From: Chiloscyllium plagiosum
Taxonomy: Eukaryota
DNA length: 64,000 nucleotides
Assembly: GCF_004010195.1 (NCBI RefSeq)
Contig: NC_057755.1
Span: forward strand, 3,867,462-3,931,461
Direction of reading: 5' to 3'
Shown: positions 1 through 64,000 of the stretch, one piece after another
Layout: every line of letters begins with the position of its first letter
How positions within the stretch are numbered: the first letter of the stretch is position 1
The notes under the pieces: model-generated
The model's database searches: none
What the model was told of the DNA's origin: nothing
The model's input: only the letters and a program-made list of their open reading frames with translations
Made by a program: the position numbers and the translations under genes

Positions 1-799
1 TCACAGCTGTAACATATTTAAAAAGATCAGTTTTAAATCAGTTATCATGCAGAGCCAAGGAATACTAGGGATTTAAGAGGAAGGTTCTTTCTTAATGATC
101 GGTTTGAGGGCAGATGTATTTCAATTACAAAAGGATGATGTTCCCACGCAATGATAATACATGTTGTTCAAATGTGTTTTCCAAGCAGAGGCAAATGTTT
201 AATGTATAAGCACCGTGAAAAGTGAGGGAAGTGAGACCATTGTAATTCTGGTCAAGTGTGAACCCCAGTCATCTGACTATATGGTGGAGAAAAAGGGATA
301 GATAATGTGAGTTAATTAATACTGTGGACGCACGGAGGTATAGATAACACAAACAAACTGCCACACAGCACCATTGCCTACCCCTGCAACGCTGCATTAA
401 CTCGCCTCAATTATCAACAAAACATACAAGAAGTGCAGTGAATTAACACTGAATACTTTACTTTCAATGTGGATTCCTGCAAGATTTAGGAAATGAATAA
501 TATGCTGTTCATCATTCAGTTTAAAATGTAAAGATGTATGCAACATGTATAAAGGCAGAAAGTAGAGTTAAACTATACGTTGGTCAGAAGCTCGGGCAAA
601 CCCGTCGTGCTCCTTCAGCAAAATAACCTGTCCAGACATCTATCGTCACTTCTGTGTTATAGATGATTTCTTTTGGACAGGTACCTCAATTGAAAGAAGT
701 GGACGTTCAGCTCAGTCCAATCTAGAAACATTTTTGTGACCGTGTAGTTGTAGATGAAAGAAAGTAACAGGGAATGAAACTCATTTACTCAGACATAAA

Positions 800-1265
800 G
801 TACCAAGTGCTTTACAGCTGCTCTGCCCCGGACCGTAAGAAACTACAGAAAGTTGTGAACACAGCCCAGTGCATTACACAAGCCAAACTTCCTGCCATTC
901 ACTCAATCTGCACTTCTTGTTGCCTCAGAACGGCAGCCAACATCATTAAAGACTCATCCCATCCCCGTTTAATCCTCTTCCAAACTTTTCCGTCAGTCTG
1001 AAGATACAAAAGCATAAACATGCATACCAATAGGTTCAAGAATATTTTCTTCTCCGCTGTTATTTGACTTGTGAATGGATCTCTCAATTTTAAAATCTAA
1101 TGCTGATCTTGCTTTTTGTGCACCTTCGTTGCAGCTGTACCTTTATATTCCTCGCTCTGTACAATCACCTGATGATCTTCGTGTCTTTGCATGTTAAAAT
1201 CTGCTGTACTACAAGCAAACAAATGATTTTCACAGTGCACAGGTAGATATGACAATAATAATAAA
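800..1265 (+). mobile_element. Rex1/Babar-type LINE 3-prime fragment (second copy at ~61640-62105)
   Basis: DRKKLQKVVNTAQCITQAKLPAIHSICTSCCLRTAANIIKDSSHP...LFQTFPS matches the typical Rex-Babar C-terminus. Confidence 0.7.
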
Positions 1266-1899
1266 ACAAATCAAACCAAATCAAATCAAAGGTAAAGGGA
1301 GAAAGTTAAATGACAGAGATATTGGAAGCGGTCGAACATCACAGCCAGACGAATAACTTGTGAAGACAGAGACGTGTTGTGTTTTTGACAGAGCTGTAAA
1401 CGTTGAAATGCCAGAGGATGGCATGTTCAATGTTGAGGGTGTTGCTGAAATATGAAAAGTGCATCACTGGGAAAGTTGCTAAGGTGGCACTGATGCCTTC
1501 ACAAAGAAAAGTATCCTGAGAAGAAACAACAGTTAGGGCAATTACAGTCAGGGTCACTTTGGAATCAGTGCCTCTGGAGAAATGTTGGTTAAAAAGACGA
1601 TGGACTATATAGGAGTAGGAGAAGTCATAAAGACAGAGAGGTTTATAACGCAGAAAAAGAAATGCACTTTGGCCTGTAGAGTCTATGCTGGTCAAATGCA
1701 ATTGCCTAACAATTCTCATGTGGTTTTCCAGCATTAGGTCCATAACCCTGCCATTACAACTGCACACATAAATAGTTCTGTTATCAGGGTATCCGCCTCT
1801 ACTGCCCTTTCAAGTAGCCATCCAGGGAGCCAAACTCTGGCTACCTGCAGCCTTGAGGAAGAATGCCTCATCTTCCGCCTTGGGACCCCCCCCCCCCCC

Positions 1900-2221
1900 N
1901 NNNNNNNNNNNNNNNNNNNNNNNNNNNNNNNNNNNNNNNNNNNNNNNNNNNNNNNNNNNNNNNNNNNNNNNNNNNNNNNNNNNNNNNNNNNNNNNNNNNN
2001 NNNNNNNNNNNNNNNNNNNNNNNNNNNNNNNNNNNNNNNNNNNNNNNNNNNNNNNNNNNNNNNNNNNNNNNNNNNNNNNNNNNNNNNNNNNNNNNNNNNN
2101 NNNNNNNNNNNNNNNNNNNNNNNNNNNNNNNNNNNNNNNNNNNNNNNNNNNNNNNNNNNNNNNNNNNNNNNNNNNNNNNNNNNNNNNNNNNNNNNNNNNN
2201 NNNNNNNNNNNNNNNNNNNNN
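1900..2221. other. Assembly gap
   Basis: Run of N. Confidence 1.
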
Positions 2222-2894
2222 CACAATACGCTAGCTGTGGCGTGGCCAATATTTTATACAGTTGCAGCATATTTTCCTTGCACTTCATCTCTATTAAAAG
2301 AACAAAAAATGTTCCTTATTCCTTTTGAACCATATTATCGACCTGTCATGCTGCCATAAGGTGTTCATGTGCAGCAAGGTCCCTTTGATTTTCAGTGTGT
2401 CTCAGGCTCATAACATTCTTCATGTTTTTCCCTTGCCTTGTATTTCCTTCCCATGTGCATCAGCTCACAAATCCTCATACTGAATTGAATTTGCCACCGA
2501 CCAGCCCATATCACCATCCTATTTACACCATCCCATAATCGAGGGCTATCCTCTTCACTCTTCAGCACTTCATCAATTTTTATACTGTCAGTGAACTTAT
2601 CCTGTATATTCCCCAGTATGTTGGTTTCCCGGTAGATGTGAATACCACCGTTCATCTTTAGTGGAACATGTGGGCCCTGTAATCTTTCTATTTCCTTCTT
2701 GAATGCATCCCACTCCTCTAACATGGATTCCCCTAAAAGTGTCTGCTCTCTGTCCAATCGCACACAATCTTATTAAAATTTGGGATTGCTCCAGTTTAGA
2801 GCTTTGATTTCTTGTCCTCGTCTTTTTCCATATTAATCTTGAGTTATTGTCATTGTCTGCAAAATTATTCCCCACTGAATTGCCATGTAGGAGA

Positions 2895-3720
2895 AAGACG
2901 AATTCAGATGTTGGAGATCAGAGTAGAGAGTGTGGTGATGGGAAAGCACAGCAGGTCAGGCAGGATTCTCGTCAGATCAACATCCCTCACTCCCAGGACC
3001 TTCTACCACCACCACAGGAAGTGCAAAAACTGCGCCCACCGGCCACCCCCTCACATCAATCCAAAGCCCCAAAGGGTCCTTCCACATCCAACAGACGTTT
3101 ACCTGTACCTCCACAAATGTCATCGACTGCATCCATAGCACCCGATGTGGTCTCCTCTATATCAGGAGACTGGATGCCAACTTGCGAAGCTTTTCAGAAA
3201 ACATCTCTGGTACACTCACACCAACCAGGTCAACTGCTCCATGGCTGAACACTTCAACTCCCCCTCCCACTCCAGCAAGAAAATGCAGGTCCTTGGCATT
3301 CTCCATCGCTAAACACAAACCATGCACTGCCTAGAGGATGAAAGCCTCATCTTCGGTCTTGGGACCCTGAATCCACACGGGATTAATGTGGATTTCACCA
3401 GTTTCCTCATTCCCCCTCCCTCCACCTTATCCCAGTCCCAAGCCTCCAACTGAGCACCGCCCCCTTGACCTATTCATCTTCCTTCCCATCGATCCGCTTC
3501 ACCCTCTTCTCTGACCTATCAGCCACTCCTCACCTTCATTTACCGAGCACATTCCCAGCTACCTTGCCCATAGCCCCACACACACCCGTTTTTGTCTAAC
3601 CCCCCATCCCCACGGCCTACAAGCCTCATTCCAGAAGAAGGGCATATGCCTGAAACGTTGATTCTCCTACACCTCAGATGCTGCTTAGCCTTCTGTGCTT
3701 TTCCAGCAGCACATTCTTCC
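2895..3720 (+). mobile_element. Penelope-like element fragment (GIY-YIG end plus terminal repeat)
   Basis: CKNCAH motif, VAEHFNSPSH-like segment and terminal ...gaagaagggcatatgcctgaaacg; inverted terminal fragment at the start. Confidence 0.7.
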
Positions 3721-4369
3721 CATTGAAATGTCAGCCCCTTACCCACCTTCCTTCCATAAAAATCGGGCCAGGAATGTCATCAAAGTGGGTGAAAGTACTA
3801 AAAACCAGTCTGGGATTGGCCAGACGAAGCTATACACAGTATGTTGTGGTAAAGAGAGAAGGAATGCAACCTCCAGTTTATCCAGCAGACAGCAAGAGAG
3901 GGATAAAGTGTTAAAACAGCTGTAAAATGCTCCAGACCCAGGGGTGAAACAGGAAGATCTGGGCCAAGTGTTGGATGATAGGGTGGGGGAGGAATTCCAA
4001 TGGTAATCGTGAACACGTGGAGTCTAATGAATCAAAACTGTGGAAAGCTGTGGGAAATCATGAAGGGACATTTGACAGTGAATGATTTGTTGCTGACAGT
4101 AAGAATAGGTCATATTCACTGTGGGTTTAAATAATGCTCATGTTCATTCCATATTTCAGAGATGTGTATTTCAGAGATAGCCACTGTCAGGTAGGAAAAT
4201 AAGCTTCAGTGTGCAGCTCCGGACTAATTCAGAAGCAAACAACATGCATTATGGGACAGGAGAAGCGGAATGAAGGAGATCATGAAAAATCCAATGTTTG
4301 AGGAGTCAGAGAGAACTGATTATCAATTCTTAACTGATTGGATCCTGCATTTTGAAATTCAAAATTCAA

Positions 4370-6143
4370 AGCGGGTAACTATAGAAAGGATTGGTCCACG
4401 AAAAGATAATGAAGGAAGGCTGTGTGCCAAATCTGAGAGAATGGGTGAGATTCTGAATAAAAACTTTGCATCAGTGTTCACTGAGGAGAGGAACATAATG
4501 AATCTTGAGATTAGAGATACAAGTTTAATTAGTCTGGATCACGTTGGCATAGTAGAGAAGATGTATTGGGTGTGCAAGAGGTTATCAAGGTGGACAAATC
4601 CCCAGGACCGGATGGGATCTATCCCAGGTTGCTGAGGGAGGTGAGAGAGGAAATAGCTGGGTCCCTGACAGATATCTTCATGGCAACTTTAAATACAGGT
4701 GAGATGCTGGAGGACTGGAAGGTTGCTCATGTTGTCTCCGTGTACATGAAGGGAAGAAGGGATATTCCAAGTAACAACAGATCCGTGAGCCTGACATCGG
4801 TGGTGGGGAAATTGCTGGAGTTGGTACTGAGAGATAGGATATTTTCATATTTGGAAAGGAATGAGCTTATCCGTGATGTGCAACATAGTTTTGTGCGGGG
4901 GAGATTGTGCCTTACCAACTTGATATAGTTCTTCTCGGAAGTGACCAAGTTGTTAGATGAAGGAAGGGCTGTGGATGTTGCATACATGGACTTTAGTAAA
5001 GCGTTTGATAAGGTTCCCCATTGCAGACTAATGGAGAAAGTGAAGTTACGTGGTGCGCAGGGTGTTCTAGCTAGGTGGATAACGAACTGCTTGAGCAACA
5101 GGAGACAGTGAGTAGTGGTTGAATTCGAAATGGAGAAAGGCGACCAGTGGTGTTCCACAGGGATCAGCATTAGGGAGACTGTTGTTTGTAATATACATAA
5201 ATGATCTAGAAGAGGCTATTGTTGGAATGATCAGCAAGTTTTCAGATGACACAAAGATTGGTGGAGTGGCAGAAAGCATCATGGAATGTCAGAGAATAAA
5301 GGACAATACACGTAGACTGGAAGGTTAGGCGGAAAAATGGCAGATGGCTTTAAATCTAGACAAATGTGAGGTGATGCATTTCGGAAGTCTAATTCTAGAG
5401 CGAATTATACAATGAATGGAAGAGCCTTGGGAAAAATTAATGGGCAGAGAGATCTGGGAGATGCATTGTAACCTGACGGTTGCTGCACAGGAGGATAGAG
5501 TGGTCAAGAAGGCATATAGTATGCTTGCCTTCATCGGACGGGGTATTGAGTATAAAATTGTACAAGACATTGGTTCGGCCGCATTTGGAGGACCATGTAC
5601 AGTTCTGGGCGCCACACTACCAAAAGGATATGGACGCTTTGGAAAGGGTACAGAGAAGGTGTACGAGGATGTTGCCTGGCATGGAAGGTGATAACTATGA
5701 AGAGAAGTTGAATAGGTTAGGTTTATTTTCACTAGAAAAGAGGAGATTGGGGTGGGGGGGGGACCTGATTGAGGGTTACAAAATCATGAAGGGTATAAAC
5801 AGGGTGGATAGAGACAAGCTTTTTCCCAGGGTGAAGGATCCAATACCAAGAGGTCATGCTTTCAAAGTGAGAGGTGGAAAGTTCAGGGGTGATACGCGTG
5901 GTAAGTACTTCACACAGAGGGTGGTGTGCGTTTGGAATGCGTTGACAGTGGAGGTGGTAGAGGCAGGCACGGTAGATTCGTTTAAGATGCGTCTGCCCAG
6001 ATGAATGAGTAGGTGAGGAGCAGAGGGATACAGATGCTTTAGGAATTGACCGACAGGTTCAGTCAGATCATTTGGATCGGCTCAGGCTTGGAGGGCCGAA
6101 TGGCCTGTTCCTGGGCTGCAAATTTTCTTTGTTCTTTGTTCTA
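4370..6143 (+). mobile_element. CR1 LINE, 5-prime truncated ORF2 and 3-prime tail
   Basis: KSPGPDGIYPRLLRE, DFSKAFDKVPH, SGVPQGS, FSDDTK, RGHAFK motifs; ends in ttgttctttgttct. Confidence 0.95.
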
Positions 6144-7142
6144 TCAGCCAACAGCAGATTAGAACTGCAGATTACCACTTTCTGTCAAGACAGGTATGGA
6201 GCAAGCTGCCAGAGAATGTAACGGAGGTGGTTAAAATTAGAACAATTCAAAGGTGTGGGTAAATGAAAAGGAAGGATTTAGGGGGTTTGGGCCAAATGCT
6301 GGCAAATGGGACAAAACTAACTAAGATATCTGATCTGCATGAACAAGTGGGCAAATGGGATTTTTCTGTGCTGTATGATTCAATATGAAGAAAATGATTC
6401 CTCAAATCTTCATCCTTCCCAAAAATGAAAAGTTTCACATGTACACCTCAATAGTTATCCACGCTGACAACGGGATACTTAATATTCAACAGTCAAAGCA
6501 AACAGAACCTGACACCCACACTGTATAAAGGAGATTAATCAGTTCTAAACCTTTCTTTGTAGTGTTACCTAAAGTAGGAAGGAATAAATGTGCTGCTATC
6601 AATACAAATACACAAAAATAAATATTCGCAGGAATGTAATAATACTGGGTTTGCAAGATCCACTGCTTTGAGTGACCAAAATCCATTGCAGTTCTATAAC
6701 TGCTGACATTCAAATCATGCATTCCTAGAAAGTAACCTCTAGTTCTGAGGTTTGATTCAGGAGTTCATAGCATTTGACTAAGTGCAATGATGTTGTAAAC
6801 CTGCTAAATCAGTTGAGGCAATGAAACAACACTATAAGAATTTTTACAATATATAATTTAACTGGATGATATTGCAACTTGTCATAGGTCTAACACTGCG
6901 CACTATATCAGAATGCAAATTTCTTAATTAACAAGGAGAAAGAGAGGATATATCATCTACAATTGTAAATCTTTGTGGACAGTTACCAGAAACACCATTG
7001 ATGGCAAGGAGCATGTTGGAAACTTTCCTGGCATATTTAATTGGCAGTTGCATTTTTAGAGAGGATTGGTAAGTCTTTGTTGTTGCACGTGATATGCAAA
7101 CACTAAATTCTGAGGTATTGCATTCTGTGGCTTTTTCCAGAC

Positions 7143-7480
7143 TGGCATAGTGTCTCAGTGGTTGGCACTACTGCATCATTGCGCTCAGGACCTGAGTTTG
7201 ATTCCTGCCTTGGGCGACAGTCCGTGTGGAATTTGCGCTTTCTCCCTGTGTCTGCGTGGGTTTCCAACAGGTGCTCCGGTGTTCGGCCACAATATAAAGG
7301 TTTGCAGGTTAGGTGAATTGGCCATGCTAAATTGTCCATAGTGTTCAGGGATGTGAAGGTTAGATGCATTAGTCAGGGGTAAACATAGGGTAGGGGGTAT
7401 CGGTCTGGGCAGATTACTCTTCAGAGGGTCGTTGTGAACTTTTTGGGCCTGTATCCACGTTGTAGGTATTCTATTCCGAG
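7143..7480 (+). mobile_element. tRNA-derived SINE (HE1/V-SINE-like)
   Basis: tRNA-like head with A/B boxes, core tgtggaatttgcgctttctccctgtgtctgcgtgggtttcc...gctaaattgtcc, and CR1-like tail. Further copies at ~26245-26475 and ~51145-51430. Confidence 0.8.
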
Positions 7481-8574
7481 ATCCTTATGTTCTGTCCGAT
7501 ATCCGCGGGGAGATTGATGTCGCAACTATAATGATGACAATTTTATAATTCTGAGTTTGGAGAAGATACTTGTCACAGAAATTAAACTGTGGCTGGATAC
7601 GTCTGACCTCATTGAGCTTTGTTAATTGTTGTGGGTCACATAACTTGGAGGACGTGTGGACCGTGTCTCAATAGAAAAACTTAAATCCCACTACTTTACG
7701 AACAAAGAGGCAGTTTGTTGTTTTAATTAAGCTGCCCTTAGATAAATATATTGTATTGCTTTCCAGTCTATAATTAACATTGTTTGCTGCATCAACTATG
7801 CTTTCCTGACCTTTAATGCACCGCTTAAATCTAAGTTTGCTTTATAATTAGTGTTTGATTTTTGTCCAGCAACGTGGTGCTGAGAGAATATACTTCACAT
7901 TGCTTCAGTGATTTCAGTAGTCACAATTTATGGTAAGACTCTCTAACAGTAGCGAACCTTCTCTAGAATAGGCCATTATTACCCATGTAGCAAATAATTT
8001 ACATTACCCTGGATTACTTGCAGCAATGCAATTGAACTTTCATTGTACCATGTCCCTACCCTAACTCTGCAGGAGAAATTCTTGTCACCTCATTGTCACA
8101 CTTCTGTCGTGGCATTAATTTGATTATGTCAGTTACTGATTCAATCGCATTCTGGCATAACATAGTGCAAAGCCAGACTCGGACGGTTCATTTTACATCC
8201 TCAGAAAATATGTGTTCTTTTAAACTTTAAAAATCATCTTATTCTTCCATTTGCTCTTTTGACAATAACCTGAGTGTCCGTTTGTTTTCCAGCTCTTTGA
8301 GAGTCGGGTACTTTTAAATCCATTTTCTCTGGTCAGATGACCCACAATTGTGAGGACACCTATTTTAAAAAAAAAACACTTGCAACCGAAACAGAAATGC
8401 CAAGCTTCTCAAATCTATCACCAGAGCTGATATCCCCGTACCAAGAGTCATTCTTCATAATATGTGCAGCACCTGTACAATATTCACACGTAGTTTGGAA
8501 AGTTTGGAGTTCAGATCTAGACGTGACACAATAAATCCTGCAAACTCCTTTGTGACTTGGATGTCATTGCCGAG

Positions 8575-9400
8575 GGGATGGTGAGTACATTTACAAATGA
8601 CCCCAATATTGGAGGTGTACTGGACAACGAATAAGATTGCTTTAGAGTCCAATGCACCTTGATCAGATGGGCCAATGGGCTGAGAAGTGGCAGATGGGGT
8701 TCAATTCAGATAGATGTGAGATGTTCCATTTTTTTATAGCAAACCAGGGTAGGACCTACACATTTAATGGTAAGGTCCTGGGAAGTGATACCAAACAAAG
8801 AGATCTTGGAGTGCAGATTCACAGTTCCTTGAAAGACTGATCGCAGATAAACGGGACTGTGAAGAAGGCATTTGGCATGCTTGCTTTTATTGGTCATTGC
8901 TTTGCGTATAAGAATTGGAATGCCAAGTTGCGGCTGTAAACGACATTGGTTAGTCCACTTTCGGAATACTACGTTTAATTCTGGTCTCCCTTCGAGAGGA
9001 AAGATATTATGAAACTTGAAAGGGTTCAGAAAGGATTTATAAGAATGTTACCAGGGCTGGAGAGTTCGATCTATACGGAGAGGCTGAGTCAGTTGAAGGT
9101 GATTTTATCTGGAACATCGGAGGCCAAGGGGAAGACTTGTAGAGATTTATAAAAGCATTAGGGATGTGGATAGGGTGAAGAGCCTAGGTTTCGTTCCCAA
9201 GATTGAGACGTCCAAAACTAGAGGGCACAGCTTTAAGGCGAGAGGGGAAAGATTTAAAAGGAAACTGAGCGGCAAGTTATTCACCCAGAGAGTGGTGCGT
9301 GGACGGAACAAGCTGCCAGAGGAAGTGGAGGAGGTAGGTACATTGCACTATTGAAGAGGCTTCTGAATGGGTGCACTACTGGGGATTGTTTTGTGGGATA
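8575..9400 (+). mobile_element. Decayed CR1 LINE 3-prime fragment
   Basis: WAEKWQMGFN, QRDLGVQIHSSLK, TRGHSFK, FTQRVV. Confidence 0.9.
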
Positions 9401-10087
9401 TAGCATGGATACAGGACCTTTGGCCCAAATTGCCGCATGCTGACCATGTGCTCCTTCCAATTGCTTGCATTTTTTCTATATCCTTCTAAACCCTTCCCAT
9501 CCATGTACCTTTTGAAATGAAGTTTAAATGTTGTTATTATACCTCCCTCAACCAGTTCCTCTGGCAACTCATTCCATTCACTCTCTGCGTGAAGAAATTG
9601 CCCCTCAGATCCTTCCTAAATCTTTCCCTTCTCAACTTCAACCCCCCTCAGATCCTTCCTAAATCTTTCCCTTCTCAACTTCAACCTATGCTCTCCAGTT
9701 TTTAATTCCCTATCCCCTTGGAATAAGGTTAAAAAACATTCCATCTGTGTCTTCCCTGCATGATTTTATGCACATCAATAGGGACACCCCTCATTCTCCT
9801 CAATCCAAGGAATAAAGTCCTCTCCTGGTCAACCTCTCCCTATAACTCAGGTCGATTAATTCTGGTAACATCTTGGCAAATCTTTCCAGGATTATTTGCG
9901 TCTTTCCTGCAACAGGGTGACCAAAACTGAACACAATATTCCAAGTGCAATATCGCCAATGACTTATACAGCTGTAACATAATATCCCAACTCCTATAAA
10001 CGTTGTTTTGAACGATATAAGACAGCATGCTAGATGTCTTCTTCACCATCCTGTCTACCTATGGCCCCACATTCCAAGGACTATGTA

Positions 10088-11690
10088 CATAGAACATAGA
10101 ACATAGAAGAATACAGCGGAGTACAGGCCCTTTGGCCCTCGATGTTGCGGTGATCCAAGCCCACCTAACTTACACTAGCCCACTATCCTCCATATGCCTA
10201 TCCAATGCCCGCTTAAATGCCCATAAAGAGAGAGAGTCCACCACTGCTACTGGCAGGGCATTCCATGAACTCACGACTCTCTGAGTAAAGAACCTACCCC
10301 TAACATCTGTCCTATACCTACCACCCCTTAATTTAAAGCTATGCCCCCTCGTAATAGCTGACTCCAAATGTGGAAAAAGGTCAACCCTATCTAACCCCCT
10401 AATCATCTTGTACACCTCTATCAAGTCACCCCTAAACCTTCTTTTCTCCAATGAAAACAACTCCAAATGCCTCAGCCTTTCCTCATACGATCTTCCTACC
10501 ATAGCAGGCAACATCCTGGAAAACCTCCTCTGCACCCGTTCCAGTGCCTCCACATCTTTCCTATCGTATGGCGAACAAAACTGCACACAATACTCCAGAT
10601 GCGGCCGCATCAGAGTCTTATACAACTGCAACATGATCTCAAGACTCCGGAACTCAATTCCTCTACCAATAAAAGCCGGTACGCCATATGCCTTCTTCAC
10701 CGCACTATTTACCTGGGTGGCAACTTTCAAAGATCGGTGTATGTGGACACCAAGATCCCTCTGCTCATCCACACTACCAAGTATCCGACCATTAGCCCAG
10801 TACCCCATCTTTTTGTTACTCTTACCAAAGTGAATCAACTCACACTTAGTTACATTGAACTCCATTTGCCACCTTTCTGCCCAGTTCTGCAACTTATCTA
10901 TATCCCGCTGTAACCTGCCACATCCTCCGACTTTCGTATCATCCGCAAACTTTCTCACCCAACCTTCTAACCCGTCCTCCACGTCATTTATAAAAATGAC
11001 AAACAGCAATGGTCCCAAAACAGATCCTTGCGGAACACCGCTAGTAACGGCACTCCAAGATGAACCTTTACCATCAACTACTACCCACTGTCTTCTTCCA
11101 GGCAGCCAATTTCTAATCCAAACCTCCAACTCACCCTCAATGCTACACCTCCGTATTTTATGAAGTAGCCTACCATGGGAAACCTTATCAAACGCCTTAC
11201 TAAAAGCCATATACACTACATCTACTGCTTTCCCCTCGTCCACCTCCTTAGTCATCTTCTCAAAGAATTCAATAAGGTTTGTGAGGCACGACCTGTCCTT
11301 CACAAAACTATGCTGACTATCCTTGATCACATTATTCCTATCCAGGTGTTCATAAATCCTATCCCTTACAATTCTCTCTCAGACTTTGCCCACAACAGAA
11401 GTGAGACTCACCAGCCTATAGTTTCTAGGGTTATGCCTACTCCCCTTCTTAAACAAGGGAACCACATTTGCGAGCCTCCAGTCTTCTGGCACTACTCCTG
11501 TAGACAACGAGGACATAAAAAGCAAGGCCAATGGCTCTGCAATCTCCTCCCTTGCTTCCCAGAGAATCCTAGGATAAATGCCATCAGGCCCAGGGGACTT
11601 ATCTATTTTCACCCTTTCCCGAATTTCCAACACCTCTTTCCAACATACCTCAAAGCCATTCATTCTACTTAATTGTGACTCAGTATTCAC
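10088..11690 (-). mobile_element. Relatively young CR1 LINE nested in an older CR1 (~9400-10087 plus ~11695-12190)
   Basis: 386-aa open RT segment with GVPQGSVLGP and FADDTK; (TTCTATG)n tail at 10088-10107. The older minus-strand element resumes in register on both sides. Confidence 0.93.
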
Positions 11691-12215
11691 AATTGTAATT
11701 GTACTGCTGGGTCCCTCTGTTCCACAACACTGTTCAGGACCTTAGCATTTACAGTGTAAGTTCTACCTTGGATTGACTTTCTAAAGTGCAACACCTCACA
11801 TTTATCTGAATTGCATTGTGTTTGCCAATCGTCAGCCCACATCCCTGCAATCTTTGACAATCTTCCTCGCTATCAATGATACCTCCTAATTTTGTATCAT
11901 CTGCAAACCTACTCATCATGCTGATCATTTATACAAGTAACAAATGCCGAAGGTCCCAGCACCAAACCCTGTGGCTCACCACTAGCACCAGGGCACCTGT
12001 CCGAGACACGACCTTCAACAATTACCCTCTACATGATAACATTGAGTCAATTATGAATCCAGTTTGCCATCTCTCCCTGTATACCATATGACCTAACATT
12101 CAGGACTAGCCTGTCATGTGGGATCTTGTCAAATACCTTAGTAAACTCGAAATAGACAACATTCACTGCCCTATCCTCATCAATCCTCTTGGTGGTCAAT
12201 TTAAAATTGCAACCA

Positions 12216-12289
12216 TGCAATGGCCAGTAATTGAACCCGGGTTAACTACTTGGAAAGCAGCTACGTTCAAAACACTATATTAACATTGC
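12216..12289 (-). pseudogene. tRNA-Gly(TCC) pseudogene
   Basis: Minus strand gcaatgttaatatagtgttttgaacgtagctgctttccaagtagttaacccgggttcaattactggccattgca aligns end to end with the vertebrate tRNA-Gly-TCC consensus (TTCCAA anticodon loop, GGTTCaATT T-loop), with a damaged A box and stems. Confidence 0.75.
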
Positions 12290-15200
12290 TTATTGATGGG
12301 CCTATGGGTGTTCATTGATGATGCAGTTGAATATGGTTAGAGCCAGAATGTTTCCAGAGGAACTCTTGCAGAGATGTCCTGAAGGTGAAATTGTTGACAT
12401 GAACAATAACAACAGACTTCACACCTGCACACACACAACATGGGTGCGGGAGAAAAATAAGCACTAGCACAATTTGGCGGTAGTGTGGGGACATAAAACA
12501 CAAACAGAAGGATCTGAGTCTCTGTTCACTTTGAGAGCTGGCTCTGAGGGAGCTGGATCACACACACACGAAACAACAGTCTTCCTTCTTGCTAGTTATT
12601 GCTGCAACCTGCAGAGACTTTTCTCTGGATTTTCATTGACCGTGGTTTTTCCTTGGCCTCCTAGTGTCACACTTGGTCAAGTGGTACCATGACGTTGAGG
12701 GGAGTTCCTCTACCTTCTCGTCTCGAGTTTAACTTCTTTGAAAAAAAGGCTGTAATCAATGGCTCTTGTGGCACTCAAACTGGCCATCAGTAAGCAGGTT
12801 ATTGCTGACCATGTATTGCTTGATAGCCCTGTTAATGACACCTTCCTTCCCATTTCCATGTTAGAGAATGGACAGATGAGACGTTAATTCACAACAGATT
12901 GGCCCTCGTTTTTCTGTGTAAAACATGCCTGGGAATTTTTCACATTCTCGGTCCATGCCAGTGCTGTTGCAGCATCAGAAAACATTGGCTCAGCAGGTGT
13001 CAAGTTTTCGATATTTCAGTTGTCAGGACCCACAACCTTTTCAGTATTTAGTGTCCCCTGTAATTCCATAACATGAGGGAGAGTGAATTGAATTGGCTGG
13101 AGACTGGGATCTGTGAACATGGGACCTCACGAGAAGGCTGAAATGGATGAATGGCTTGGTATTTTCGGTTGAGGATTGTTGCAAATGCTTCAGCTTTATC
13201 TTTTGCACTGATGTCCTGGACTCCCCCATAACTGAGGGTTTAGTTGGTGGAGAGCAGCCTTCTCACCCAGTGATTTAATTGTCCACCATCTTTTTTTGAG
13301 TAAATATGCCAGAGCGTGGATCTGCAGATCATTGATGCGATGCAAAAACAGAAATTATTGGTGGAACACAGCAGGTCTGGCAGCATCAGTGGAAGGAAAG
13401 CGGAGTTTCATTGGTTGTTTGATCACTTAGCTCTGTCCGTCACTTGTTGCAGAGAAAAGTCGTCCTGTTCTGTAGCTTCACCAGGTTGGAACCTCGTATG
13501 TTCTTTTTCAGTTCTGCTGTTTGTATGTTCTGTTGTACTATTCATTGAACCAGTCAGAAGACTTCCTATTCCTTTTCAATGTTGTAATTTGACCAGCTTC
13601 CACCATAGAGCCATTGGGTCATAAAGCATGGAATCAGATACTTCCATGCATCCAGTCCAATTTGAACATACTCCCAAATTAACCGGTACCACTCACCTGC
13701 TCCTGACACTCCTATTCATGTATCCATCCAAATGTCTTTGTTCCATATATACATCACCCTCTGCATCAAGGGACTAACCCATTCCCACCCCCCGCCCACA
13801 CACACAGACCACCGCCAGATCACTTTCAATTCTTTTCCCTCTCACTTTATATCTATGCCCTCTAGATTTGGACTCCGTTACCCTGTGGAAGACCTTGACT
13901 ATTTACCCTATCCATGCCCCTCATGATTTTATGAACCTCGATAAATTCTACCCTCAGCCTCTGATGCCTCAGAGTAAAAACCGCCCCAGGCTATCCAAAA
14001 CCTCCAGTCAGCTATGTTGTGCAGCTGGTCTATGATTGTCTGTGCAAAGTATAATTCTGATGCTGCAGGTGGCCCACTAAACGTCATGAACACCTCGTCA
14101 TAAGTTGGTCGAGCTGTTTGAAGTCTGTCTCATTTCACACAGAGACAGTGTCACATCACATAATGCAGCAACTATAAAATGTGGGTCAGGTAGATTCGTG
14201 GCAATGCATTTTGGAGTGTGCCAGCACAATCTGCAGGTGCTGCTGCTAAGCCTGTCTTGGTGATGGACACTGAAGCCTCCCATACAGAGTCCATTCTCTG
14301 TCCTTTCCACATTCAATGTTGTGCTCAAACAGGGAAATTTGAGGGATTCGGTAATTGATAATCAGCAGAATGTTTTTGAGTTCGTATTTAACCTGATGCC
14401 AGAAGGATTCTTGGGGACAGGCATCAATTCTGAGCACTTCCAGGGTACCCCCCTCCCCGACTGTATCCCACAGAGCTGCAACCTCTGCAGGATCTGTCCT
14501 GCCAGTGGGATAGGACCTACCCTGCGACTATCATAGTTTTGTCTGCGACATTGTCTGGAATGTGGGATTCTGTGAGCGTGACTATGTTTGATTGTTGCTG
14601 GAATAGTCTGTGAGAAATATATTAAATTTTATACAATAATGAGAAACCCCTCTTTGTTTCTTTGGCTCTTAAGATCTAACGAAAATCACGGTTTTATTCA
14701 GTTGAAGACTATTCACTTCAACAATCAGAATGCACAGCAAATTATTGCTAAATTTAGTAACGATCCTCACTAGCTGATTATTGCTCAGTTCAATAATTGC
14801 AATAAACAGCTGAATCATGTTTAGATGAGTAAGCACATGATCTTTGCACGACCATATACATCAATAACCGGATTGAAACGCCGGAATCTAAATATAGTCT
14901 TCCTGGATAACATTGGCACCACAGGTAAAGAGTGACGAGCCCCTAAGTATCTCCAGACAGCTCCCAATATGGATCTGGACAGTTATTCAAACATTTCCTC
15001 ACAATAGAGAACTTAAATCTGTTATGAACAAGGGGGAAGTGCGTGGAGCAGATTGGCCAATGGACCAGCACAAGGCTCAGGGAAATTTTTACCATTTATG
15101 CAAATGAGCTGCCAATGTCTCTTAAGTTCGTCCATGTTTTTGACATCCAGTGAGTCACGTAAGCTTAATAATTTTACACTTTAGAGCATACCCTTTCTGA

Positions 15201-16059
15201 AGGTGTTCGAAAAGTGATGGATTATGTGGCATCTTGCATGGAATCCCTCATCAACAATATCCAGTGTATATTAGCTCCACAATCCCAGTGTCTGAACAGA
15301 ATTGTGCATCTACATTAAAGGCCAGCATGCTCCCAACTAACATTATTGTGTGTTACACAAACTTGAAATTTTATGAAGATGTTTGCAATATCGTATGTAT
15401 CATTCACAGCAAAGAGTAATCATTGAAGATCATAAATGCTTTGATCATAGTCACTTGATTGTCCAATGAACAAATCCACCCATTTGTTGAATTCAATTTT
15501 CAGATTGAAATCTTATGAAAACATAGCTGAGTCTGTTTATCGCACCAAGGATCAAATTATTACTTAGCCCAAGCACTTTGAAAATATCCTATTATTTATC
15601 CCTCGAATGAAAATATTCTACATCCTAATTGTTTTCATGACAATAATTTAACTATGTTTCCAAGTATTCCAGATACGAGGACATATTAAATTTGTTCTAT
15701 CTATCTCGCATGTGAGTAATCTGGGATATGAATCTCAGTTTCTGAGTGATGCTAAGTACTTAGGCCGTGCCTCTGAAAGACTGACAGATTGTTCCAAACA
15801 GCATATCACTTCAATTCTTCACAACAAGCAAGGTACCGCCTGCAACCAACCAGCTTCCACTCAAAAAACATCAAACCCTGTGTCCACCATTCGTCATGAT
15901 TGGACAACAAATTTAATGAATCCTAATCCATTCATGGGCATCGTTGGTTGGGTCAGCATTTATTGCCCATCTCTAGTGGTTGCTGAGAATGTGTTGGTGA
16001 GGTATTTTCCTGAACTGTTGTTTTCTGTGTACTGTAATAGGCTCACAATACCGTTATGA

Positions 16060-17280
16060 AGGGCTGTAAATAGACAGGCAGGAGACTGAGATAACACAGC
16101 AAGCCAGATAGCATCAGCGGGTGGAGACATCGATGATTTGGATGCAATCGTTCTTCAGGACTGGGCTAAGAGGCGGTGGAGATGTCGACGTTTTTTTGTC
16201 TCTAATGACGAAATGTGAAGCAGAGATACTAACAGAAAGGTGATATATTTCCAATCAAGGAAGATGATTGACTTGGATGGGAATTTGTAGTGCATGGTGG
16301 TTCCATGTATCTGCTGCCCATACCCTTTGTAATGATGTGGGTTTGAAGGTACATTATTTGAGGAAATTTGGTGCATTTCTGCAATGCATCTGGTAGTTGG
16401 TACATATTGCTGCTACTGAGAGTCAGTGGTGGAAATAAGGTGGTTGTAGTGGCCATCAAGTGAACTGTTTTATCCCGGATAGTGTCAAGCATCTTGAGTG
16501 TTGTTGCAGCCTCACTCATCTCGGCAAATGGGGAGTTGTCCACCACACTCCTGATTTGGATCTATAAGATGGTGGACAGGTGGAAGTCAGGAAGTGAGTT
16601 ATTCCCTGCAGTATTCCCGCTTCAGTCCTGCCTTGTCACCATTGTATTAAAATGGATTGTCAACTTCAGAGTCTGGTCAATGCTAATCTCAACACGTTGA
16701 TAGTTGAGGAATCAGCAACGGTAACCTCATTGATGTCCCAGGGCGATGATGTGATTCTCTGTTGTTAGAGTTGATCACTGTCTGGCATTTATGTGTCATG
16801 TATGCGATTTACCACTTTTCATTCCAAGCCTGGATATTGCCCCGGTCTCACTGCATTTCGATAAGGACTACTTCAGTACCTGAGTAGTCGCACATACTGC
16901 TGAACACAGTGTAAACATCAGCTAATATCCCCATGTCTGACCCTGTGATGGAGAGGAGTCCATTGATGAAATTACCGAAGATGATTTGGCCGAAGACACT
17001 CCTTTGAGGACAGAGATGCCCTGCAGCTGTGGTGACGAACCTCAAAGAACCACAACTTTCTTCTTTTCTGCCAGGGATGACTCCATCCAGTGGAGAGATC
17101 CCCCGATTTCCATTGCATCCAGATTTGCTCAGGCTCCTTGAAGCCACATCAGGCCATATGCAGCCTTAAAGTTAAGTATTGTCAGCCTCAACCCACCTCT
17201 GGAATTCAGCTTTTTTAGTCCATGTTTGAACAAAGGCTGGAATGCGGTCAGGGGCTGATTGGTGCCACTGAGCAGGTTGT
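16060..17280 (-). mobile_element. Decayed LINE RT and 3-prime region (related copy at ~52800-53430 on +)
   Basis: QRSVFGQIIFGNFINGLLSITGSDMGILADVYTVF (RT motif remnant) and AATTLKMLDTIRDK. Clade not determined. Confidence 0.7.
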
Positions 17281-17562
17281 TGTCTGTCAGTGAAGCACGG
17301 ACTCTCCTGCGGACTCTCTCCACCCATCATCTATTCTTTAGGCCGTGGCTTTTTTGTTTCACCTCAGACTGCAGTAGCGTTTGCGCTTGTTTCCTTTAGC
17401 TGGAGTTATGGTGGAGATGCCGGTTCAGGACTACCTCACGTTTGCAATCTCGGAGATCCTGGATCTCCCGTTATTCTCACTAAGGGTCTCCACACAGCTG
17501 CTGACTGGGGAGGAGTTTCGGGTGGAACAGATGCTGTGGGCACTCTGTCACTCAGGTATCTT
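16863..17562 (+). repeat. Local duplication copy 1 (paralogous to 18555-19287)
   Basis: From aaggactacttcagtacctgagtagtcgca to cactcaggtatctt; includes a junction between two different LINE fragments. Confidence 0.9.
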
Positions 17563-18100
17563 AGTCATCATCAGGTCGGCTGTGAAACACTGCCAGAGAA
17601 AAACTTCCTTCGGTGGGATAGTCATAGTTCGAGGTTGGTGTGGAATGAATCTTTTGTCTTCTCCATTGTGTCGAGATTGAGCGCAGAGGCACTGACAGCT
17701 GAGAGGACTTCTTCTGCTCCAGGGTGTGTCAGAGGGTCACGAGGAGCTCATTTACACCACAGGGGATTTGTTGGAATGTCTGACCAATTTATTTGTTGTG
17801 GTGAAACCGATCCCATTGAGACAATGTCCTGTGTTTGCTTTTCCAGAAAAAGGTATACCCGCCATCTTTTTCTTTACGTTGCCTTTCTCCAGCCAGTCAT
17901 ATCCCACTCCAGGCGGTGATGACAATTTTGTAATGCTGTGCGATTGCAGCAGTGTATCATTCAGGTCTATTGGTGCTGGTGTTATCCATCAGGTTCCTGA
18001 TAGTCCAGCTCCCAGATTCATTTGCGGGTGGGGCAGGGTTTTGATGCAATCTGCCCGTTTGTAGATCCTTTTACTGTGGAGTGGTCACTGCACACCAATC
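17290..18100 (-). mobile_element. RTE-clade LINE endonuclease fragment
   Basis: Minus strand reads WTIRNLMDNTSTNRPE...LAGERQRKEKDGGYTF, typical of the RTE apurinic endonuclease N-terminus. Confidence 0.7.
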
Positions 18101-18320
18101 AGCAATGGTCACAACGGAGGGAGGTCTGGAGCCAATGACAGGGAAAATCCGAGAGAACTGAAGACCAGGCTCTGCTTTAGGATCCTGTTGGGCTTGTTGG
18201 AACAGGGACTGGACAGAGAGGGCTTCTGTTATCTCCAAATAATGGAGGGACAAGAAACCTCTGATGGAACTGAGCAGCTGCCTTTTCCTGTTTCTGAAAT
18301 ACTCGCTTCTGAGTTCAGGG

Positions 18321-18554
18321 NNNNNNNNNNNNNNNNNNNNNNNNNNNNNNNNNNNNNNNNNNNNNNNNNNNNNNNNNNNNNNNNNNNNNNNNNNNNNNNN
18401 NNNNNNNNNNNNNNNNNNNNNNNNNNNNNNNNNNNNNNNNNNNNNNNNNNNNNNNNNNNNNNNNNNNNNNNNNNNNNNNNNNNNNNNNNNNNNNNNNNNN
18501 NNNNNNNNNNNNNNNNNNNNNNNNNNNNNNNNNNNNNNNNNNNNNNNNNNNNNN
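18321..18554. other. Assembly gap
   Basis: Run of N. Confidence 1.
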
Positions 18555-19287
18555 AAGGACTACTTCAGTACCTGAGTAGTCGCAAATGCTGCTGTACACA
18601 ATGTAATCATCAGCAAATGTCCCCATGTCTGACCCTGTGATGGAGGGGAGTCCATTGATGAAATTACTGAAGATGGTTAGGCCTAAGACACTCCTTTGAG
18701 GAGAAAGAAGCCCTGCATCTGTGGTGACTGACCTCAAAGAACCACAACTTTCTTCTTTTCTGCCAAGGATGACTCTATCCAGTGGAGAGTTCCCCCGATT
18801 TCCATTGCATCCAGTTTTGCTCAGGCTCCTTGAAGCCACACCAGGCCATATGTAGCCTTGAAGGTAAGTACAGTCAGCCTCACCCCACTTCTAGAATTCA
18901 GCTCTTTTAGTCCATGTTTGGACTAAGGCTAGAATGAGATCCGGAGCTGAGTGGTGTCACTGAGCAGGTTGTTGTCTGTCAGAGAATCACGGACTCTCCT
19001 GCTGACTCACTCCACCCATCATCTATTATTTAGGTCGTGGCTTCTTAGTTTCACCTCAGACTGCAGTTGCGTTTCCGCTTGTTTCCTTTAGCTGAAGTTA
19101 TGGTGGAGCTGTCGGTTCAGGACTACGTCACGTTTGCGATCTCGGAGATCCTGGATCTCCAGTTATTCTCACTGAGCCAATCCTGGGGTTTCCTGTTTGA
19201 GAGGCTGAGGGTCTCCATACAGCTGCTGCCTGGGGAGGAGTTTATGGTGGACCAGATGCTGTGGGCACTCTGTCACTCAGGTATCTT
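18555..19287 (+). repeat. Local duplication copy 2
   Basis: About 85-90 percent identical to 16863-17562, with an extra ~33-nt block near 19173-19206; begins at the gap edge. Confidence 0.9.
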
Positions 19288-19829
19288 GTAGATGCTGAGC
19301 AAGCTTTGGCCAAGAGGAAATGGGAAGAGCTCCGCAGTAAGACACTCTCAGCAGGATTCCAAGCATCTGAACTGCTGTTGGACCCACAGGATTTGTTTGG
19401 CTACGCCTGTTCAATTTCTGATCAATGGTAACTGTCGGGAACTTAATCTTGATAATGCCATTGAAACACAAGGACCTTGCTCGAGATGGTCATGTTGCAA
19501 GATCTGATTGTCCAGGTCTTGCACCATTTGAACATGGACTGCTTCAGGAATTGAGGACCTTCAAATGGTGGCTTCGCAAAAAAAAACAAAAATGGTTTAG
19601 TCTGTTCCACATTCTCATTTGTGAAATCTCTCTGGGTAATCAAAGTTCAAGGACGGGATCAATTTCTGACCATAACAAGTTGCTCCTTTTTTGAGGTATT
19701 TGAGGTGTTGAAGGTGATTCCCTCAAATTCCAGGAGCAACAATTACTGTTTTGTATGCAGTTGCGATGTTTTGGAACTTTGGAAAATTAATTGAAACCAA
19801 CAGCACTTGTAAAAGGGACAGGAACATAC

Positions 19830-19858
19830 AAAGGAAATACAAGGTGAGGTCAGTGCAG

Positions 19859-19900
<42 letters not shown>

Positions 19901-19961
19901 AAGAGAGAGAGAGAGAGAGAGACTTCACCACAATGTATCTGCACAGTTACTGTCTTTACTG

Positions 19962-20015
<54 letters not shown>

Positions 20016-23000
20016 GGACAGACAGAGAGAGAGAGACTTCACCACAATGAATCTGCACAATTACTGTCTTTACTGTTTGAATTCATGTATCGCTGGACAT
20101 CAGAGTCCGTCTGGGAAAATGAACAAACAGCGGCATTCGCTACTGACCTTGGAGGAACCTGTTTGGGAGGGGTCACTGCACATAAACAGATAAGTGAATA
20201 TTTTAAATGTGGCCGTACAGTAACTTTGCAGTAGTGAGTTAACTGGGTTCTTTTCTTGATAATATGTTTTATTAATATATGTCTCTTGATTAAACTTAAG
20301 AATATAAGCCATAAGTATTAAGTTAGCCTGGAGTGGTGTTTTGTAGAGGGACGAGAATGGGCTATTTCTTGGTCCTTGTATTGAAAAAAGAAAAAAAAGT
20401 GGGCCTTAGTTGAGTGATACGCTGTTCTTGCCGATTGCGGTAGTTTAGGGAGAGTTTACGTGTATTTGCAGATTATATCTGCAATATATGCATTGATTGT
20501 GAACTCTATCAGATCGTTTGGATCGTTGGAGAGAAAATGAGGAATTTACAAGAGCAAGGGTGTGTGATGGATGGCAGTTGCAGGAAGTTAGAAAAGTCAC
20601 AGATACGGTCACATAGATGGTGTAACTCCAGGAAAGTTATCACAGGTAGGTAGGTAGTTCAGGAGCATTCTGTGGCTATCCCGATTTCAAACAAGCATGC
20701 TGTTTTCGAAAATGTTAGGGGTGATGGATCCTCAGAGGAATGTAGCATTAACCGTTTAGTTTCTAGGATCTAGACTGGCTCAAATGCAATGAGGCTACGT
20801 CGGTTTCCAAGAGATCGATTGTGTTAGGGGACGCTCTAGTCCAAGATATAGACAGACGCTTCTGTGGCCAGCAACGAAAAGTAAGACTGGTGTGTTGCTT
20901 CCCTGGTGCTAGAATCAAGGATGCCTCAGAGAGGGTGCAGAGTGTTTTCAAGGGAGAGAGGGGGCCGCAGGAAGTCATTGCACACATTGGAACAAACGAG
21001 ATAGGAAGGGAAAAGACTGAGATTCTAAAGGGACATTACAGGGAGTTAGGCATAAATTTAAAAAGGAGGCCCTCGAGAGTAGTAATATCTGAATTACTCC
21101 CAGTACTCCGAACTAGCGAAGTCAGGAATAGAAGAATAGAGCAGATGAATGTATGTCTGAGGGGCTGGTGCATGGGAGATGGATTCGCAAATTTGGACCA
21201 TTGGAATCTCTTTTGGAGTGGAAGTGACCTGTAAAAGAAGGACGGATTGCACCTCAATTAGAAGGGGACTAATATACTGGCAAGGAAATTTGCTCGAGCT
21301 TCTCGGGAGGATTTCAAGTAGGAAGTTGGGGAGGATGGGGCCCAGGCAGATAGTGAGGAAAGAGATCAATCTGATACTGGTATAGTTGAGAACAGAAGCG
21401 AGTCAAACATTCAGGGCAGGCAGGGACAAGGTAGTACTAATAAATTAAACTGCATTTATTTCAATGCAAGGTGCCTAACAGGTAATGCAGATGGACTCAG
21501 GGCATGGTTAGAAACATGGGACTGGGATATCGTAGCAATTACAGAAACATGGCTCAGGGATGGGCAGGACTGGAAACTTGATGTTCCAGGATACAAATGC
21601 TGCAGGAAGGATAGAAAGGGAGGCAAGAGAGGAGGGGGTGGTGGCATTTTTGATAAGGGATAGCATTACAGCTGTGTTAAGGGAAGATAGTTCCAGAAAT
21701 ACATCCAGGAACGTTATTTGGGTGGAACTGAGAAATTAGAAAGGGACGATCACCTTATTAGAATTGTATTATAGATCCCCAAATAGTCAGAGGGAAATTG
21801 AGAAACAAACTTGTAAGAAGAAGTTACAAGCTATCTGTAAGAATAATAGGGTGGTTATAGGAGGGAATTTTAACTTTCCAAACATAGACTGGAACTGCCC
21901 TAGTGTTGAGGGTTTAGATGGAGACGAATTTGTTAAGTGCGTGCAAGGCAATTTTCTGATTCTGTATGTGAATGTACCTACTAGAGAAGGTGCAAAACGT
22001 GACTTACTCTTGGGAAATAAGGAAGGACAGGTGACTGAGGTGTCAGTGGGGGTGCACTTTGGGGCCAGTGACCATAATTCTATTAGATTCAAAATAATGA
22101 TGGAAAAGGATAGACCAGATCTAAGAGCTGAAGTTCTAAATTGGAGAAATGCCAATTTTGATGGTATTAGGCAAGAACTTTCGAAAGCTGACTGGGGGCA
22201 AATGTTCTCAGGTAAAAGGACGGCTGGGAAATGGGAAGCCTTCAGAAATGAGATAACAAGAAGCCAGAGAAAGTATAGTCATGTCAGGGTGAAAGGAAAG
22301 GCTGGTAGGTATGGGGAATGCTTGATGACTAAAGAAATTGAGTGTTTGAATAAGAAAAAGAAGAAAGCATATGTAAGGTATAGACAGGATAGATCGAGTG
22401 AATCCTCAGATGAGTATAAAGGAAGTAGGAGTATACGTAAGAGGGAAAACAGAAGGGCAAAAAGAAGACATGAGATAGCTTTGGCAAATAGAATTAAGGA
22501 GAATCCAAAGAGTTTTTACAAATACATTAAGGACAAAAGGCAAACTAGGGAGAGAATAGCCCCCCTCACAGATCAGCAAGGCGGCGTTTGTGTGGAGATG
22601 CAGAAAATGTGGGGAGGGGAGGGGGGATACAAAATGAATATTTTGCAACAGTATATACTGTGGAAAAGGATATGGAAGAGATAGACTATAGGGAAATAGA
22701 TGGGGACATCTTGCAAAATGTCTATATTACAGAGGAGGAAGTACTGGATGTCTTGAAACGGGTAAAGGTGGATAAATCTTCAGGACCTGCTCTGTTGTAC
22801 CCTAGAACTCTATGGGCAGCTAGAGAAGTGATTGCTGGGCCTCGTACTGAGATGTTTGTGTCATTAATAGTCACTTATGAGGTGCCAGAAGATTGGAGGT
22901 TGGCTTGCGTGGTGCCACTATTCAAGAAGGATGGTAAGGACAAGCCAGGGAACTATAGACCAGTGAGCCTGACATCGGTGGTGTGCAAATTATTGGAGGG

Positions 23001-24243
23001 AATCATGAGGGAAAGGTTGTACATGTACTTTGAAAGGCAAAAACTGATTAGGGATGGTCAACATGGCTCTGTGCATGGGAAATCATGTCTCACAAAATTG
23101 ATTGAGTTTTTTGATGAAGTAACAAAGAGGATTGACGAGGGCAGAGCTGTAGTATGTGATCCATATGGACTTTCAGTAAGCCGTTCGATAGGGTTCCCCA
23201 TGGGAGTCTGATTAGAAAGGTGAAATCTCACGGAATACATGGGGGAATGAGGCATTGGACTCAGAACTGGCTGAAAGGTAGAAGACAGAGGGTGGTGGTG
23301 GAGGGTTGTTTTTCAGACTGGAGGCCTGTGACCAGTGGAGCGCTGCATGGATCGGTGCTGGTTCGTCTTCCTTTTGTCAATTACCTCAGGCTACAACAGG
23401 ATCTTGACCAGATTGGCCAATTGGCTGAGAAGTGACAAATGGATTTTAATTCAAATAAATGAGAGATGATGCATTATGGGAAAACAAATCTTGGCACGAC
23501 TTATACACTTAATTGTAAGTCCGAGGATGTGTTGCTGAACAAAGAGACCTTGGAGTGCAGTTGCATTGCTCCTTGAAACTCGAGTCGCAGGTAGATAGGA
23601 TAGTGAAGAAGGCGTCTGGTATGCTTTCCTTTGTTGGTCAGAGTTTTGAGTACAGCATTTAGGACCTCATGTCCCGGCTGTACAGGACATTGCTTCGACC
23701 ACTGTTGGAATATTGCATGCAATTCTGGTCTCCTTCCTATCGGAAAGAAGTTGTAAAACTTGAAAGGGTTCAGAAAAAGAAACGCAAGCATGTTGCCAGG
23801 ATGGAGGATTTGAGCTATAAGGAGAGGCTGAACAGGCTGGGGCTGTATTCCCTGGAGCGTCGGAAGCCGAGGGGAGAACTTATGGAGGTTTATAAGATCA
23901 TGAGGGGCATGGATAGGGTAAATAGGCAAAGATTTTTCCCTGAGGTTGGGGAGTCTAGAACTAGTGGATACAGGTTCAGGGTGAGGGGGAAAGACATAAA
24001 AGACACCGAAGCATCAAAGTTTTCATGCAGAGGGTGGTACGTGTATGGAATGAGCTGCCAGAGGAAATGGTGGAGGCTGGTACGATTGCAACATTTAAGA
24101 GGCATTTGGATGTGTATATGAATAGGAAGGGTTTGGAGGATTATGGGCTAGGTGCTGGCCATGCGGTTGGAATATCTGGTCGGCATGGACGGGCTGGACC
24201 GAAGTGTCTGTTTCCATGCTGTACATCTCTATACTCGATGACT
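19830..24243 (+). mobile_element. Near full-length degenerate CR1 LINE (ORF1 SGNH esterase plus ORF2 APE-RT)
   Basis: ORF1 LGDALVQDIDRRFCG...VCCFPGARIKD...HIGTNEIG (20821-21310). ORF2 from ~21445 (CIYFNAR...DIVAITETWL) through the RT to the 3-prime tail; many frameshifts. Confidence 0.93.
19860..20080. repeat. (GA)n microsatellites within a two-unit tandem repeat
   Basis: GA tract followed by cttcaccacaatg(t/a)atctgcaca(g/a)ttactgtctttactgtttga occurs twice. Confidence 0.9.
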
Positions 24244-24244
24244 G

Positions 24245-24760
24245 TGGGAGGCAGGCTTGGTGATAAACCTGGTTAAAGGTGAATTGGACAGAGCTCAAGT
24301 CACCTTCCTGGGTCATGTTATTGGACATAGACAAATGACCTCATGCAATACAAAATCAATGGTATTTGAGGACTTTCACATACCATTGATGAAATGACCT
24401 GTACTATGGTTCCCTAGGATTGAGTCGATTTTCTCGGAAATTTGTCTCAAATTTTAGCCTTTGTGGTTGCTCCACTCACTGAAGTGCGAAAGAAAGGAAA
24501 GATGTTTCACTGCACAACGGACTGTCAGAAAGCATTTGATAGCCTGAAAACTATGTTAACCATTACCCTGGTTTTTGCCACACCTAAATACGTAAAATCA
24601 TTCAAACTGGCTGGATGCGAGCGATGTGAGTGCTGGTGCTGTGCCCCTGCAAAAAGACGGCAAGAAAATAGAAAGACCTATCAGACATTTCTCCAGGAAA
24701 TTGAACATTCATCAGCAGAAATAGTTGATGGTTGAGAAGGCTACTTTGAGCGTTACAAAA
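24245..24760 (+). mobile_element. Ty3/gypsy pol fragment (RT end to RNase H)
   Basis: AGLVINL...VTFLGHVIG, VVAPLTEVRKKGKMFHCTTDCQKAFDSLK. Confidence 0.8.
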
Positions 24761-24804
24761 TTTCAACGTTTACTTCCTCCCCCCCCCTCGCCCCAAAGAA
24801 AGAG

Positions 24805-25123
24805 TGGGAGAGAGAGAAAGAGGGAGGAGGTGAGAGAGAGACTGATAGAGAGAGAGTTAGGGAGGGAGGGAGACGGAGGGAGAAGGAAAGGGGGCGAGGG
24901 GGGAGTGAGAAANNNNNNNNNNNNNNNNNNNNNNNNNNNNNNNNNNNNNNNNNNNNNNNNNNNNNNNNNNNNNNNNNNNNNNNNNNNNNNNNNNNNNNNN
25001 NNNNNNNNNNNNNNNGAGGAGATACAGGGGGAGAGAAAATGATAGAAGGGGAGAGAGAGAGAAGGTGAGAGAGAGGGAGAGAGAGGGGTGTGGTGAGAGA
25101 CGGAGCGAGAGAGAGGGGTGAGG

Positions 25124-25157
<34 letters not shown>

Positions 25158-25162
25158 GAGAA
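24805..25162. repeat. Purine-rich (GA) low-complexity tract spanning a gap
   Basis: Direct inspection. Confidence 0.9.
24913..25015. other. Assembly gap
   Basis: Run of N. Confidence 1.
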
Positions 25163-26489
25163 ACACACGGCAGTTGGCAAGTTGAAACGAAAGATTACCT
25201 TGCTTCTCTACATCTCACATCAGTCGTACAACCAATTGTGTTGACGGATTCTGACTTATGACGTTATGATTGAGGGAGTGGCAGTTATTCAGTCACTAAA
25301 CACAATTAGGCCTCAGACACAGTCTTGAGGAACGCCAGAAGTGAAGTCCTGGAGTTTAAATGGCTGACCTCCAACAAACAGACCAGTCACACGTCGACCA
25401 GACCAGGTAGAGACAGTAGTTTTCTTTCCCCAAAAGGACATTAGTGAAACAATGGGATTTTACAACAATTGACAATAGTAGTATTTGAGGCACAATTCCA
25501 ATTACACATTAAACTGAAGTTCCGGAATCCATCATGATAAGACTTGTCAGAGGTAGTGATGCAGATTTTGGAGATTAGAGTCAAGATTAGAGTGGTGATG
25601 GAAAAGCACAGCAGGTCAGGCAGCATCTGAGGAGCAGGAAAATCGATGTTTCGGGCAAAAGCACTTCATCAGAACGAAGGGCTATTGCCTGAAACTTCGA
25701 TTTTCCTGGTCCTCGGATACTGCCTGTCCTGCTGTGCTCTTCCAGCACCATTATAATCATGATAAATCGACCTGAGTCCATCATAATACTTTGGAAGTAT
25801 CTGAATATTTCGAACCCAAACGTGATACTTTTGTTCCAATAAACAAAATAAAGGTTTTCTGTTTTGTTATTTAACATTGTGTGTAATATTCATTTCTCAT
25901 TATTTGATTTCTACCAAATGAGAATGTAGACATAATGGGGCTGAAAATTTCATTTAATTGGATTGACTGTGAACGATTGTGAAATCATTTATGTTACCTC
26001 TGATTGAGATGGGTTCATGTATTTGCTCAGTGGGAAGCCTGAAGGAATCATGGATACGCCGAGTGAACTGTTTTCCTGTGCAAAGTAAGGTATTAAGTAG
26101 AAAGGTAGAAGAATAATATACGTGTGAGAGGCACATCTGTCATGCGTGTGCTTGAATGTGTGTGTGTAATATGCCACATTCTTCCACATTGTGAGTGTTT
26201 CATGAAGAATTCTTTCTTTCATGAAGACGTTGGAATGTCTTGATCCTCCAGGTGCTCTGGTTTCCTCCCACAATCCAAAGATGTGCAGTTTAGATGAATT
26301 GACCAAGCTAAAGTGCCCATCGTGTTCGGGTAAGACAAGGTTGGGTGCATTCGTTGCGGCTCGGTGTAGAATATTAGGGCGGAGGAGTGGGCCTGAATGG
26401 GTTGCCCTTCGGAGGTTCGGCATGGACTTGTTGGGCCGAAGTGCCTGTTTCCACACTGTAGGGATTCTATTCTATACAGTAGGTTTGGT

Positions 26490-27136
26490 GAGTGTAAAAG
26501 TGGACAAGTCCTGAGGTCTGCGGGAGCTATAACCAAGGCGATGATGGTGGAAATTACAAGTACTATGATCAAATTTTTAATTCCTCTTCAGCTACCCGAT
26601 GACACAGAGGACTTCAGCACAGCTGATATGTTTCCACTTTTCAAGAAAGGTGGTGGAGATTGACCTGGAATTACACGTCAGTGATTCCCAGTGCACGGGA
26701 AACTATTAGAGAAAATTCTGAAGGAGAGAATTGATCTCCATTTTGAAGGGCAAGGCGAGATCAGTGTCTGTGGCATTGTTACAGAGATGAAATGGCTCAC
26801 AAATCTAGTGGGACTTTTCGAGTAGTTGACCGTGTCTGTCGATGACGGTAGGGCAACTGATGCAGTGGATATGGTTTTCACCAAGGCATTTGACAAGGCA
26901 GCACATGGGAGATTGATAACGAAGGTAAAAGCACATGGCATCCACAATTAATTAGCAATTTGGTTCCAAAATTGGCTCTGTCAGAGGAGGCAGAGGGTGT
27001 TGATAGAAAGCTGGATGTGTAATTGAAGGCTGGTGATCAGATGAAGTGGTGTACGACTCGGATGAATGTTGGGTCCGTTACTGTTGGTGATATTCATGAA
27101 TGATAATGAAGAATGTGCCAGTTTGTGCATGCACAC

Positions 27137-27176
<40 letters not shown>

Positions 27177-27614
27177 AGTGAGTGTGTGTGTTTGAGTTTG
27201 TGTGTGTCAGAGTATGCTTGTGTGTCTGCGAATGTGTGTGCTGTAGGGGCTGAGTATGGGTGGGGATGATAAATATGTTTGCCATGTCACAAATATTGAT
27301 CAGATGTTTGACAGTGAGGAAAATATTGTGAGGTGACAAACAGAAATAGATAGGTTGGTGAAAGGGCAGATCAATGACAGGTGGAATGTAACCCTGATAA
27401 ACCTGTAGGTGATACCGGTTACTTGAAGCTTCAAGACCAGGCAGTACTCAATGAATAATAAGACACTGGGTCGGGCAAAGGAACCAAAAGATCTTGAGGA
27501 GCATGTTAACAGATCTCTAAAGGTAGCAGGACAGGTTAATAGGGTCGTTTAGAAGGCGTATAGGATATGTGCCTTTACCATTCGAGACATAAGAACAGGG
27601 AGGTCCTGTTGCAG
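26490..27614 (+). mobile_element. Decayed CR1 ORF2 fragment with internal (GT)n tract, truncated at the ERV LTR
   Basis: KVDKS, PLFKKG, FTKAFDKAAH, LGPLLLVIFMND; ends NREVLLQ immediately before the LTR. Confidence 0.85.
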
Positions 27615-28286
27615 TGAAGATTTATACCCCGTTGTAGGCCCTCTTAGTTTTAGGAGGCGTCAAAAGAATGACTTGGAGTACAATCTGTTTAAAACAAGGT
27701 TACCCGTTTAATAAATGAATAAATAGAAGTAGCCTGGGGGAGATTTGCCAAGCAACACGGAGGTTCAAAGTTTCTGTGCTCCGTAGAGAAATAGTGCAAA
27801 TACATTTGACAATTACACATTATTTATGTTTTTTATAGGTAGTACAGTCTGAATTACAAGAAAAGACCAATCATATCTAATAAGGTGACTTGATTTACAG
27901 CAGGTTAATCCAATGATATTTCCTGGGAAAAGGATCTTAATTAGCAGAAAAGTCCAATCAACTGTAATATAGTGACATGATTGACGACAGGCTAATCCAA
28001 TGATATTTCAAGGGAAACAGATGGTTATACGCATGTTTACTAATTCAAGTTTACCTCAAATACGAAATCACTGTCTTATAATTCATATTATGAAAATCCA
28101 TTATAATCTCTTATCTTCTATTTAGCTTAACTCAACAAAGCAGCAGCACAAGTTCACAGAGTCAAGTTCTTACTTTCAGCCATTATGTTGCGTTATTTTA
28201 AATTGAAAAGCCATTTCGTAGTTAATAAAAAATCTACATATATTTCTTGCATCTGACAACAGCTAAATCCAAATTAAATATCCTCA
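27615..28286 (-). repeat. ERV 3-prime LTR
   Basis: Bounded by TG...CA (tgaaga...atcctca). Minus-strand TATAAA at ~27832-27837, internal ~85-bp tandem repeat with CCAAT boxes, and a degenerate purine tract (cagggaa) adjacent at 28287-28293. Confidence 0.8.
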
Positions 28287-28335
28287 TTCCCTGCGTTGGT
28301 CATTCTATGACCACACCATAAAGGCATGGACCAAA

Positions 28336-30303
28336 TTAATGCAATTCGATGGCAGTGGAAGACTGCAATCCTTTCTCTTCCTCTGAAAAGGAATCAGGGA
28401 CAGGCGATGATGCTTCCTCATCATCATCAAAGTGGAGAATTAGAATTTTCTGGGTGCAACCAATGTTGTCAATAGAAATTAATATTTTAGCAATAATACA
28501 CTTATCAATAGCAATACTAACAAAATGATCAAATGAACAATAGCAGCATACGTAGCCATATTGATAAGCCCTTTGTACCATAAACCAAAACCCCAGTCTC
28601 CCCACCCTGCACCTTCATTCATTTGGTTGACAGAAGTGCTGATGCTATCGATATGTCCAGTAATGTTTTCGATAAAGTTAGTGATCCCCATGATGCATTT
28701 TCCTTTGACTATGATGCAAACGCCACCTTCCTTCACAATAATGTAATCGAGAGCATAGCGGTTTTGTTGGGGAAATAGGCACAATTCTGAAAGCTCGTCC
28801 CTTATTTCAATTAGGAAGCAGTTGTCTCATTTCATGAGATTGTGGGTCCACAAATGTTTTGATAATTAATAACTCCTGAAGAACCTCTTTCGGAAAGAAC
28901 ACTAAGTGCTGCATATGTTAATGAGTGAGTTTTACTATTTGCTAGAAACTTTGGATCCTTCCATTCTGCACAAAAGTCAGAAGAAACTGAAAGTTTAACA
29001 CGCGAATTTGAATCTCGGTGCCAGGTAAATGGACAGGGAACAGGAGTTGGAAATGATGCTTCTACAGCTACAACTTGTGGAGTACTTGCTATATTCATGA
29101 CAAGATGCCTTACTATAACTGAATAATAATATCCAGATTTAGTATAGATAATGGAGGGACCTTCCCAATGAAAAGCGGGCCTATCTTTGTGACTTCCTGA
29201 GGTGAAAGTGAGGTCTGCAGATGCTGGAGATCAGAGATGGAAATGTGTTGCTGGAAAAGCGCAGCAGGTCAGGCAGCATCTAGGGAACAGGAGAATCGAC
29301 GTTTCGGGCATTAGCCCTTCTTCAGGAAGAAGGGCTAATGCCCGAAACGTCGATTCTCCTGTTCCCTAGATGCTGCCTGACCTGCTGCGACTTCCTGAGG
29401 TACCTGGGTAATCCTTGATTACATAGTTTGGTCCCGAACATAAAGGCTGGAAATCATTCAGTCTAATGAGGTGGGTCACTTGATAAGAAACGTGGTCGAC
29501 ATCGCAGAATGGTTCTACCCATCCAAAAACTGGGAAAATATGAGTGCAATTAGGTGTATCATAATGAAGTTGGTTGTGGTAAACCACCCCACAATGGGTT
29601 TGAATACCAGAGGTAATAGAAACACATTCCTCCTTTAGGATATGGGGTCCTTTTTTCAGGGAAACAGAGACATCTGATAAATTTAGGCATAGCACAGGGG
29701 ATACTTGTAGGCAATTTTACATAGGTACACTCCAATCCATGCACCCCCATCCCTTACTGTTGTAACAATTTGGATAGGATATTGCGGATTTACTGTAGGA
29801 AGTCCATTATCCTGTAAATACTTTAGAACTATTCGATACCCCCATGTTAGGATTTGGAAGGATAAAAGAGGTCTGGGAATCTATTGCTGAAGTAAAGGTG
29901 TAACTTCATCCTCTCCAAATATGTTATTATGGGTTTTGAGAAACAAATTGTTAGTGAAGGATAGCATCCAACCTTTCCTCTTTTACTGCATGATCTATCT
30001 GAAAGGGGACATGGCTTACCAGCGATGCCCATAGTACAAATGAAATTACACTGGCACACAACACCTTTAGAGGATAAAGACCATTTAGATTTGTTCTGTA
30101 AATGAACTGGTCAATTTTTTTGATGCAGTTGACCACTGCATTCGTCATTCTTCGTAACATTCAGTCTCTCGGCAAACAAGGACATCTTCCTGGCAGAGAT
30201 GGTGCACAGTCTCTGGTTGCTCAGGATCGCACAGGTAAACTGTCCCTTCCTGTGCTCCAAAGCTGGCAATGGCAAGCCCACACAGTAGGGCAAGTTCTAT
30301 CAT
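28336..30303 (-). pseudogene. env: Retroviral env pseudogene (gamma-type TM)
   Basis: Signal-like MIELALLCGLAIASFGA from 30303, Cys-rich SU fragments, mutated furin-like site RVKL, immunosuppressive domain QQNRYALDYIIVKEGGVC-x6-C and hydrophobic anchor AAIVHLIILLVLLLISVLLL. Many stops and frameshifts. Confidence 0.88.
29204..29388. mobile_element. Short Penelope-like insertion with inverted termini inside env
   Basis: Flanked by 13-bp direct repeat gacttcctgaggt (29191-29203 and 29389-29401). Contains a perfect inverted repeat 29260-29323 / 29326-29389. Confidence 0.85.
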
Positions 30304-33300
30304 TATTATCTCTTCACTTCCACCCCCCTTGCAAGTGGCTTACCTGATGAGCTTGCAATGATGGAGATGAACTCAGGCAGAACGGTCGGCGACCTAAGCA
30401 ACGGTTGGGTTGGTGAGGAGGACCTGGATGGTCCTTCCCATCAGCGTATGAGGCCATGGAGTGTCCATTGTAATAAAGTATAAACCATTCCCTCCTTGTA
30501 TGTATGTGTATACAATATACACATCCTCAATTAAAATATGCAGCAGCAAAGAAGTAACACAAACTAATGTAGTAGAAGTCACCTATATTCTGGTTTGAAT
30601 ATCGTGGGAGTACTCTATTTGAGGCCATACTTTGTCCCCTTCAGCAGGCTAGAAGTCCGAAGAGAAATTTTGAAATAAATAATTCTCAAATTAATCAAAC
30701 TCATGTAGCCCACTTGTGTAAATATATCGCCCACACTGGCAAAAAGCTAATTCATTCTAAACTTTGCACCAGAGATTGCACTGTTCAGTATCAAATGTCT
30801 AATTGAAGATAATAGCTCAGCCAGACACTCCTCCTTTCATCTAACAGCCCCTTACGAAGATAAATCAAATCAACTAGTGTGCATTTATATAAGCTGCATA
30901 CACAAAGCAAAGACATTTATTCTTAGTGTCTATGCCTGAACTCAAATTACTTGATAATTCAGTCAGTTGTATATTTTAATATAATATGATATAAAGTGCT
31001 TGTATCATTTCAGAAATGGTCATTTGCAAATTACTTCCAAATTTCTAAACAATATGGAAAACGATCCAAACACTAAACCTGCTTACAGTGAGTAAGCAAT
31101 AGATAAACCAACCTTTACATTGTGAATTGGCACTGAACAGACAGTCTCACTCCCCCGTGACTTCTGTACCTTACCCAGAGCTGGCATACCCGTCCTTATT
31201 CTGTGTCTAACCGGGTTTTGCTGGGGACCCAATGGGTTCAGAAGTTTGCGGTGAAAGCCGGCCTACTTGGCAGCTGCATATACTTACCCACTACATCAGA
31301 AACAGTATCAGTTTTATTAGTATGAGCTAAACATCTTGAAAAGCGTCAGATTGGTTGGACAAAATAGCATTACTATAACACTCCCCTTGGGTGGTTACAA
31401 ATCTTCAATGTTTGCACAAAGCTCCAACATCGTAGTTCATTTTAAAAGCAGAATTAAGAGTCAGTGTATATTTGTAGATTTTCCTTTTGATAGGATGAAA
31501 GCATGCCGATTCCCAACATCAGTTCCGAGCTACCATTAAAAACTTATTACTCCGCATAGGCCACATTTCAACAGTTAAAGCAAGGGCCAGGTGTATGTCC
31601 CTGGGAGATTTTGCTTTCTTGTTCCTCGTCTCAAAGGTGAAGTGCTGGGAATTGCCTGTCCCCATTTTCGGGAAGAGGTTGTCCAGCAGTGGTCGTCGGA
31701 TAAGTACATGAGGTAGGTTCCGCCCCCATTGGCTATCCTGGTTCCAATCAACCATATCAGGACTGGCATATGGCTTTTGGGATCGTGAGGCCGCTGGATA
31801 TAATTTGGTTTACCTGTAACTTGCATCATGGTTCAGTCCGGTTCCGACCATCCCAATAAAAAAAAACACCGCTCACCTCATTTGCGACTGGAAATCCCTG
31901 GACTGGTTCGTACTGTTGGCCTGGATCCTGACAGTGACCCCAGGCAGAAAACATTGCAAAACCATAGGGTTAAGTAAAGATAATTAACCATCTTGATTAT
32001 TGTTCAATTGTTTGTCGCTTCCATTAGACAAATAGCCACATCTTTCAGTCTTGTAACACAACCCATCATATTCAGGCCAATTCCAGAGTTTTACTGCATT
32101 TTCATCCGTATCACTTGGACATATTGAGCAAATTGGGCCGGTTTGGTCTTACAGTCGGGGGCATGCTTCATTAACGTAAATTTAGTTCCTGGGATGGGAC
32201 CAGGTTTAGGATGGGGCAGGCCACTTATGACCATGATATCGGCTTTGAAGGCTGGATGCTTCATATTCAAAAGGAAGAAAGGTTTGGACAACTGGAAAGT
32301 TTAAATTAAGGAAGGGGACTATCCGGAGATGTTAGGGACTCAGCGGGTTTACAGGAACAAAATTGCAATCCTCAAAAAGGGTCAGTGTGCCAGGCATAGG
32401 CTCGGGATTCCGAGTAGAAACTAAGTTCTTCATATTATTGTGTTATTGCTTTAACCTTATTTATATACTCCTCAACCTTAGTGACCTTACACTGTTTTCT
32501 CATGTTCTTTATGTGTGTATAAAGAACACATGCAGAATGTCTTCAACTGGACAGTAAGGTATCTTTCCATTGTTTAATTAACAATAAATTAATGCAGCCG
32601 TGTTTTAAGTTAGCCATGAGGCAATAAGACAGGTCACTGACAATGTGCAATGGAATTAAAACAAGCGACCCTGCCAATGAAATTTGATTGGGGCGAATAC
32701 AACTGCTTATTATAAATATTATAAAGTAATATAATAAAGTAATGAACAAATGAATCATTATCTGTAATTCAGTGTATGAACCTATCAAAAACATCTTTAA
32801 AAACTGTATTCTACTGCTTTATCCTTGTTATTGCATCATTCTCTTCCCTTCTGTAGTTGATCTCCTCGCCTCTATTTTAATTTTAACCTTATTTAACTAA
32901 TTTAACAATTTATGTTTGTCTAACATTAAAGCCTGTTGCTAACTATACATTGTGGAATCTTAATTGTCATAATCTGAAAGCTACTCTTCGGACTTGAATT
33001 TTCAGCGAATCAAAAATTGCAAGAGGAGAATAACGAAATAGGTGATTTGTCTCTTTCAATCGTCCTGGTCACTGTATCACATGGCTGTGACATTATGGAG
33101 TCTGCTCACTGCATGGCAATGGGGCAGTGATGCTTCAAACGAAATAGCGATTGATTTACCACCTATTCCTTGATGTGTTTGGCTGTCCCGATTGTCCAAA
33201 GGGTGGAATTCTGGGTGAAAGCGGTGACTGCTTAAGTCAGGCAGTAGTCCTTTTACATTTGTTAGGGACAGCTAATGATGTGGATAGAATTCAGTGTGCA

Positions 33301-35339
33301 TATTGAGTGGAGTGTTACCAAGCATACTTTGCCCAATATTGAGTCTGGATCCAGCTGAAGAAGAGTCTGGAAAACAAGTTTTCATTTATTTTTGTGAACA
33401 TTGGAGGATCAACAGTGGTTAGTTCTCTTTTCGTGTTTTGAGAGCAGATCTCCTCTGTGGTAATATATCTCTGGTCATTATTTTTACAATATATATCTGA
33501 GTAACATGCAGCATGTTATTTACTTTTAGTCATTAATACAAATTGTAAATTCATTGGTTCAGCATTTAATATTTTAAACTTAAAATGTACCCGGTTCCCA
33601 ACATTGAAATCCACTATAATTACGCAAAATGTCCAAGGTTGGTCCTGACTAGTCATTGCACATTTACAATGCTAAAGGTCGTGAAATAACGGAAGCTGCC
33701 TCAAAGAGTTTTGTCTATTCAAATGAAAAAGCAAACTTCTAATGCATGAATAATGCCTGAATCCAAAGACACAGATATTAACCATCGGGTTGTAATTTTG
33801 TTAGATGATTTTTCACAACCTAATATTGAACTGAACCTTCAATAGTCATTGAGGGAGGGGACTCCCTCAATAAGACTACAACTGTCCTTACCAGTGATTA
33901 CCAATAAAACACAGCAGACTTAACATTAAGTGGAAACAAGCGAGACTGAAACAAAAAAAAGTTTATAATGTTGTCTTGTTGCTTATTAAACTGATTTAAA
34001 ATCGAATAAGGTTGACTTTCTCGTATGGATAAAATGTATTAGTTAGAAACTGACAGTAGGGCAGTCATGGTAAAAACAAGCACTGCAGATGCTGGAAACC
34101 AGAGTCGAGATTGAAGCACAGCAGGTAAAGCAAGGAGCAGTAAAATCATTGTTTCGGGCAAAAGCCCTTCTTCAGAAATGATGTTGGGAAAAGGTAGCAA
34201 AGAGTACAATGGGTGAATGTGGGTGGGGATGAAGGTGATAGGTCAGAGAGGAGGGTGGAGTTGATAGGAGCAATGGAAGATTGGCAGGTAGGATAGGTCA
34301 TGAGAGCGGTGCTGAGCTGGAAGCTGGAGCTGGTGTGACGTGGGGGAAGGGCAGTCATAATCTGTAAAATGAATAGGAGATAATATTTTATTTCATAATC
34401 ACTGAAGGATCCTTAACATTAAAATAAATCATGTTAAATTTTCAAAATGCTAATCATATTCAAAACAGTCATGGATCTCGAGCTTTTTCACATAATGTCA
34501 CGAACGTTGAGGATGGATAATCTGTTCTGTCTATGCAATTACCCATTTTAAAATTCCTTCAGTTTTATAGCAACTGATTAAAAAATAACTCACCAATCAG
34601 AATTCCACAAACGTTAATTTATTTGACAAACTGTTTTTAAAAAACAAAGTAACCTTTATTTGTAAAATATCGAAATATTTTCTTTTATTAATCAACTTAA
34701 GTATTGACTTTTTAAGGTATTATTATTAGTTATTATCTTATAATTAAGTTCCAGGCCTCCTTTATATCTATTATAAGCAGATAAATCTTAGTCAATATAC
34801 TTTAAATTAACATCAACCACCTGTATTAAATATCGGGGTCAACTGCCCCAGTAATAGCCACAAATATCGGGGGGCCTCCTGCCTCTGTAATAGTTAACTG
34901 CCTGTATTAAAACCGTTGAGGCCACCAGCCTCCAAAAATTGCTGAAGATCCAAAGATTGGAGCTTCTTTTTAAACAGGAAATTAACGAAGTTCGGGAGAT
35001 TCAGAGTTCAACACTCTTCTCGTAGTTCAGCAATTTTCGGAAACCACTGTCCTAAGTGCAACAGCAACCCCAACCTCAGTCAATGTCTCCCCCCCCCCTC
35101 CCCCCGACCCCGACCACCACCCCCATAATCCCCCAGAACCAACCCTTGCTAACAGCGATGCTTTTGAGCTGGACTGGAACATAAACAGCGAGGGGTCATG
35201 TCAGACACCACTTGAATGAGAGGAAAACCAAATGCTCTTAAAATGTTCACATCTGGCCGGCCGAATTCCTCAACACTCAATAGTGAAAGACATTTAACTC
35301 TTACACCGCTGTTCACGACCTGTCTGAGCTGAAATGAAA

Positions 35340-35349
35340 CATGGCACCA
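35340..35349 (-). other. Primer-binding site, tRNA-His-like
   Basis: TGGTGCCATG lies 3 nt after the LTR end; 9/10 match to the start of the tRNA-His complement TGGTGCCGTG, degenerate beyond that. Confidence 0.5.
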
Positions 35350-35352
35350 AAA

Positions 35353-36020
35353 TGAAGATCCAGACACCTCAAGAGAGGTCTCTTGTTTCGTAATCGGTGA
35401 AAAGATTCAACGGAATGTGGTCTGGAAAAAAGCAAGCGTCATTAGTTTATTGAATTAAGGCATCTTGATGCAATTCAGTTCAGCAACACAAAGGCTAAAG
35501 CTTTTGTGTTCTGTGGTGAAGTTGTGCAATTACATTGGAAAATTAGAGATTGTTTGTATGTTTTTAAGAGGTAGTGCAGCCTTAATTACAAGAAAAGACC
35601 AATCAAGTTTAATAAGATGACATGATTTCCAGCAGATTAACCCAGTGATATTGCGTGGGAACGGGTTCTTAATTACAAGAAAATTCGAATCAACTGTAAT
35701 AAGGTGACATGATTGACAACAGGCTAATCCAACGATATTCCCTGGGGAAGGGGTCTTAATTTATGTAAATGTCCACGTCATAGTAGCGGTTCAATGTTAG
35801 TTCGAATACACATCACTGTCTTATGAGAAATCCATTGTTCTCTTTTATCTCTGAATACAACCAAATTAGCAAAGCATCAGTTCCGGTTCACAGAGTCAAA
35901 TTATTGCTTGCAGCCATTTTGTTGTGTTATTTTAAATTGAAAAACCATTTTGTGTTTAATAAAAATCTGCAGATACTTATTGCTTCTGACAACAGCCTAA
36001 ATTCAAGTTTTAGATCCTCT
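35353..36020 (-). repeat. ERV 5-prime LTR
   Basis: Colinear with 27615-28286 (tgaagat...atcctct), same ~85-bp internal repeat at ~35584-35757, minus-strand AATAAA at 35446-35451. Confidence 0.8.
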
Positions 36021-36560
36021 GCTGGGGTGTTAAAGTGGCAGGCAACTGGAAGCTCAGGGTCTTTTTGGGGGAGAGGACGTCGTTGTCCTGCGAAGTACCA
36101 TTCCGTCTACGCTCTGTTTTCCCAAGTGTATGGGAGACCGACTTAGTGAGCAGCGAATGCAGCTGACTAAATTGTGAAAAGTGATGATAAATCGTTGCTT
36201 CACCTGAAAGGCATGTTTGGACCCTTGGATACTGAGTGGGGAAGAGGTAAATTGGCAGGTGTTACCTTAGGGGTTTGTATGGGAAAATGCCAGACGGGTG
36301 TTGGGGCTCTTAAGAGTGAAGGAAGAGTGGACCAGGGTGTCCCACAGTGAATGATCCCTGCGAAATTGGAATATGTGTCTGGTGGTCGCATCTCACTGGA
36401 GGTGTTATAAATGGGGTCTGATGTTTTTTCTGGTTGTGGATGCTGGTGGTGGTATGGTAGGTAAGGATAAGGAGAAATCGATCTCTATTGCAAGAGGGGT
36501 AAGGTGTTGATGGTGAAAGTGTGTGAAATGGGTAAGACACTGTTAAGAGGGCTCTGTTGA
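36021..36560 (-). mobile_element. Penelope-like element fragment
   Basis: NRDRFLLILTYH and PVAxHFN-like segments on the minus strand. Confidence 0.6.
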
Positions 36561-36760
36561 CAATGGTTCTATGAAGTTGGGTAGTTAGGAGCTGAGAGTG
36601 GTGACCATATTTCTACCATATCTGATTAATGATCCACACCTCCCCCCCACCGCCCCCCCCCCCACCGTCCTTACCCCCACACCAAAGACAAAACCAGAAA
36701 CACCGGTCACGCTCTGAAATCAGACACGGCCCACAGGATGCGAGGAACACAGTGAACACC

Positions 36761-36766
36761 TTTAAT
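36761..36766 (-). promoter_or_regulatory. Polyadenylation signal (ATTAAA) of defensin gene 1
   Basis: ATTAAA about 87 nt after the stop, followed by GT-rich ggtgttcactgtgttcc. Confidence 0.6.
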
Positions 36767-36852
36767 CACGACACAGAAGCAGTGGCTCAGGGCCCATAGG
36801 GACACATCCAATCACGAAAGATACTGTAGTTAGCTTCAGGCACAGCCTCAGA

Positions 36853-36986
36853 TTAATCTTGCGGTATATTGATACTTATGCAGCAAACGTAATGTTGTCT
36901 GCAACCACGACGACGCTCGAATTCATCACCGAGACATGTTTCAAATCTGCACTCCCCTCCGACAAATGTACATTTCTGGGATTGAC
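36853..36986 (-). CDS. Beta-defensin-like gene 1, coding exon 2 (mature peptide)
   Basis: Acceptor ctttgctttccag, then (R)QSQKCTFVGGECRFETCLGDEFERRRGCRQHYVCCISINIPQD-TAA. Six cysteines spaced C-x6-C-x4-C-x10-C-x5-CC with the G-x-C motif, a beta-defensin signature. Intron is 36987-37787 (801 nt). Confidence 0.92.
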
Positions 36987-37787
36987 CTGGAAAGCAAAGA
37001 CGAGAAGTTCATTGATTCCTGCAGTCAGGGGCCAAGGTTTCACCTCAGCCCGTGAGACCCCTGAACTTTAAAGACATATTTCTTGCAGTCACTGATGAGA
37101 AATCTGTACATAATGAACACAGTCCAATCCAAGGGAGGGGAACCTGTCGATTGCAGCAATACCGTGACATCCATTGACATGGAATGGCCTTAAAGGTTAT
37201 AATCTGCTGCTTATTTATTTGAAAAAGGCAAATAAACATGAAGTGTTTCAGAAATAAAGTGGTTTGTTCACTCATGGGAAATGTCTGCCATAATTCACCA
37301 ACTGCACAAGGACTTCATGGTAGACTGGTGGGACTATCACTGGACGGACATCCAAGACCATCAAGCTCATGTTCTGAAGAGCTGCCTTTGAATCTCATCG
37401 AGGAAGATGACGAAATATGAATTATATCCAAATAATCTGATGTCAAGTATGAAAACGCTGTTGATTATCTGGGGGAGGGATGCTGGTGGTGAAACAAGGG
37501 AATAGCTACTTCATTAATGTTCTTAAGAGAAGGAAACCTATTGTCATTACCTGCTCTGATTTAAACGTAACTCCAGATTCATTCCCAAATGCCTTCTGGG
37601 CAATAAGGAATGGACAATAAATCTTGGTTTAGCATCCCACGAACAGTTATTGTACATATTAACTGATTGATTTTAAACTCTTGTCAGCTAAATCCAGTGG
37701 GTTACGACTTAGTCTTCAGAGAGATGAGTGACTTCAGTCTGCCCTTCTGAATGTTTGTGAATATTGTTTGAGGATAAATGGACTCAC

Positions 37788-37881
37788 GTTTAAAGGAAAG
37801 ATGTTGTTTCATGACTTCATCAGCAGGGCCTGACTGCACCATCACCAAGGCCACAAGAAAAAAGAACAGGACAGTTCTCAT
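37788..37881 (-). CDS. Beta-defensin-like gene 1, coding exon 1 (signal peptide plus short propiece)
   Basis: Minus strand ATG at 37881 reads MRTVLFFFLVALVMVQSGPADEVMKQHLSFK plus one base (C), then donor GTGAGT (37787-37782). Hydrophobic signal core; phase-1 junction compatible with the exon at 36986. Confidence 0.9.
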
Positions 37882-37931
37882 CTTCCCCTGACTTCCTGCT
37901 GCACTATGAGCTGCCCGGAGGGTGGAAGCTT

Positions 37932-37938
37932 CTTATAT
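37932..37938 (-). promoter_or_regulatory. TATA box of defensin gene 1
   Basis: ATATAAG on the minus strand about 50 nt upstream of the ATG at 37881. Confidence 0.6.
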
Positions 37939-38039
37939 GTTACACAGGCTGTCCCACCGTTAATAATTGCAGAACCACAACACAGACAGAATCTGTGATG
38001 CACATGTGAAGACGTCATTTCAATTATGAGTCAAACAAT

Positions 38040-38420
38040 AACACACACAGACACACGACTGTGTACTTAAACAACCAGACACAGGCACAAAACAATATAT
38101 ACATATATACATAATCATAGATACACACACACACATAAAATAATATATACACATATACACAAATGCACAAACTTACATATTCAAACACACAGGTACACAC
38201 ACACACAAATACACACACACAGATGGACACAAATACTCAGACTCATACACAGATACACGCACATGCATAGATACACTAACACACACAGACACAAACGCAC
38301 ACACAGACACACTCATACACACAGGTGGACACACTCACCCATACAAACACACACAGACACACACACGCACATACACAGACACAAAAGCACATACATAGAC
38401 ACACTGACACACACACTATC
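38040..38420. repeat. Degenerate (CA)n tract upstream of defensin gene 1
   Basis: Direct inspection. Confidence 0.9.
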
Positions 38421-40489
38421 TGCACGAATACAATGGTATGGGATAACTGATATTTGGGCAAACAGCAGTATTCAGCTGCTGGATTGTCTACAGCAAAACA
38501 AGGGATAATATGTGGGGTGGCTGAAATTTGAATACTCAGCAGTGTGCAATGTGTGTGTTCTCTGCAGTCATACACAATCTTCAGTAATACAATACCTACA
38601 GTGTGAGATAACTAACATATGACACTCCGCAGTGTCTACCGTGTGTACTGCCTACAGTGATGCAACATCTACACTGTGGAACAACTGTGATTTGAACAGT
38701 TAGCAGTGAGAATTCTGTATATTGTCTGTAGTAATGCAATGTGTACAGTGTGGAAAACTGATATTTGAGCATTTGGTGAGGGCAGTCTGTGTATTGAACT
38801 GGCAAGTGCACAGTGACATGCTGGATACATACCGGTCTTTACTCTTGGACAATGCAGCTATGGATGAACTCTGAGAGACTGAATGGAGCTTTGTAGCCGG
38901 TGAGATCCGCGTTAGAGTCAAATACTTAACAGACTGATCGACTATCCAAACTGCTCAGAGAGTGTTTCCCTCACGTCCCTGAAATGGAGTTATTTCTGTT
39001 CATGGTGTCCAGCTTCAGGTTTTAGACTTGGGTTCTTGTTTCCCTGAGGAGAGATATGGTTCCAGCTGAGACTCACCCACTGGGTTACTCTTGAAGTCTG
39101 AACAATAAGAGGCATGTTATCCAGGGCTCTTGTGGTGCCATGGAAGCATTCCTATCTTTGATCCAGGAGGTCTGGGTTCATTCCCCACATGTTCTCATCA
39201 AACCAAGAGCGCATAAAGCCAATTTTGAGAAGTCAGCCATGTTTTGTTTTGGAGTAAGAATGGTTGCTGTTTGTTGAGGCCATCATTCACATGGCGAAAA
39301 TCAGCAACCCATTGCATTTGTGTAGATTTGGTGCGTTTTTAAATCTTTGAGCGAGGCGGGGAGATGATGCCATTGCTTCTGTTTTCCTGATTGGTCTGCT
39401 GTGCGTATCTTTTCTGCTTCCATATCTACTTCCAACGCTGCATGGCATGCCTGAGTAAGATTCCAGATCCCCTTCACACTCATCCCCTTCTGTGGATGAG
39501 TTCCATGCCTCTAGGAATTCCCTGACTGTTCTCTGTTTGGCATGGCACTCATCCACAGATTCAATCAATAAGCACATCGACCTGGACCCAATATACCTGC
39601 CACTGCAGCGGACACCTGTAACTGACAACCGGAAGTGGCAGATACAAATCACTATAAATGCTGGAGGAAACATCACAGGAGGCTCGGAAGCACTGACGAG
39701 GTCACCTAGACAGGGGTGAAACGTGTGCAACACAAATTCCCAGCTCGGCGAACAGAACCACAACAACTGAAGGTTACCGTTAACCAGACTTGAAGGAGAA
39801 TTTCCTCATTCTCCAACTCAGCCTTCTCCCAGTTTCCATCTCTCCCAGTTTCTGAACCTCCTCCAGACTCAAACATTTCTTGAAAGCAGACCTGTAGCTT
39901 TACTTCCCATGCTCTGTTATCAATAACTATCCCTCAACCAGACCAGCCCCTACTTTGTCGTGAACTTTGAGATCTGACTGTGTGCAATTGCCTTCTCTCC
40001 CCGATTAAAACAGTGGCAACACTCATTAAAGATTACATGTACGGCCAATATTCTAATATGTCCTGGGATTCTGGAAGGTGTTGTCAGTTATTTCCTTGAA
40101 TTCTGTACCTTTCCTGATCTGTCCCTTCCTCTACAGCTCTCTCTGCTTTTATCTCTCTCCACCATTCTTTTTGTTTCTATCAATCTGCCTGTCGCTATCT
40201 CGCTGCTTCTACCTGATTATTCCCTCTCTCTCACTTTCTCTCCTCCCTCCATTTTCCCTATTCAATACTTCTTACTATTCCCTACCTGTTTCTCAATTAG
40301 TTTCCCGACCTTGCTATATTCCTACGTATCACCCTCTGTAAACAATCTTTAAACTTTCCATCTTCATATCATTGCTGTTGCATTAATGTTGACATTGGGT
40401 AGCTCAATTGGCTGGATTTCTCGATTGCACTGCAGAGTGATGCCAATAATAAGAGTTCAATTCCTGTTCCAGCCGAGATAAAGTTCAAA

Positions 40490-41340
40490 AGAGAGAAGAT
40501 GAGGAGTAGACAATTTGGCCCCTCAAACCTGCTTTGATATTCAACAGGATCATGTGTGTTCAAACATTTCTCCCATCCCCTTTCCTGCCCTGTCTCCATA
40601 ACCTTTGGTTCCCCCGTTTGATCGAGAATCTCTCTCTCTCAGCCTTAAATATATGGAGGTATTATGGCCCACATGGCTCTCTGTCACAAGGAGCTAAAAA
40701 TCTTTACAATCCTCTGAATGAAGAACACCTTCCTCCACTCAGTCTGCAATTGGAATTCCTTCATTCTGAGAGTCAGTTCCTTGTCTCCCCAATAAGCGGG
40801 AAGCATCCTCTCAGCATACTTCCTGTCAAGCCCCTTAAGAATCCTATATGTTACAAGTGAGATCACTTGTTATTCTCCTAAACTCCAGTAAATAGAGTCC
40901 AAAGTGCTTTAGACTTTGGTCAGAATGCAAACTCTTCATCCCAAGAATCTTCCCAGCGTAAATTCTTTGAACTGCTTGCAATGAAATTATGTATTTCCTT
41001 ACACATTGTGAACAGATGTGGTCCAAATGGTAAGAATTCCATACTCTAATACTGCAGCCCTCTTGAAGTAAGGACCAACATTCCAAACACCTTCTGGATT
41101 ATCTGTTGCCCCTCTGTGTGAGCTTTCTGTGTAATGTGCATAAGTTCCACTAAGTGCCTTTTTGTTGCAGCTTTCTCCATTTAAAGACGATCAACTTCAC
41201 TTCTTATCACATTATACTCCAATTCAGACTGCTTAACATCTGTCTAAACTATGAATATCTCTCCACAAACTGCTTGTATCCCTCTTTTGTCCTGCATTTC
41301 CAGCCATTGTGATGTCGTTTGCTATTTTGGAGACAGCATT
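40490..41340 (-). mobile_element. Old CR1 3-prime fragment
   Basis: YRILKGLDR...FFIQRIV, LQAVQR...LEFRR. Confidence 0.75.
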
Positions 41341-42601
41341 TTCACTTCCTTGCTGCAACTCATGAAGCCCCTGCAGGTCCCACCTTCTCAGTCTCTCCAC
41401 TCGCCTGGGGTGGGTGACCCCTCTATTTAAACCACCAGCAGCTGTCTCCCAATTGTTACACATTTCTTAAAGCTGCTGTTGTTTTCTTCAATATTTACCT
41501 CTGAAGCGGAACCAGTCGCCATCCTGTCTGACTCTCTTTCTCAAGCTGTTTGGAATCTTGCCTTCGCTGTGACAAACAGTTTACTCCCTGCCTGACTCAC
41601 AGCAAGAAAGGAGGAAGGCAGATGGTATGTTGGCCTTCAATGAAAGAGGATTGGAGTTCAGATTCGGGATGCTCACTGACGTTATGCAGGGACTTGGTAA
41701 GGTCACTCCTGCATTATTGTATCTGGTGTTGGTCCCCCTACCTCAAAGATGATATTCTCACAATAGACAGAGTGCCCATCGAGAGTGCTCCACCACGCAA
41801 TCGCTGAAATGATCATCATCAAACCCACTTCCCTGCCTTTTCCCCATTACTCTCCATTTACTTCCTGATTAAAAACCTCTCTATTACAACACATGAACAG
41901 GTCGTGAGTTGATGGATGCAGACGATGAGCAGGCAGATGAGATTAGAGGAGAATGGCATCATGGTCTGCACAGAAATTGTGGTTTGAATGGCCTGATGTT
42001 CTGTTGCACTCTTCGGAATTCCCAATGTGCTTGTATAATGTGAAAGCATGCAAGGCTGTGGACCAAGTGCTGTAAAATGGGACTAGAATAGGATGTGATT
42101 ACTAAGGTGGTGATGGCCAAGTGTTATTATTGTTTTCCCGTTAGTCTGTAGTCCCAGGTTTCGTTTGGAGGATGAGGTTCAAACAAGGCTTGGGCAGATT
42201 ATGCTTGAACTGAACTGATGAGTCAGAGGCTGGAATCAATGTCACAGACATCCCAGGCCAAGCTACGGCTGTGTCTGTCCCCTCAGGGAGTCGTTTATGG
42301 TCCTTGGGATCGTGCAGGAGGACATAAATTCCGGGCCAGATTTCACAGGTGACATTCCCATCTCAGCTAACACCAGCCAGTGATGTGTCCCACGACCTCC
42401 ACGAACAGCTCGATGGAAGATTGTAACGAACCTGCGCAATCCACCCCCTCGCATTCCCAATGGGCACACTCAATGGTCTGGCCCTTTAGCACGTTGAAGA
42501 TGGAGGCTGTGATAATTAACTAATGAACAGTTTATTTGTTCATATAATATGCTACGGTACTCCTGCACCTCACACTGTGGCTGGGCAGTGATCACCAGAG
42601 G

Positions 42602-42695
42602 ATGGTTAAAGCATTGAATTAGCTGATTCTGTCCCTGATAGTGGCCAAGCATTTCGCTGCTGATTGAGACAGGGAATCCTGGCTGTTGGTGGGAG
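42602..42695 (+). pseudogene. Candidate disabled defensin-type signal-peptide exon
   Basis: TATATAA at 42543-42549, ATG at 42602, reads MVKALN*LILSLIVAKHFAAD*DRESWLLVG plus G, then donor GTGAGG. Exactly 94 nt and phase 1 like gene 1 exon 1, with Ala-Asp at codons 20-21 in both; two in-frame stops. Confidence 0.45.
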
Positions 42696-45588
42696 GTGAG
42701 GATGTCTTTCAATGGGGAATGTGAGCACGGAGAATATTGGAGAAATTCCAAGCCGGTCTGGCAGCGGAGTGAGAGACACACTACTCACATTTCCAGTTCC
42801 ATTCTTGAAGACATTCTGAAGAAGAGTGAGAACAGACTGGAAACGTCAACTCTGTTTCTCTCTCTGTCACTGCACAGATGCTGCCACAGCTGCTGTGTGT
42901 CTCCATCAGTGTCTGCTTCAGATTGTCAGCACGAAAGGATTTAGCCTTTCATCGTTGAGGGAAGCAAGGTATGGATGGGTGGAGGAGGCAGACTGGGCAA
43001 AAGCATAAAGCCATTCAAGCTTCTCACCTCTGAATTCTGCTATTCCACCTGTGTTTGTACAGGCTTCATTACATCACGTGTCTGCTTTGCTCACCAATCC
43101 CCCCAACCCTGGTTTCTCCGCAATCTCTTGCTGTCGGAAACTCTTCTCGGGATCTGTTCCCCTCAGGATCTGGAGTCATGCACGTGATGTGAATTGTCAT
43201 AGGCCAGCATGCTTTCCCATTCCATGGTGCCTTATTGTATATTCCAGATTCTTCATTTGTTAATGGGGTGTGAGTGATGCATTCCAACGTTCATCGTCTG
43301 TCAGTAATCACAGCTGAGAGGGCAGCTGAGAGACAGCGACACATTACTCTGGTTCTGGAGTCACATAGAGCCAGACTAAGTGAAAAATATCGTTCTTATT
43401 CCAGAACAAATATTCCGGAACCAGATGGATATTTAGGAAAATTGAGAATTGCCATAGCTGCATCATTGTTACATTTTTTCTTTCCATTTCACATTTCTCC
43501 AGCCGTTATGGTGGGAATGTTCTCTTGTGCTTCTGGATGATTATTAAGGTGAAATTCCCATCGTCCCTCCACCACCATTCTCATTCTCCAAGGTGATGTA
43601 GTTTGACCGGCGAGAGAAAAGTCGAAAGGGAGAATGAAGAACTGCGCAAGAGAATCTAAACTTTTAGGCAAATCGAATTTTGTTTGTATATGTTATTCGG
43701 TTGGATTTTAGTGAAATCTACAGGTAAAGATGTGAAATTCCCACATTACAGGAAGGTTAGAAAGATCTACCGAGGGAGCAATATACTTGGCCTTATTTAT
43801 TCAAAGAAGCAGCTGAAAATGGCTCCTCCACAACTGAGTCAGATCGATTTCTTTTGGTTGAAGCTTGTCAAACGAGATATGAATCTTGTAAAACGAGAGC
43901 AACTCACCACTTGGGTTGGTCTTACACTAGAATATCTGTTGCAAGCTTTATATCAAGCCAGTGATGAACTTTAAGTTCAAGAAAAGATGTGAAAACATGT
44001 AAATCTCAACCTTATTCGAGAAAAAGAAGCAGTCAATTCGAGCACATTAAGGCCAGCAGCAATGAGTATGTGTCACACCTGCAGTATGTGAGCATTAGGC
44101 TAAAATACAGACAACGTCTTGGGAAGGGGAAATGTTCTTTGGATTATTGGCAGCAGGAGGGCGTCACACCTTTTAGGGTCAGACTGCGTGATTTGGTCAG
44201 TGTTCAGCGACAAGAGCGTGTGATTGACAGTCGGGTTTTCCATAGGGAGCCAGACAGCAGGGATACAGGAGCCTCATCTTTGGCAAGAGTGGTACCAGAA
44301 TGAACATAAAACCAGTCAAGTGGGAGAACACCAAAAGTAATGGAATTGTAGGAGAGGGCTCACAGGAATCGACACCTTTCTCTGCAGTAATGAACGTGAG
44401 TCCAGGAGACTGTGTTCCATTCCTGTGCTGAGGTTCAGGGCCCAAGATCAGGGCTGTCGATAAGTTCACAATGGGATGGGCTGGAGGCAATCTTACTGAT
44501 CCACGTACTTACAGACAATACATACCAGGCAAGAAACAAGGTTCTGCCAACACATTGTCAGGAGCTCGGTGTCCAATTTAGAAGCTAAACTTCTGGATTA
44601 ATATCTCTCCCACGTGTTACTTGGCACAGGGCCATTCAGGTTAGGCAGGAACATTGGTCATCAGAGACTAGCGCGAAAAAATGGGATGTGGTTCTCTCAT
44701 CACAGACACTGCCAGACCTGCTGAGGTTAGATTTCAGTTTTTCGATAAAGACACTTTTTCTTCATACATTTCCGGTTATATTTCCTCGCAGTGTAATTTG
44801 TGATACGAAAGATCCTGGACGGTTGCTGTTATGCTCTTCAGCTGATCGTGTCACATTAAAAGATGTTTGCACATGAATACCATGGTGACTCTGTTCCTAT
44901 TCGCATTGAAACCTCTGCCATTCTGTAGATGTCTGGATGGACAGTGTCAGTAAGAGTGAGGTCAGTCATCTCTCCATTGTTGGAAACCCATCTTATTCAC
45001 TGATGTCCCTTCCCTCAGAAAAGACAGTGCGTTGTCCTCACTCGGTCCTTCATGTGACTCCAGATCCTGGGAAATAGGGAATGGGGAATAAATGCTGACC
45101 TCAGCAGCAAATCACACATTCAGAGTGTGAGAAGATTCCCATGTCAATCAGTGAGTGAAATGTTCTTGTTTAAAGATGGCAGCTCCTACCCTGGAGTGCA
45201 GAAGGACAGCTCTGTGACATGTTTTCACACTGGAATAAATTGTCCCGATGCAATATCAAACGAAATATTCTGTGATCTCGGGATGGGGCCAATGGTGTTT
45301 GAGTAGAAAGCGTTATTGCTGTCAGATTCCGATTCTGTTTTTGTTATTTCTTTATGATGTACTGACCAGCAACACTCCTTCATAATTGGGATTAAACTTG
45401 TTGTTGTAATTCGTTTGTTCATTGACAGAATTTGAAAAACAGCAACAAAGCTGAGTAATGCTGCGACCTCGACCTCCCCAAGGAGGTTCCACACTGTATA
45501 AGGTAGCGTCTCTGGGAATAATCAGCTCAGAGTTTCAAACAAGGAGGTTGTCAGCTGCCTGAAGGGGCACATCACCTCACACGGAGAA

Positions 45589-45655
45589 ATGCTTCGACCA
45601 ATTCAACAGGTTGAGAGGGTGTTCATTACCATCCTTGCTTTAATTGGTGCTCTTG
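45589..45655 (+). pseudogene. GPR139-like class A GPCR pseudogene, exon 1 remnant
   Basis: TATAAG near 45497, then MLRPIQQVERVFITILALIGAL, resembling the short first exon (start of TM1) of the shark GPR139-like family as I recall it. The expected phase-1 donor reads TT instead of GT. Confidence 0.55.
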
Positions 45656-46049
45656 TTATGGCATTATGAGAATTAAATGTTCACTTGACCCAAAATATTA
45701 ACTCTGCTTTCTCTCCCACGGATGATGCCAGTCCTGCTGAGTTATCTCTGTCTTTGTCTTTGGGCGAAAGAGAGAAGGACCGACAGACTGAACAGTTTTG
45801 TCCAATCCCTTGTGATGTTGAACCTGAGATATTAGGAGAAGGACATTAACCTGGCCAGTGGTGCTCTAAAACACCCACTCCTCATTACTCACGTGAAATT
45901 TGTGAGAGTACATCAGAAAATATTGTCAACTGCAGAAAGTGCAATAAAAATCATCCTCGTCACCTTATGAAACTGTTTTTTGAGGTGTCTGGATACTATT
46001 GTAGTGGCTATATTTGGGTGCTCTGGATTTAAATTACATGTTCCCCTCA

Positions 46050-46850
46050 ATCAGATTTCAGTTTATAGTTGTTCTGGAAAAATACAGCAGCTGAGGCAGC
46101 ATCGAGGAACAGGAAAATCAATGTTTTGGGCAAAAGCCCTTCATCAGGAATGAGGCTGGGAGCCTCGGGGGTGGAGAGATAAATGGGGCGGGGGAAGATC
46201 GCTGAGAATGAAATAAGTGTATGGAGGTGGAGCGAATAATGATAGGTCAGAAAGGAGGGTCGAGCGGACATGTAGGAAGGAAAATGGACAGATGGGACAG
46301 GTCATGATGGCAGTGCTGAGCGGGGAGATTGGAACTGGGGTAAGGTGAGGGAGGGGAAATGAGGAAACTGGTGAAGTCCACGTTGATGCCATGGGCTTGA
46401 AGTGTTCCAAGGCAGAAGATGAGGCATTCTTCATCCAGGCATTGGATGGTAGGGGAATGAGGATGGAGGAGGCCCAGAGCCTGCATGTCCTCGGCAGAGT
46501 GGGCGGGGTGTTGAAATGTTCAGCCACGGGGCGGTGGGGTTCGTTGGTGCTGGTGTCTCGGAGATGTCCTCTGAAGCACTTTTCGAGGAGATGGCCGGTC
46601 TCCGCAAAGTAGAGGAGACCGCATGGGGAGTAACATATAAAATAAATGATACGTGTGGAAGTGCAGGTGAACTTTGATGGATGCAGAAGGCTCCTTTGGG
46701 GCCTTAGGCGGAGTGAGGAGGGCAGTGTGGGCGCAGGTTTTGCAATTCCTGTGGTGGCAGGGGAAGGTGTCAGGAGGGAAGGTTGGGCTGGAAGGGGCGT
46801 GGACCTAACCATATAGTCACGGAGGAAACAGTGTTTATACAAAGTGGATT
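46050..46850 (-). mobile_element. Penelope-like element, GIY-YIG endonuclease end and terminal repeat
   Basis: FTCTSTRIIYFICYSPCGLLYFAETG...PVAEHFN; LIFCLGTLQAHGINVDF; terminal ctgatgaagggcttttgcccaaaac. Confidence 0.85.
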
Positions 46851-48842
46851 GGAAGTGTTGGATCTTCTCAGAGAGTTGGACAGTATCTATGGAGAGAAGA
46901 AAAAACACAGTTCATGTTTCAGATGGTAATAAGATCAGTGCACAATGTTATCATCACTATAAGCTCATAAATGTAAGAGAAACACACTGTAGTGCAGGGA
47001 CAAAAAACTTGCGACTGTAGAGAAACTGAGGGAAGATAAAATTTATAAATTAGCAGCACATCGACAGTGAGAGGAATCTCAGTTAAACACAGTTGGCATA
47101 AGCAGAAGTTAAATACCTAACCATGCTAAAATACACTCATTATTTAATAGAGTGGAAGGGAGGCAATGGCAATGTGATAAAGATTTGTAGAGGTGAGACA
47201 GTGGAATGGATGGACAAAGATTCAGACCAACAGTAAGAAGCCACCACAGTCACAGAGACATCAAACGTTACACACGGAAAAGACTACAGCAAAAAGGAAT
47301 GACATTGGTGATGAAAGCTCAAAAAGCTCAGAAATAATTTCACTTCTTAAAAATATCCTGCTAAGTTTCAGGTGGAGCCTGCAACTGGAAAGCTATCGGA
47401 ACTCAGGTGTCAGAGAAAATCCTTAAATCTTAGGAAATACCCAGGATGGAGTAATGTCTCTGTGCCATTGTCACTCTGTGATGAAATCACCCACAGGAAC
47501 ACAGAGCATCTGGGTCTGTGCAAACTAGAGATCCCCCAACACTGGGAAGGATGCAGGGTTTCTGACAGGGGACTCAGAAGATTTACTAGCAAGGTTTGGG
47601 GAATGACAGATTGCAGTCATGAGGTTAGGTTGTAGACATCGGCATTGAGGGGAGATTTGACAGAGGGGGAGCAGTAGTTTATGATTGGTTAACAAAAGGT
47701 AAATAAAGTGAAGCTGTTTCCATTAGCTGACCATAAAAGCATCAGAGGAGAAGGATGTTCCATAGTGAGAATGCGAGAAAGAAATTTTATGCAGCGAATG
47801 CTCATGACCTTGGACTCAATGCTGACCCACAAACGCCAATAATGCTGCGATCTTGATACATTGATGGAGGTCATGTGTAAAAAGCACACTGGTCTGATAA
47901 ATGATGGAATCTGAATTGAGTCAAAACTAGCATTGTTCTGACAGAATTAATGTGAAATTCTCCCAATGGACTTAGACCAGATGATTCCAAGACAGCACAT
48001 CATTCGAAAGCACATCATCTTTCCACAAATTACTGTTTCATTCTGGAGAAATCTTTCGCTGATTCTGGAAATCTTTCCATCGACTCACGTTGTGAGACAT
48101 TGCCGATGTATTAAGGTCCAACTCACAGAAGGACATGGCTGGGAATACTCAACATATCAGGCAGGTGGGAATACACACAGTGAACATTTCAGCTCAACGA
48201 AATTTCATCAACATCTTCTTGAAGTGGGATAAGTCGGTGATATATACAAAAAGTAAATGATCTGGAGCCATTATGTAAGCGTGCAAACGAGAATCGAAAT
48301 CACACAGTACAGGAAGTGGTTGACATCTGGGGAGACATGCTCTGGAGTTAAGTAGAAGGGGGGGGGGATTAAAGTTTTATTTAATTGGATTAAACATTGG
48401 ATTAAAGTTTTGAGTTCAAAGTCACTGAGAGTCAGCTGAACTTGAAACGATAAATCTGCTTCTCTGTTCAGGGAGTGTATGCTCGATTTAGGAGGATAGA
48501 CGAAAACAATGGGAAGACTTTAAGAATCGGAGATGGAGGGAAATCCTTTGTTGAGCCCACTGAATTCTTAACATTTAGTGCGGAATGTTCTGTAATTCGG
48601 GAAATTGCAATCAGATCGTGTGGCTTTTATGTGTTAAAGAGTTCCTGGTTAATACATCTGCACGCCATTACAATTCCTACTAATCTTCCCCAGACATATT
48701 CCAGCCCAAATGGATATCAGTTTCTTGGAAACGTTAGAATCTTTCAATTTGTGGATAATGATCAAAGGAAAGTTTTAACTGCAAACAAATGTTTGAGACG
48801 AATTCTGTGTTATGTTACGGCTTGTATTTTCCTGAGCAGCTC

Positions 48843-50722
48843 TTGACCCTGGTGAGCACTGTGATGCTGTCTGGGGGGAATACAGTCTCTTCAGAACTTT
48901 ACCTGATCTCCATGGCAGTGACAGATCTCCTGATCAAGTCAACAACCATAACACTATCTGGTTTCTAGTCTATCTTTTCTATAAGGCTGCTGTGCACCAT
49001 TCCTGCAAATACATTTACTTCTGTCTTCAGTTATTTAGGAACTGGTAGTTCCAGCTGGTTGATTGTCATTTGGTCCGTATCGCTCAATTCGTTGCACATC
49101 CATATGCTTGTAGGGCCAACTACCTCCCCTGAGATTACGTTCCAGACACATACCACTCTCTGTGGCAAAAACACCTTGCCCCCACATTTGTTTGAACTTT
49201 CCTATTTTCATCTTGAATGTTTGCTTCATTGTTTAAGAAATTTCAATTCTGGGGAAGAGATTCTGACTGATAACTCCATTTCTGTGTCTCACAATTTTAT
49301 AGACTTCACCGAAGTCTCCACTCAGCCCCCTCTGCTCCAAGGAAAACAACCCGGGTTTTTCGAGAGTCTCCTCATATCTCATAACGTCTAACACAATCAG
49401 CATCCTGATAAACCTCTTCTGCACCTTCCACATCTTTCCTGTGACGTGGTGACAAGAATTAAACACGGCACTATAAGAGAAGCCAAACAACAGTCTTATA
49501 AAGCTGCAACATGACATCTTCATTTTCCTTTCTTCCTTGCACTTTGTGTCGAGTCCATGAGCTTCTGTACTTTTCCACACAGCTCCTTCATTTACAAACT
49601 TGACCTCAAAACATTACGCATCCCAAAGCCCCAGGCCTACAGCGTCGCCATGACAACCACCATGCTGCACTGTCCCCACATCAAAACAGGGACAGTGAAG
49701 GTGACTCGCACTTTCACAGTAACCCTTGCATCCATCCCCCTCTAATGTAGTGACTTTCCCACCCATTCCACAATTGCTGTCCACTCTGCCTACAGGCAGG
49801 CTGTCCCCACTGCTCAGAACTGGCTTCCCCAACTTCATTGCTCCTGCAGGGTCCCCCGAAGCCCTCCCTGAGAATTTCATCGAACTGATCCCCAATGACA
49901 GGAACGGACAGGGTCAGCATGGATTGGTGAACGGGAATTTAGGATCGAAAATTCTACCGGAGCATTTCGGGGATATAATAAGTAGTAAGTGTGGCCACCC
50001 CTCTGCTCTGCAGTGATACAGATTCCCTGATCTTGATTTTCCCAAACAATGTCAAAGTCGTTAGACATACTGTGCCAGTATCTCCAGACTGAATACTGTC
50101 TCCCTTGCCCTGACTGAGAACTTGTTTACTGAGGCTTTGAGACGTGCCCATTTGGTTGAAGTACATGCAGAGTGTTTGCTGCTTTAGCTGCTGTTCCAAG
50201 TGCCTGACAGTCCAGCCCCTTGACTGATCACCACTAACAACAATGATAAGCTGCCTGGCTTATGTCTGCGATAAACAACCAGGCAAGACAGGAGCACTGT
50301 GAATCATTAGGTTCTGGTTGAGCCATCAAAGTGCAAAAAAGCTAAGGAAAGGCAGAGATTTTGTGCCAGTCCCTGGGCAGGACATGTCTCAGGCGCTGGA
50401 AAAGTTGCAACGTTTTTGGAGTAATAAGATTCTTTGTGGGCAGATTCTACTACATCTTGATGCAGTGCTTTTATTTAACTCTGGCACATTGCACCCGCTC
50501 TGCAAGTGCCTATTGGACATTTTAATGTGAGAATTGGCTCTCTGAATAATATGCCGCTGACATGCACATTCGTGATGCCACACCCAATTGTCTCCTACGT
50601 CAGTGAATATGTAATCTGATTCAACCAACAGGCCTTTGAACTGAGAAAATAAAGCCTTCATAAACACACCTATTGATTTCAGTTGGTCTTGCACTCCGGT
50701 GAAAAACATTATTAAGTATTTA
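48843..50722 (+). pseudogene. GPR139-like GPCR pseudogene, fragmented exon 2
   Basis: 48843-48968 reads LTLVSTVMLSGGNTVSSELYLISMAVTDLLIKSTTITLSGF*, with a TM2-like YLxxMAxxDLL motif. Weaker colinear remnants follow a CR1 insertion: ILCQYLQTEYC (~50067-50099), DVPIW, FINTPI and VKNIIKY (~50699-50719). Confidence 0.55.
49035..49560 (-). mobile_element. CR1 3-prime fragment interrupting the GPCR pseudogene
   Basis: KVQKRFIRML...YEETLEKPGLFSLEQRGLSGDFGEVYKIVR. Confidence 0.85.
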
Positions 50723-50729
50723 CTAGGAA

Positions 50730-51130
50730 TTTGTCGCGGTTGGAGCATTTGAGCTATATGGCTAGGCTGAATAGGCTGGGATTGTTTACTCTGGAGCGTC
50801 AGAGGCTGAAGGGTGACCTTCTAGAGATGTATAAAGTCATGACGGACATGATTAGGGTAAATAGACAAGACCTCTTCACTGGAGTGGCGTAGTTCAGAAC
50901 TAGAGGGCAGAGGTTTAGGGTTAGAGGGGCAATGTTTGCGCACAGAGGATGAGCTTCCTGAGGAAGTGTTGGAGGCTGGTATAACATTTAAGAGGCATCT
51001 GGATGGGTATATGAACAGGAAGGCTTCAGAGAGATATGGGCCAAGTTCTGGAAAACGGGATCACATGAGGTTAAAATACCTGGTCATCATGAAAGAGTTG
51101 GACTGAAAGGTCTGTTACCGTGCTTTAACT
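50730..51130 (+). mobile_element. CR1 3-prime fragment
   Basis: RLNRLGLFTLERQRLKGDLLEMYKVM...RTRGQRF. Confidence 0.85.
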
Positions 51131-52199
51131 GAATGTGCCATAAAGGGGCAGCACAGTGGTTTACACTGCTGTCTCCGAACACCAGGGAGCTGGGCTCGAT
51201 TCTGTCCTTGGGTGGCTGTCTGTGAGGTGTTAGCACATTCTTCTTGTGTATGTGTGGGTTTCCTTTTACATTCCAAAAGATGCGCAGGTCAGGTGAATTG
51301 GCAATGCTAAATTGCCCAAAGTGTTAGGAACGGTATTCACAGGTAAAGTAGGGAAATGATTAGGGGTGGGTCAATCTTCAGTGGACTTGCTGAGCCAAAG
51401 GGCTTGGTTCCACACTGCAGGGAATCAATTTTTTTTAAATCAGATCCTTTCCTGCTTCACAGTGTTCTCAAAATATCTCATTCAATACATCCGAATCATC
51501 CTCCTCCTCATCAAAATCCAAACTGTTGAATACTTCAATAGCTTTATCTTCTCCATTTCTTTTCTGAAATGCCGTTTGACATGAGGTAGAGCTGATGGAA
51601 AATTGGTGTTTCTTCTATTGTTCGGAACATGCACCAGGGATGAAGTGATAACATTGAGAGTGAGTGCTGAACGTACAGTAAGAGACAGATAGATTAGATT
51701 CGAGGACAAGTTGCCTTGACCAAACAAAATATTATGTACTCTTTCTTATGCATCGATTAGGTACACGAGAAATTAGGGAAACAACCAGAAAAGTGAACAA
51801 ATAAAACTGGTTTTCGAATATTTGAATGGGGAGTGCATCAATCCCCGAAATGTTGCAATACTAGGACGATGCACCAAGTTGATGTAGCAAGCTGCTAATC
51901 CATCTCCAACAAAGCGGGTGCGAGGTTGGTTTGGGGGTGTTGAAAGAGACTGTCCCACTGTCTTGCCCCTCCATGTAGCTCAGACTGGGAGGCTCTAAGG
52001 TGAACTTATGTGCATCATTGAAGAAATAATTGGAACATGAAGCAGTTATTGGGATAGAAGACGCGTGAAGAGCTTCGAGTGGAATGCAGGAAATTGGATC
52101 AGGGAATCGAACTGCATACAGGTAAGATGGACCAATTGGCCGCTTCTGTGCCACAACATTCTATCATTCTGTGATCTCTTCCTCTCTCTCTTGAACCAG

Positions 52200-52318
52200 G
52201 TCTGCCTTTCCGCTGTGGAAAAGACAATGGGAGATGCAGACTAAGCACGTGTGCAGAGAATGAGTTCGAAACTAATGGGAAGTGTCTCTTGTTCTTCAAG
52301 TGTTGCAAGAGCTTGTGA
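52200..52318 (+). CDS. Beta-defensin-like gene 2, mature-peptide exon (signal exon not firmly identified)
   Basis: Polypyrimidine acceptor ctcttcctctctctcttgaaccag, phase 1, then LPFRCGKDNGRCRLSTCAENEFETNGKCLLFFKCCKSL-TGA. Same 6-4-10-5-0 cysteine spacing as gene 1 and shared G-x-CR, TC and EFE. Confidence 0.88.
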
Positions 52319-52432
52319 GTTCCAACTGGGGAAGCATGGCCAAAGCGAAGTTCTGTTTGGTGCTAAATGCTGTCACTCCGCACTTGTGTCAGCGGCAATG
52401 TGTGACAAGCCCACTCTTCCTGCATTGACTTG

Positions 52433-52438
52433 AATAAA
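52433..52438 (+). promoter_or_regulatory. Polyadenylation signal (AATAAA) of defensin gene 2
   Basis: AATAAA about 115 nt downstream of the TGA at 52318. Confidence 0.65.
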
Positions 52439-53589
52439 ACTCACTGCATTCATGATCACTTCTGTTCTGTTTTCATTTCTCATGGAGAGAACACCATCCC
52501 ATCTTTATTTTGAAAGAATACCCATCTGGTCCAAGTCTCTCTCACAAGCAGAAACAACTTCTCCGCACTTACCCTGTCGTGTACCCTAAGAATCTTGCAT
52601 GATTCAATTAGGTACGAACTCAGTTTTCTAAACTCTGATGCGTACAGGTCCAGCCCTACTCAACCAATCCTCACAAGACATTCCCTCCATTCCTGGGATA
52701 AGTCTGATGACCATCATAAGTTTAAAGGTAGGTGTGTTCACCAAATACTGCACAATGTTGAGCACCATTTGAAAATTCGCAGATACTGAAATAGTTCATG
52801 TTCAAATGCAACAACATCTGAAAACCATCCAGGCTCGGGCAGTGATACTTGCTCGTCATAATTACTATACAATGACCATCTCAAATAAGAGACAATGTAA
52901 GCAACTCCACATGAAACTTGATGGTGCAATCTTCATTGAATCCACCACTATCAACACCCTCGGGCTTATCATTGACCAGAAACTCAAGTGAACTCACCAA
53001 TAAACCCTGTGATTACAAGAGCAGGTCAGAGGCTAAGAAAACTGTGGCAAGTAACGCCCAAAGTCTGTGCACCAACTCCAAGGCACAACTCAGGATGTGT
53101 TGAGATATTCTCCATTTGCCGGGGTGAGTGCAGTTCCAGCAACACTCAAGAAGCTCGACAAGATCCAGGACAAAGCAGACAACTTGACATCTACAAACAT
53201 CCACTCACTCTGTCACTGACACTCAGTAGCAGCAGTGTGTAAGAGCTACAAGATAGCACTGCAGAAATTCACTAAATATCCTTAGACAGGATCTGCCAAT
53301 ACGCTTTCATTGTGAAGGACAAAGATAATTGCTAAATTGGAACACTACCACTTGCAAGTTTCCTATGAAGCCATTCAGCACCCTGATTTGGAAATATATC
53401 GTCTTTCCTTCACTGTTTTCGTCTACCAACAGCAGACGGAATGTGACGACTCAAGAAAACAACTCAGCAAAACATTCCCAAGTCACCCAGGAATGGGCAA
53501 TATATGCTGGACCCAGTCAGCAATGCTCATGTCACACGAGTGAATTAAATGCGAAGTTCCCTCCCTGGCAGTGCCTTCCAGATCTCTGC

Positions 53590-56500
53590 AGTCTTCATTG
53601 CACCCCATGCTCCCAGTAAAACAATTCCTACTTAAACCCATTCTAAATCTCTCAACTATCACTTTAACATGGTGCCCCTATGTTACTGAACCTTAGATTA
53701 ACGAAATGGATGCTCGCAATCCACCCTGTGCACACACCTCAGAATCTTCCAGACATTTATCAGCTGTCCCCTCGACCTTCTTTGCTCTAGTAATCTCCCT
53801 TCATCATTGAATGCTCCCATCCAAGCTACATCTTGGCGAATGATCTCTGCATTTCCTCTATTCCAGTCACAGCTTAAAATCTCACAACCCCGGGTTATCG
53901 CCCAACAGGTTTATTTGGAAGCACTTGCTTTCAGAGCGCTGCTCCTTCATCAGGTGCTTGTGATGTAGGACCATAAGTGTACATACTCCACAACCACCTG
54001 AAGAAGGAGTAGTGCTCCGAAATCTGTTGGACTATAATTGGCGTTGTGTGATTTTTAACTTTGTCCTCCCCAGTCCAACATTGGTTCCTCCACATCAATA
54101 TAGCAACATCCATCTACAGTGTGGTCACCAGAACTTCACGTAGTTCTCCAGTTGTGACCTAGCCAATGTCCTGTAAATCTCCAACGTAACTTCCTTGCTC
54201 TCATAATCAATGCCTCTTTTGATAATGACAAGCACAGCCTTTGCCTTCTTAACTATCTAATAGCCAATGGTTGCAACTTCAGGTTCTGTGGACAAACACC
54301 CACAAATCCCTCTGTTCCACTGACATTCCTGGTCTCCTACCATTCATTGAGTACTCTCGAGTCATGTTACTTAATTCAATGTTCATTAATCCACATTTAT
54401 CAGGGTTAAATTCCTCCCACCACCCTTTTTTTGGGTTGGTGGTTTGCCTTATTAACAGCGAGAGGGAGGATGTCTGAAAATGGTAGTGCCATCGCTTGGA
54501 AAGGTAATGGCCCAGGTTGGATTGTCATCCTTCCTGGGGATTGTTGTGTCCCACCAAAGGGTGGCAGCATCAGAGTGCTGCTGACCGTGGGAAGTCTCCG
54601 AAATTGATTGCAGCCTCTACCTCATATCTTCAGCTCTAAAACAGAAAAGGGAACATTCTACAACGATTGAAGTCGACATTTCTCCGTCACCATTACATGT
54701 TGTAGCCCTCAGGGTGATGAAGTGCACAGAGACACAGTTTCGAATGACCCAACAACAATTACAGAGTCATGGAGGTCTTCAGAAAAAAGGCATTTTGGCC
54801 GATCAAACCACTGTCGATCAAACACAAATGTCTAACTATTGTTCTTAATCAATCACAAGTTGTGGGCATCACTGGCTGGACCATCATTTATTGCTTCCCT
54901 TAATTTCCAAGACGGCAATTGTCACCACATGGCCATGGGTTTGGATTCACATGGATTCTATATTTCCCTAAAGGAGAGCAGTGAACCAAATGGACATCTT
55001 TCCCAACAATCACCAAAAGTTTCGTGGTCACCATTAGACACTGCATTTCCAATATTTGTTTCAATAAAATTCATTTCCACCATCTGCCAAGGCCTGAAGA
55101 AAACCAAGTTCCTCAGAATCCTACTTGGGTCTCTAGACCAACAATCCACAATAATATCACTGGGCCATGTCATCTCCAATGACCTAATTCCATTCTGATT
55201 CCATTTTCCAACGATGGGCCTACAAGCCTGCATGCCGAGGCAACACAAGTGCACATTGACAATATCAAAGAGTGCAGCATAAGTAAAGGCCATTCATCCC
55301 ATCCCACCATGTCTGTGAGGACCACAATGCCATTCAACTGTAATCCCATCTGTCTGAACATAGTCTGTATCCCTCTATTCACTTGCTGTTTATGAGTGTT
55401 CATAAATGGATCTTTCACATTGCGAATGTAACTGTTTTGACCAACTCCTCTTGCACCGTGCTCCAGTCACTAACCATGCTTTTCATAAAAAAACTTGCCT
55501 CATGCATCACCTCCAAACATTTTCCCTCAACTTAAACCTATGCCCCTAGTGTTTGACATTTCCACCATGGGTCAAAGACTTTGGTTATTCACCCTACCCG
55601 TGTCTCTCATAATTTTAAACGCTGTTATCTGGTCACACCTCAACATCCAACGCTCTCGTGAAAACAATCCAAGCTTGTCGAACCTTGCCCTATATCTAAT
55701 ATACTCTAATCCAAGCAACATCCTGGGAAACCACTTATTCAGCCTCTCTGAGACCTCCACAGCCTTCCCTTATTGTGGTGGCTGGAACTACACGTAGTAC
55801 TCCAAATGTGGAACCACTAAAATCTTACACCGTTGTAACATGAATTTCCAACACAGTGGCCTAACTGAAAAAGGCAAGCCTGCCCGACGCCTTCTTTACC
55901 ACCTTAGCCACTTGCGTTGATACTGGCCTGGAGATATTGGGTTGTACCCTGATATCCCTATAAATGCTTTCATCTAAGTACCTCTTCAAAATAATGAATC
56001 CTTCTGACTCCATCACCCTTACAGCCAGTGAGTTTCAGATTCGCACTACCCTCTGACTGAATAAAATAGAAGTCCCTCAATCCCTCTAAATCTTCCATCC
56101 CTTCTTGTAAATCGATGTCCCCTGGCCATTTCTGCCTCCACCGAAGGGAGTAATTTCTTCCTGTCTACCCTGACTGTGCCTCTCAGCGATACATCTCTAT
56201 CATGTCCCCTCTTAATCTGATCTGTTCTGAGAAAATAAAACTCCACTCTGTCCAAACTGTCTTCACAAGGGAATCTCTTCAACTCAGGTAACATGCTGGT
56301 TAATCACCTCTGCCTACATCCACTGTCACATCCATCCTATCATGTAGATCCCGAAGTGCACACAATGAACCCAGAACAATGTTTCATACAGTTCCAGCAA
56401 AACAGTTCTCAGCAGCATCACGATTGATTCAGACCTTTTATGAAATACTGAAGGACAGTCTGAGCCTGGGACAGAGCCCTGAACAGCTGAGCAGGAGGTC

Positions 56501-57900
56501 TGCAAAACTTTGCTCTGTCCACTTGGAAACCTGGTTCAGGTACAGCCTGTCAATGACTGAGGGATGGACCATATTCTGCACTTCACCCGATGAACCCTGA
56601 ATCTTACTTGCCCGGCTTGTTTATGAGCAGGTACACAAGTCTTATCCCAGGTATAGAGGGGACTGTCGCGTGAGAAGAGATTAAGTGGATTGGCCCTGCG
56701 CTCATTAGAGTAAGAAGAACTTTACTGAAACATATAAGTCTATCAGGGGATTTGACAGGCTAAATAGAGAAAGGTTCTTTCCCCTTTTAGCAGACTCTTG
56801 GACCAGAAAGCATCACTTCATAGTAAGGGGTTGTCCACTTCAGGCTGATCTGAGGGGAAATGGCTTCTGCCATAGAAAATTAAAACTGCAGCATTCTTTA
56901 TCACAGAGGGCTGTGGAGGATGGATAATTAAGTATATTCAAGATTACGACAGAAAGATGTTTAATTCGGAAGGAAATAAAAGATTGAGTGGAAAATACAT
57001 AGAAATGGACTTGAGGATGATCAGATCAGTTAAGATCTGATGGAGTGGTGGAACAGTCTCGATGGACACTCTGCAGATGGTGAAAATGTCCTCTTTGTGG
57101 TAGGGAGACTAAACAACACACACTGCTCCAGGGCTGGTTTCACCAAGTCCCTGTCCAGATTCAGTGAGGCATCTTGAATCTGAACTCCAATCCTTTTGCA
57201 ATGGAGGCCAACCTTCCATTTGCCTTCTTCATTGCTCAAGCAGTGAGTAAACTGTTGGTTCACAGTGAGGGCAAGCTTCCAAACAAGATGGCAGACAGGA
57301 TGGCGACTGGTTCTGCTTCAGAGCTGAATATTGAAGAAAACATTAGTTGTTTATAAGGAATATGTAACTATTGGGAGACAGCTGATGATGATTTAACCTG
57401 GGGATCACCTGAGGTTGAAGAAGATGAGATCTGCATGCTGTTAATGACTTGGAACAAAGAAGTGAATGTTCTGTGTTCAAAACTGCAGACAGCGTAACAA
57501 TGTGGCAGGGTTTTGGGGAAGGCAGCTTGCAAGAGGGGTGAAACCATTTTATGGAGAGTATTGATAGTATCAGTCAGTGGGCATAACTTTGACAAATTGT
57601 GTACAATGTTGGAATATGTGATGTTTTACATCTTGGAGGGGAGAACAAAAGCACAGATTATTGAAATGGAGAAAGTTGCAACATAAATCAATTTGGGAGA
57701 ACATGGAAAACGAGCACACGGGGCAGCTTGTGATCGGGAATGGCAATAGAATGTTGGGTCTCATACTTACAGGAGGGAGTATCATAGTATCATAGAGGGA
57801 TTGGGATTTTTAAACCATGTAGGGAGGACTAATGTGTCATTGTGTCGATACTGGTCATGGAAGATTAATCTTTTCTAATCCTATATTCCATCATTTAGCT
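53590..57900. mobile_element. Patchwork of old CR1 fragments on both strands with a short Penelope-type insertion (~53875-54100)
   Basis: ERLNKWFPRMLLGLE...LGLFSRE (55572-55760), RGHRF (56046-56294) and others; boundaries approximate. Confidence 0.7.
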
Positions 57901-60845
57901 AGCAGCCTCGCATACTATGGTATTTCAAGTGCTCATCTAAATAGTTCTTGATTGTTGTGACAACTCATACCTGTTCAGATCTTTTCAGGCAATGAGGTCC
58001 ACATCACTCTGAATACCTCAGTGAAAAAAAATTGCTCAAATCCCCTTACCTTATATCTGTGCATATTGGTTACTGACTCCCGACTGAGGGGAAAGAGTTT
58101 GCGCTATTTACCTGTCTATATCACTCAGAACTTTACACAGTAGGACTGCAGAAAGGCATGGGGTTAGGGAGCATTGTGAGGCCAAATGTGATTACTGTCT
58201 GAGTACATGAAACGGTTTGGAGAAGAACACAGAACTGAGAGGCCTGTGAGTCTCGAATTATTTGCAGAAATAAGAGGGAGTGACTCTGGAGAAGATCAAA
58301 GGGAAAGAGAAGTTCTGTGAGTGTGCAAGTGCTTACAATAATAATGATGGAGTCGGACTGCAGGAGGGCAGAAAACGAGTGGATGCAGGAACACTGGAAG
58401 CTAATACAAATAAAAAACACAGTGAGGCTGGAGGATGAAACAGAGTTCCGGAGAACTGTCGAGTTTGGAGCAGACTGCAGAGATGGTGAAGGCCGCATTT
58501 GCCTCGTGGGTAATGCAAGGGAATTAGCTTCAGCAAACTGCAAGCTATGGCATCGTCAGGAAAGATCATTGTGGTTGGGAAAGATTACTGAATTAGGGAT
58601 TTTTCCAGCCTGGAGGTAGTGCGGAGATAGAAAGTCGTGCAAACGTGCAGAGGTTCGAGAGAAGGATTGTGTGAAATCATTGACAGATTTGAAAACAAGA
58701 CCACTTTGAAATGCAGATGTTTCTGGAGACAATGCAGTTCAGTTAGAGACCACGTGTGGCAGGAGTTACATGATGGACAACATTCATTTCAACAACATGA
58801 GGCTGACTGACACTAATATCATGCCAAGTCAGAATTTGAAATTTCCAGTAATGATGTGAGAACAGATCGATGGATGATTTACACAACAAATGAGCGGATG
58901 CAATAATTAAATGGAAACAAACTGTCTTGATGCTGAGAACTGGTTCGAAGTTATCTCAAAACTCATTTTCAAATGTGTGACTGGGATTTTTCTGGGTCAA
59001 CCTGAGGCAGTTCCCAGGAAGTGGTGGAGGTTGTCATAAGCTGTCAATCAATGACATTGACCCCAACATTGAATACAGTGTCAGTCCCTGGACCCACCTC
59101 CAGCTTTCCCCCCAATCCTTCTTAATGATGGTAACCATGACGTTTTAATCTGCCCAGATTACAACACGTCCTCCCATCTCCCTCCAACTCCCAATAAACA
59201 AGCAGTATCACGAGGTATCAGGAGATAAGAATATCCCCAACACCAGCTAGTGGTGTGAGAATCTACATTATATTAATAATTGGGATATTTTTTATTGACG
59301 TGGGAAGCAGTTTTGCATACGCTTTGATTTCCATTTTGAAAACTGAAATGTTCTTTTGCTTCCCCGAATGCAATGGGCTGGAAATGGAAATAACAGAGCT
59401 GGAAGTGACACTTTGGATCATGATTAGCTTTCCATGATACAGGAGGAAGCAGAGACCCTGCTCTTGCCATTTCAGTTCCGATAATCTTAGGTGAATCTTG
59501 GCTCTGGCCCTTGCTCCACTGATCTTTAGCCTGTGCCGTATCTACAGCTCCTTTACGCTGGTCTCCCAAATATGAAACAAAAACCAAAACATAAATTGCT
59601 GCAAAGACCCAGCAGGTTTGGCAGCATTTGTGGGAGAGAAATCCCAGTTAATGCTTCGGGTCCAGTGACCCTTCTTCAGAACAGAAATGTTAGCTCTTCT
59701 CCTTGAATTGGGAAACCTGTGTCCTTATCTTCATCTTCTTTTCGTTCTCTTGATGCCTGCTAAATATTCTATCTTCTGTTCTCTCCCTGAGAGATGTGCA
59801 TCTCTACAATGGTTACCTTTCGTCTTCAATGATCATTTCTTACCCCCTACCCATTGGATTTTGAGCTTTTGTCAGGTTTATGCAGTGATTAGTTAAATAA
59901 TTCTGGAAACTGGATATTTCATCGTTCTTTTGAACTGAGCTCTGACATTGGGTAGAGGCACCATGTAAATATTTGTGTTTGTGGATCAACCTATATTGCG
60001 CAGCATGTATCCAACTTGTTCAAAGATTCAAAGATTTCATAGTCATAATCCGTTAACTGATCTGGGAGACCAAATATATGGAAAACATATAACAGCCAGA
60101 GAATTACGAACTTTCCAGATATTGCAATGCATAAAATCACTGTCTGAATTCTACTCTTCAGCTTGGGCTCACTCTGCTCGTCTTCCTTACGAAAACACCT
60201 CAGTCCCTTACAGTCTTGTCTTGTAAATAAAGTGTGTGTGACTGTCAGACCATTGAGGAACAGAATGAAAAATAAGGCAAGAATGGGTTTAAAGCCACAG
60301 CAAATGAGTGAAATCCAATGCAGCAAGATTCAGCAAAGTAGCTGCCCTTATTCCTGCCGTAAAATAGCCTGTTCCTAGTTATATTTTTTAGTCTCAAATC
60401 TAAAATGCCAAGAACATTTTATAAACAAAGGAGAATGTCGATTGTTGACACAAATGCAGTAAACAATTACTAGTCCAGTATTTAGTTTTCAGTTTGTGGC
60501 AACAAAAGCTGACTAAGCGATCAAAGATGAATGTGACAGTGAACTAGACAGAACAGTCAGTGAAAATGGCCAGCAGATCTGTTGTTGCCATGGCCACCAG
60601 ATAACGTGTTATGCAGGTAGCGAGGCCTTACTTATTGATAGGAAAGTGCTAAAAGTTGGACCACTCTTTTCCTTTTATTCATGTTGACATCAATGGCAAG
60701 GCCAGCATATATTGCCATTTGCTAAGAAAGGAATTAAGATTCAATTACATTGCTGTGGATCTGGAGTTACCTATAGACCATTCCCTACCTTCTGAAAAGA
60801 TAGGTGCCTCACTACAATGAGTTGTATTCGGAGGAAAACATGCCA

Positions 60846-63800
60846 TCATAGCTGTAAAATATCAAAAAAGATCAGTTATCATGGCAGAGCAAAGAAATAC
60901 TGGGGATGTAAGAGGAAAGTTCTTTCTTAATGATCGGTTTGAGGGCAGATGTATTTCAATTACAAAAGGATGATGTTCCCACGCAATGATAATGCATGTT
61001 GTTCAAATGTGATTTCCAAGCAGAGGCAAATGTTTAATGTATAAGCACCGTGAAAAGTGAGGGAAGTGAGACCATTGTAATTCTGGTCAAGTGTGAACCC
61101 CAGTCATCTGACAATATGGTGGAGAAAAAGGGGTAGATAATGTGGGTTAATTAATATTGTGGAGGCACGAAGGTAGAGATAACACAAACAAACTGCCACA
61201 CTGCACCATTGCCTACCCCTGCCACGCTGCATTAACTCGCCTCAATTATCAACAAAACATACAAGAAGTGCAGTGAATTAACACTGAATACTTTACTTTC
61301 AATGTGGATTCCTGCAAGATTTAGAAAATGAATAATATGCTGTTCATCATTCAGTTTAAAATGTAAAGATGTATGCAACATGTATAAAGGCAGAAAGTAG
61401 AGTTAAACTATACGTTGGTCAGAAGCTCGGGCAGACCCGCCGTGCTCCTTCAGCAAAGTAAACTGTCCAGACATCTATCGTCAGTTCTGTGTTATAGATG
61501 ATTTCTTTTGGACAGGTATCTCAATTGAAAGAAGTGGACGTTCATCTCAGTCCCAGCTAGAAACATTTTTGTGACCCTGTCGGTGTAGATGAAAGGAAGT
61601 AAGAGCGAATGAAACACATTTACTCAGTCAGAAAAGTACCAAGTGCTTTACAACTGCTCTGCCCGGGACCGTAAGAAACTACAGAAAGTTGAGAACACAG
61701 CCCAGTGCATTACACAAGCCAAACTTCCTGCCATTCACTCAATCTACACTTCTTGTTGCCTCAGAACGGCAGCCAACATCATTAAAGACTCTTCCCACCC
61801 CCGTTAAATCCTCTTCCAAACTTTTCCGTCAGTCTGAAGATACAAAAGCATAAACATGCATACCAATAGGTTCAAGAATATTTTCTTCTCCGCTGTTATT
61901 TGACTTGTGAATGGATCTCTCAAATTTAAAATCTAATGATGATCTTGCTTTTTGTGCACCGTCGTTGCAGCTGTAACTTTATATTCCTCGCTCTGTTCAA
62001 TCACCTGATGATCTTCGTGTCTTTGCATGCTAAAGTCTGCTGTTCGACAAGCAAACAAATGATTTTCACAGTGTACAGGTAGATATGACAATAATAATAA
62101 AACAAATCAAATCATATCAAAGGTGAAAGGAGAAAGGACAATGACAGAGATGATGGAAGCGGTCGAACATCAAAGCCAGTGGAATAACTTGTGAGGACAA
62201 GACGTGCTGTGTTTTTGATAGAGCTGAAAAGTTTGAAATGCCAGAGGATGGCATGTTGAATGTTGAGGGTGTTGCTGAAATATGAAAAGTGCATCACTGG
62301 GAAAGTTGCTAAGGTGGCACTGATGCTTTCACAAAGAAAAGTATCCTGAGAAGAAACAACAGTTCGGGCAATTACAGTCAGAGTCATTTTGGAGTCAGTG
62401 GCTCTGGAGAAATGTTGGTTAAAAGACGATGGACTATATAGGAGTTGGAGAAGTCATAAAGACAGAGAGGTTTATAACGCAGAAAAAGATATGCACTTTG
62501 GCCTGTAGAGTCTATGCTGGTCAAATTCAATTGCCTAACAATTCTCATGTAGTTTTCCAGCATTAGGTCCATAACCCTGCCATTACAACTACACACATAA
62601 ATAGTTCTGTTATCAGGGTATCCGCCTCTACTGCCCTTACAAGGAGCCATCTAGGGAGCCAAACTCTGGCTACCTGCAGCCTGGAGGAAGAATGCCTCAT
62701 CTTCCGCCTTGGGACCACCCCCCCCCACCCCCACAAACACAAGAGATCAATGTGGATTTCCCCTCTTCCCACCTTATCCCAGATCCAACCTTCCAACTCG
62801 GTGTCGCCCTCTTGAACTGTCCTACTTAACCATCCTCCTGCCTATCTATCCACTCCACCCTCCCCTTCGACCTATCACCATCACTCCCACTTTCATCTAA
62901 CTATTGCATTCCCAGCTACATTCCCCCACAACAGCCCCCCTCCCATTTATGATTCAGCCCCCTTGGGCCGCTCCCTCATTCCTGATGGAGCCTACTAAAA
63001 CGTCGACTTCCCTACTCGGCGGATGCTGTCTGAGCGGCTGTGCTTTTCCAGCACCCCACTATTCTACCCGTCCAGGCAGTAATTTCCAGATTGCCACCAC
63101 AGTCTCAGTGGCAAACGAAACATCCTGCCTCTTTGCATCCATGCCCCGGTCATTTACAAGCCCAAAAAGGGGAAAACGTATGTATTTCAATGCTGTCTAT
63201 GCTCCTTATGATTCTATATATTGAAACCACGTCCGCTCAAGAATCTTCCCTGCCCCAACGAAAACAAGACTAATCCATCCAATCTCGCTTCGTACCTAAA
63301 GCTTTCCAACATTGGAATCATCATGGAAATCTCTGCATCATTTCCAGGGCAATGAAAATACACCTACCTTGTGGATTCCAGAACTGCACACAATACGCTC
63401 GCTGTGGCGTGGCCAATATTTTATACAGTTGCAGCATATTTTCCTTGCACTTCATCTCTATTAAAAGAACAAAAAATGTTCCTTATTCCTTTTGAACCAT
63501 ATTATCGACCTGTCAAGCTGCCATATGGTGTTCATGTGCAGCAAGGTCCCTTTGATTTTCAGTGTGTCTCAGGCTCTTACCATTCGTCATGTTTTTCCCT
63601 TGCCTTGTATTTCCTTCCCATGTGCATTAGCTCACAAATACTCATACTGAATTCCATTTGCCACTGATCAGCCCATCTCACCAGCCGATTTACACCATCC
63701 CATAATCGAAGGATATCCTCTTCACTCTTCAGCACTTCATCAATTTTTTCCTGTCAGTGAACTTATCCTGTATATTCCCCAGTATGTTGGTTTCCCGGTA

Positions 63801-64000
63801 GATGTGAATACCACCGTTCATCTTTAGTGGAACATGTGGGCCCTGTATTCTTTCTATTTCCTTCTTGAATGCATCCCACTCCTCGAACATGGATTCCCCT
63901 AAAAGTGTCTGCTCTCTGTCCAATTGCACACAACCTTATTAACATTTGGGATTGCTCCAGTTTAGAACTTTGATTTCTTGTCCTCGTCTTTTTCCAAATT
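60846..64000 (+). repeat. Segmental duplication copy B (paralogous to 1-2834)
   Basis: Starts tcatagctgtaaaatat (cf. tcacagctgtaacatat at 1) and continues to the window end (cttgtcctcgtctttttcca, cf. 2811-2830). Confidence 0.95.

Follow-up and report, generated by a model that had tools for sequence, protein, structure and literature searches.

The two ends of the 64,000-nucleotide shark window (the whole stretch of DNA analysed here, which comes from an elasmobranch of carpet-shark type) are paralogous and lie in the same orientation, as a first-pass annotation had proposed: by self-BLASTN and by global alignment within the window, positions 1-2834 (copy A) match 60846-64000 (copy B). We tentatively prefer to read this match as a segmental duplication that arose long ago within one chromosome and in direct orientation: a single head-to-tail copying of about 61 kb would have produced two copies that are probably fixed today. 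Two unannotated beta-defensin-like genes (dA and dB) are predicted between the matched ends (Table 1), and the locus is of value chiefly for the access it offers to the beta-defensins of sharks.

Table 1. Coordinates of the features described in the window.
Feature	Position	Strand	Remarks
Copy A, left block	1..1899	+	95.2% over 1,877 columns to 60846-62724; runs past the window start
N gap inside copy A	1900..2221	.	322 N; copy B has 662 bases there
Copy A, right block	2222..2834	+	95.9% over 611 columns to 63390-64000
Interval between the matched ends	2835..60845	.	under a head-to-tail duplication, would make up the remainder of the unit
Old endogenous-retrovirus-like remnant	27751..36019	-	between two direct repeats 80% identical
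dA exon 2	36853..36986	-	phase-1 acceptor, six cysteines spaced 6-4-10-5-0, stop
dA exon 1	37788..37881	-	ATG, hydrophobic signal-like stretch, short pro-piece, phase-1 GT donor (signal-exon scan, splice check)
dB mature-peptide exon	52200..52318	+	phase-1 acceptor, six cysteines spaced 6-4-10-5-0, stop
Copy B	60846..64000	+	mosaic of repeat remnants and low-copy DNA; runs past the window end

Paralogous ends of the window

Self-BLASTN recovered a left block (1-1897 against 60846-62726, 94.2% including gap columns) and a right block (2222-2834 against 63389-64000, 95.8%), both in direct orientation and by far the best among the 43 off-diagonal matches in the window. The end-to-end global alignment comprised 2,488 aligned columns with 115 substitutions (42 transitions and 73 transversions) and seven indels of 11, 1, 1, 5, 1, 1 and 1 bases, which gives a K2P distance of 0.048 +/- 0.004 and about 95.4% identity, and the longest tract identical between the copies is 117 bases. 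Both length and identity lie above the limits by which a segmental duplication is defined (more than 1 kb, 90% identity threshold). In a filtered self-comparison, no other match of at least 88% over more than about 110 bases was found in the window.

The match begins at base 1 and finishes at base 64000 and hence continues past both window edges, as had been noted before; in copy A the right block stops at 2834 only because copy B there reaches the end of the window. Copy B is offset from copy A by 60,829-60,845 bases within the left block and by 61,167 bases within the right one. This explains the range of 60.8-61.2 kb given in the first-pass annotation, and the spread is due to the N gap in copy A, which is shorter than the corresponding sequence of copy B. 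The transition share of the copy differences (42/115) is somewhat low beside 582/1,276 in one run of a relative (X2; Fisher p 0.06) and not different from random (p 0.49), which counts against the preferred reading.

Comparison with a relative

Among the sequencing runs listed for the words of the window, none was evidently of its own species, the best containing 0.40 of the words, and none was RNA. Contigs of three DNA runs (X2, X3 and X8), from a relative about 4% diverged, were compared with the window. The relative differs from the window by 4.0% in the interior (324/8,124) and by 4.7% at the matched end (77/1,627), where its contigs form one sequence class, at interior depth, in the three samples. 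Over three shared spans, the substitutions to copy B number 19, 34 and 13 for the relative and 23, 31 and 14 for copy A. The relative has the copy A letter at four of the seven listed sites in the matched end and the copy A state, by net length, at five of the six covered indels; since it matches copy A at part of these positions, neither of the two copies can be explained simply as a faulty rendering of the other. Together with the 115 substitutions, the seven indels and the 4.8% divergence, this agrees with the earlier view that simple misassembly is unlikely. The copy differences look evolutionary, and to judge from the sequences the duplication may be about as old as the split between the window species and the relative. 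None of the 15 contig joints listed, out of 1,329 in the relative's contigs, is a duplication junction. With its single sequence class, the relative does not directly support a duplicated interior.

Beta-defensin-like genes between the matched ends

Joined, the exons of dA give an open frame of 75 codons across an 801-base GT-AG intron, with a TATA-like word about 60 bases upstream of exon 1, so that dA is predicted to be a complete, unannotated two-exon gene. Its signal exon is in frame with the mature exon by hydropathy, GT-AG borders and phase (the signal peptide was called by hydropathy alone), and the mature part has a net charge of 0. No Pfam match was obtained for dA; its nearest clusters in the ESM Atlas are beta-defensins (0.81), which we treat as a lead only.

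The mature-peptide exon of dB encodes a net charge of +3 and is followed by AATAAA at 52433. It matched the Pfam profiles Defensin_beta (E 0.0039) and Defensin_beta_2 (E 0.0042) of the beta-defensin families PF00711/PF13841, both below the curated cut-off (17.6 vs 21 bits and 17.9 vs 22.2 bits), and beta-defensin clusters are again nearest in the ESM Atlas (0.84). The curated cut-off is thus reached by neither gene. Among the 12 loose candidates for a first exon of dB, none was convincing; the candidates (e.g., 40981-41029 and 45589-45646) lie in repeat-like DNA or have weak donors.

The two genes are 37% identical, and both peptides show the six cysteines, the last two adjacent, that are characteristic of beta-defensins. 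A beta-defensin would be expected to have a three-stranded fold with 1-5, 2-4 and 3-6 disulfides; single-sequence fold models of the peptides were of low confidence (pLDDT 52 and 64), and the structure search returned no significant fold match for the model of dB. Protein searches yielded no defensin among solved structures. Word searches of a database that includes annotated shark proteins yielded no protein relatives of dA or dB, and the protein collections searched contained no further copy of the two genes; a TPR-like match (E 3e-4 among 1.84 billion representatives) was rejected as spurious. A third cysteine motif at 19433-19507 was also rejected, having no Pfam match and being absent from the output of the acceptor scan (we take its surroundings to be a LINE remnant), and the remaining CC motifs in the window are microsatellite or chance frames. 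In about 2/100 of one single-cell RNA run of the relative, depth on the dB bin was zero, which carries no weight either way.

The first-pass annotation had proposed that the duplicated unit may carry a defensin cluster. Two beta-defensin-like genes do lie between the matched ends, but both are outside the matched part, and whether the unit would carry them depends on how far the duplicated block extends.

Extent and nature of the duplication

A match that runs past both edges is more likely with a longer duplicated block, which favours a tandem unit. In a length-bias model, in which the extent of the unit depends on the assumed priors, the probability of the tandem unit was 0.22-0.90 and that of the dB exon lying inside duplicated DNA 0.59-0.92 over 16 priors; a power-law-only version with four priors gave 0.21-0.83 and 0.45-0.94, respectively. 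On geometry alone the whole interval of about 61 kb is plausibly a tandem unit, the balance tilting slightly in this direction.

It is also quite possible that the duplicon is shorter, between a few kb and some tens of kb, and was copied in direct orientation to a site 61 kb distant, leaving the interval mostly single-copy; dB may then be part of it, provided that copy B extends another 8.6 kb to the left, and dA is probably not. The visible match is only 3.15 kb, short duplicons are commoner than long ones, and priors with a 5% tandem share leave this possibility at 0.48-0.78. With 9 substitutions and 2 indels, the opening 100 bases of copy A belong to the most divergent parts of the match and could lie close to an edge, but two interior 100-base bins have 12 substitutions each, equal to or above the first bin, which is therefore not special, and few placements of the window would let a short block run past both edges.

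Under the preferred head-to-tail duplication, the facts to be accounted for are two copies about 61.2 kb apart, 4.8% diverged and composed of mixed repeat and low-copy DNA. The block would have been duplicated once, the likeliest route being unequal crossing-over between abundant retroelement remnants or a replication template switch, near the split of the window lineage from the closest sampled relative. The window would hold one full unit and a further 3 kb, and the second copies of the two genes, themselves diverged, would be expected one unit away (dA at about -24 kb or +98 kb, dB at about -9 kb or +113 kb in window coordinates). The copies would since have drifted apart and probably become fixed, as an ordinary birth-and-death step in the defensin family and not as an active copy-number array. 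With the per-generation rate of 7e-10 given for the epaulette shark (PMC10587355), K would convert to about 34 million generations, a figure that we do not trust, and no age in years is claimed.

A present-day copy-number polymorphism of a tandem unit of about 61 kb, with shark defensin dosage varying between animals, seems unlikely. An identity of 95% is compatible with such variation, given that the macaque copies described in PMC4255768 are 91.3% identical and yet number 3-6 per diploid genome. Between runs of the relative, depth rises more in low-depth than in high-depth bins (X3/X2 2.26 vs 1.60, X8/X2 2.38 vs 1.66), but the X3/X2 ratio falls stepwise with depth (2.26, 1.84, 1.60), a pattern expected from saturation or subsampling, and summed contig depth is not copy number. 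An estimate of copy number from local depth scaled by repeat depth was dropped, as the ratio drifts with depth. Site 61435 is all-or-none among the relative's samples (11.7/11.7, 0/57.5 and 200.3/200.3), which resembles one locus. Efficient non-allelic recombination is usually quoted as needing a few hundred identical bases, and the identical tracts here are at most 117 bases long; together with the divergence of about 4.8% and the single class in the relative's three samples, this argues against a young active array.

A false duplication, i.e., two divergent haplotypes placed in series and joined at an N gap, is improbable. The window contains three N gaps (1900-2221, 18321-18554 and 24913-25015), one of them beside a local 700-base repeat, the relative is single-class with depth not doubled at the matched end, and immune loci can carry deep haplotypes. 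Such haplotypes would, however, need to differ by 4.8%, similar to the distance between the species and its relative, and of the 40 differences listed, the majority are near-fixed in all three samples of the relative, which give no hint of deep haplotypes. For the epaulette shark, a nucleotide diversity of 0.002 is reported (PMC10587355), taken here as typical of sharks; the copies are about 24 times as divergent.

It is very improbable that the two ends merely represent a large mobile element or a dispersed composite repeat, the interval being irrelevant: the relative does have repeated sequence in parts of the matched end (at 61330 about 35-45 times single-class depth, and at 62677-63343 very high depth), but its contigs are single-class at 61998-62513, with one crossing 61998-62301 and interior depth at 62138-62229, and summed depth over the matched-end bins ranges from 167 to 85,192 in run X2 (about 500-fold), so that the match is not one transposon, in line with the first-pass annotation.

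Comparison with known defensin duplications

Defensin duplication and copy number variation are known in several mammals and chicken (as described in PMC11521603); because both segmental duplications and duplicated defensins are familiar, there is nothing unusual in the duplication by itself. The antimicrobial-peptide section of a 2019 review names no beta-defensin for cartilaginous fish (PMC6795676), and a literature search by title, with subscription journals mostly outside its coverage, found no paper on shark beta-defensins. If the unit contains dA and dB, the locus would offer a datable birth event in a defensin family and paralogue-specific variants with which copy number could be assayed; a unit that is polymorphic as well would test convergent evolution of defensin dosage variation in a very distant vertebrate lineage. 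A duplicon of about 61 kb that carries both previously undescribed shark defensin genes (with dA uncharged and two-exon) and is multi-allelic in copy number is doubtful, but, if real, would mean that defensin copy number variation was reached independently in cartilaginous fish, besides primates, cattle and chicken.

Like vertebrate beta-defensins (Pfam PF00711, PF13841), dA and dB have short mature peptides with six cysteines ending in CC and Atlas neighbours in beta-defensin clusters, and dA has a signal-like first exon. They differ in the Pfam results, in the cysteine spacing of 6-4-10-5-0 (5-3-11-5-0 in sea bass defensin 2, from the positions given in PMC8231796) and in the uncharged mature part of dA. 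According to the same source, beta-defensin genes have three coding exons in teleosts, birds and reptiles and two in mammals, so that the two coding exons of dA are mammal-like.

Human 8p23.1, the analogue named in the first-pass annotation, is the less close one. There, PMC4255768 and PMC8099727 describe a 322-kb block (cassettes of 544-693 kb in CHM13) with at least five defensin genes, near-identical proteins between copies, commonly 2-7 copies, and a link to an inversion. In both cases beta-defensin genes are associated with a segmental duplication, with the shark genes outside the matched ends, but the shark unit would be about 61 kb at most, with two unrelated defensin-like genes, 4.8% divergence and direct orientation. 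Rhesus macaque DEFB2L, described in PMC4255768 as a 20-kb tandem unit with both boundaries at LTR65, is nearer: it shares with the window direct copies, a scale of tens of kb, a divergence of several percent (91.3% identity there, about 95% here) and endogenous retrovirus LTRs nearby. In macaque, the unit, its boundaries and its copy range are demonstrated, whereas the shark duplication is known from its matched ends.

The shark LTR-like direct repeats (27751-28285 and 35482-36019) are separated by a K2P distance of 0.24. In contrast to the LTR65 boundaries in macaque, the retrovirus-like remnant that they flank appears older than the duplication, judging from these divergences, and is not tied to its boundary. 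The remnant ends about 830 bases from the stop of dA and contains an env-like frame at 28482-28826 (Pfam TLV_coat, E 2.5e-5).

Duplication of the Window Ends

Self-BLASTN of the whole window returned two end blocks, far above the other 41 off-diagonal matches; base 1 is the first matched position and base 64000 the last. Global alignment of copy A (the left end) with copy B (the right end) gave 115 substitutions (42 transitions and 73 transversions) over 2,488 columns and seven indels. The K2P distance is 0.048 +/- 0.004, and no identical tract exceeds 117 bases. The offset is about 60.84 kb in the first block and about 61.17 kb in the second because a 322-N gap in copy A faces 662 bases in copy B. 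The same-orientation paralogy running off both edges, described in the first-pass annotation, is borne out by both comparisons: the duplication is real and old, with two direct, diverged copies of mosaic content and two genes (the six-cysteine dA and dB) between them. Repeats within the matched ends presumably belong to CR1-like and Penelope-like families; neither of the two reading frames tested within them gave a Pfam match.

Features of the window, with positions and strands
Feature	Position	Strand	Remarks
Block 1	1-1897 vs 60846-62726	same	self-BLASTN of window
Block 2	2222-2834 vs 63389-64000	same	self-BLASTN of window
dA exon 1	37881-37788	minus	hydrophobic; TATA-like word upstream
dA exon 2	36986-36853	minus	after 801-base GT-AG intron
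dB exon	52200-52318	plus	good acceptor; AATAAA at 52433
ERV-like old remnant	27751-36019		direct repeats 80% identical; env-like frame on minus strand
Local direct repeat	16863-17562 and 18555-19287		91% identical, 33-base indel
Perfect 43-base tandem pair and 114-base tandem pair	9601-9686 and 19859-20080		with GA microsatellites

Extent of the Duplicated Unit

Window geometry is the sole evidence on the length (l) of the putative head-to-tail unit, and the priors are assumed. The number of window placements in which a block overruns both edges is about l minus 3.15 kb; since this number grows with l, long blocks are favoured. The probability that l is at least 61 kb was 0.21-0.83 under four power-law priors alone and 0.22-0.90 under 16 priors with a point mass added for head-to-tail units; that of dB lying inside duplicated DNA was 0.59-0.92 (16 priors). 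On this modelling we lean slightly towards the whole interval of about 61 kb being the duplicated unit, and its reach over the defensins would be plausible. A whole unit that is fixed falls a little short of an even chance, and one polymorphic in copy number is improbable. A shorter duplicon in place of the whole unit is a lesser, still substantial possibility, which the low ends of the prior ranges would accommodate and the placement count disfavours.

The whole unit may have arisen by a single head-to-tail copying event, through unequal crossing-over between retroelement remnants or template switching, after which the two copies would have decayed independently. Identical tracts this short lie below the usual threshold for efficient recombination and would leave A and B poorly able to exchange further, which favours a fixed pair over an active array.

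Comparison with a Relative

Public read sets with the best overlap shared 0.27-0.40 of the window's words; four of the 24 listed runs were compared over 44001-64000, which holds dB and copy B and leaves dA and copy A outside. Three DNA runs (X2, X3, X8) derive from a relative, not from the window's species. In its long pieces, 324 of 8,124 interior bases differ from the window (19 pieces, leaving out one of depth 6.28), as do 77 of 1,627 bases across the four that reach the matched end; these differences come from 24 of 242,678 pieces and 40 of 1,691 difference records, the longest or best supported, a selection that favours fixed differences. Seven of the 40 fall in the matched end, four of them at positions where A and B differ, and there the relative has the base of copy A: three of these sites show it at full depth in X2, X3 and X8, and the fourth in two of the runs (5.15 of 51.2 in X3). 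Six of the seven indels fall within the four pieces, always in the longer form (five in copy A state and one in copy B state by net length, as judged from lengths and gap counts, not letters). In three spans common to the relative, A and B, relative/B differences number 19, 34 and 13 and A/B differences 23, 31 and 14; the fourth piece has 11 relative/B differences over 501 bases, with 13 A/B differences in 299 shared bases.

The matched end shows no doubling of depth: its pieces stand at 21.4 and 22.9 in X2 (interior median 21.6, 6 pieces), at 50.5 in X3 (interior median 65.3, 7 pieces) and at 61.6 in X8 (interior median 88.9, 7 pieces). Position 62207 lies in one contig each in X2 and X8; the relative thus shows a single sequence class there, about equally far from A and B. 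This points to an evolutionary origin of the A/B differences: were B error-ridden the relative would be about 9% from it, and were A error-ridden the relative should not share its letters. The duplication is about as old as the split from the relative. Since the relative appears without a second diverged copy, its contigs are silent on unit extent; it may hold a homogenised multi-copy state at the matched end.

That the ends are alleles of uncollapsed haplotypes is very unlikely, as their 4.8% divergence equals the distance to the relative and, set against the epaulette shark's diversity of 0.002 (PMC10587355), is about 24 times as high. A composite mobile repeat at both ends can practically be dismissed. 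Transitions are a low share of A/B differences (42 of 115, against 582 of 1,276 in X2; p 0.06), which is a caution. Between window and relative the transition/transversion ratio is 0.84-0.87 in each of X2, X3 and X8, a low value for nuclear DNA of vertebrates. An attempt to estimate copy number from contig depth failed. At 45412-45486, near a TATA-like word and a weak dB first-exon candidate, and at ~61330, the relative's contigs reach roughly 3 to 45 times single-class depth; both are low-copy repeats.

Defensin-Like Genes

Scanning all six frames of the window for cysteine patterns, together with an acceptor-anchored scan, yielded two mature-peptide exons and no more, both outside the matched ends. 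The dA exons join into an open frame of 75 codons; among 12 loose candidates none was a convincing first exon for dB. Both share the cysteine spacing 6-4-10-5-0, with 37% identity. dB reached E 0.004 to both Pfam beta-defensin models, under the cut-offs, and dA matched neither; the nearest ESM Atlas clusters of both are beta-defensin (scores 0.81 for dA and 0.84 for dB, a lead only), and the predicted folds are weak, the one searched giving no significant match. Support for dA and dB as beta-defensin-like is good but not formal. The dA pro-piece is short, the dibasic pair at its end spans the splice, and the mature part is uncharged.

Teleost, bird and reptile beta-defensin genes have three coding exons (PMC8231796), whereas dA shares the two-coding-exon layout of mammals; if typical of sharks, this bears on ancestral gene structure. 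The antimicrobial-peptide section of a review holds no defensin entry for cartilaginous fish (PMC6795676), and no shark defensin paper was found by title among the listings searched.

The "defensin cluster" of the first-pass annotation reduces to a pair of old genes between the ends, 14 kb from each other and divergently oriented, and no near-identical second copy of either appeared in protein or sequence look-ups. The copy-number analogy to human 8p23.1 drawn in that annotation is speculation. The human block is 322 kb with LTR boundaries and commonly 2-7 copies, and five or more near-identical defensin genes sit in CHM13 cassettes of 544-693 kb (PMC4255768, PMC8099727). The macaque tandem unit (20 kb, 91.3% identical, 3-6 copies; PMC4255768) would be the nearer analogue, and it means that divergence by itself does not exclude copy-number variation, also reported for dog, pig, chicken and cattle defensins (PMC11521603).

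Repeat Landscape

Most of the window consists of retroelement remnants (Pfam RVT_1, Exo_endo_phos_2). Among the best 120 of 5,406 matches, the top identities in named vertebrate records for the reverse-transcriptase remnant at 10173-11378 were Hemiscyllium ocellatum (81% over 65% of the query), Chiloscyllium punctatum (67%) and Stegostoma tigrinum (67%). These matches make a carpet-shark-type elasmobranch the most probable source of the DNA. Two matches labelled bacterial reverse transcriptases (P0004, P0025) in the same 120 were 71% and 61% identical to the window's retroelement frame; their contigs are <2 kb and look like vertebrate DNA within bacterial assemblies. The ERV-like remnant has an 87-base internal tandem pair inside each direct repeat, and one end lies ~830 bases beyond the dA stop codon. 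The second copy of the local direct repeat begins immediately after an N gap (18321-18554), and the pair reflects either a small tandem duplication or an effect of the gap's edge.

Follow-up and report, generated by a model that had tools for sequence, protein, structure and literature searches.

What does a small locus on the minus strand of a shark scaffold encode, when six cysteines are packed into one of its two short exons: a working beta-defensin, a silent copy of one, or a cysteine-rich peptide of some other kind? The window analysed here is a stretch of 64,000 nucleotides of contig NC_057755.1 from Chiloscyllium plagiosum, a bamboo shark; an earlier reading, made from the letters alone, had already supposed a cartilaginous-fish host, and was right to do so. 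Two intronless Jun-family genes of the genome encode proteins that match RefSeq entries bearing this species name exactly, one of them alone in its cluster and the other in a cluster with the Jun of 16 elasmobranch species, and on that evidence the host is a bamboo shark or something very near to it. We argue from the sequence that the locus holds an intact gene, probably a functional one, of a beta-defensin-like multigene family in the shark, a reading to which we give a probability of roughly 0.7. The target gene would then be a new member of a known family, placed in a subfamily that is divergent, near-neutral in charge, fast-evolving and apparently unannotated.

Read along the minus strand, the locus carries each of the elements which the sequence-only reading had listed (TATA, ATG, a 94-nt exon, GTGAGT, an 801-nt intron, a six-cysteine exon, TAA and ATTAAA), arranged as follows:

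37938–37932, minus strand: TATA-like box ATATAAG, a putative promoter element 56 nt upstream of the ATG
37881–37879, minus strand: ATG, with A at −3
37881–37788, minus strand: coding part of exon 1, 94 nt, signal peptide and propiece, with donor AAC/GTGAGT
37787–36987, minus strand: predicted intron, 801 nt, phase 1, from GTGAGT to a polypyrimidine tract and CAG acceptor
36986–36853, minus strand: coding part of exon 2, 134 nt, encoding a 43-aa six-cysteine domain, with TAA at 36855–36853
36766–36761, minus strand: ATTAAA polyadenylation signal, 87 nt after the stop

The coding part of exon 1 amounts to 31 codons and one base, so that the exons join in phase 1, and the spliced frame of 228 nt (75 codons plus the stop), translated from these coordinates, is identical to the 75-aa product first proposed. 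Its cysteines are spaced C-x6-C-x4-C-x10-C-x5-CC. Unspliced, the two exons offer open frames of just 59 aa (from ATG to a stop, running into the intron) and 51 aa, which explains why they are absent from the list of long open reading frames, an absence that the first reading had also remarked upon.

Such a cysteine pattern is rare by chance. Across the six frames of the 64-kb window, the beta-defensin-type pattern is matched twice, once by the target exon 2 and once by a second real exon at 52214–52306 on the plus strand; 200 first-order Markov simulations of the window gave a mean of 0.005 matches, with at least one match in 1 of the 200 and at least two in none. The letters of exon 2 are also reproduced with 0 differences by contigs of two public runs under the same organism label, runs whose source animal may be the one that was assembled:

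36757–37016: contig from run X1 (record 1), over the target exon 2, 0 differences
36760–36910: contig from run X2 (record 10), over the target exon 2, 0 differences

These contigs are genomic, being unspliced: they run across exon–intron borders and contain no joints. Two single-cell RNA runs (X5 and X6), sampled at just 2% and 6% of their data, placed 0 reads on the stretch.

The target gene has close company. A six-frame search of the 3.56-Gb genome with the exon-2 peptide returned seven exon-2 copies at E ≤7e-7, besides weaker matches, and this set, the target's own subfamily, is referred to here as type A. Five of the copies lie between 3.84 and 4.31 Mb on C46, the 12.8-Mb scaffold that includes the window, where they are interleaved with exons of a second subfamily, type B; the remaining two sit on small unplaced contigs. 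All seven are open and, in gene models built from their coordinates, keep all six cysteines and the TAA stop. The exon-1 region is readable in six of them (Ns cover it in the seventh), and in each of these six the coding part of exon 1 is 94 nt long, the donor is GTGAGT and the acceptor is the same, with introns of 788–815 nt. Among the five paralogues whose upstream sequence can be read, four have TATATG in the place of the TATA box, and a polyadenylation signal stands at +86 or +87 in five of the seven copies; of the other two, one belongs to a locus that ends early and one has no signal within 400 nt.

Within this duplicated unit, change is unevenly spread. Between the target gene and its paralogues, exon 2 is only 74–85% identical in nucleotides, against 92–94% for the intron and 93–96% for exon 1 in the five fully readable paralogues, and 91–95% for the 5' flank (92–95% in the 200 nt upstream, for the five fully readable paralogues); measured over the six readable type-A copies, exon 1 is 81–90% identical to that of the target. 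Counted by site in five paralogues, exon 2 differs at 20–35 of 134 positions and the intron at 44–64 of 775–790, giving odds ratios of 2.5–3.95 (one-sided Fisher p from 1.7e-3 to 3.3e-8). The excess in exon 2 is significant at 0.05 in 11 of the 15 pairs with both regions and is absent between the closest copies; part of it could stem from gene conversion that homogenised the introns. In exon 2, dN/dS (Nei-Gojobori) exceeds 1 in 17 of 21 pairs that are not independent of one another and offer some 26 synonymous sites, and dN reaches 0.42 with all six cysteines kept. Replacement change that outruns the intron whilst the cysteines stay in place is classic for the mature-peptide exons of defensins, and the shark genes also share with beta-defensins their arrangement as a tandem multigene cluster with a faster-changing mature exon.

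What would the product look like? By eye, exon 1 opens with Met-Arg and a hydrophobic core 13 residues long, continues with small residues at 17–20 and an acidic stretch, and closes on K-R, the Arg of which is completed by the codon split across the intron. Its best 10-residue Kyte-Doolittle mean, 3.42, comes at the top of the hydropathy scan, and by the simple measure of hydropathy plus small residues the target product has an N-terminal secretion signal. The mature peptide is predicted to be 43 residues long and about 5.0 kDa, with a net charge of 0 (K+R−D−E) and a pI of 6.74; a cationic mature peptide, which is typical of beta-defensins and not strictly defining, is thus something that the target lacks. 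Over the seven type-A peptides the net charge runs from −1 to +3 and the pI up to 8.7. With a net charge of 0 and a pI of 6.7, the target is a less certain candidate for direct membrane killing than cationic defensins are.

The second cysteine-pattern match in the window belongs to the type-B subfamily:

52200–52318, plus strand: type-B exon, with the phase-1 acceptor and cysteine spacing of the target gene, a TGA stop, and AATAAA near 52434

This exon scores 17.6 bits (E 0.004) with Pfam PF00711, below the cut-off of 21, which two of its sister copies exceed, L015 with 26.2 bits and L010 with 21.5; all six type-B peptides match just the two Pfam beta-defensin models, and two of the six exceed the PF00711 cut-off. 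A run of PF00711 over the whole genome brought out a third subfamily, type C, on scaffold C49 and small contigs, and both of its two peptides pass. For type C, the sole row of a PDB sequence search was Beta-defensin 3 (1kj6), at E 0.72. Searched against the genome at E ≤0.001, the type-B peptide matched in 18 places, 16 of them free of stops, and the type-C peptide in 25, of which 22 are free of stops; most of the matches lie on C46, on C49 or on small contigs, the two sets may overlap, and the small contigs may be duplicate haplotypes. Not every copy in these other subfamilies is whole: L012 is interrupted by an in-frame TGA, and stops occur in several of the type-B-like and type-C-like matches.

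The first exons of these relatives are harder to trace. For the type-B gene of the window none was found: a stretch at 51595–51659 is a weak look-alike with no ATG-led frame in any of four loci, and another at 44873–44945 loses its hydrophobicity in two paralogues, and we rejected both. For type C there is a candidate first exon of 91 nt with a phase-1 donor, reading E-P-x-T-A-D where type A has Q-P-G-T-A-D, and a fourth type has a candidate first exon of 94 nt. Both candidates are like the signal exon of type A in their length, their phase and a few residues close to where cleavage is expected, a likeness that is statistically weak (BLASTP E 0.11).

Is type A, then, part of the beta-defensin family? 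Beta-defensins have their cysteines in the range C-x(4-8)-C-x(3-5)-C-x(9-13)-C-x(4-7)-CC, and the spacing of the target, which falls within it, recurs in all 16 aligned shark peptides. The intron, as predicted from sequence, lies in phase 1 directly before the cysteine domain in all six readable copies. The hydrophobic globular N-terminal domain of big defensins is absent, just a signal peptide and a short propiece preceding the cysteine domain. Family models are less generous: the beta-defensin HMM check that the sequence-only reading proposed for its product came out negative, the target peptide matching 0 Pfam families at E up to 10. Indeed, none of the seven type-A peptides passes a Pfam cut-off, the best being PF13841 at 15.8 bits against 22.2. 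Five of the seven do give some match at E up to 10, all of them sub-threshold: four match beta-defensin models (PF13841 in each of the four, full-length and at E 0.019–0.46, with PF00711 as well in one) and one matches Defensin_3. A PDB sequence search returned chance rows only for the target, the type-A profile and type B, with no solved beta-defensin among them.

It is the paralogous subfamilies B and C that supply, indirectly, the homology to accepted members beyond the cysteine framework. Types A, B and C have identical cysteine spacing and share nine invariant columns, namely the six cysteines, a Gly placed two residues ahead of Cys 2, an Arg that follows Cys 2 and a Glu that follows Cys 3, at an overall identity of type B and type C to the target of 28–34%. 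With hhalign, type A aligned to type B at 92% probability (E 6e-7) and to type C at 89% (E 2e-6). As a control, the cysteine columns stayed in place while the remaining ones lying between Cys 1 and Cys 6 were permuted, in 200 trials for each comparison; the permuted mean score was about 13, against real scores of 29.0 (B) and 28.2 (C), a level attained by none of the 200 permutations for B and by one of the 200 for C. In a protein-language-model search, the three best named neighbours were all beta-defensin clusters (0.81, 0.79 and 0.79), and values below 0.9 are to be taken as a lead only. Beta-defensins are marked by a three-stranded beta-sheet and by disulfides that pair C1–C5, C2–C4 and C3–C6. 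On this point structure prediction was less telling, with AlphaFold2 giving a low-confidence mean pLDDT of 59.7 from 12 sequences and 56.3 from 16, and a Foldseek search of the first of these models against the PDB yielding no match at E ≤0.001 and one chance row. Cathepsin B is the usual neighbour of tetrapod beta-defensin clusters; it was not found beside the shark cluster, the sole match to its propeptide being at 0.58 Mb on C9 and not on C46, and since it is on another scaffold the synteny of the tetrapod cluster was not found here. Neither were TFAP2 or signal-peptide-peptidase (HM13-type) genes found on C46. Taken together, the claim of a beta-defensin-like two-exon gene holds, on its cysteine spacing, the phase-1 join, the fast-evolving cluster and profile homology to subfamilies that pass PF00711.

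How else could these observations be read? One could suppose that the shark family arose by convergence, as a lineage-specific group of secreted cysteine-rich peptides with no descent from beta-defensins. The failure of the target with every Pfam beta-defensin model fits this idea, as does the low confidence of the AlphaFold2 fold, and profile scores are inflated for small cysteine-rich peptides in any case. However, when the cysteines were fixed and the rest permuted, the real hhalign scores were almost never reached; moreover, type-A exons are interleaved with type-B exons that pass Pfam, have intron phase and exact cysteine spacing in common with them, and in four of seven cases give sub-threshold matches to beta-defensin models. 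We therefore hold convergence to be very improbable. A less remote, though still unlikely, proposal is that the target is a young duplicate which looks intact and is untranscribed or already decaying, only some of its paralogues being at work. All type-A copies are indeed recent, with flanks and introns 89–97% identical, and intact signals in recent duplicates could be inherited and not maintained; since the duplicated unit is 90–97% identical throughout, conserved splice sites and a conserved promoter say little on their own. Broken copies do occur in the other subfamilies, as L012 and the type-B-like and type-C-like matches with stops attest. Yet the target is free of stops and frameshifts and keeps its splice sites, the type-A copies are open without exception, and change in its exon 2 has outpaced that in the intron with the six cysteines and the core Gly, Arg and Glu retained, for which neutral decay alone would be insufficient. 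As far as the copies can be compared, replacement change above the level of the intron with every cysteine kept is not the mark of a decaying pseudogene.

The alternative that deserves most weight concerns the job of the peptide and not its ancestry. Some vertebrate relatives of beta-defensins are receptor ligands of the chemoattractant type, and others are reproductive-tract or toxin-like peptides; perhaps the target likewise has the beta-defensin fold and a task other than killing microbes, as a receptor ligand, a peptide of the reproductive tract or egg case, or something toxin-like. The net charge of 0 in the target and of −1 to +3 in its subfamily would suit such a task, and rapid diversification fits arms races over reproduction or receptor binding too. 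Weakly cationic type-A members, on the other hand, with a pI of up to 8.7, could still be antimicrobial. We regard a non-microbicidal role as a minority view, one chance in several. Considering that the peptide is less cationic than typical defensins, we rank host defence as the most likely role, with signalling or reproduction as a serious alternative.

Under our preferred reading, that of an intact and probably functional beta-defensin-like gene, a TATA-type promoter would drive a short two-exon transcript. Exon 1 would supply a signal peptide of about 17–20 residues, cleaved most likely after the small residues at 18–20 (by eye, under the (−3,−1) rule), and then a short acidic propiece ending in K-R, where processing may take place. 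Exon 2 would supply the 43-residue peptide, presumably folded around three disulfides in the beta-defensin manner, and the peptide would be secreted and serve host defence or immune signalling in the extracellular space. The family itself would have grown by tandem duplication on one 12.8-Mb scaffold, selection keeping the mature-peptide exon diverse and leaving the signal exon, intron and flanks alike.

Could such a family have gone unnoticed? The word-indexed protein collection that we searched includes the RefSeq proteins of 16 elasmobranch species, and a search that requires three shared 5-residue words, made with exon 2, the 16-sequence alignment and the 59-aa exon-1 frame, found no relative of type A, B or C among its proteins of 19–104 residues. 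A profile search of 1.84 billion representatives, sensitive to about 33 bits, returned only two long repetitive proteins and no relative. From the lack of a relative in either search, the family seems to be missing from shark annotations. The literature gives a similar picture: in full-text sources, a scope outside which most subscription journals fall, no paper on a shark or ray beta-defensin was found. For cartilaginous fish, a 2019 review names as antimicrobial agents only transferrin, squalamine and kenojeinin (PMC6795676); the excerpted text of a 2025 review has only kenojeinin (PMC12734493), and that of a 2020 review has beta-defensins ranging from teleost fish to mammals (PMC7203481). 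Thus the surmise that a gene this small had been missed by annotation, and that defensins are poorly characterised in cartilaginous fish, is borne out within the limits of these protein and literature searches.

A wider proposal is more tentative, and we put it somewhat short of even odds: that the target is one piece of a large undescribed beta-defensin repertoire in a cartilaginous fish, with type A a near-neutral, quickly diversifying subfamily missed by the family models. The matches in hand for such a repertoire are the seven type-A exons, 18 of type B or B-like and 25 that are type-C-like, mainly on C46 and C49. If this were true, the common ancestor of jawed vertebrates would already have had, in growing number, beta-defensins with two exons, a phase-1 intron and all six cysteines in one exon, the three-exon layout of teleosts would be derived, and the range from teleosts to mammals given in reviews would need widening. 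A shark beta-defensin family would fill a gap at the base of the jawed vertebrates and indicate the ancestral gene layout, and comparative immunology would gain new peptides by the dozen, all of which have to function in body fluids rich in urea and salt. The case also indicates that the shark gene sets now available lack small immune genes of two exons.

Where, then, does the shark gene stand beside the systems already described? Its nearest kin lie in its own genome: types B and C have the same acceptor phase and cysteine spacing as type A, and unlike type A they reach the Pfam cut-off. Big defensins share with beta-defensins a phase-1 intron where the coding region of the cysteine domain has its 5' end, as described in the excerpted 2020 review (PMC7203481), but differ from the target gene, whose exon 1 encodes nothing beyond a signal peptide and some 12–15 residues of propiece. 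The teleost beta-defensins of PF13841 type are close in size, the mature peptide of seabream being 42–43 residues against 43 in the target, and otherwise depart from it: in the part of the source that we draw on, teleost genes have three exons with the cysteines split 4 + 2 between exons 2 and 3, whereas the shark gene has all six in one; the seabream genes are not clustered, in contrast to the large shark cluster; and the seabream peptides carry charges of +2 to +4.5, against 0 in the target (PMC11541337). From the mammalian-type genes of PF00711 the target differs in having no Pfam match, in its x10 and x5 spacings between Cys 3 and 4 and between Cys 4 and 5, and in its charge of 0, and the shark cluster does not sit beside cathepsin B in the assembly. 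In architecture, it is nonetheless these genes that it resembles. Beta-defensin genes are described, in the same partial source, as having two exons with all six cysteines in exon 2, and the target is alike in its layout of a signal/pro exon followed by a six-cysteine exon (PMC11541337), as it is in the phase-1 intron just before the cysteine domain (PMC7203481, in excerpt). The likeness extends to the tandem clusters, to a mature exon that changes faster than the signal exon, and to the G-x-C motif at the second cysteine, which the shark types also possess.

Beside the type-A gene, the window carries one exon of a second beta-defensin-like subfamily (type B), and members of this and other six-cysteine types were located elsewhere in the same genome:

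Window 52200-52318, plus strand: type-B beta-defensin exon with a phase-1 acceptor and a sub-threshold match to Pfam PF00711
Near window 52434, plus strand: AATAAA accompanying this exon
Locus L010, 1109-1222 and 1492-1605 (scaffold C46, about 3.8597-3.8602 Mb), one shared strand: pair of type-B cysteine exons
Loci L017, L018, L020 and L022 (scaffold C49 at 5.71 Mb, and small contigs): exons of a third subfamily, type C, matching Pfam Defensin_beta
L017, 1.3 kb upstream: candidate type-C signal exon, 91 nt
Locus L012 (C49:5484339-5484446): fourth type of six-cysteine exon
1.4 kb upstream of the L012 exon: signal-like exon, 94 nt

The type-B exon of the window scores 17.6 bits (E 0.004) against PF00711, and a search of the 12 kb upstream found no first exon for it; at three paralogous loci the duplicated unit reaches ~9 kb in the upstream direction. 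At L010 the two cysteine exons lie only 383 nt apart, both open and both with the acceptor altered to ...ACGAG, and this pair is a local tandem duplication in which the exon alone was copied.

Type C exceeds the Pfam cut-off and has 25 matches in the genome, many of them in the 3.56-7.86 Mb interval of C49. The L012 exon, with an in-frame TGA directly ahead of its last cysteine pair, is probably a pseudogene.

Across window 36600-38100, word depth in the genomic contigs of sequencing runs X1 and X2 reached 100-600 over the intron and exon 1 of the type-A gene, as against 5-50 over exon 2, and many contigs were 3-5% divergent from the window at sites that vary among the paralogues. Several family members are therefore collapsed together in X1 and X2.

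Elsewhere in the window, the eight long frames scanned held no further Pfam-recognisable genes. Retroelement remains, with reverse-transcriptase (PF00078, E 2e-25) and endonuclease-reverse-transcriptase (PF14529) frames, are present:

Window 10170-11378, minus strand: retroelement remains
Window 21740-23211, plus strand: retroelement remains

By eye, repeat fragments at 50760-51250 resemble SINE/LINE pieces.

Upstream of the type-A gene, an imperfect, (TG)n-rich low-complexity stretch of ~300 nt (38100-38420) lies 220-540 nt 5' of the ATG. The sequence separating this stretch from the TATA box contains, as judged by eye, the AP-1, CRE and C/EBP-like words TGACTCA, TGACGTC and TTCTGCAAT.

Follow-up and report, generated by a model that had tools for sequence, protein, structure and literature searches.

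The 64-kb window (the whole stretch of shark DNA analysed, 64,000 nt) carries two oppositely oriented exons encoding six-cysteine peptides: the flagged exon at 52200–52318 on the plus strand, here called gene 2, and a paralogue on the minus strand, here called gene 1. The gene 2 exon is preceded by a polypyrimidine tract and a phase-1 splice acceptor, CAG|G (52160–52199, plus strand, AG at 52198–52199), with a pyrimidine fraction of 0.86 and an AG-free run of 71 nt; 14 of the 8268 AG sites in the window, its own included, are equal or better. A split codon is completed by the first two bases of the exon, after which the frame stays open over 38 codons to TGA at 52316–52318, and a polyadenylation signal, AATAAA, follows at 52433–52438 (plus strand). 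The encoded mature peptide has six cysteines spaced 6-4-10-5, a net charge of about +3 (seven Lys/Arg, four Asp/Glu) and a pI of 8.7. These coordinates and the rank of the acceptor bear out the open exon, strong acceptor and AATAAA described in the original prediction, and its word 'intact' holds for exon 52200–52318, where no lesion was found and the six cysteines, acceptor and AATAAA are all preserved, but not for the gene as a whole, for which no intact first exon was found.

Gene 1 is, on its sequence signals, an intact two-exon gene. A TATA-like CATATAA (37933–37939, minus strand) lies 58 nt before the ATG of exon 1 (37788–37881, minus strand; 31 codons plus 1 nt), which encodes a hydrophobic signal-like stretch and a propiece and ends in a phase-1 donor, AAC|GTGAGT. 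An 801-nt phase-1 intron separates it from exon 2 (36853–36986, minus strand), which encodes the mature peptide with the same 6-4-10-5 spacing, a charge of about 0 and a pI of 6.7, and is followed by the polyadenylation signal ATTAAA (36761–36766, minus strand). When spliced, the gene gives an open frame of 75 residues comprising a signal-like start (judged by hydropathy only), a propiece, about 14 residues long, whose final Lys-Arg is created by splicing, and a mature peptide of 43 residues; the precursor would be cleaved at this Lys-Arg.

A loose six-cysteine motif occurred exactly twice in the six frames of the window, in gene 2 and in gene 1 (36972–36880, minus strand). Across 150 windows simulated with an order-3 Markov model the loose motif averaged 0.067 per set, with seven sets holding one, and the exact 6-4-10-5 spacing appeared in none, which rules out a chance motif. 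The two peptides align without gaps, sharing 12 of 31 residues across the cysteine span (six of the 12 being the cysteines; BLASTP E=5e-07), and the predicted pattern C-x4-G-x-CR-x2-TC-x3-EFE-x4-C-x5-CC is exact in both. Together with the shared spacing, this supports the proposal that gene 2 is a beta-defensin-type paralogue of gene 1. Over the same span the DNA is identical at 43 of 93 positions, and blastn between the two exons returned no match. Because the peptides align ungapped and yet blastn finds no match in the DNA, the split between the genes is old, as had been proposed. The predicted cluster is likewise upheld by the two paralogues, 15 kb apart, and by many similar copies in three organisms (see below); further defensin exons were not found within the window by six-frame HMM, relaxed motifs or nhmmer.

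The 6-4-10-5 spacing and the shared EFE had also been offered as marks of a possibly lineage-specific subfamily. The spacing is not lineage-specific, since three of the 66 Komodo dragon beta-defensins in Table 3 of PMC6716921 have it (VkBD27, VkBD47 and VkBD60, the last appearing as VkBD61 in Table 2), and the range given for Podarcis lizards, C-X(6-7)-C-X(3-5)-C-X(8-14)-C-X(5-7)-CC (PMC12278569), includes it. Five residues before the final CC, outside the strict X6-CC consensus, are found in 42 of the 66 Komodo peptides, and 13 of the 66 are neutral or anionic (PMC6716921). EFE fares better in part: it is exact in both window peptides and, by eye count, in none of the 66 Komodo peptides tabulated, so that it may be a local trait of these sequences, though a signature cannot be drawn from two of them. 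In Table 2 (PMC6716921), again counted by eye, VkBD47 shares 14 of the 31 positions with gene 2 and 13 with gene 1; as the best of 66 these are selected values, but they place VkBD47 closer to each shark peptide than the two are to each other (12 of 31). VkBD47 also carries the whole C-x4-G...CC pattern with PWE replacing EFE, VkBD27 has FE at the EFE position, and Glu stands four residues after Cys3 in ten of the 66 peptides tabulated. A cartilaginous-fish-specific defensin subfamily, defined by 6-4-10-5 and EFE and containing genes 1 and 2, would agree with the two features common to both peptides, with the absence of exact EFE from the Komodo set, with first exons that are colinear (provided the decayed exon at 42602, described next, belongs to gene 2) and with the lack of any database relative found. 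We nevertheless consider it doubtful, given that the spacing recurs in the Komodo dragon, that VkBD47, albeit as the best of 66 by eye, lies nearer to each shark peptide, that VkBD27 keeps FE, and that two sequences are all that back the signature.

Among the candidates listed on the plus strand, no open signal exon was found for gene 2. A search by nhmmer with the first exon of gene 1 matched 42540–42676 (E=0.058), where a TATA-like CATATAA (42541–42547, plus strand) lies 61 nt before a decayed signal/propiece exon (42602–42695, plus strand), the best candidate for the first exon of gene 2. This exon has the length of gene 1 exon 1 (31 codons plus 1 nt) and a phase-1 donor, GAG|GTGAGG, whose phase joins exon 2 of gene 2 in frame, and it carries stops at codons 7 and 22. 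It lies head to head with gene 1, the two TATA-like boxes facing apart with 4.6 kb between them, in agreement with the divergent orientation that had been predicted. After the ATG, 41 of 91 nt are identical to gene 1 exon 1, a score that none of the other equally long non-self ATG..GT pairs, 158 in all, attains (mean of the rest 22.9, maximum 36; z 4.8), and the candidate is one of two of these pairs with a TATA-like word and one of four with a GT[AG]AG donor. When 2000 codon-shuffled queries were run, 13 reached this score anywhere and none at the 42602 site. Two further sites were rejected as first exons, 31789 being devoid of an ATG and holding a stop, and 49504 lying inside a LINE remnant.

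The search between 42602 and 52200 found no other mature exon, and the simplest reading of the sequence is that 42602–42695 would be gene 2's own first exon across a putative 9.5-kb intron. Given the two stops in this best match for a first exon, the window's copy of gene 2 is probably a pseudogene. The window does not yield an intact gene 2 on either reading, because both first-exon candidates are broken, the second being a weaker alternative at 51595–51672 (plus strand). The balance of evidence leans, by a little, towards the flagged exon being a beta-defensin-type exon that is present in many copies in three organisms and probably represents what survives, one half, of a gene now disabled. 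The intactness of exon 2 would be compatible with a recent death of the gene.

We consider it unlikely that the copy works, whether through a first exon that went undetected (hidden by an N gap, lying beyond the window or diverged too far) or because the lesions are assembly errors. A working copy would fit the preserved exon 2 with its six cysteines, acceptor and AATAAA, as well as the three N gaps in the window and the many sites at which the window differs from every contig, which suggest private changes or assembly errors. Yet the plus-strand scans yielded no open signal exon among the candidates listed, the N gaps lie at least 27 kb upstream, on the far side of gene 1, it is improbable that assembly error produced both of two separate stops, and an intact exon of 38 codons would fit a recent death too. 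Expression data were sparse: about 2/100 of one single-cell RNA run gave no reads on 51430–52600, a sample too small to be informative, and none of the listed read sets holding the gene 2 exon region was an RNA run.

Less probable again is that the subfamily's first exon is 51595–51672, frameshifted in this copy, with 42602 an orphan of a lost third gene; the copy would be dead regardless. This candidate lies 527 nt upstream of exon 2 on the correct strand, was the best non-self match among 4033 donor-anchored windows (the window length having been picked after the match was seen) and coincides with a peak in contig depth. Of the variants listed, four hit third positions in its frame, and in three organism-C contigs, which continue at 51598, the ATG is in frame with a hydrophobic run. 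In the window, by contrast, the ATG is out of frame, a TATA-like word is lacking, the hydrophobic core has seven residues and the donor is weak, with a stronger donor out of phase. At the DNA level it is no more like gene 1 exon 1 than chance allows (301 of 500 controls did as well), one organism-B record spans the region gap-free, and other contigs carry unrelated sequence before 51628. The candidate also overlaps a probable repeat remnant, its opposite strand resembling what is left of a retrotransposon gag, for which Pfam and PDB searches gave nothing.

Returning to the flagged exon as part of a probably disabled gene, parts of the gene 2 exon region were present in twenty DNA runs from three related organisms, probably sharks, and the best run contained 0.73 of its words. 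For a copy count, one DNA run each of organisms A, B and C was aligned at 85% likeness to 51430–52600, an interval that takes in neither the 42602 exon nor gene 1; with the RNA run above, the analysis covered four of the 24 runs listed. This gave 166 (A), 137 (B) and 113 (C) contigs, of which 24, 11 and 9, respectively, were at least 99% alike, and all 30 bins were covered; contig depth is not copy number, and these totals overstate gene copies because part of the interval, its ends included, is interspersed repeat. Inside the gene itself the multicopy signal nevertheless persists. An identical coding variant at 52234 appears in twelve organism-B contigs, and the overlap of five separate organism-B records at 52034–52061 exceeds what two alleles could give; in organism C, 52046–52283 is spanned by two records with 11 and 17 differences. 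In organism A, two divergent contigs match the gene 2 exon and rejoin the window at 52432, by the polyadenylation signal. The gene 2 exon belongs to a recent multicopy expansion.

Among the 40 of 324 differences that were listed, one falls in the coding exon, the change from Arg to Ser at 52234. Since Ser is found there across all of the B and C depth and about half of that in A, the Arg of the window is probably recent and confined to a subset of copies. Among the ten indels listed, none falls in the coding exon, as would happen by chance about 1 time in 3 (not significant).

The ends of the window may indicate the scale of this expansion. A composite direct repeat has its left copy at 1–2834 (plus strand), reaching the window start and holding an N gap, and its right copy at 60846–64000 (plus strand), reaching the window end; the copies lie about 61 kb apart and are 94.2% alike over 1899 nt and 95.8% over 613 nt. 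This suggests, to judge from the window ends alone, a tandem segmental duplication of a unit of about 61 kb holding both defensin genes. The history would then begin with an old inverted duplication giving rise to genes 1 and 2, after which a recent segmental duplication would have multiplied the unit and some copies would have died, a course of birth-and-death evolution.

From the layout of gene 1 and from what is known of the family, an intact member would be transcribed from its TATA promoter, spliced over one phase-1 intron and translated into a prepropeptide of about 70–75 residues. This would be secreted and cleaved where the propiece ends, at Lys-Arg in the case of gene 1, and the mature peptide would fold with disulfides 1-5, 2-4 and 3-6. 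By analogy, the cationic gene 2 type may attack the membranes of microbes at epithelial surfaces, and for the neutral gene 1 type cell signalling may be more likely than microbe killing.

Membership of the beta-defensins appears to be indicated by the motif, weak profile matches, gene layout and clustering. The gene 2 peptide matched Pfam Defensin_beta (PF00711) over positions 2–36 of the 36-position profile (E=0.004, 17.6 bits against a gathering cut-off of 21) and Defensin_beta_2 (PF13841; E=0.0042, 17.9 bits against a cut-off of 22.2); gene 1 had no Pfam match. In the ESM Atlas beta-defensin clusters came first for gene 2 and gene 1 (0.84 and 0.81, to be read as leads), and of the matches with an assigned family, the ten best for each peptide were all beta-defensins. 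The six cysteines have beta-defensin spacing ending in CC, and all six lie, with the stop, in one open exon in both genes, not in the three-exon layout of teleosts with cysteines split 4+2; the usual cationic character is shown by gene 2, gene 1 being neutral. None of CTSB, XKR6 and MTMR9 was recognised among the long open reading frames of the window.

Homologue and fold searches added little. The protein word-index search with both mature peptides and the gene 1 first exon found no relative, a HMMER scan of 1.84 billion representative proteins returned three matches, all long repeat proteins and not relatives, and PDB sequence searches gave nothing relevant. Two metagenome-contig scans with the same patterns gave 222 pattern matches, none of them confirmed, and Rfam returned no match. 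AlphaFold models from the two sequences had pLDDT of 57.5 and 52.9, too poor to use, and four fold searches matched no defensin. That the peptides belong to a different family of small secreted proteins with six similarly spaced cysteines, a reading that could draw on the sub-threshold Pfam scores and the want of a homologue or fold match, is very improbable, as beta-defensins account for both of the matching Pfam families and, among Atlas matches with an assigned family, for the ten best per peptide, and layout and clustering match those described for tetrapod beta-defensins (PMC3978493, PMC11541337).

Among systems already described, squamate beta-defensins are alike in the 6-4-10-5 spacing (VkBD27 and VkBD47) and in large clusters with recent tandem duplication (PMC6716921, PMC12278569), with cationic, neutral and anionic members reported side by side; they differ in that exact EFE was counted by eye in 0 of the 66 Komodo peptides of PMC6716921. 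Mammalian beta-defensins (PF00711, PF13841) share two exons with six cysteines in exon 2 (PMC3978493, PMC11541337), and the Pfam match of gene 2 extends over nearly the whole profile. Their canonical spacing, however, ends in X6-CC (PMC6716921), gene 2 scores under the gathering cut-offs, and gene 1 is set apart by a propiece, about 14 residues long, that closes with Lys-Arg. Teleost beta-defensins (zebrafish BD1-3, sea bass, seabream and flounder) have a similar six-cysteine motif, precursors of 60–77 residues and, in flounder, a propiece (PMC3978493, PMC8231796). Their genes are described as having three exons with cysteines split 4+2 (PMC11541337), whereas the shark genes have six in one exon, and as numbering up to seven in salmon (PMC8231796) and being unclustered in seabream and sea bass (PMC11541337), whereas the shark exon is multicopy.

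Humans and birds are described as having all six cysteines in one exon (PMC3978493), and since both shark genes share this layout, parsimony would make the teleost intron derived. We regard as evenly poised the broader proposal that carpet sharks possess an extensive, as yet unannotated repertoire of tetrapod-type two-exon beta-defensins, still growing by segmental units tens of kb long, that the clustered layout with one mature exon and the 6-4-10-5 spacing shared with lizards date to the jawed-vertebrate ancestor, and that the few three-exon teleost genes are derived. If true, such an expanding shark family would fill a gap in the antimicrobials of cartilaginous fish, for which section 14 of PMC6795676 lists no isolated antimicrobials besides transferrin, squalamine and kenojeinin I; it would also polarise teleost versus tetrapod exon structure and provide novel natural peptides for assays. 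The literature searched, mostly without subscription journals, contained no title devoted to shark defensins, which does not establish absence from print. The locus thus presents a known family and a real exon in a lineage where we found the family undescribed, with an ordinary spacing and a copy that is probably dead; for these last two reasons the gene 2 exon itself matters less.

Mobile elements are abundant elsewhere in the window, with about 13 kb of LINE remnants matching CR1-type proteins. At 10173–11378 (minus strand) an open frame of 401 residues encodes a CR1-type reverse transcriptase. Its closest eukaryote-named relatives are from Hemiscyllium ocellatum (81% over 65% of the query), Chiloscyllium punctatum (67%) and Stegostoma tigrinum (67%), followed by rays at 52–58% and birds and turtles at about 39–52%; by score, the top record is 75% identical and the next, labelled Klebsiella, 71%. 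These matches point to a carpet shark as the probable source of the DNA. The relatives labelled Klebsiella pneumoniae or Proteus mirabilis lie on contigs of 1–2 kb, and one shares a 90% cluster with a Chiloscyllium protein, which suggests shark DNA contaminating bacterial assemblies.

A retroviral env-like remnant in short frames occupies 28482–29230 (minus strand), the frame at 28482–28826 matching Pfam TLV_coat (E=2.5e-05). Related copies at 27751–28285 and 35482–36019, 75% alike over about 550 nt, each contain an 87-nt tandem unit, and with the env remnant these may be parts of old LTR elements. A short acidic frame at 51432–51620 (minus strand), which resembles the start of a Gypsy-type retrotransposon gag, had no Pfam or PDB match and shows high contig depth in the DNA runs of all three organisms. 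Likewise, a decayed frame at 48738–49110 (plus strand), for which Pfam and PDB searches gave nothing, resembles the first helices of a GPR139/142-type class A receptor.

Several repeats were also observed. Hairpin-like inverted repeats of one short family lie at 25581–25762 and 29260–29389, the former and latter comprising, respectively, 87-nt arms that are 85% complementary and 64-nt arms that are 100% complementary across a 2-nt gap. A local direct duplication (16863–17562 and 18555–19287, 87% over 733 nt) flanks the N gap at 18321–18554, and an inverted pair at 41305–41882 and 56951–57502, 71% alike over 590 nt, brackets the gene 2 region including the decayed first exon.
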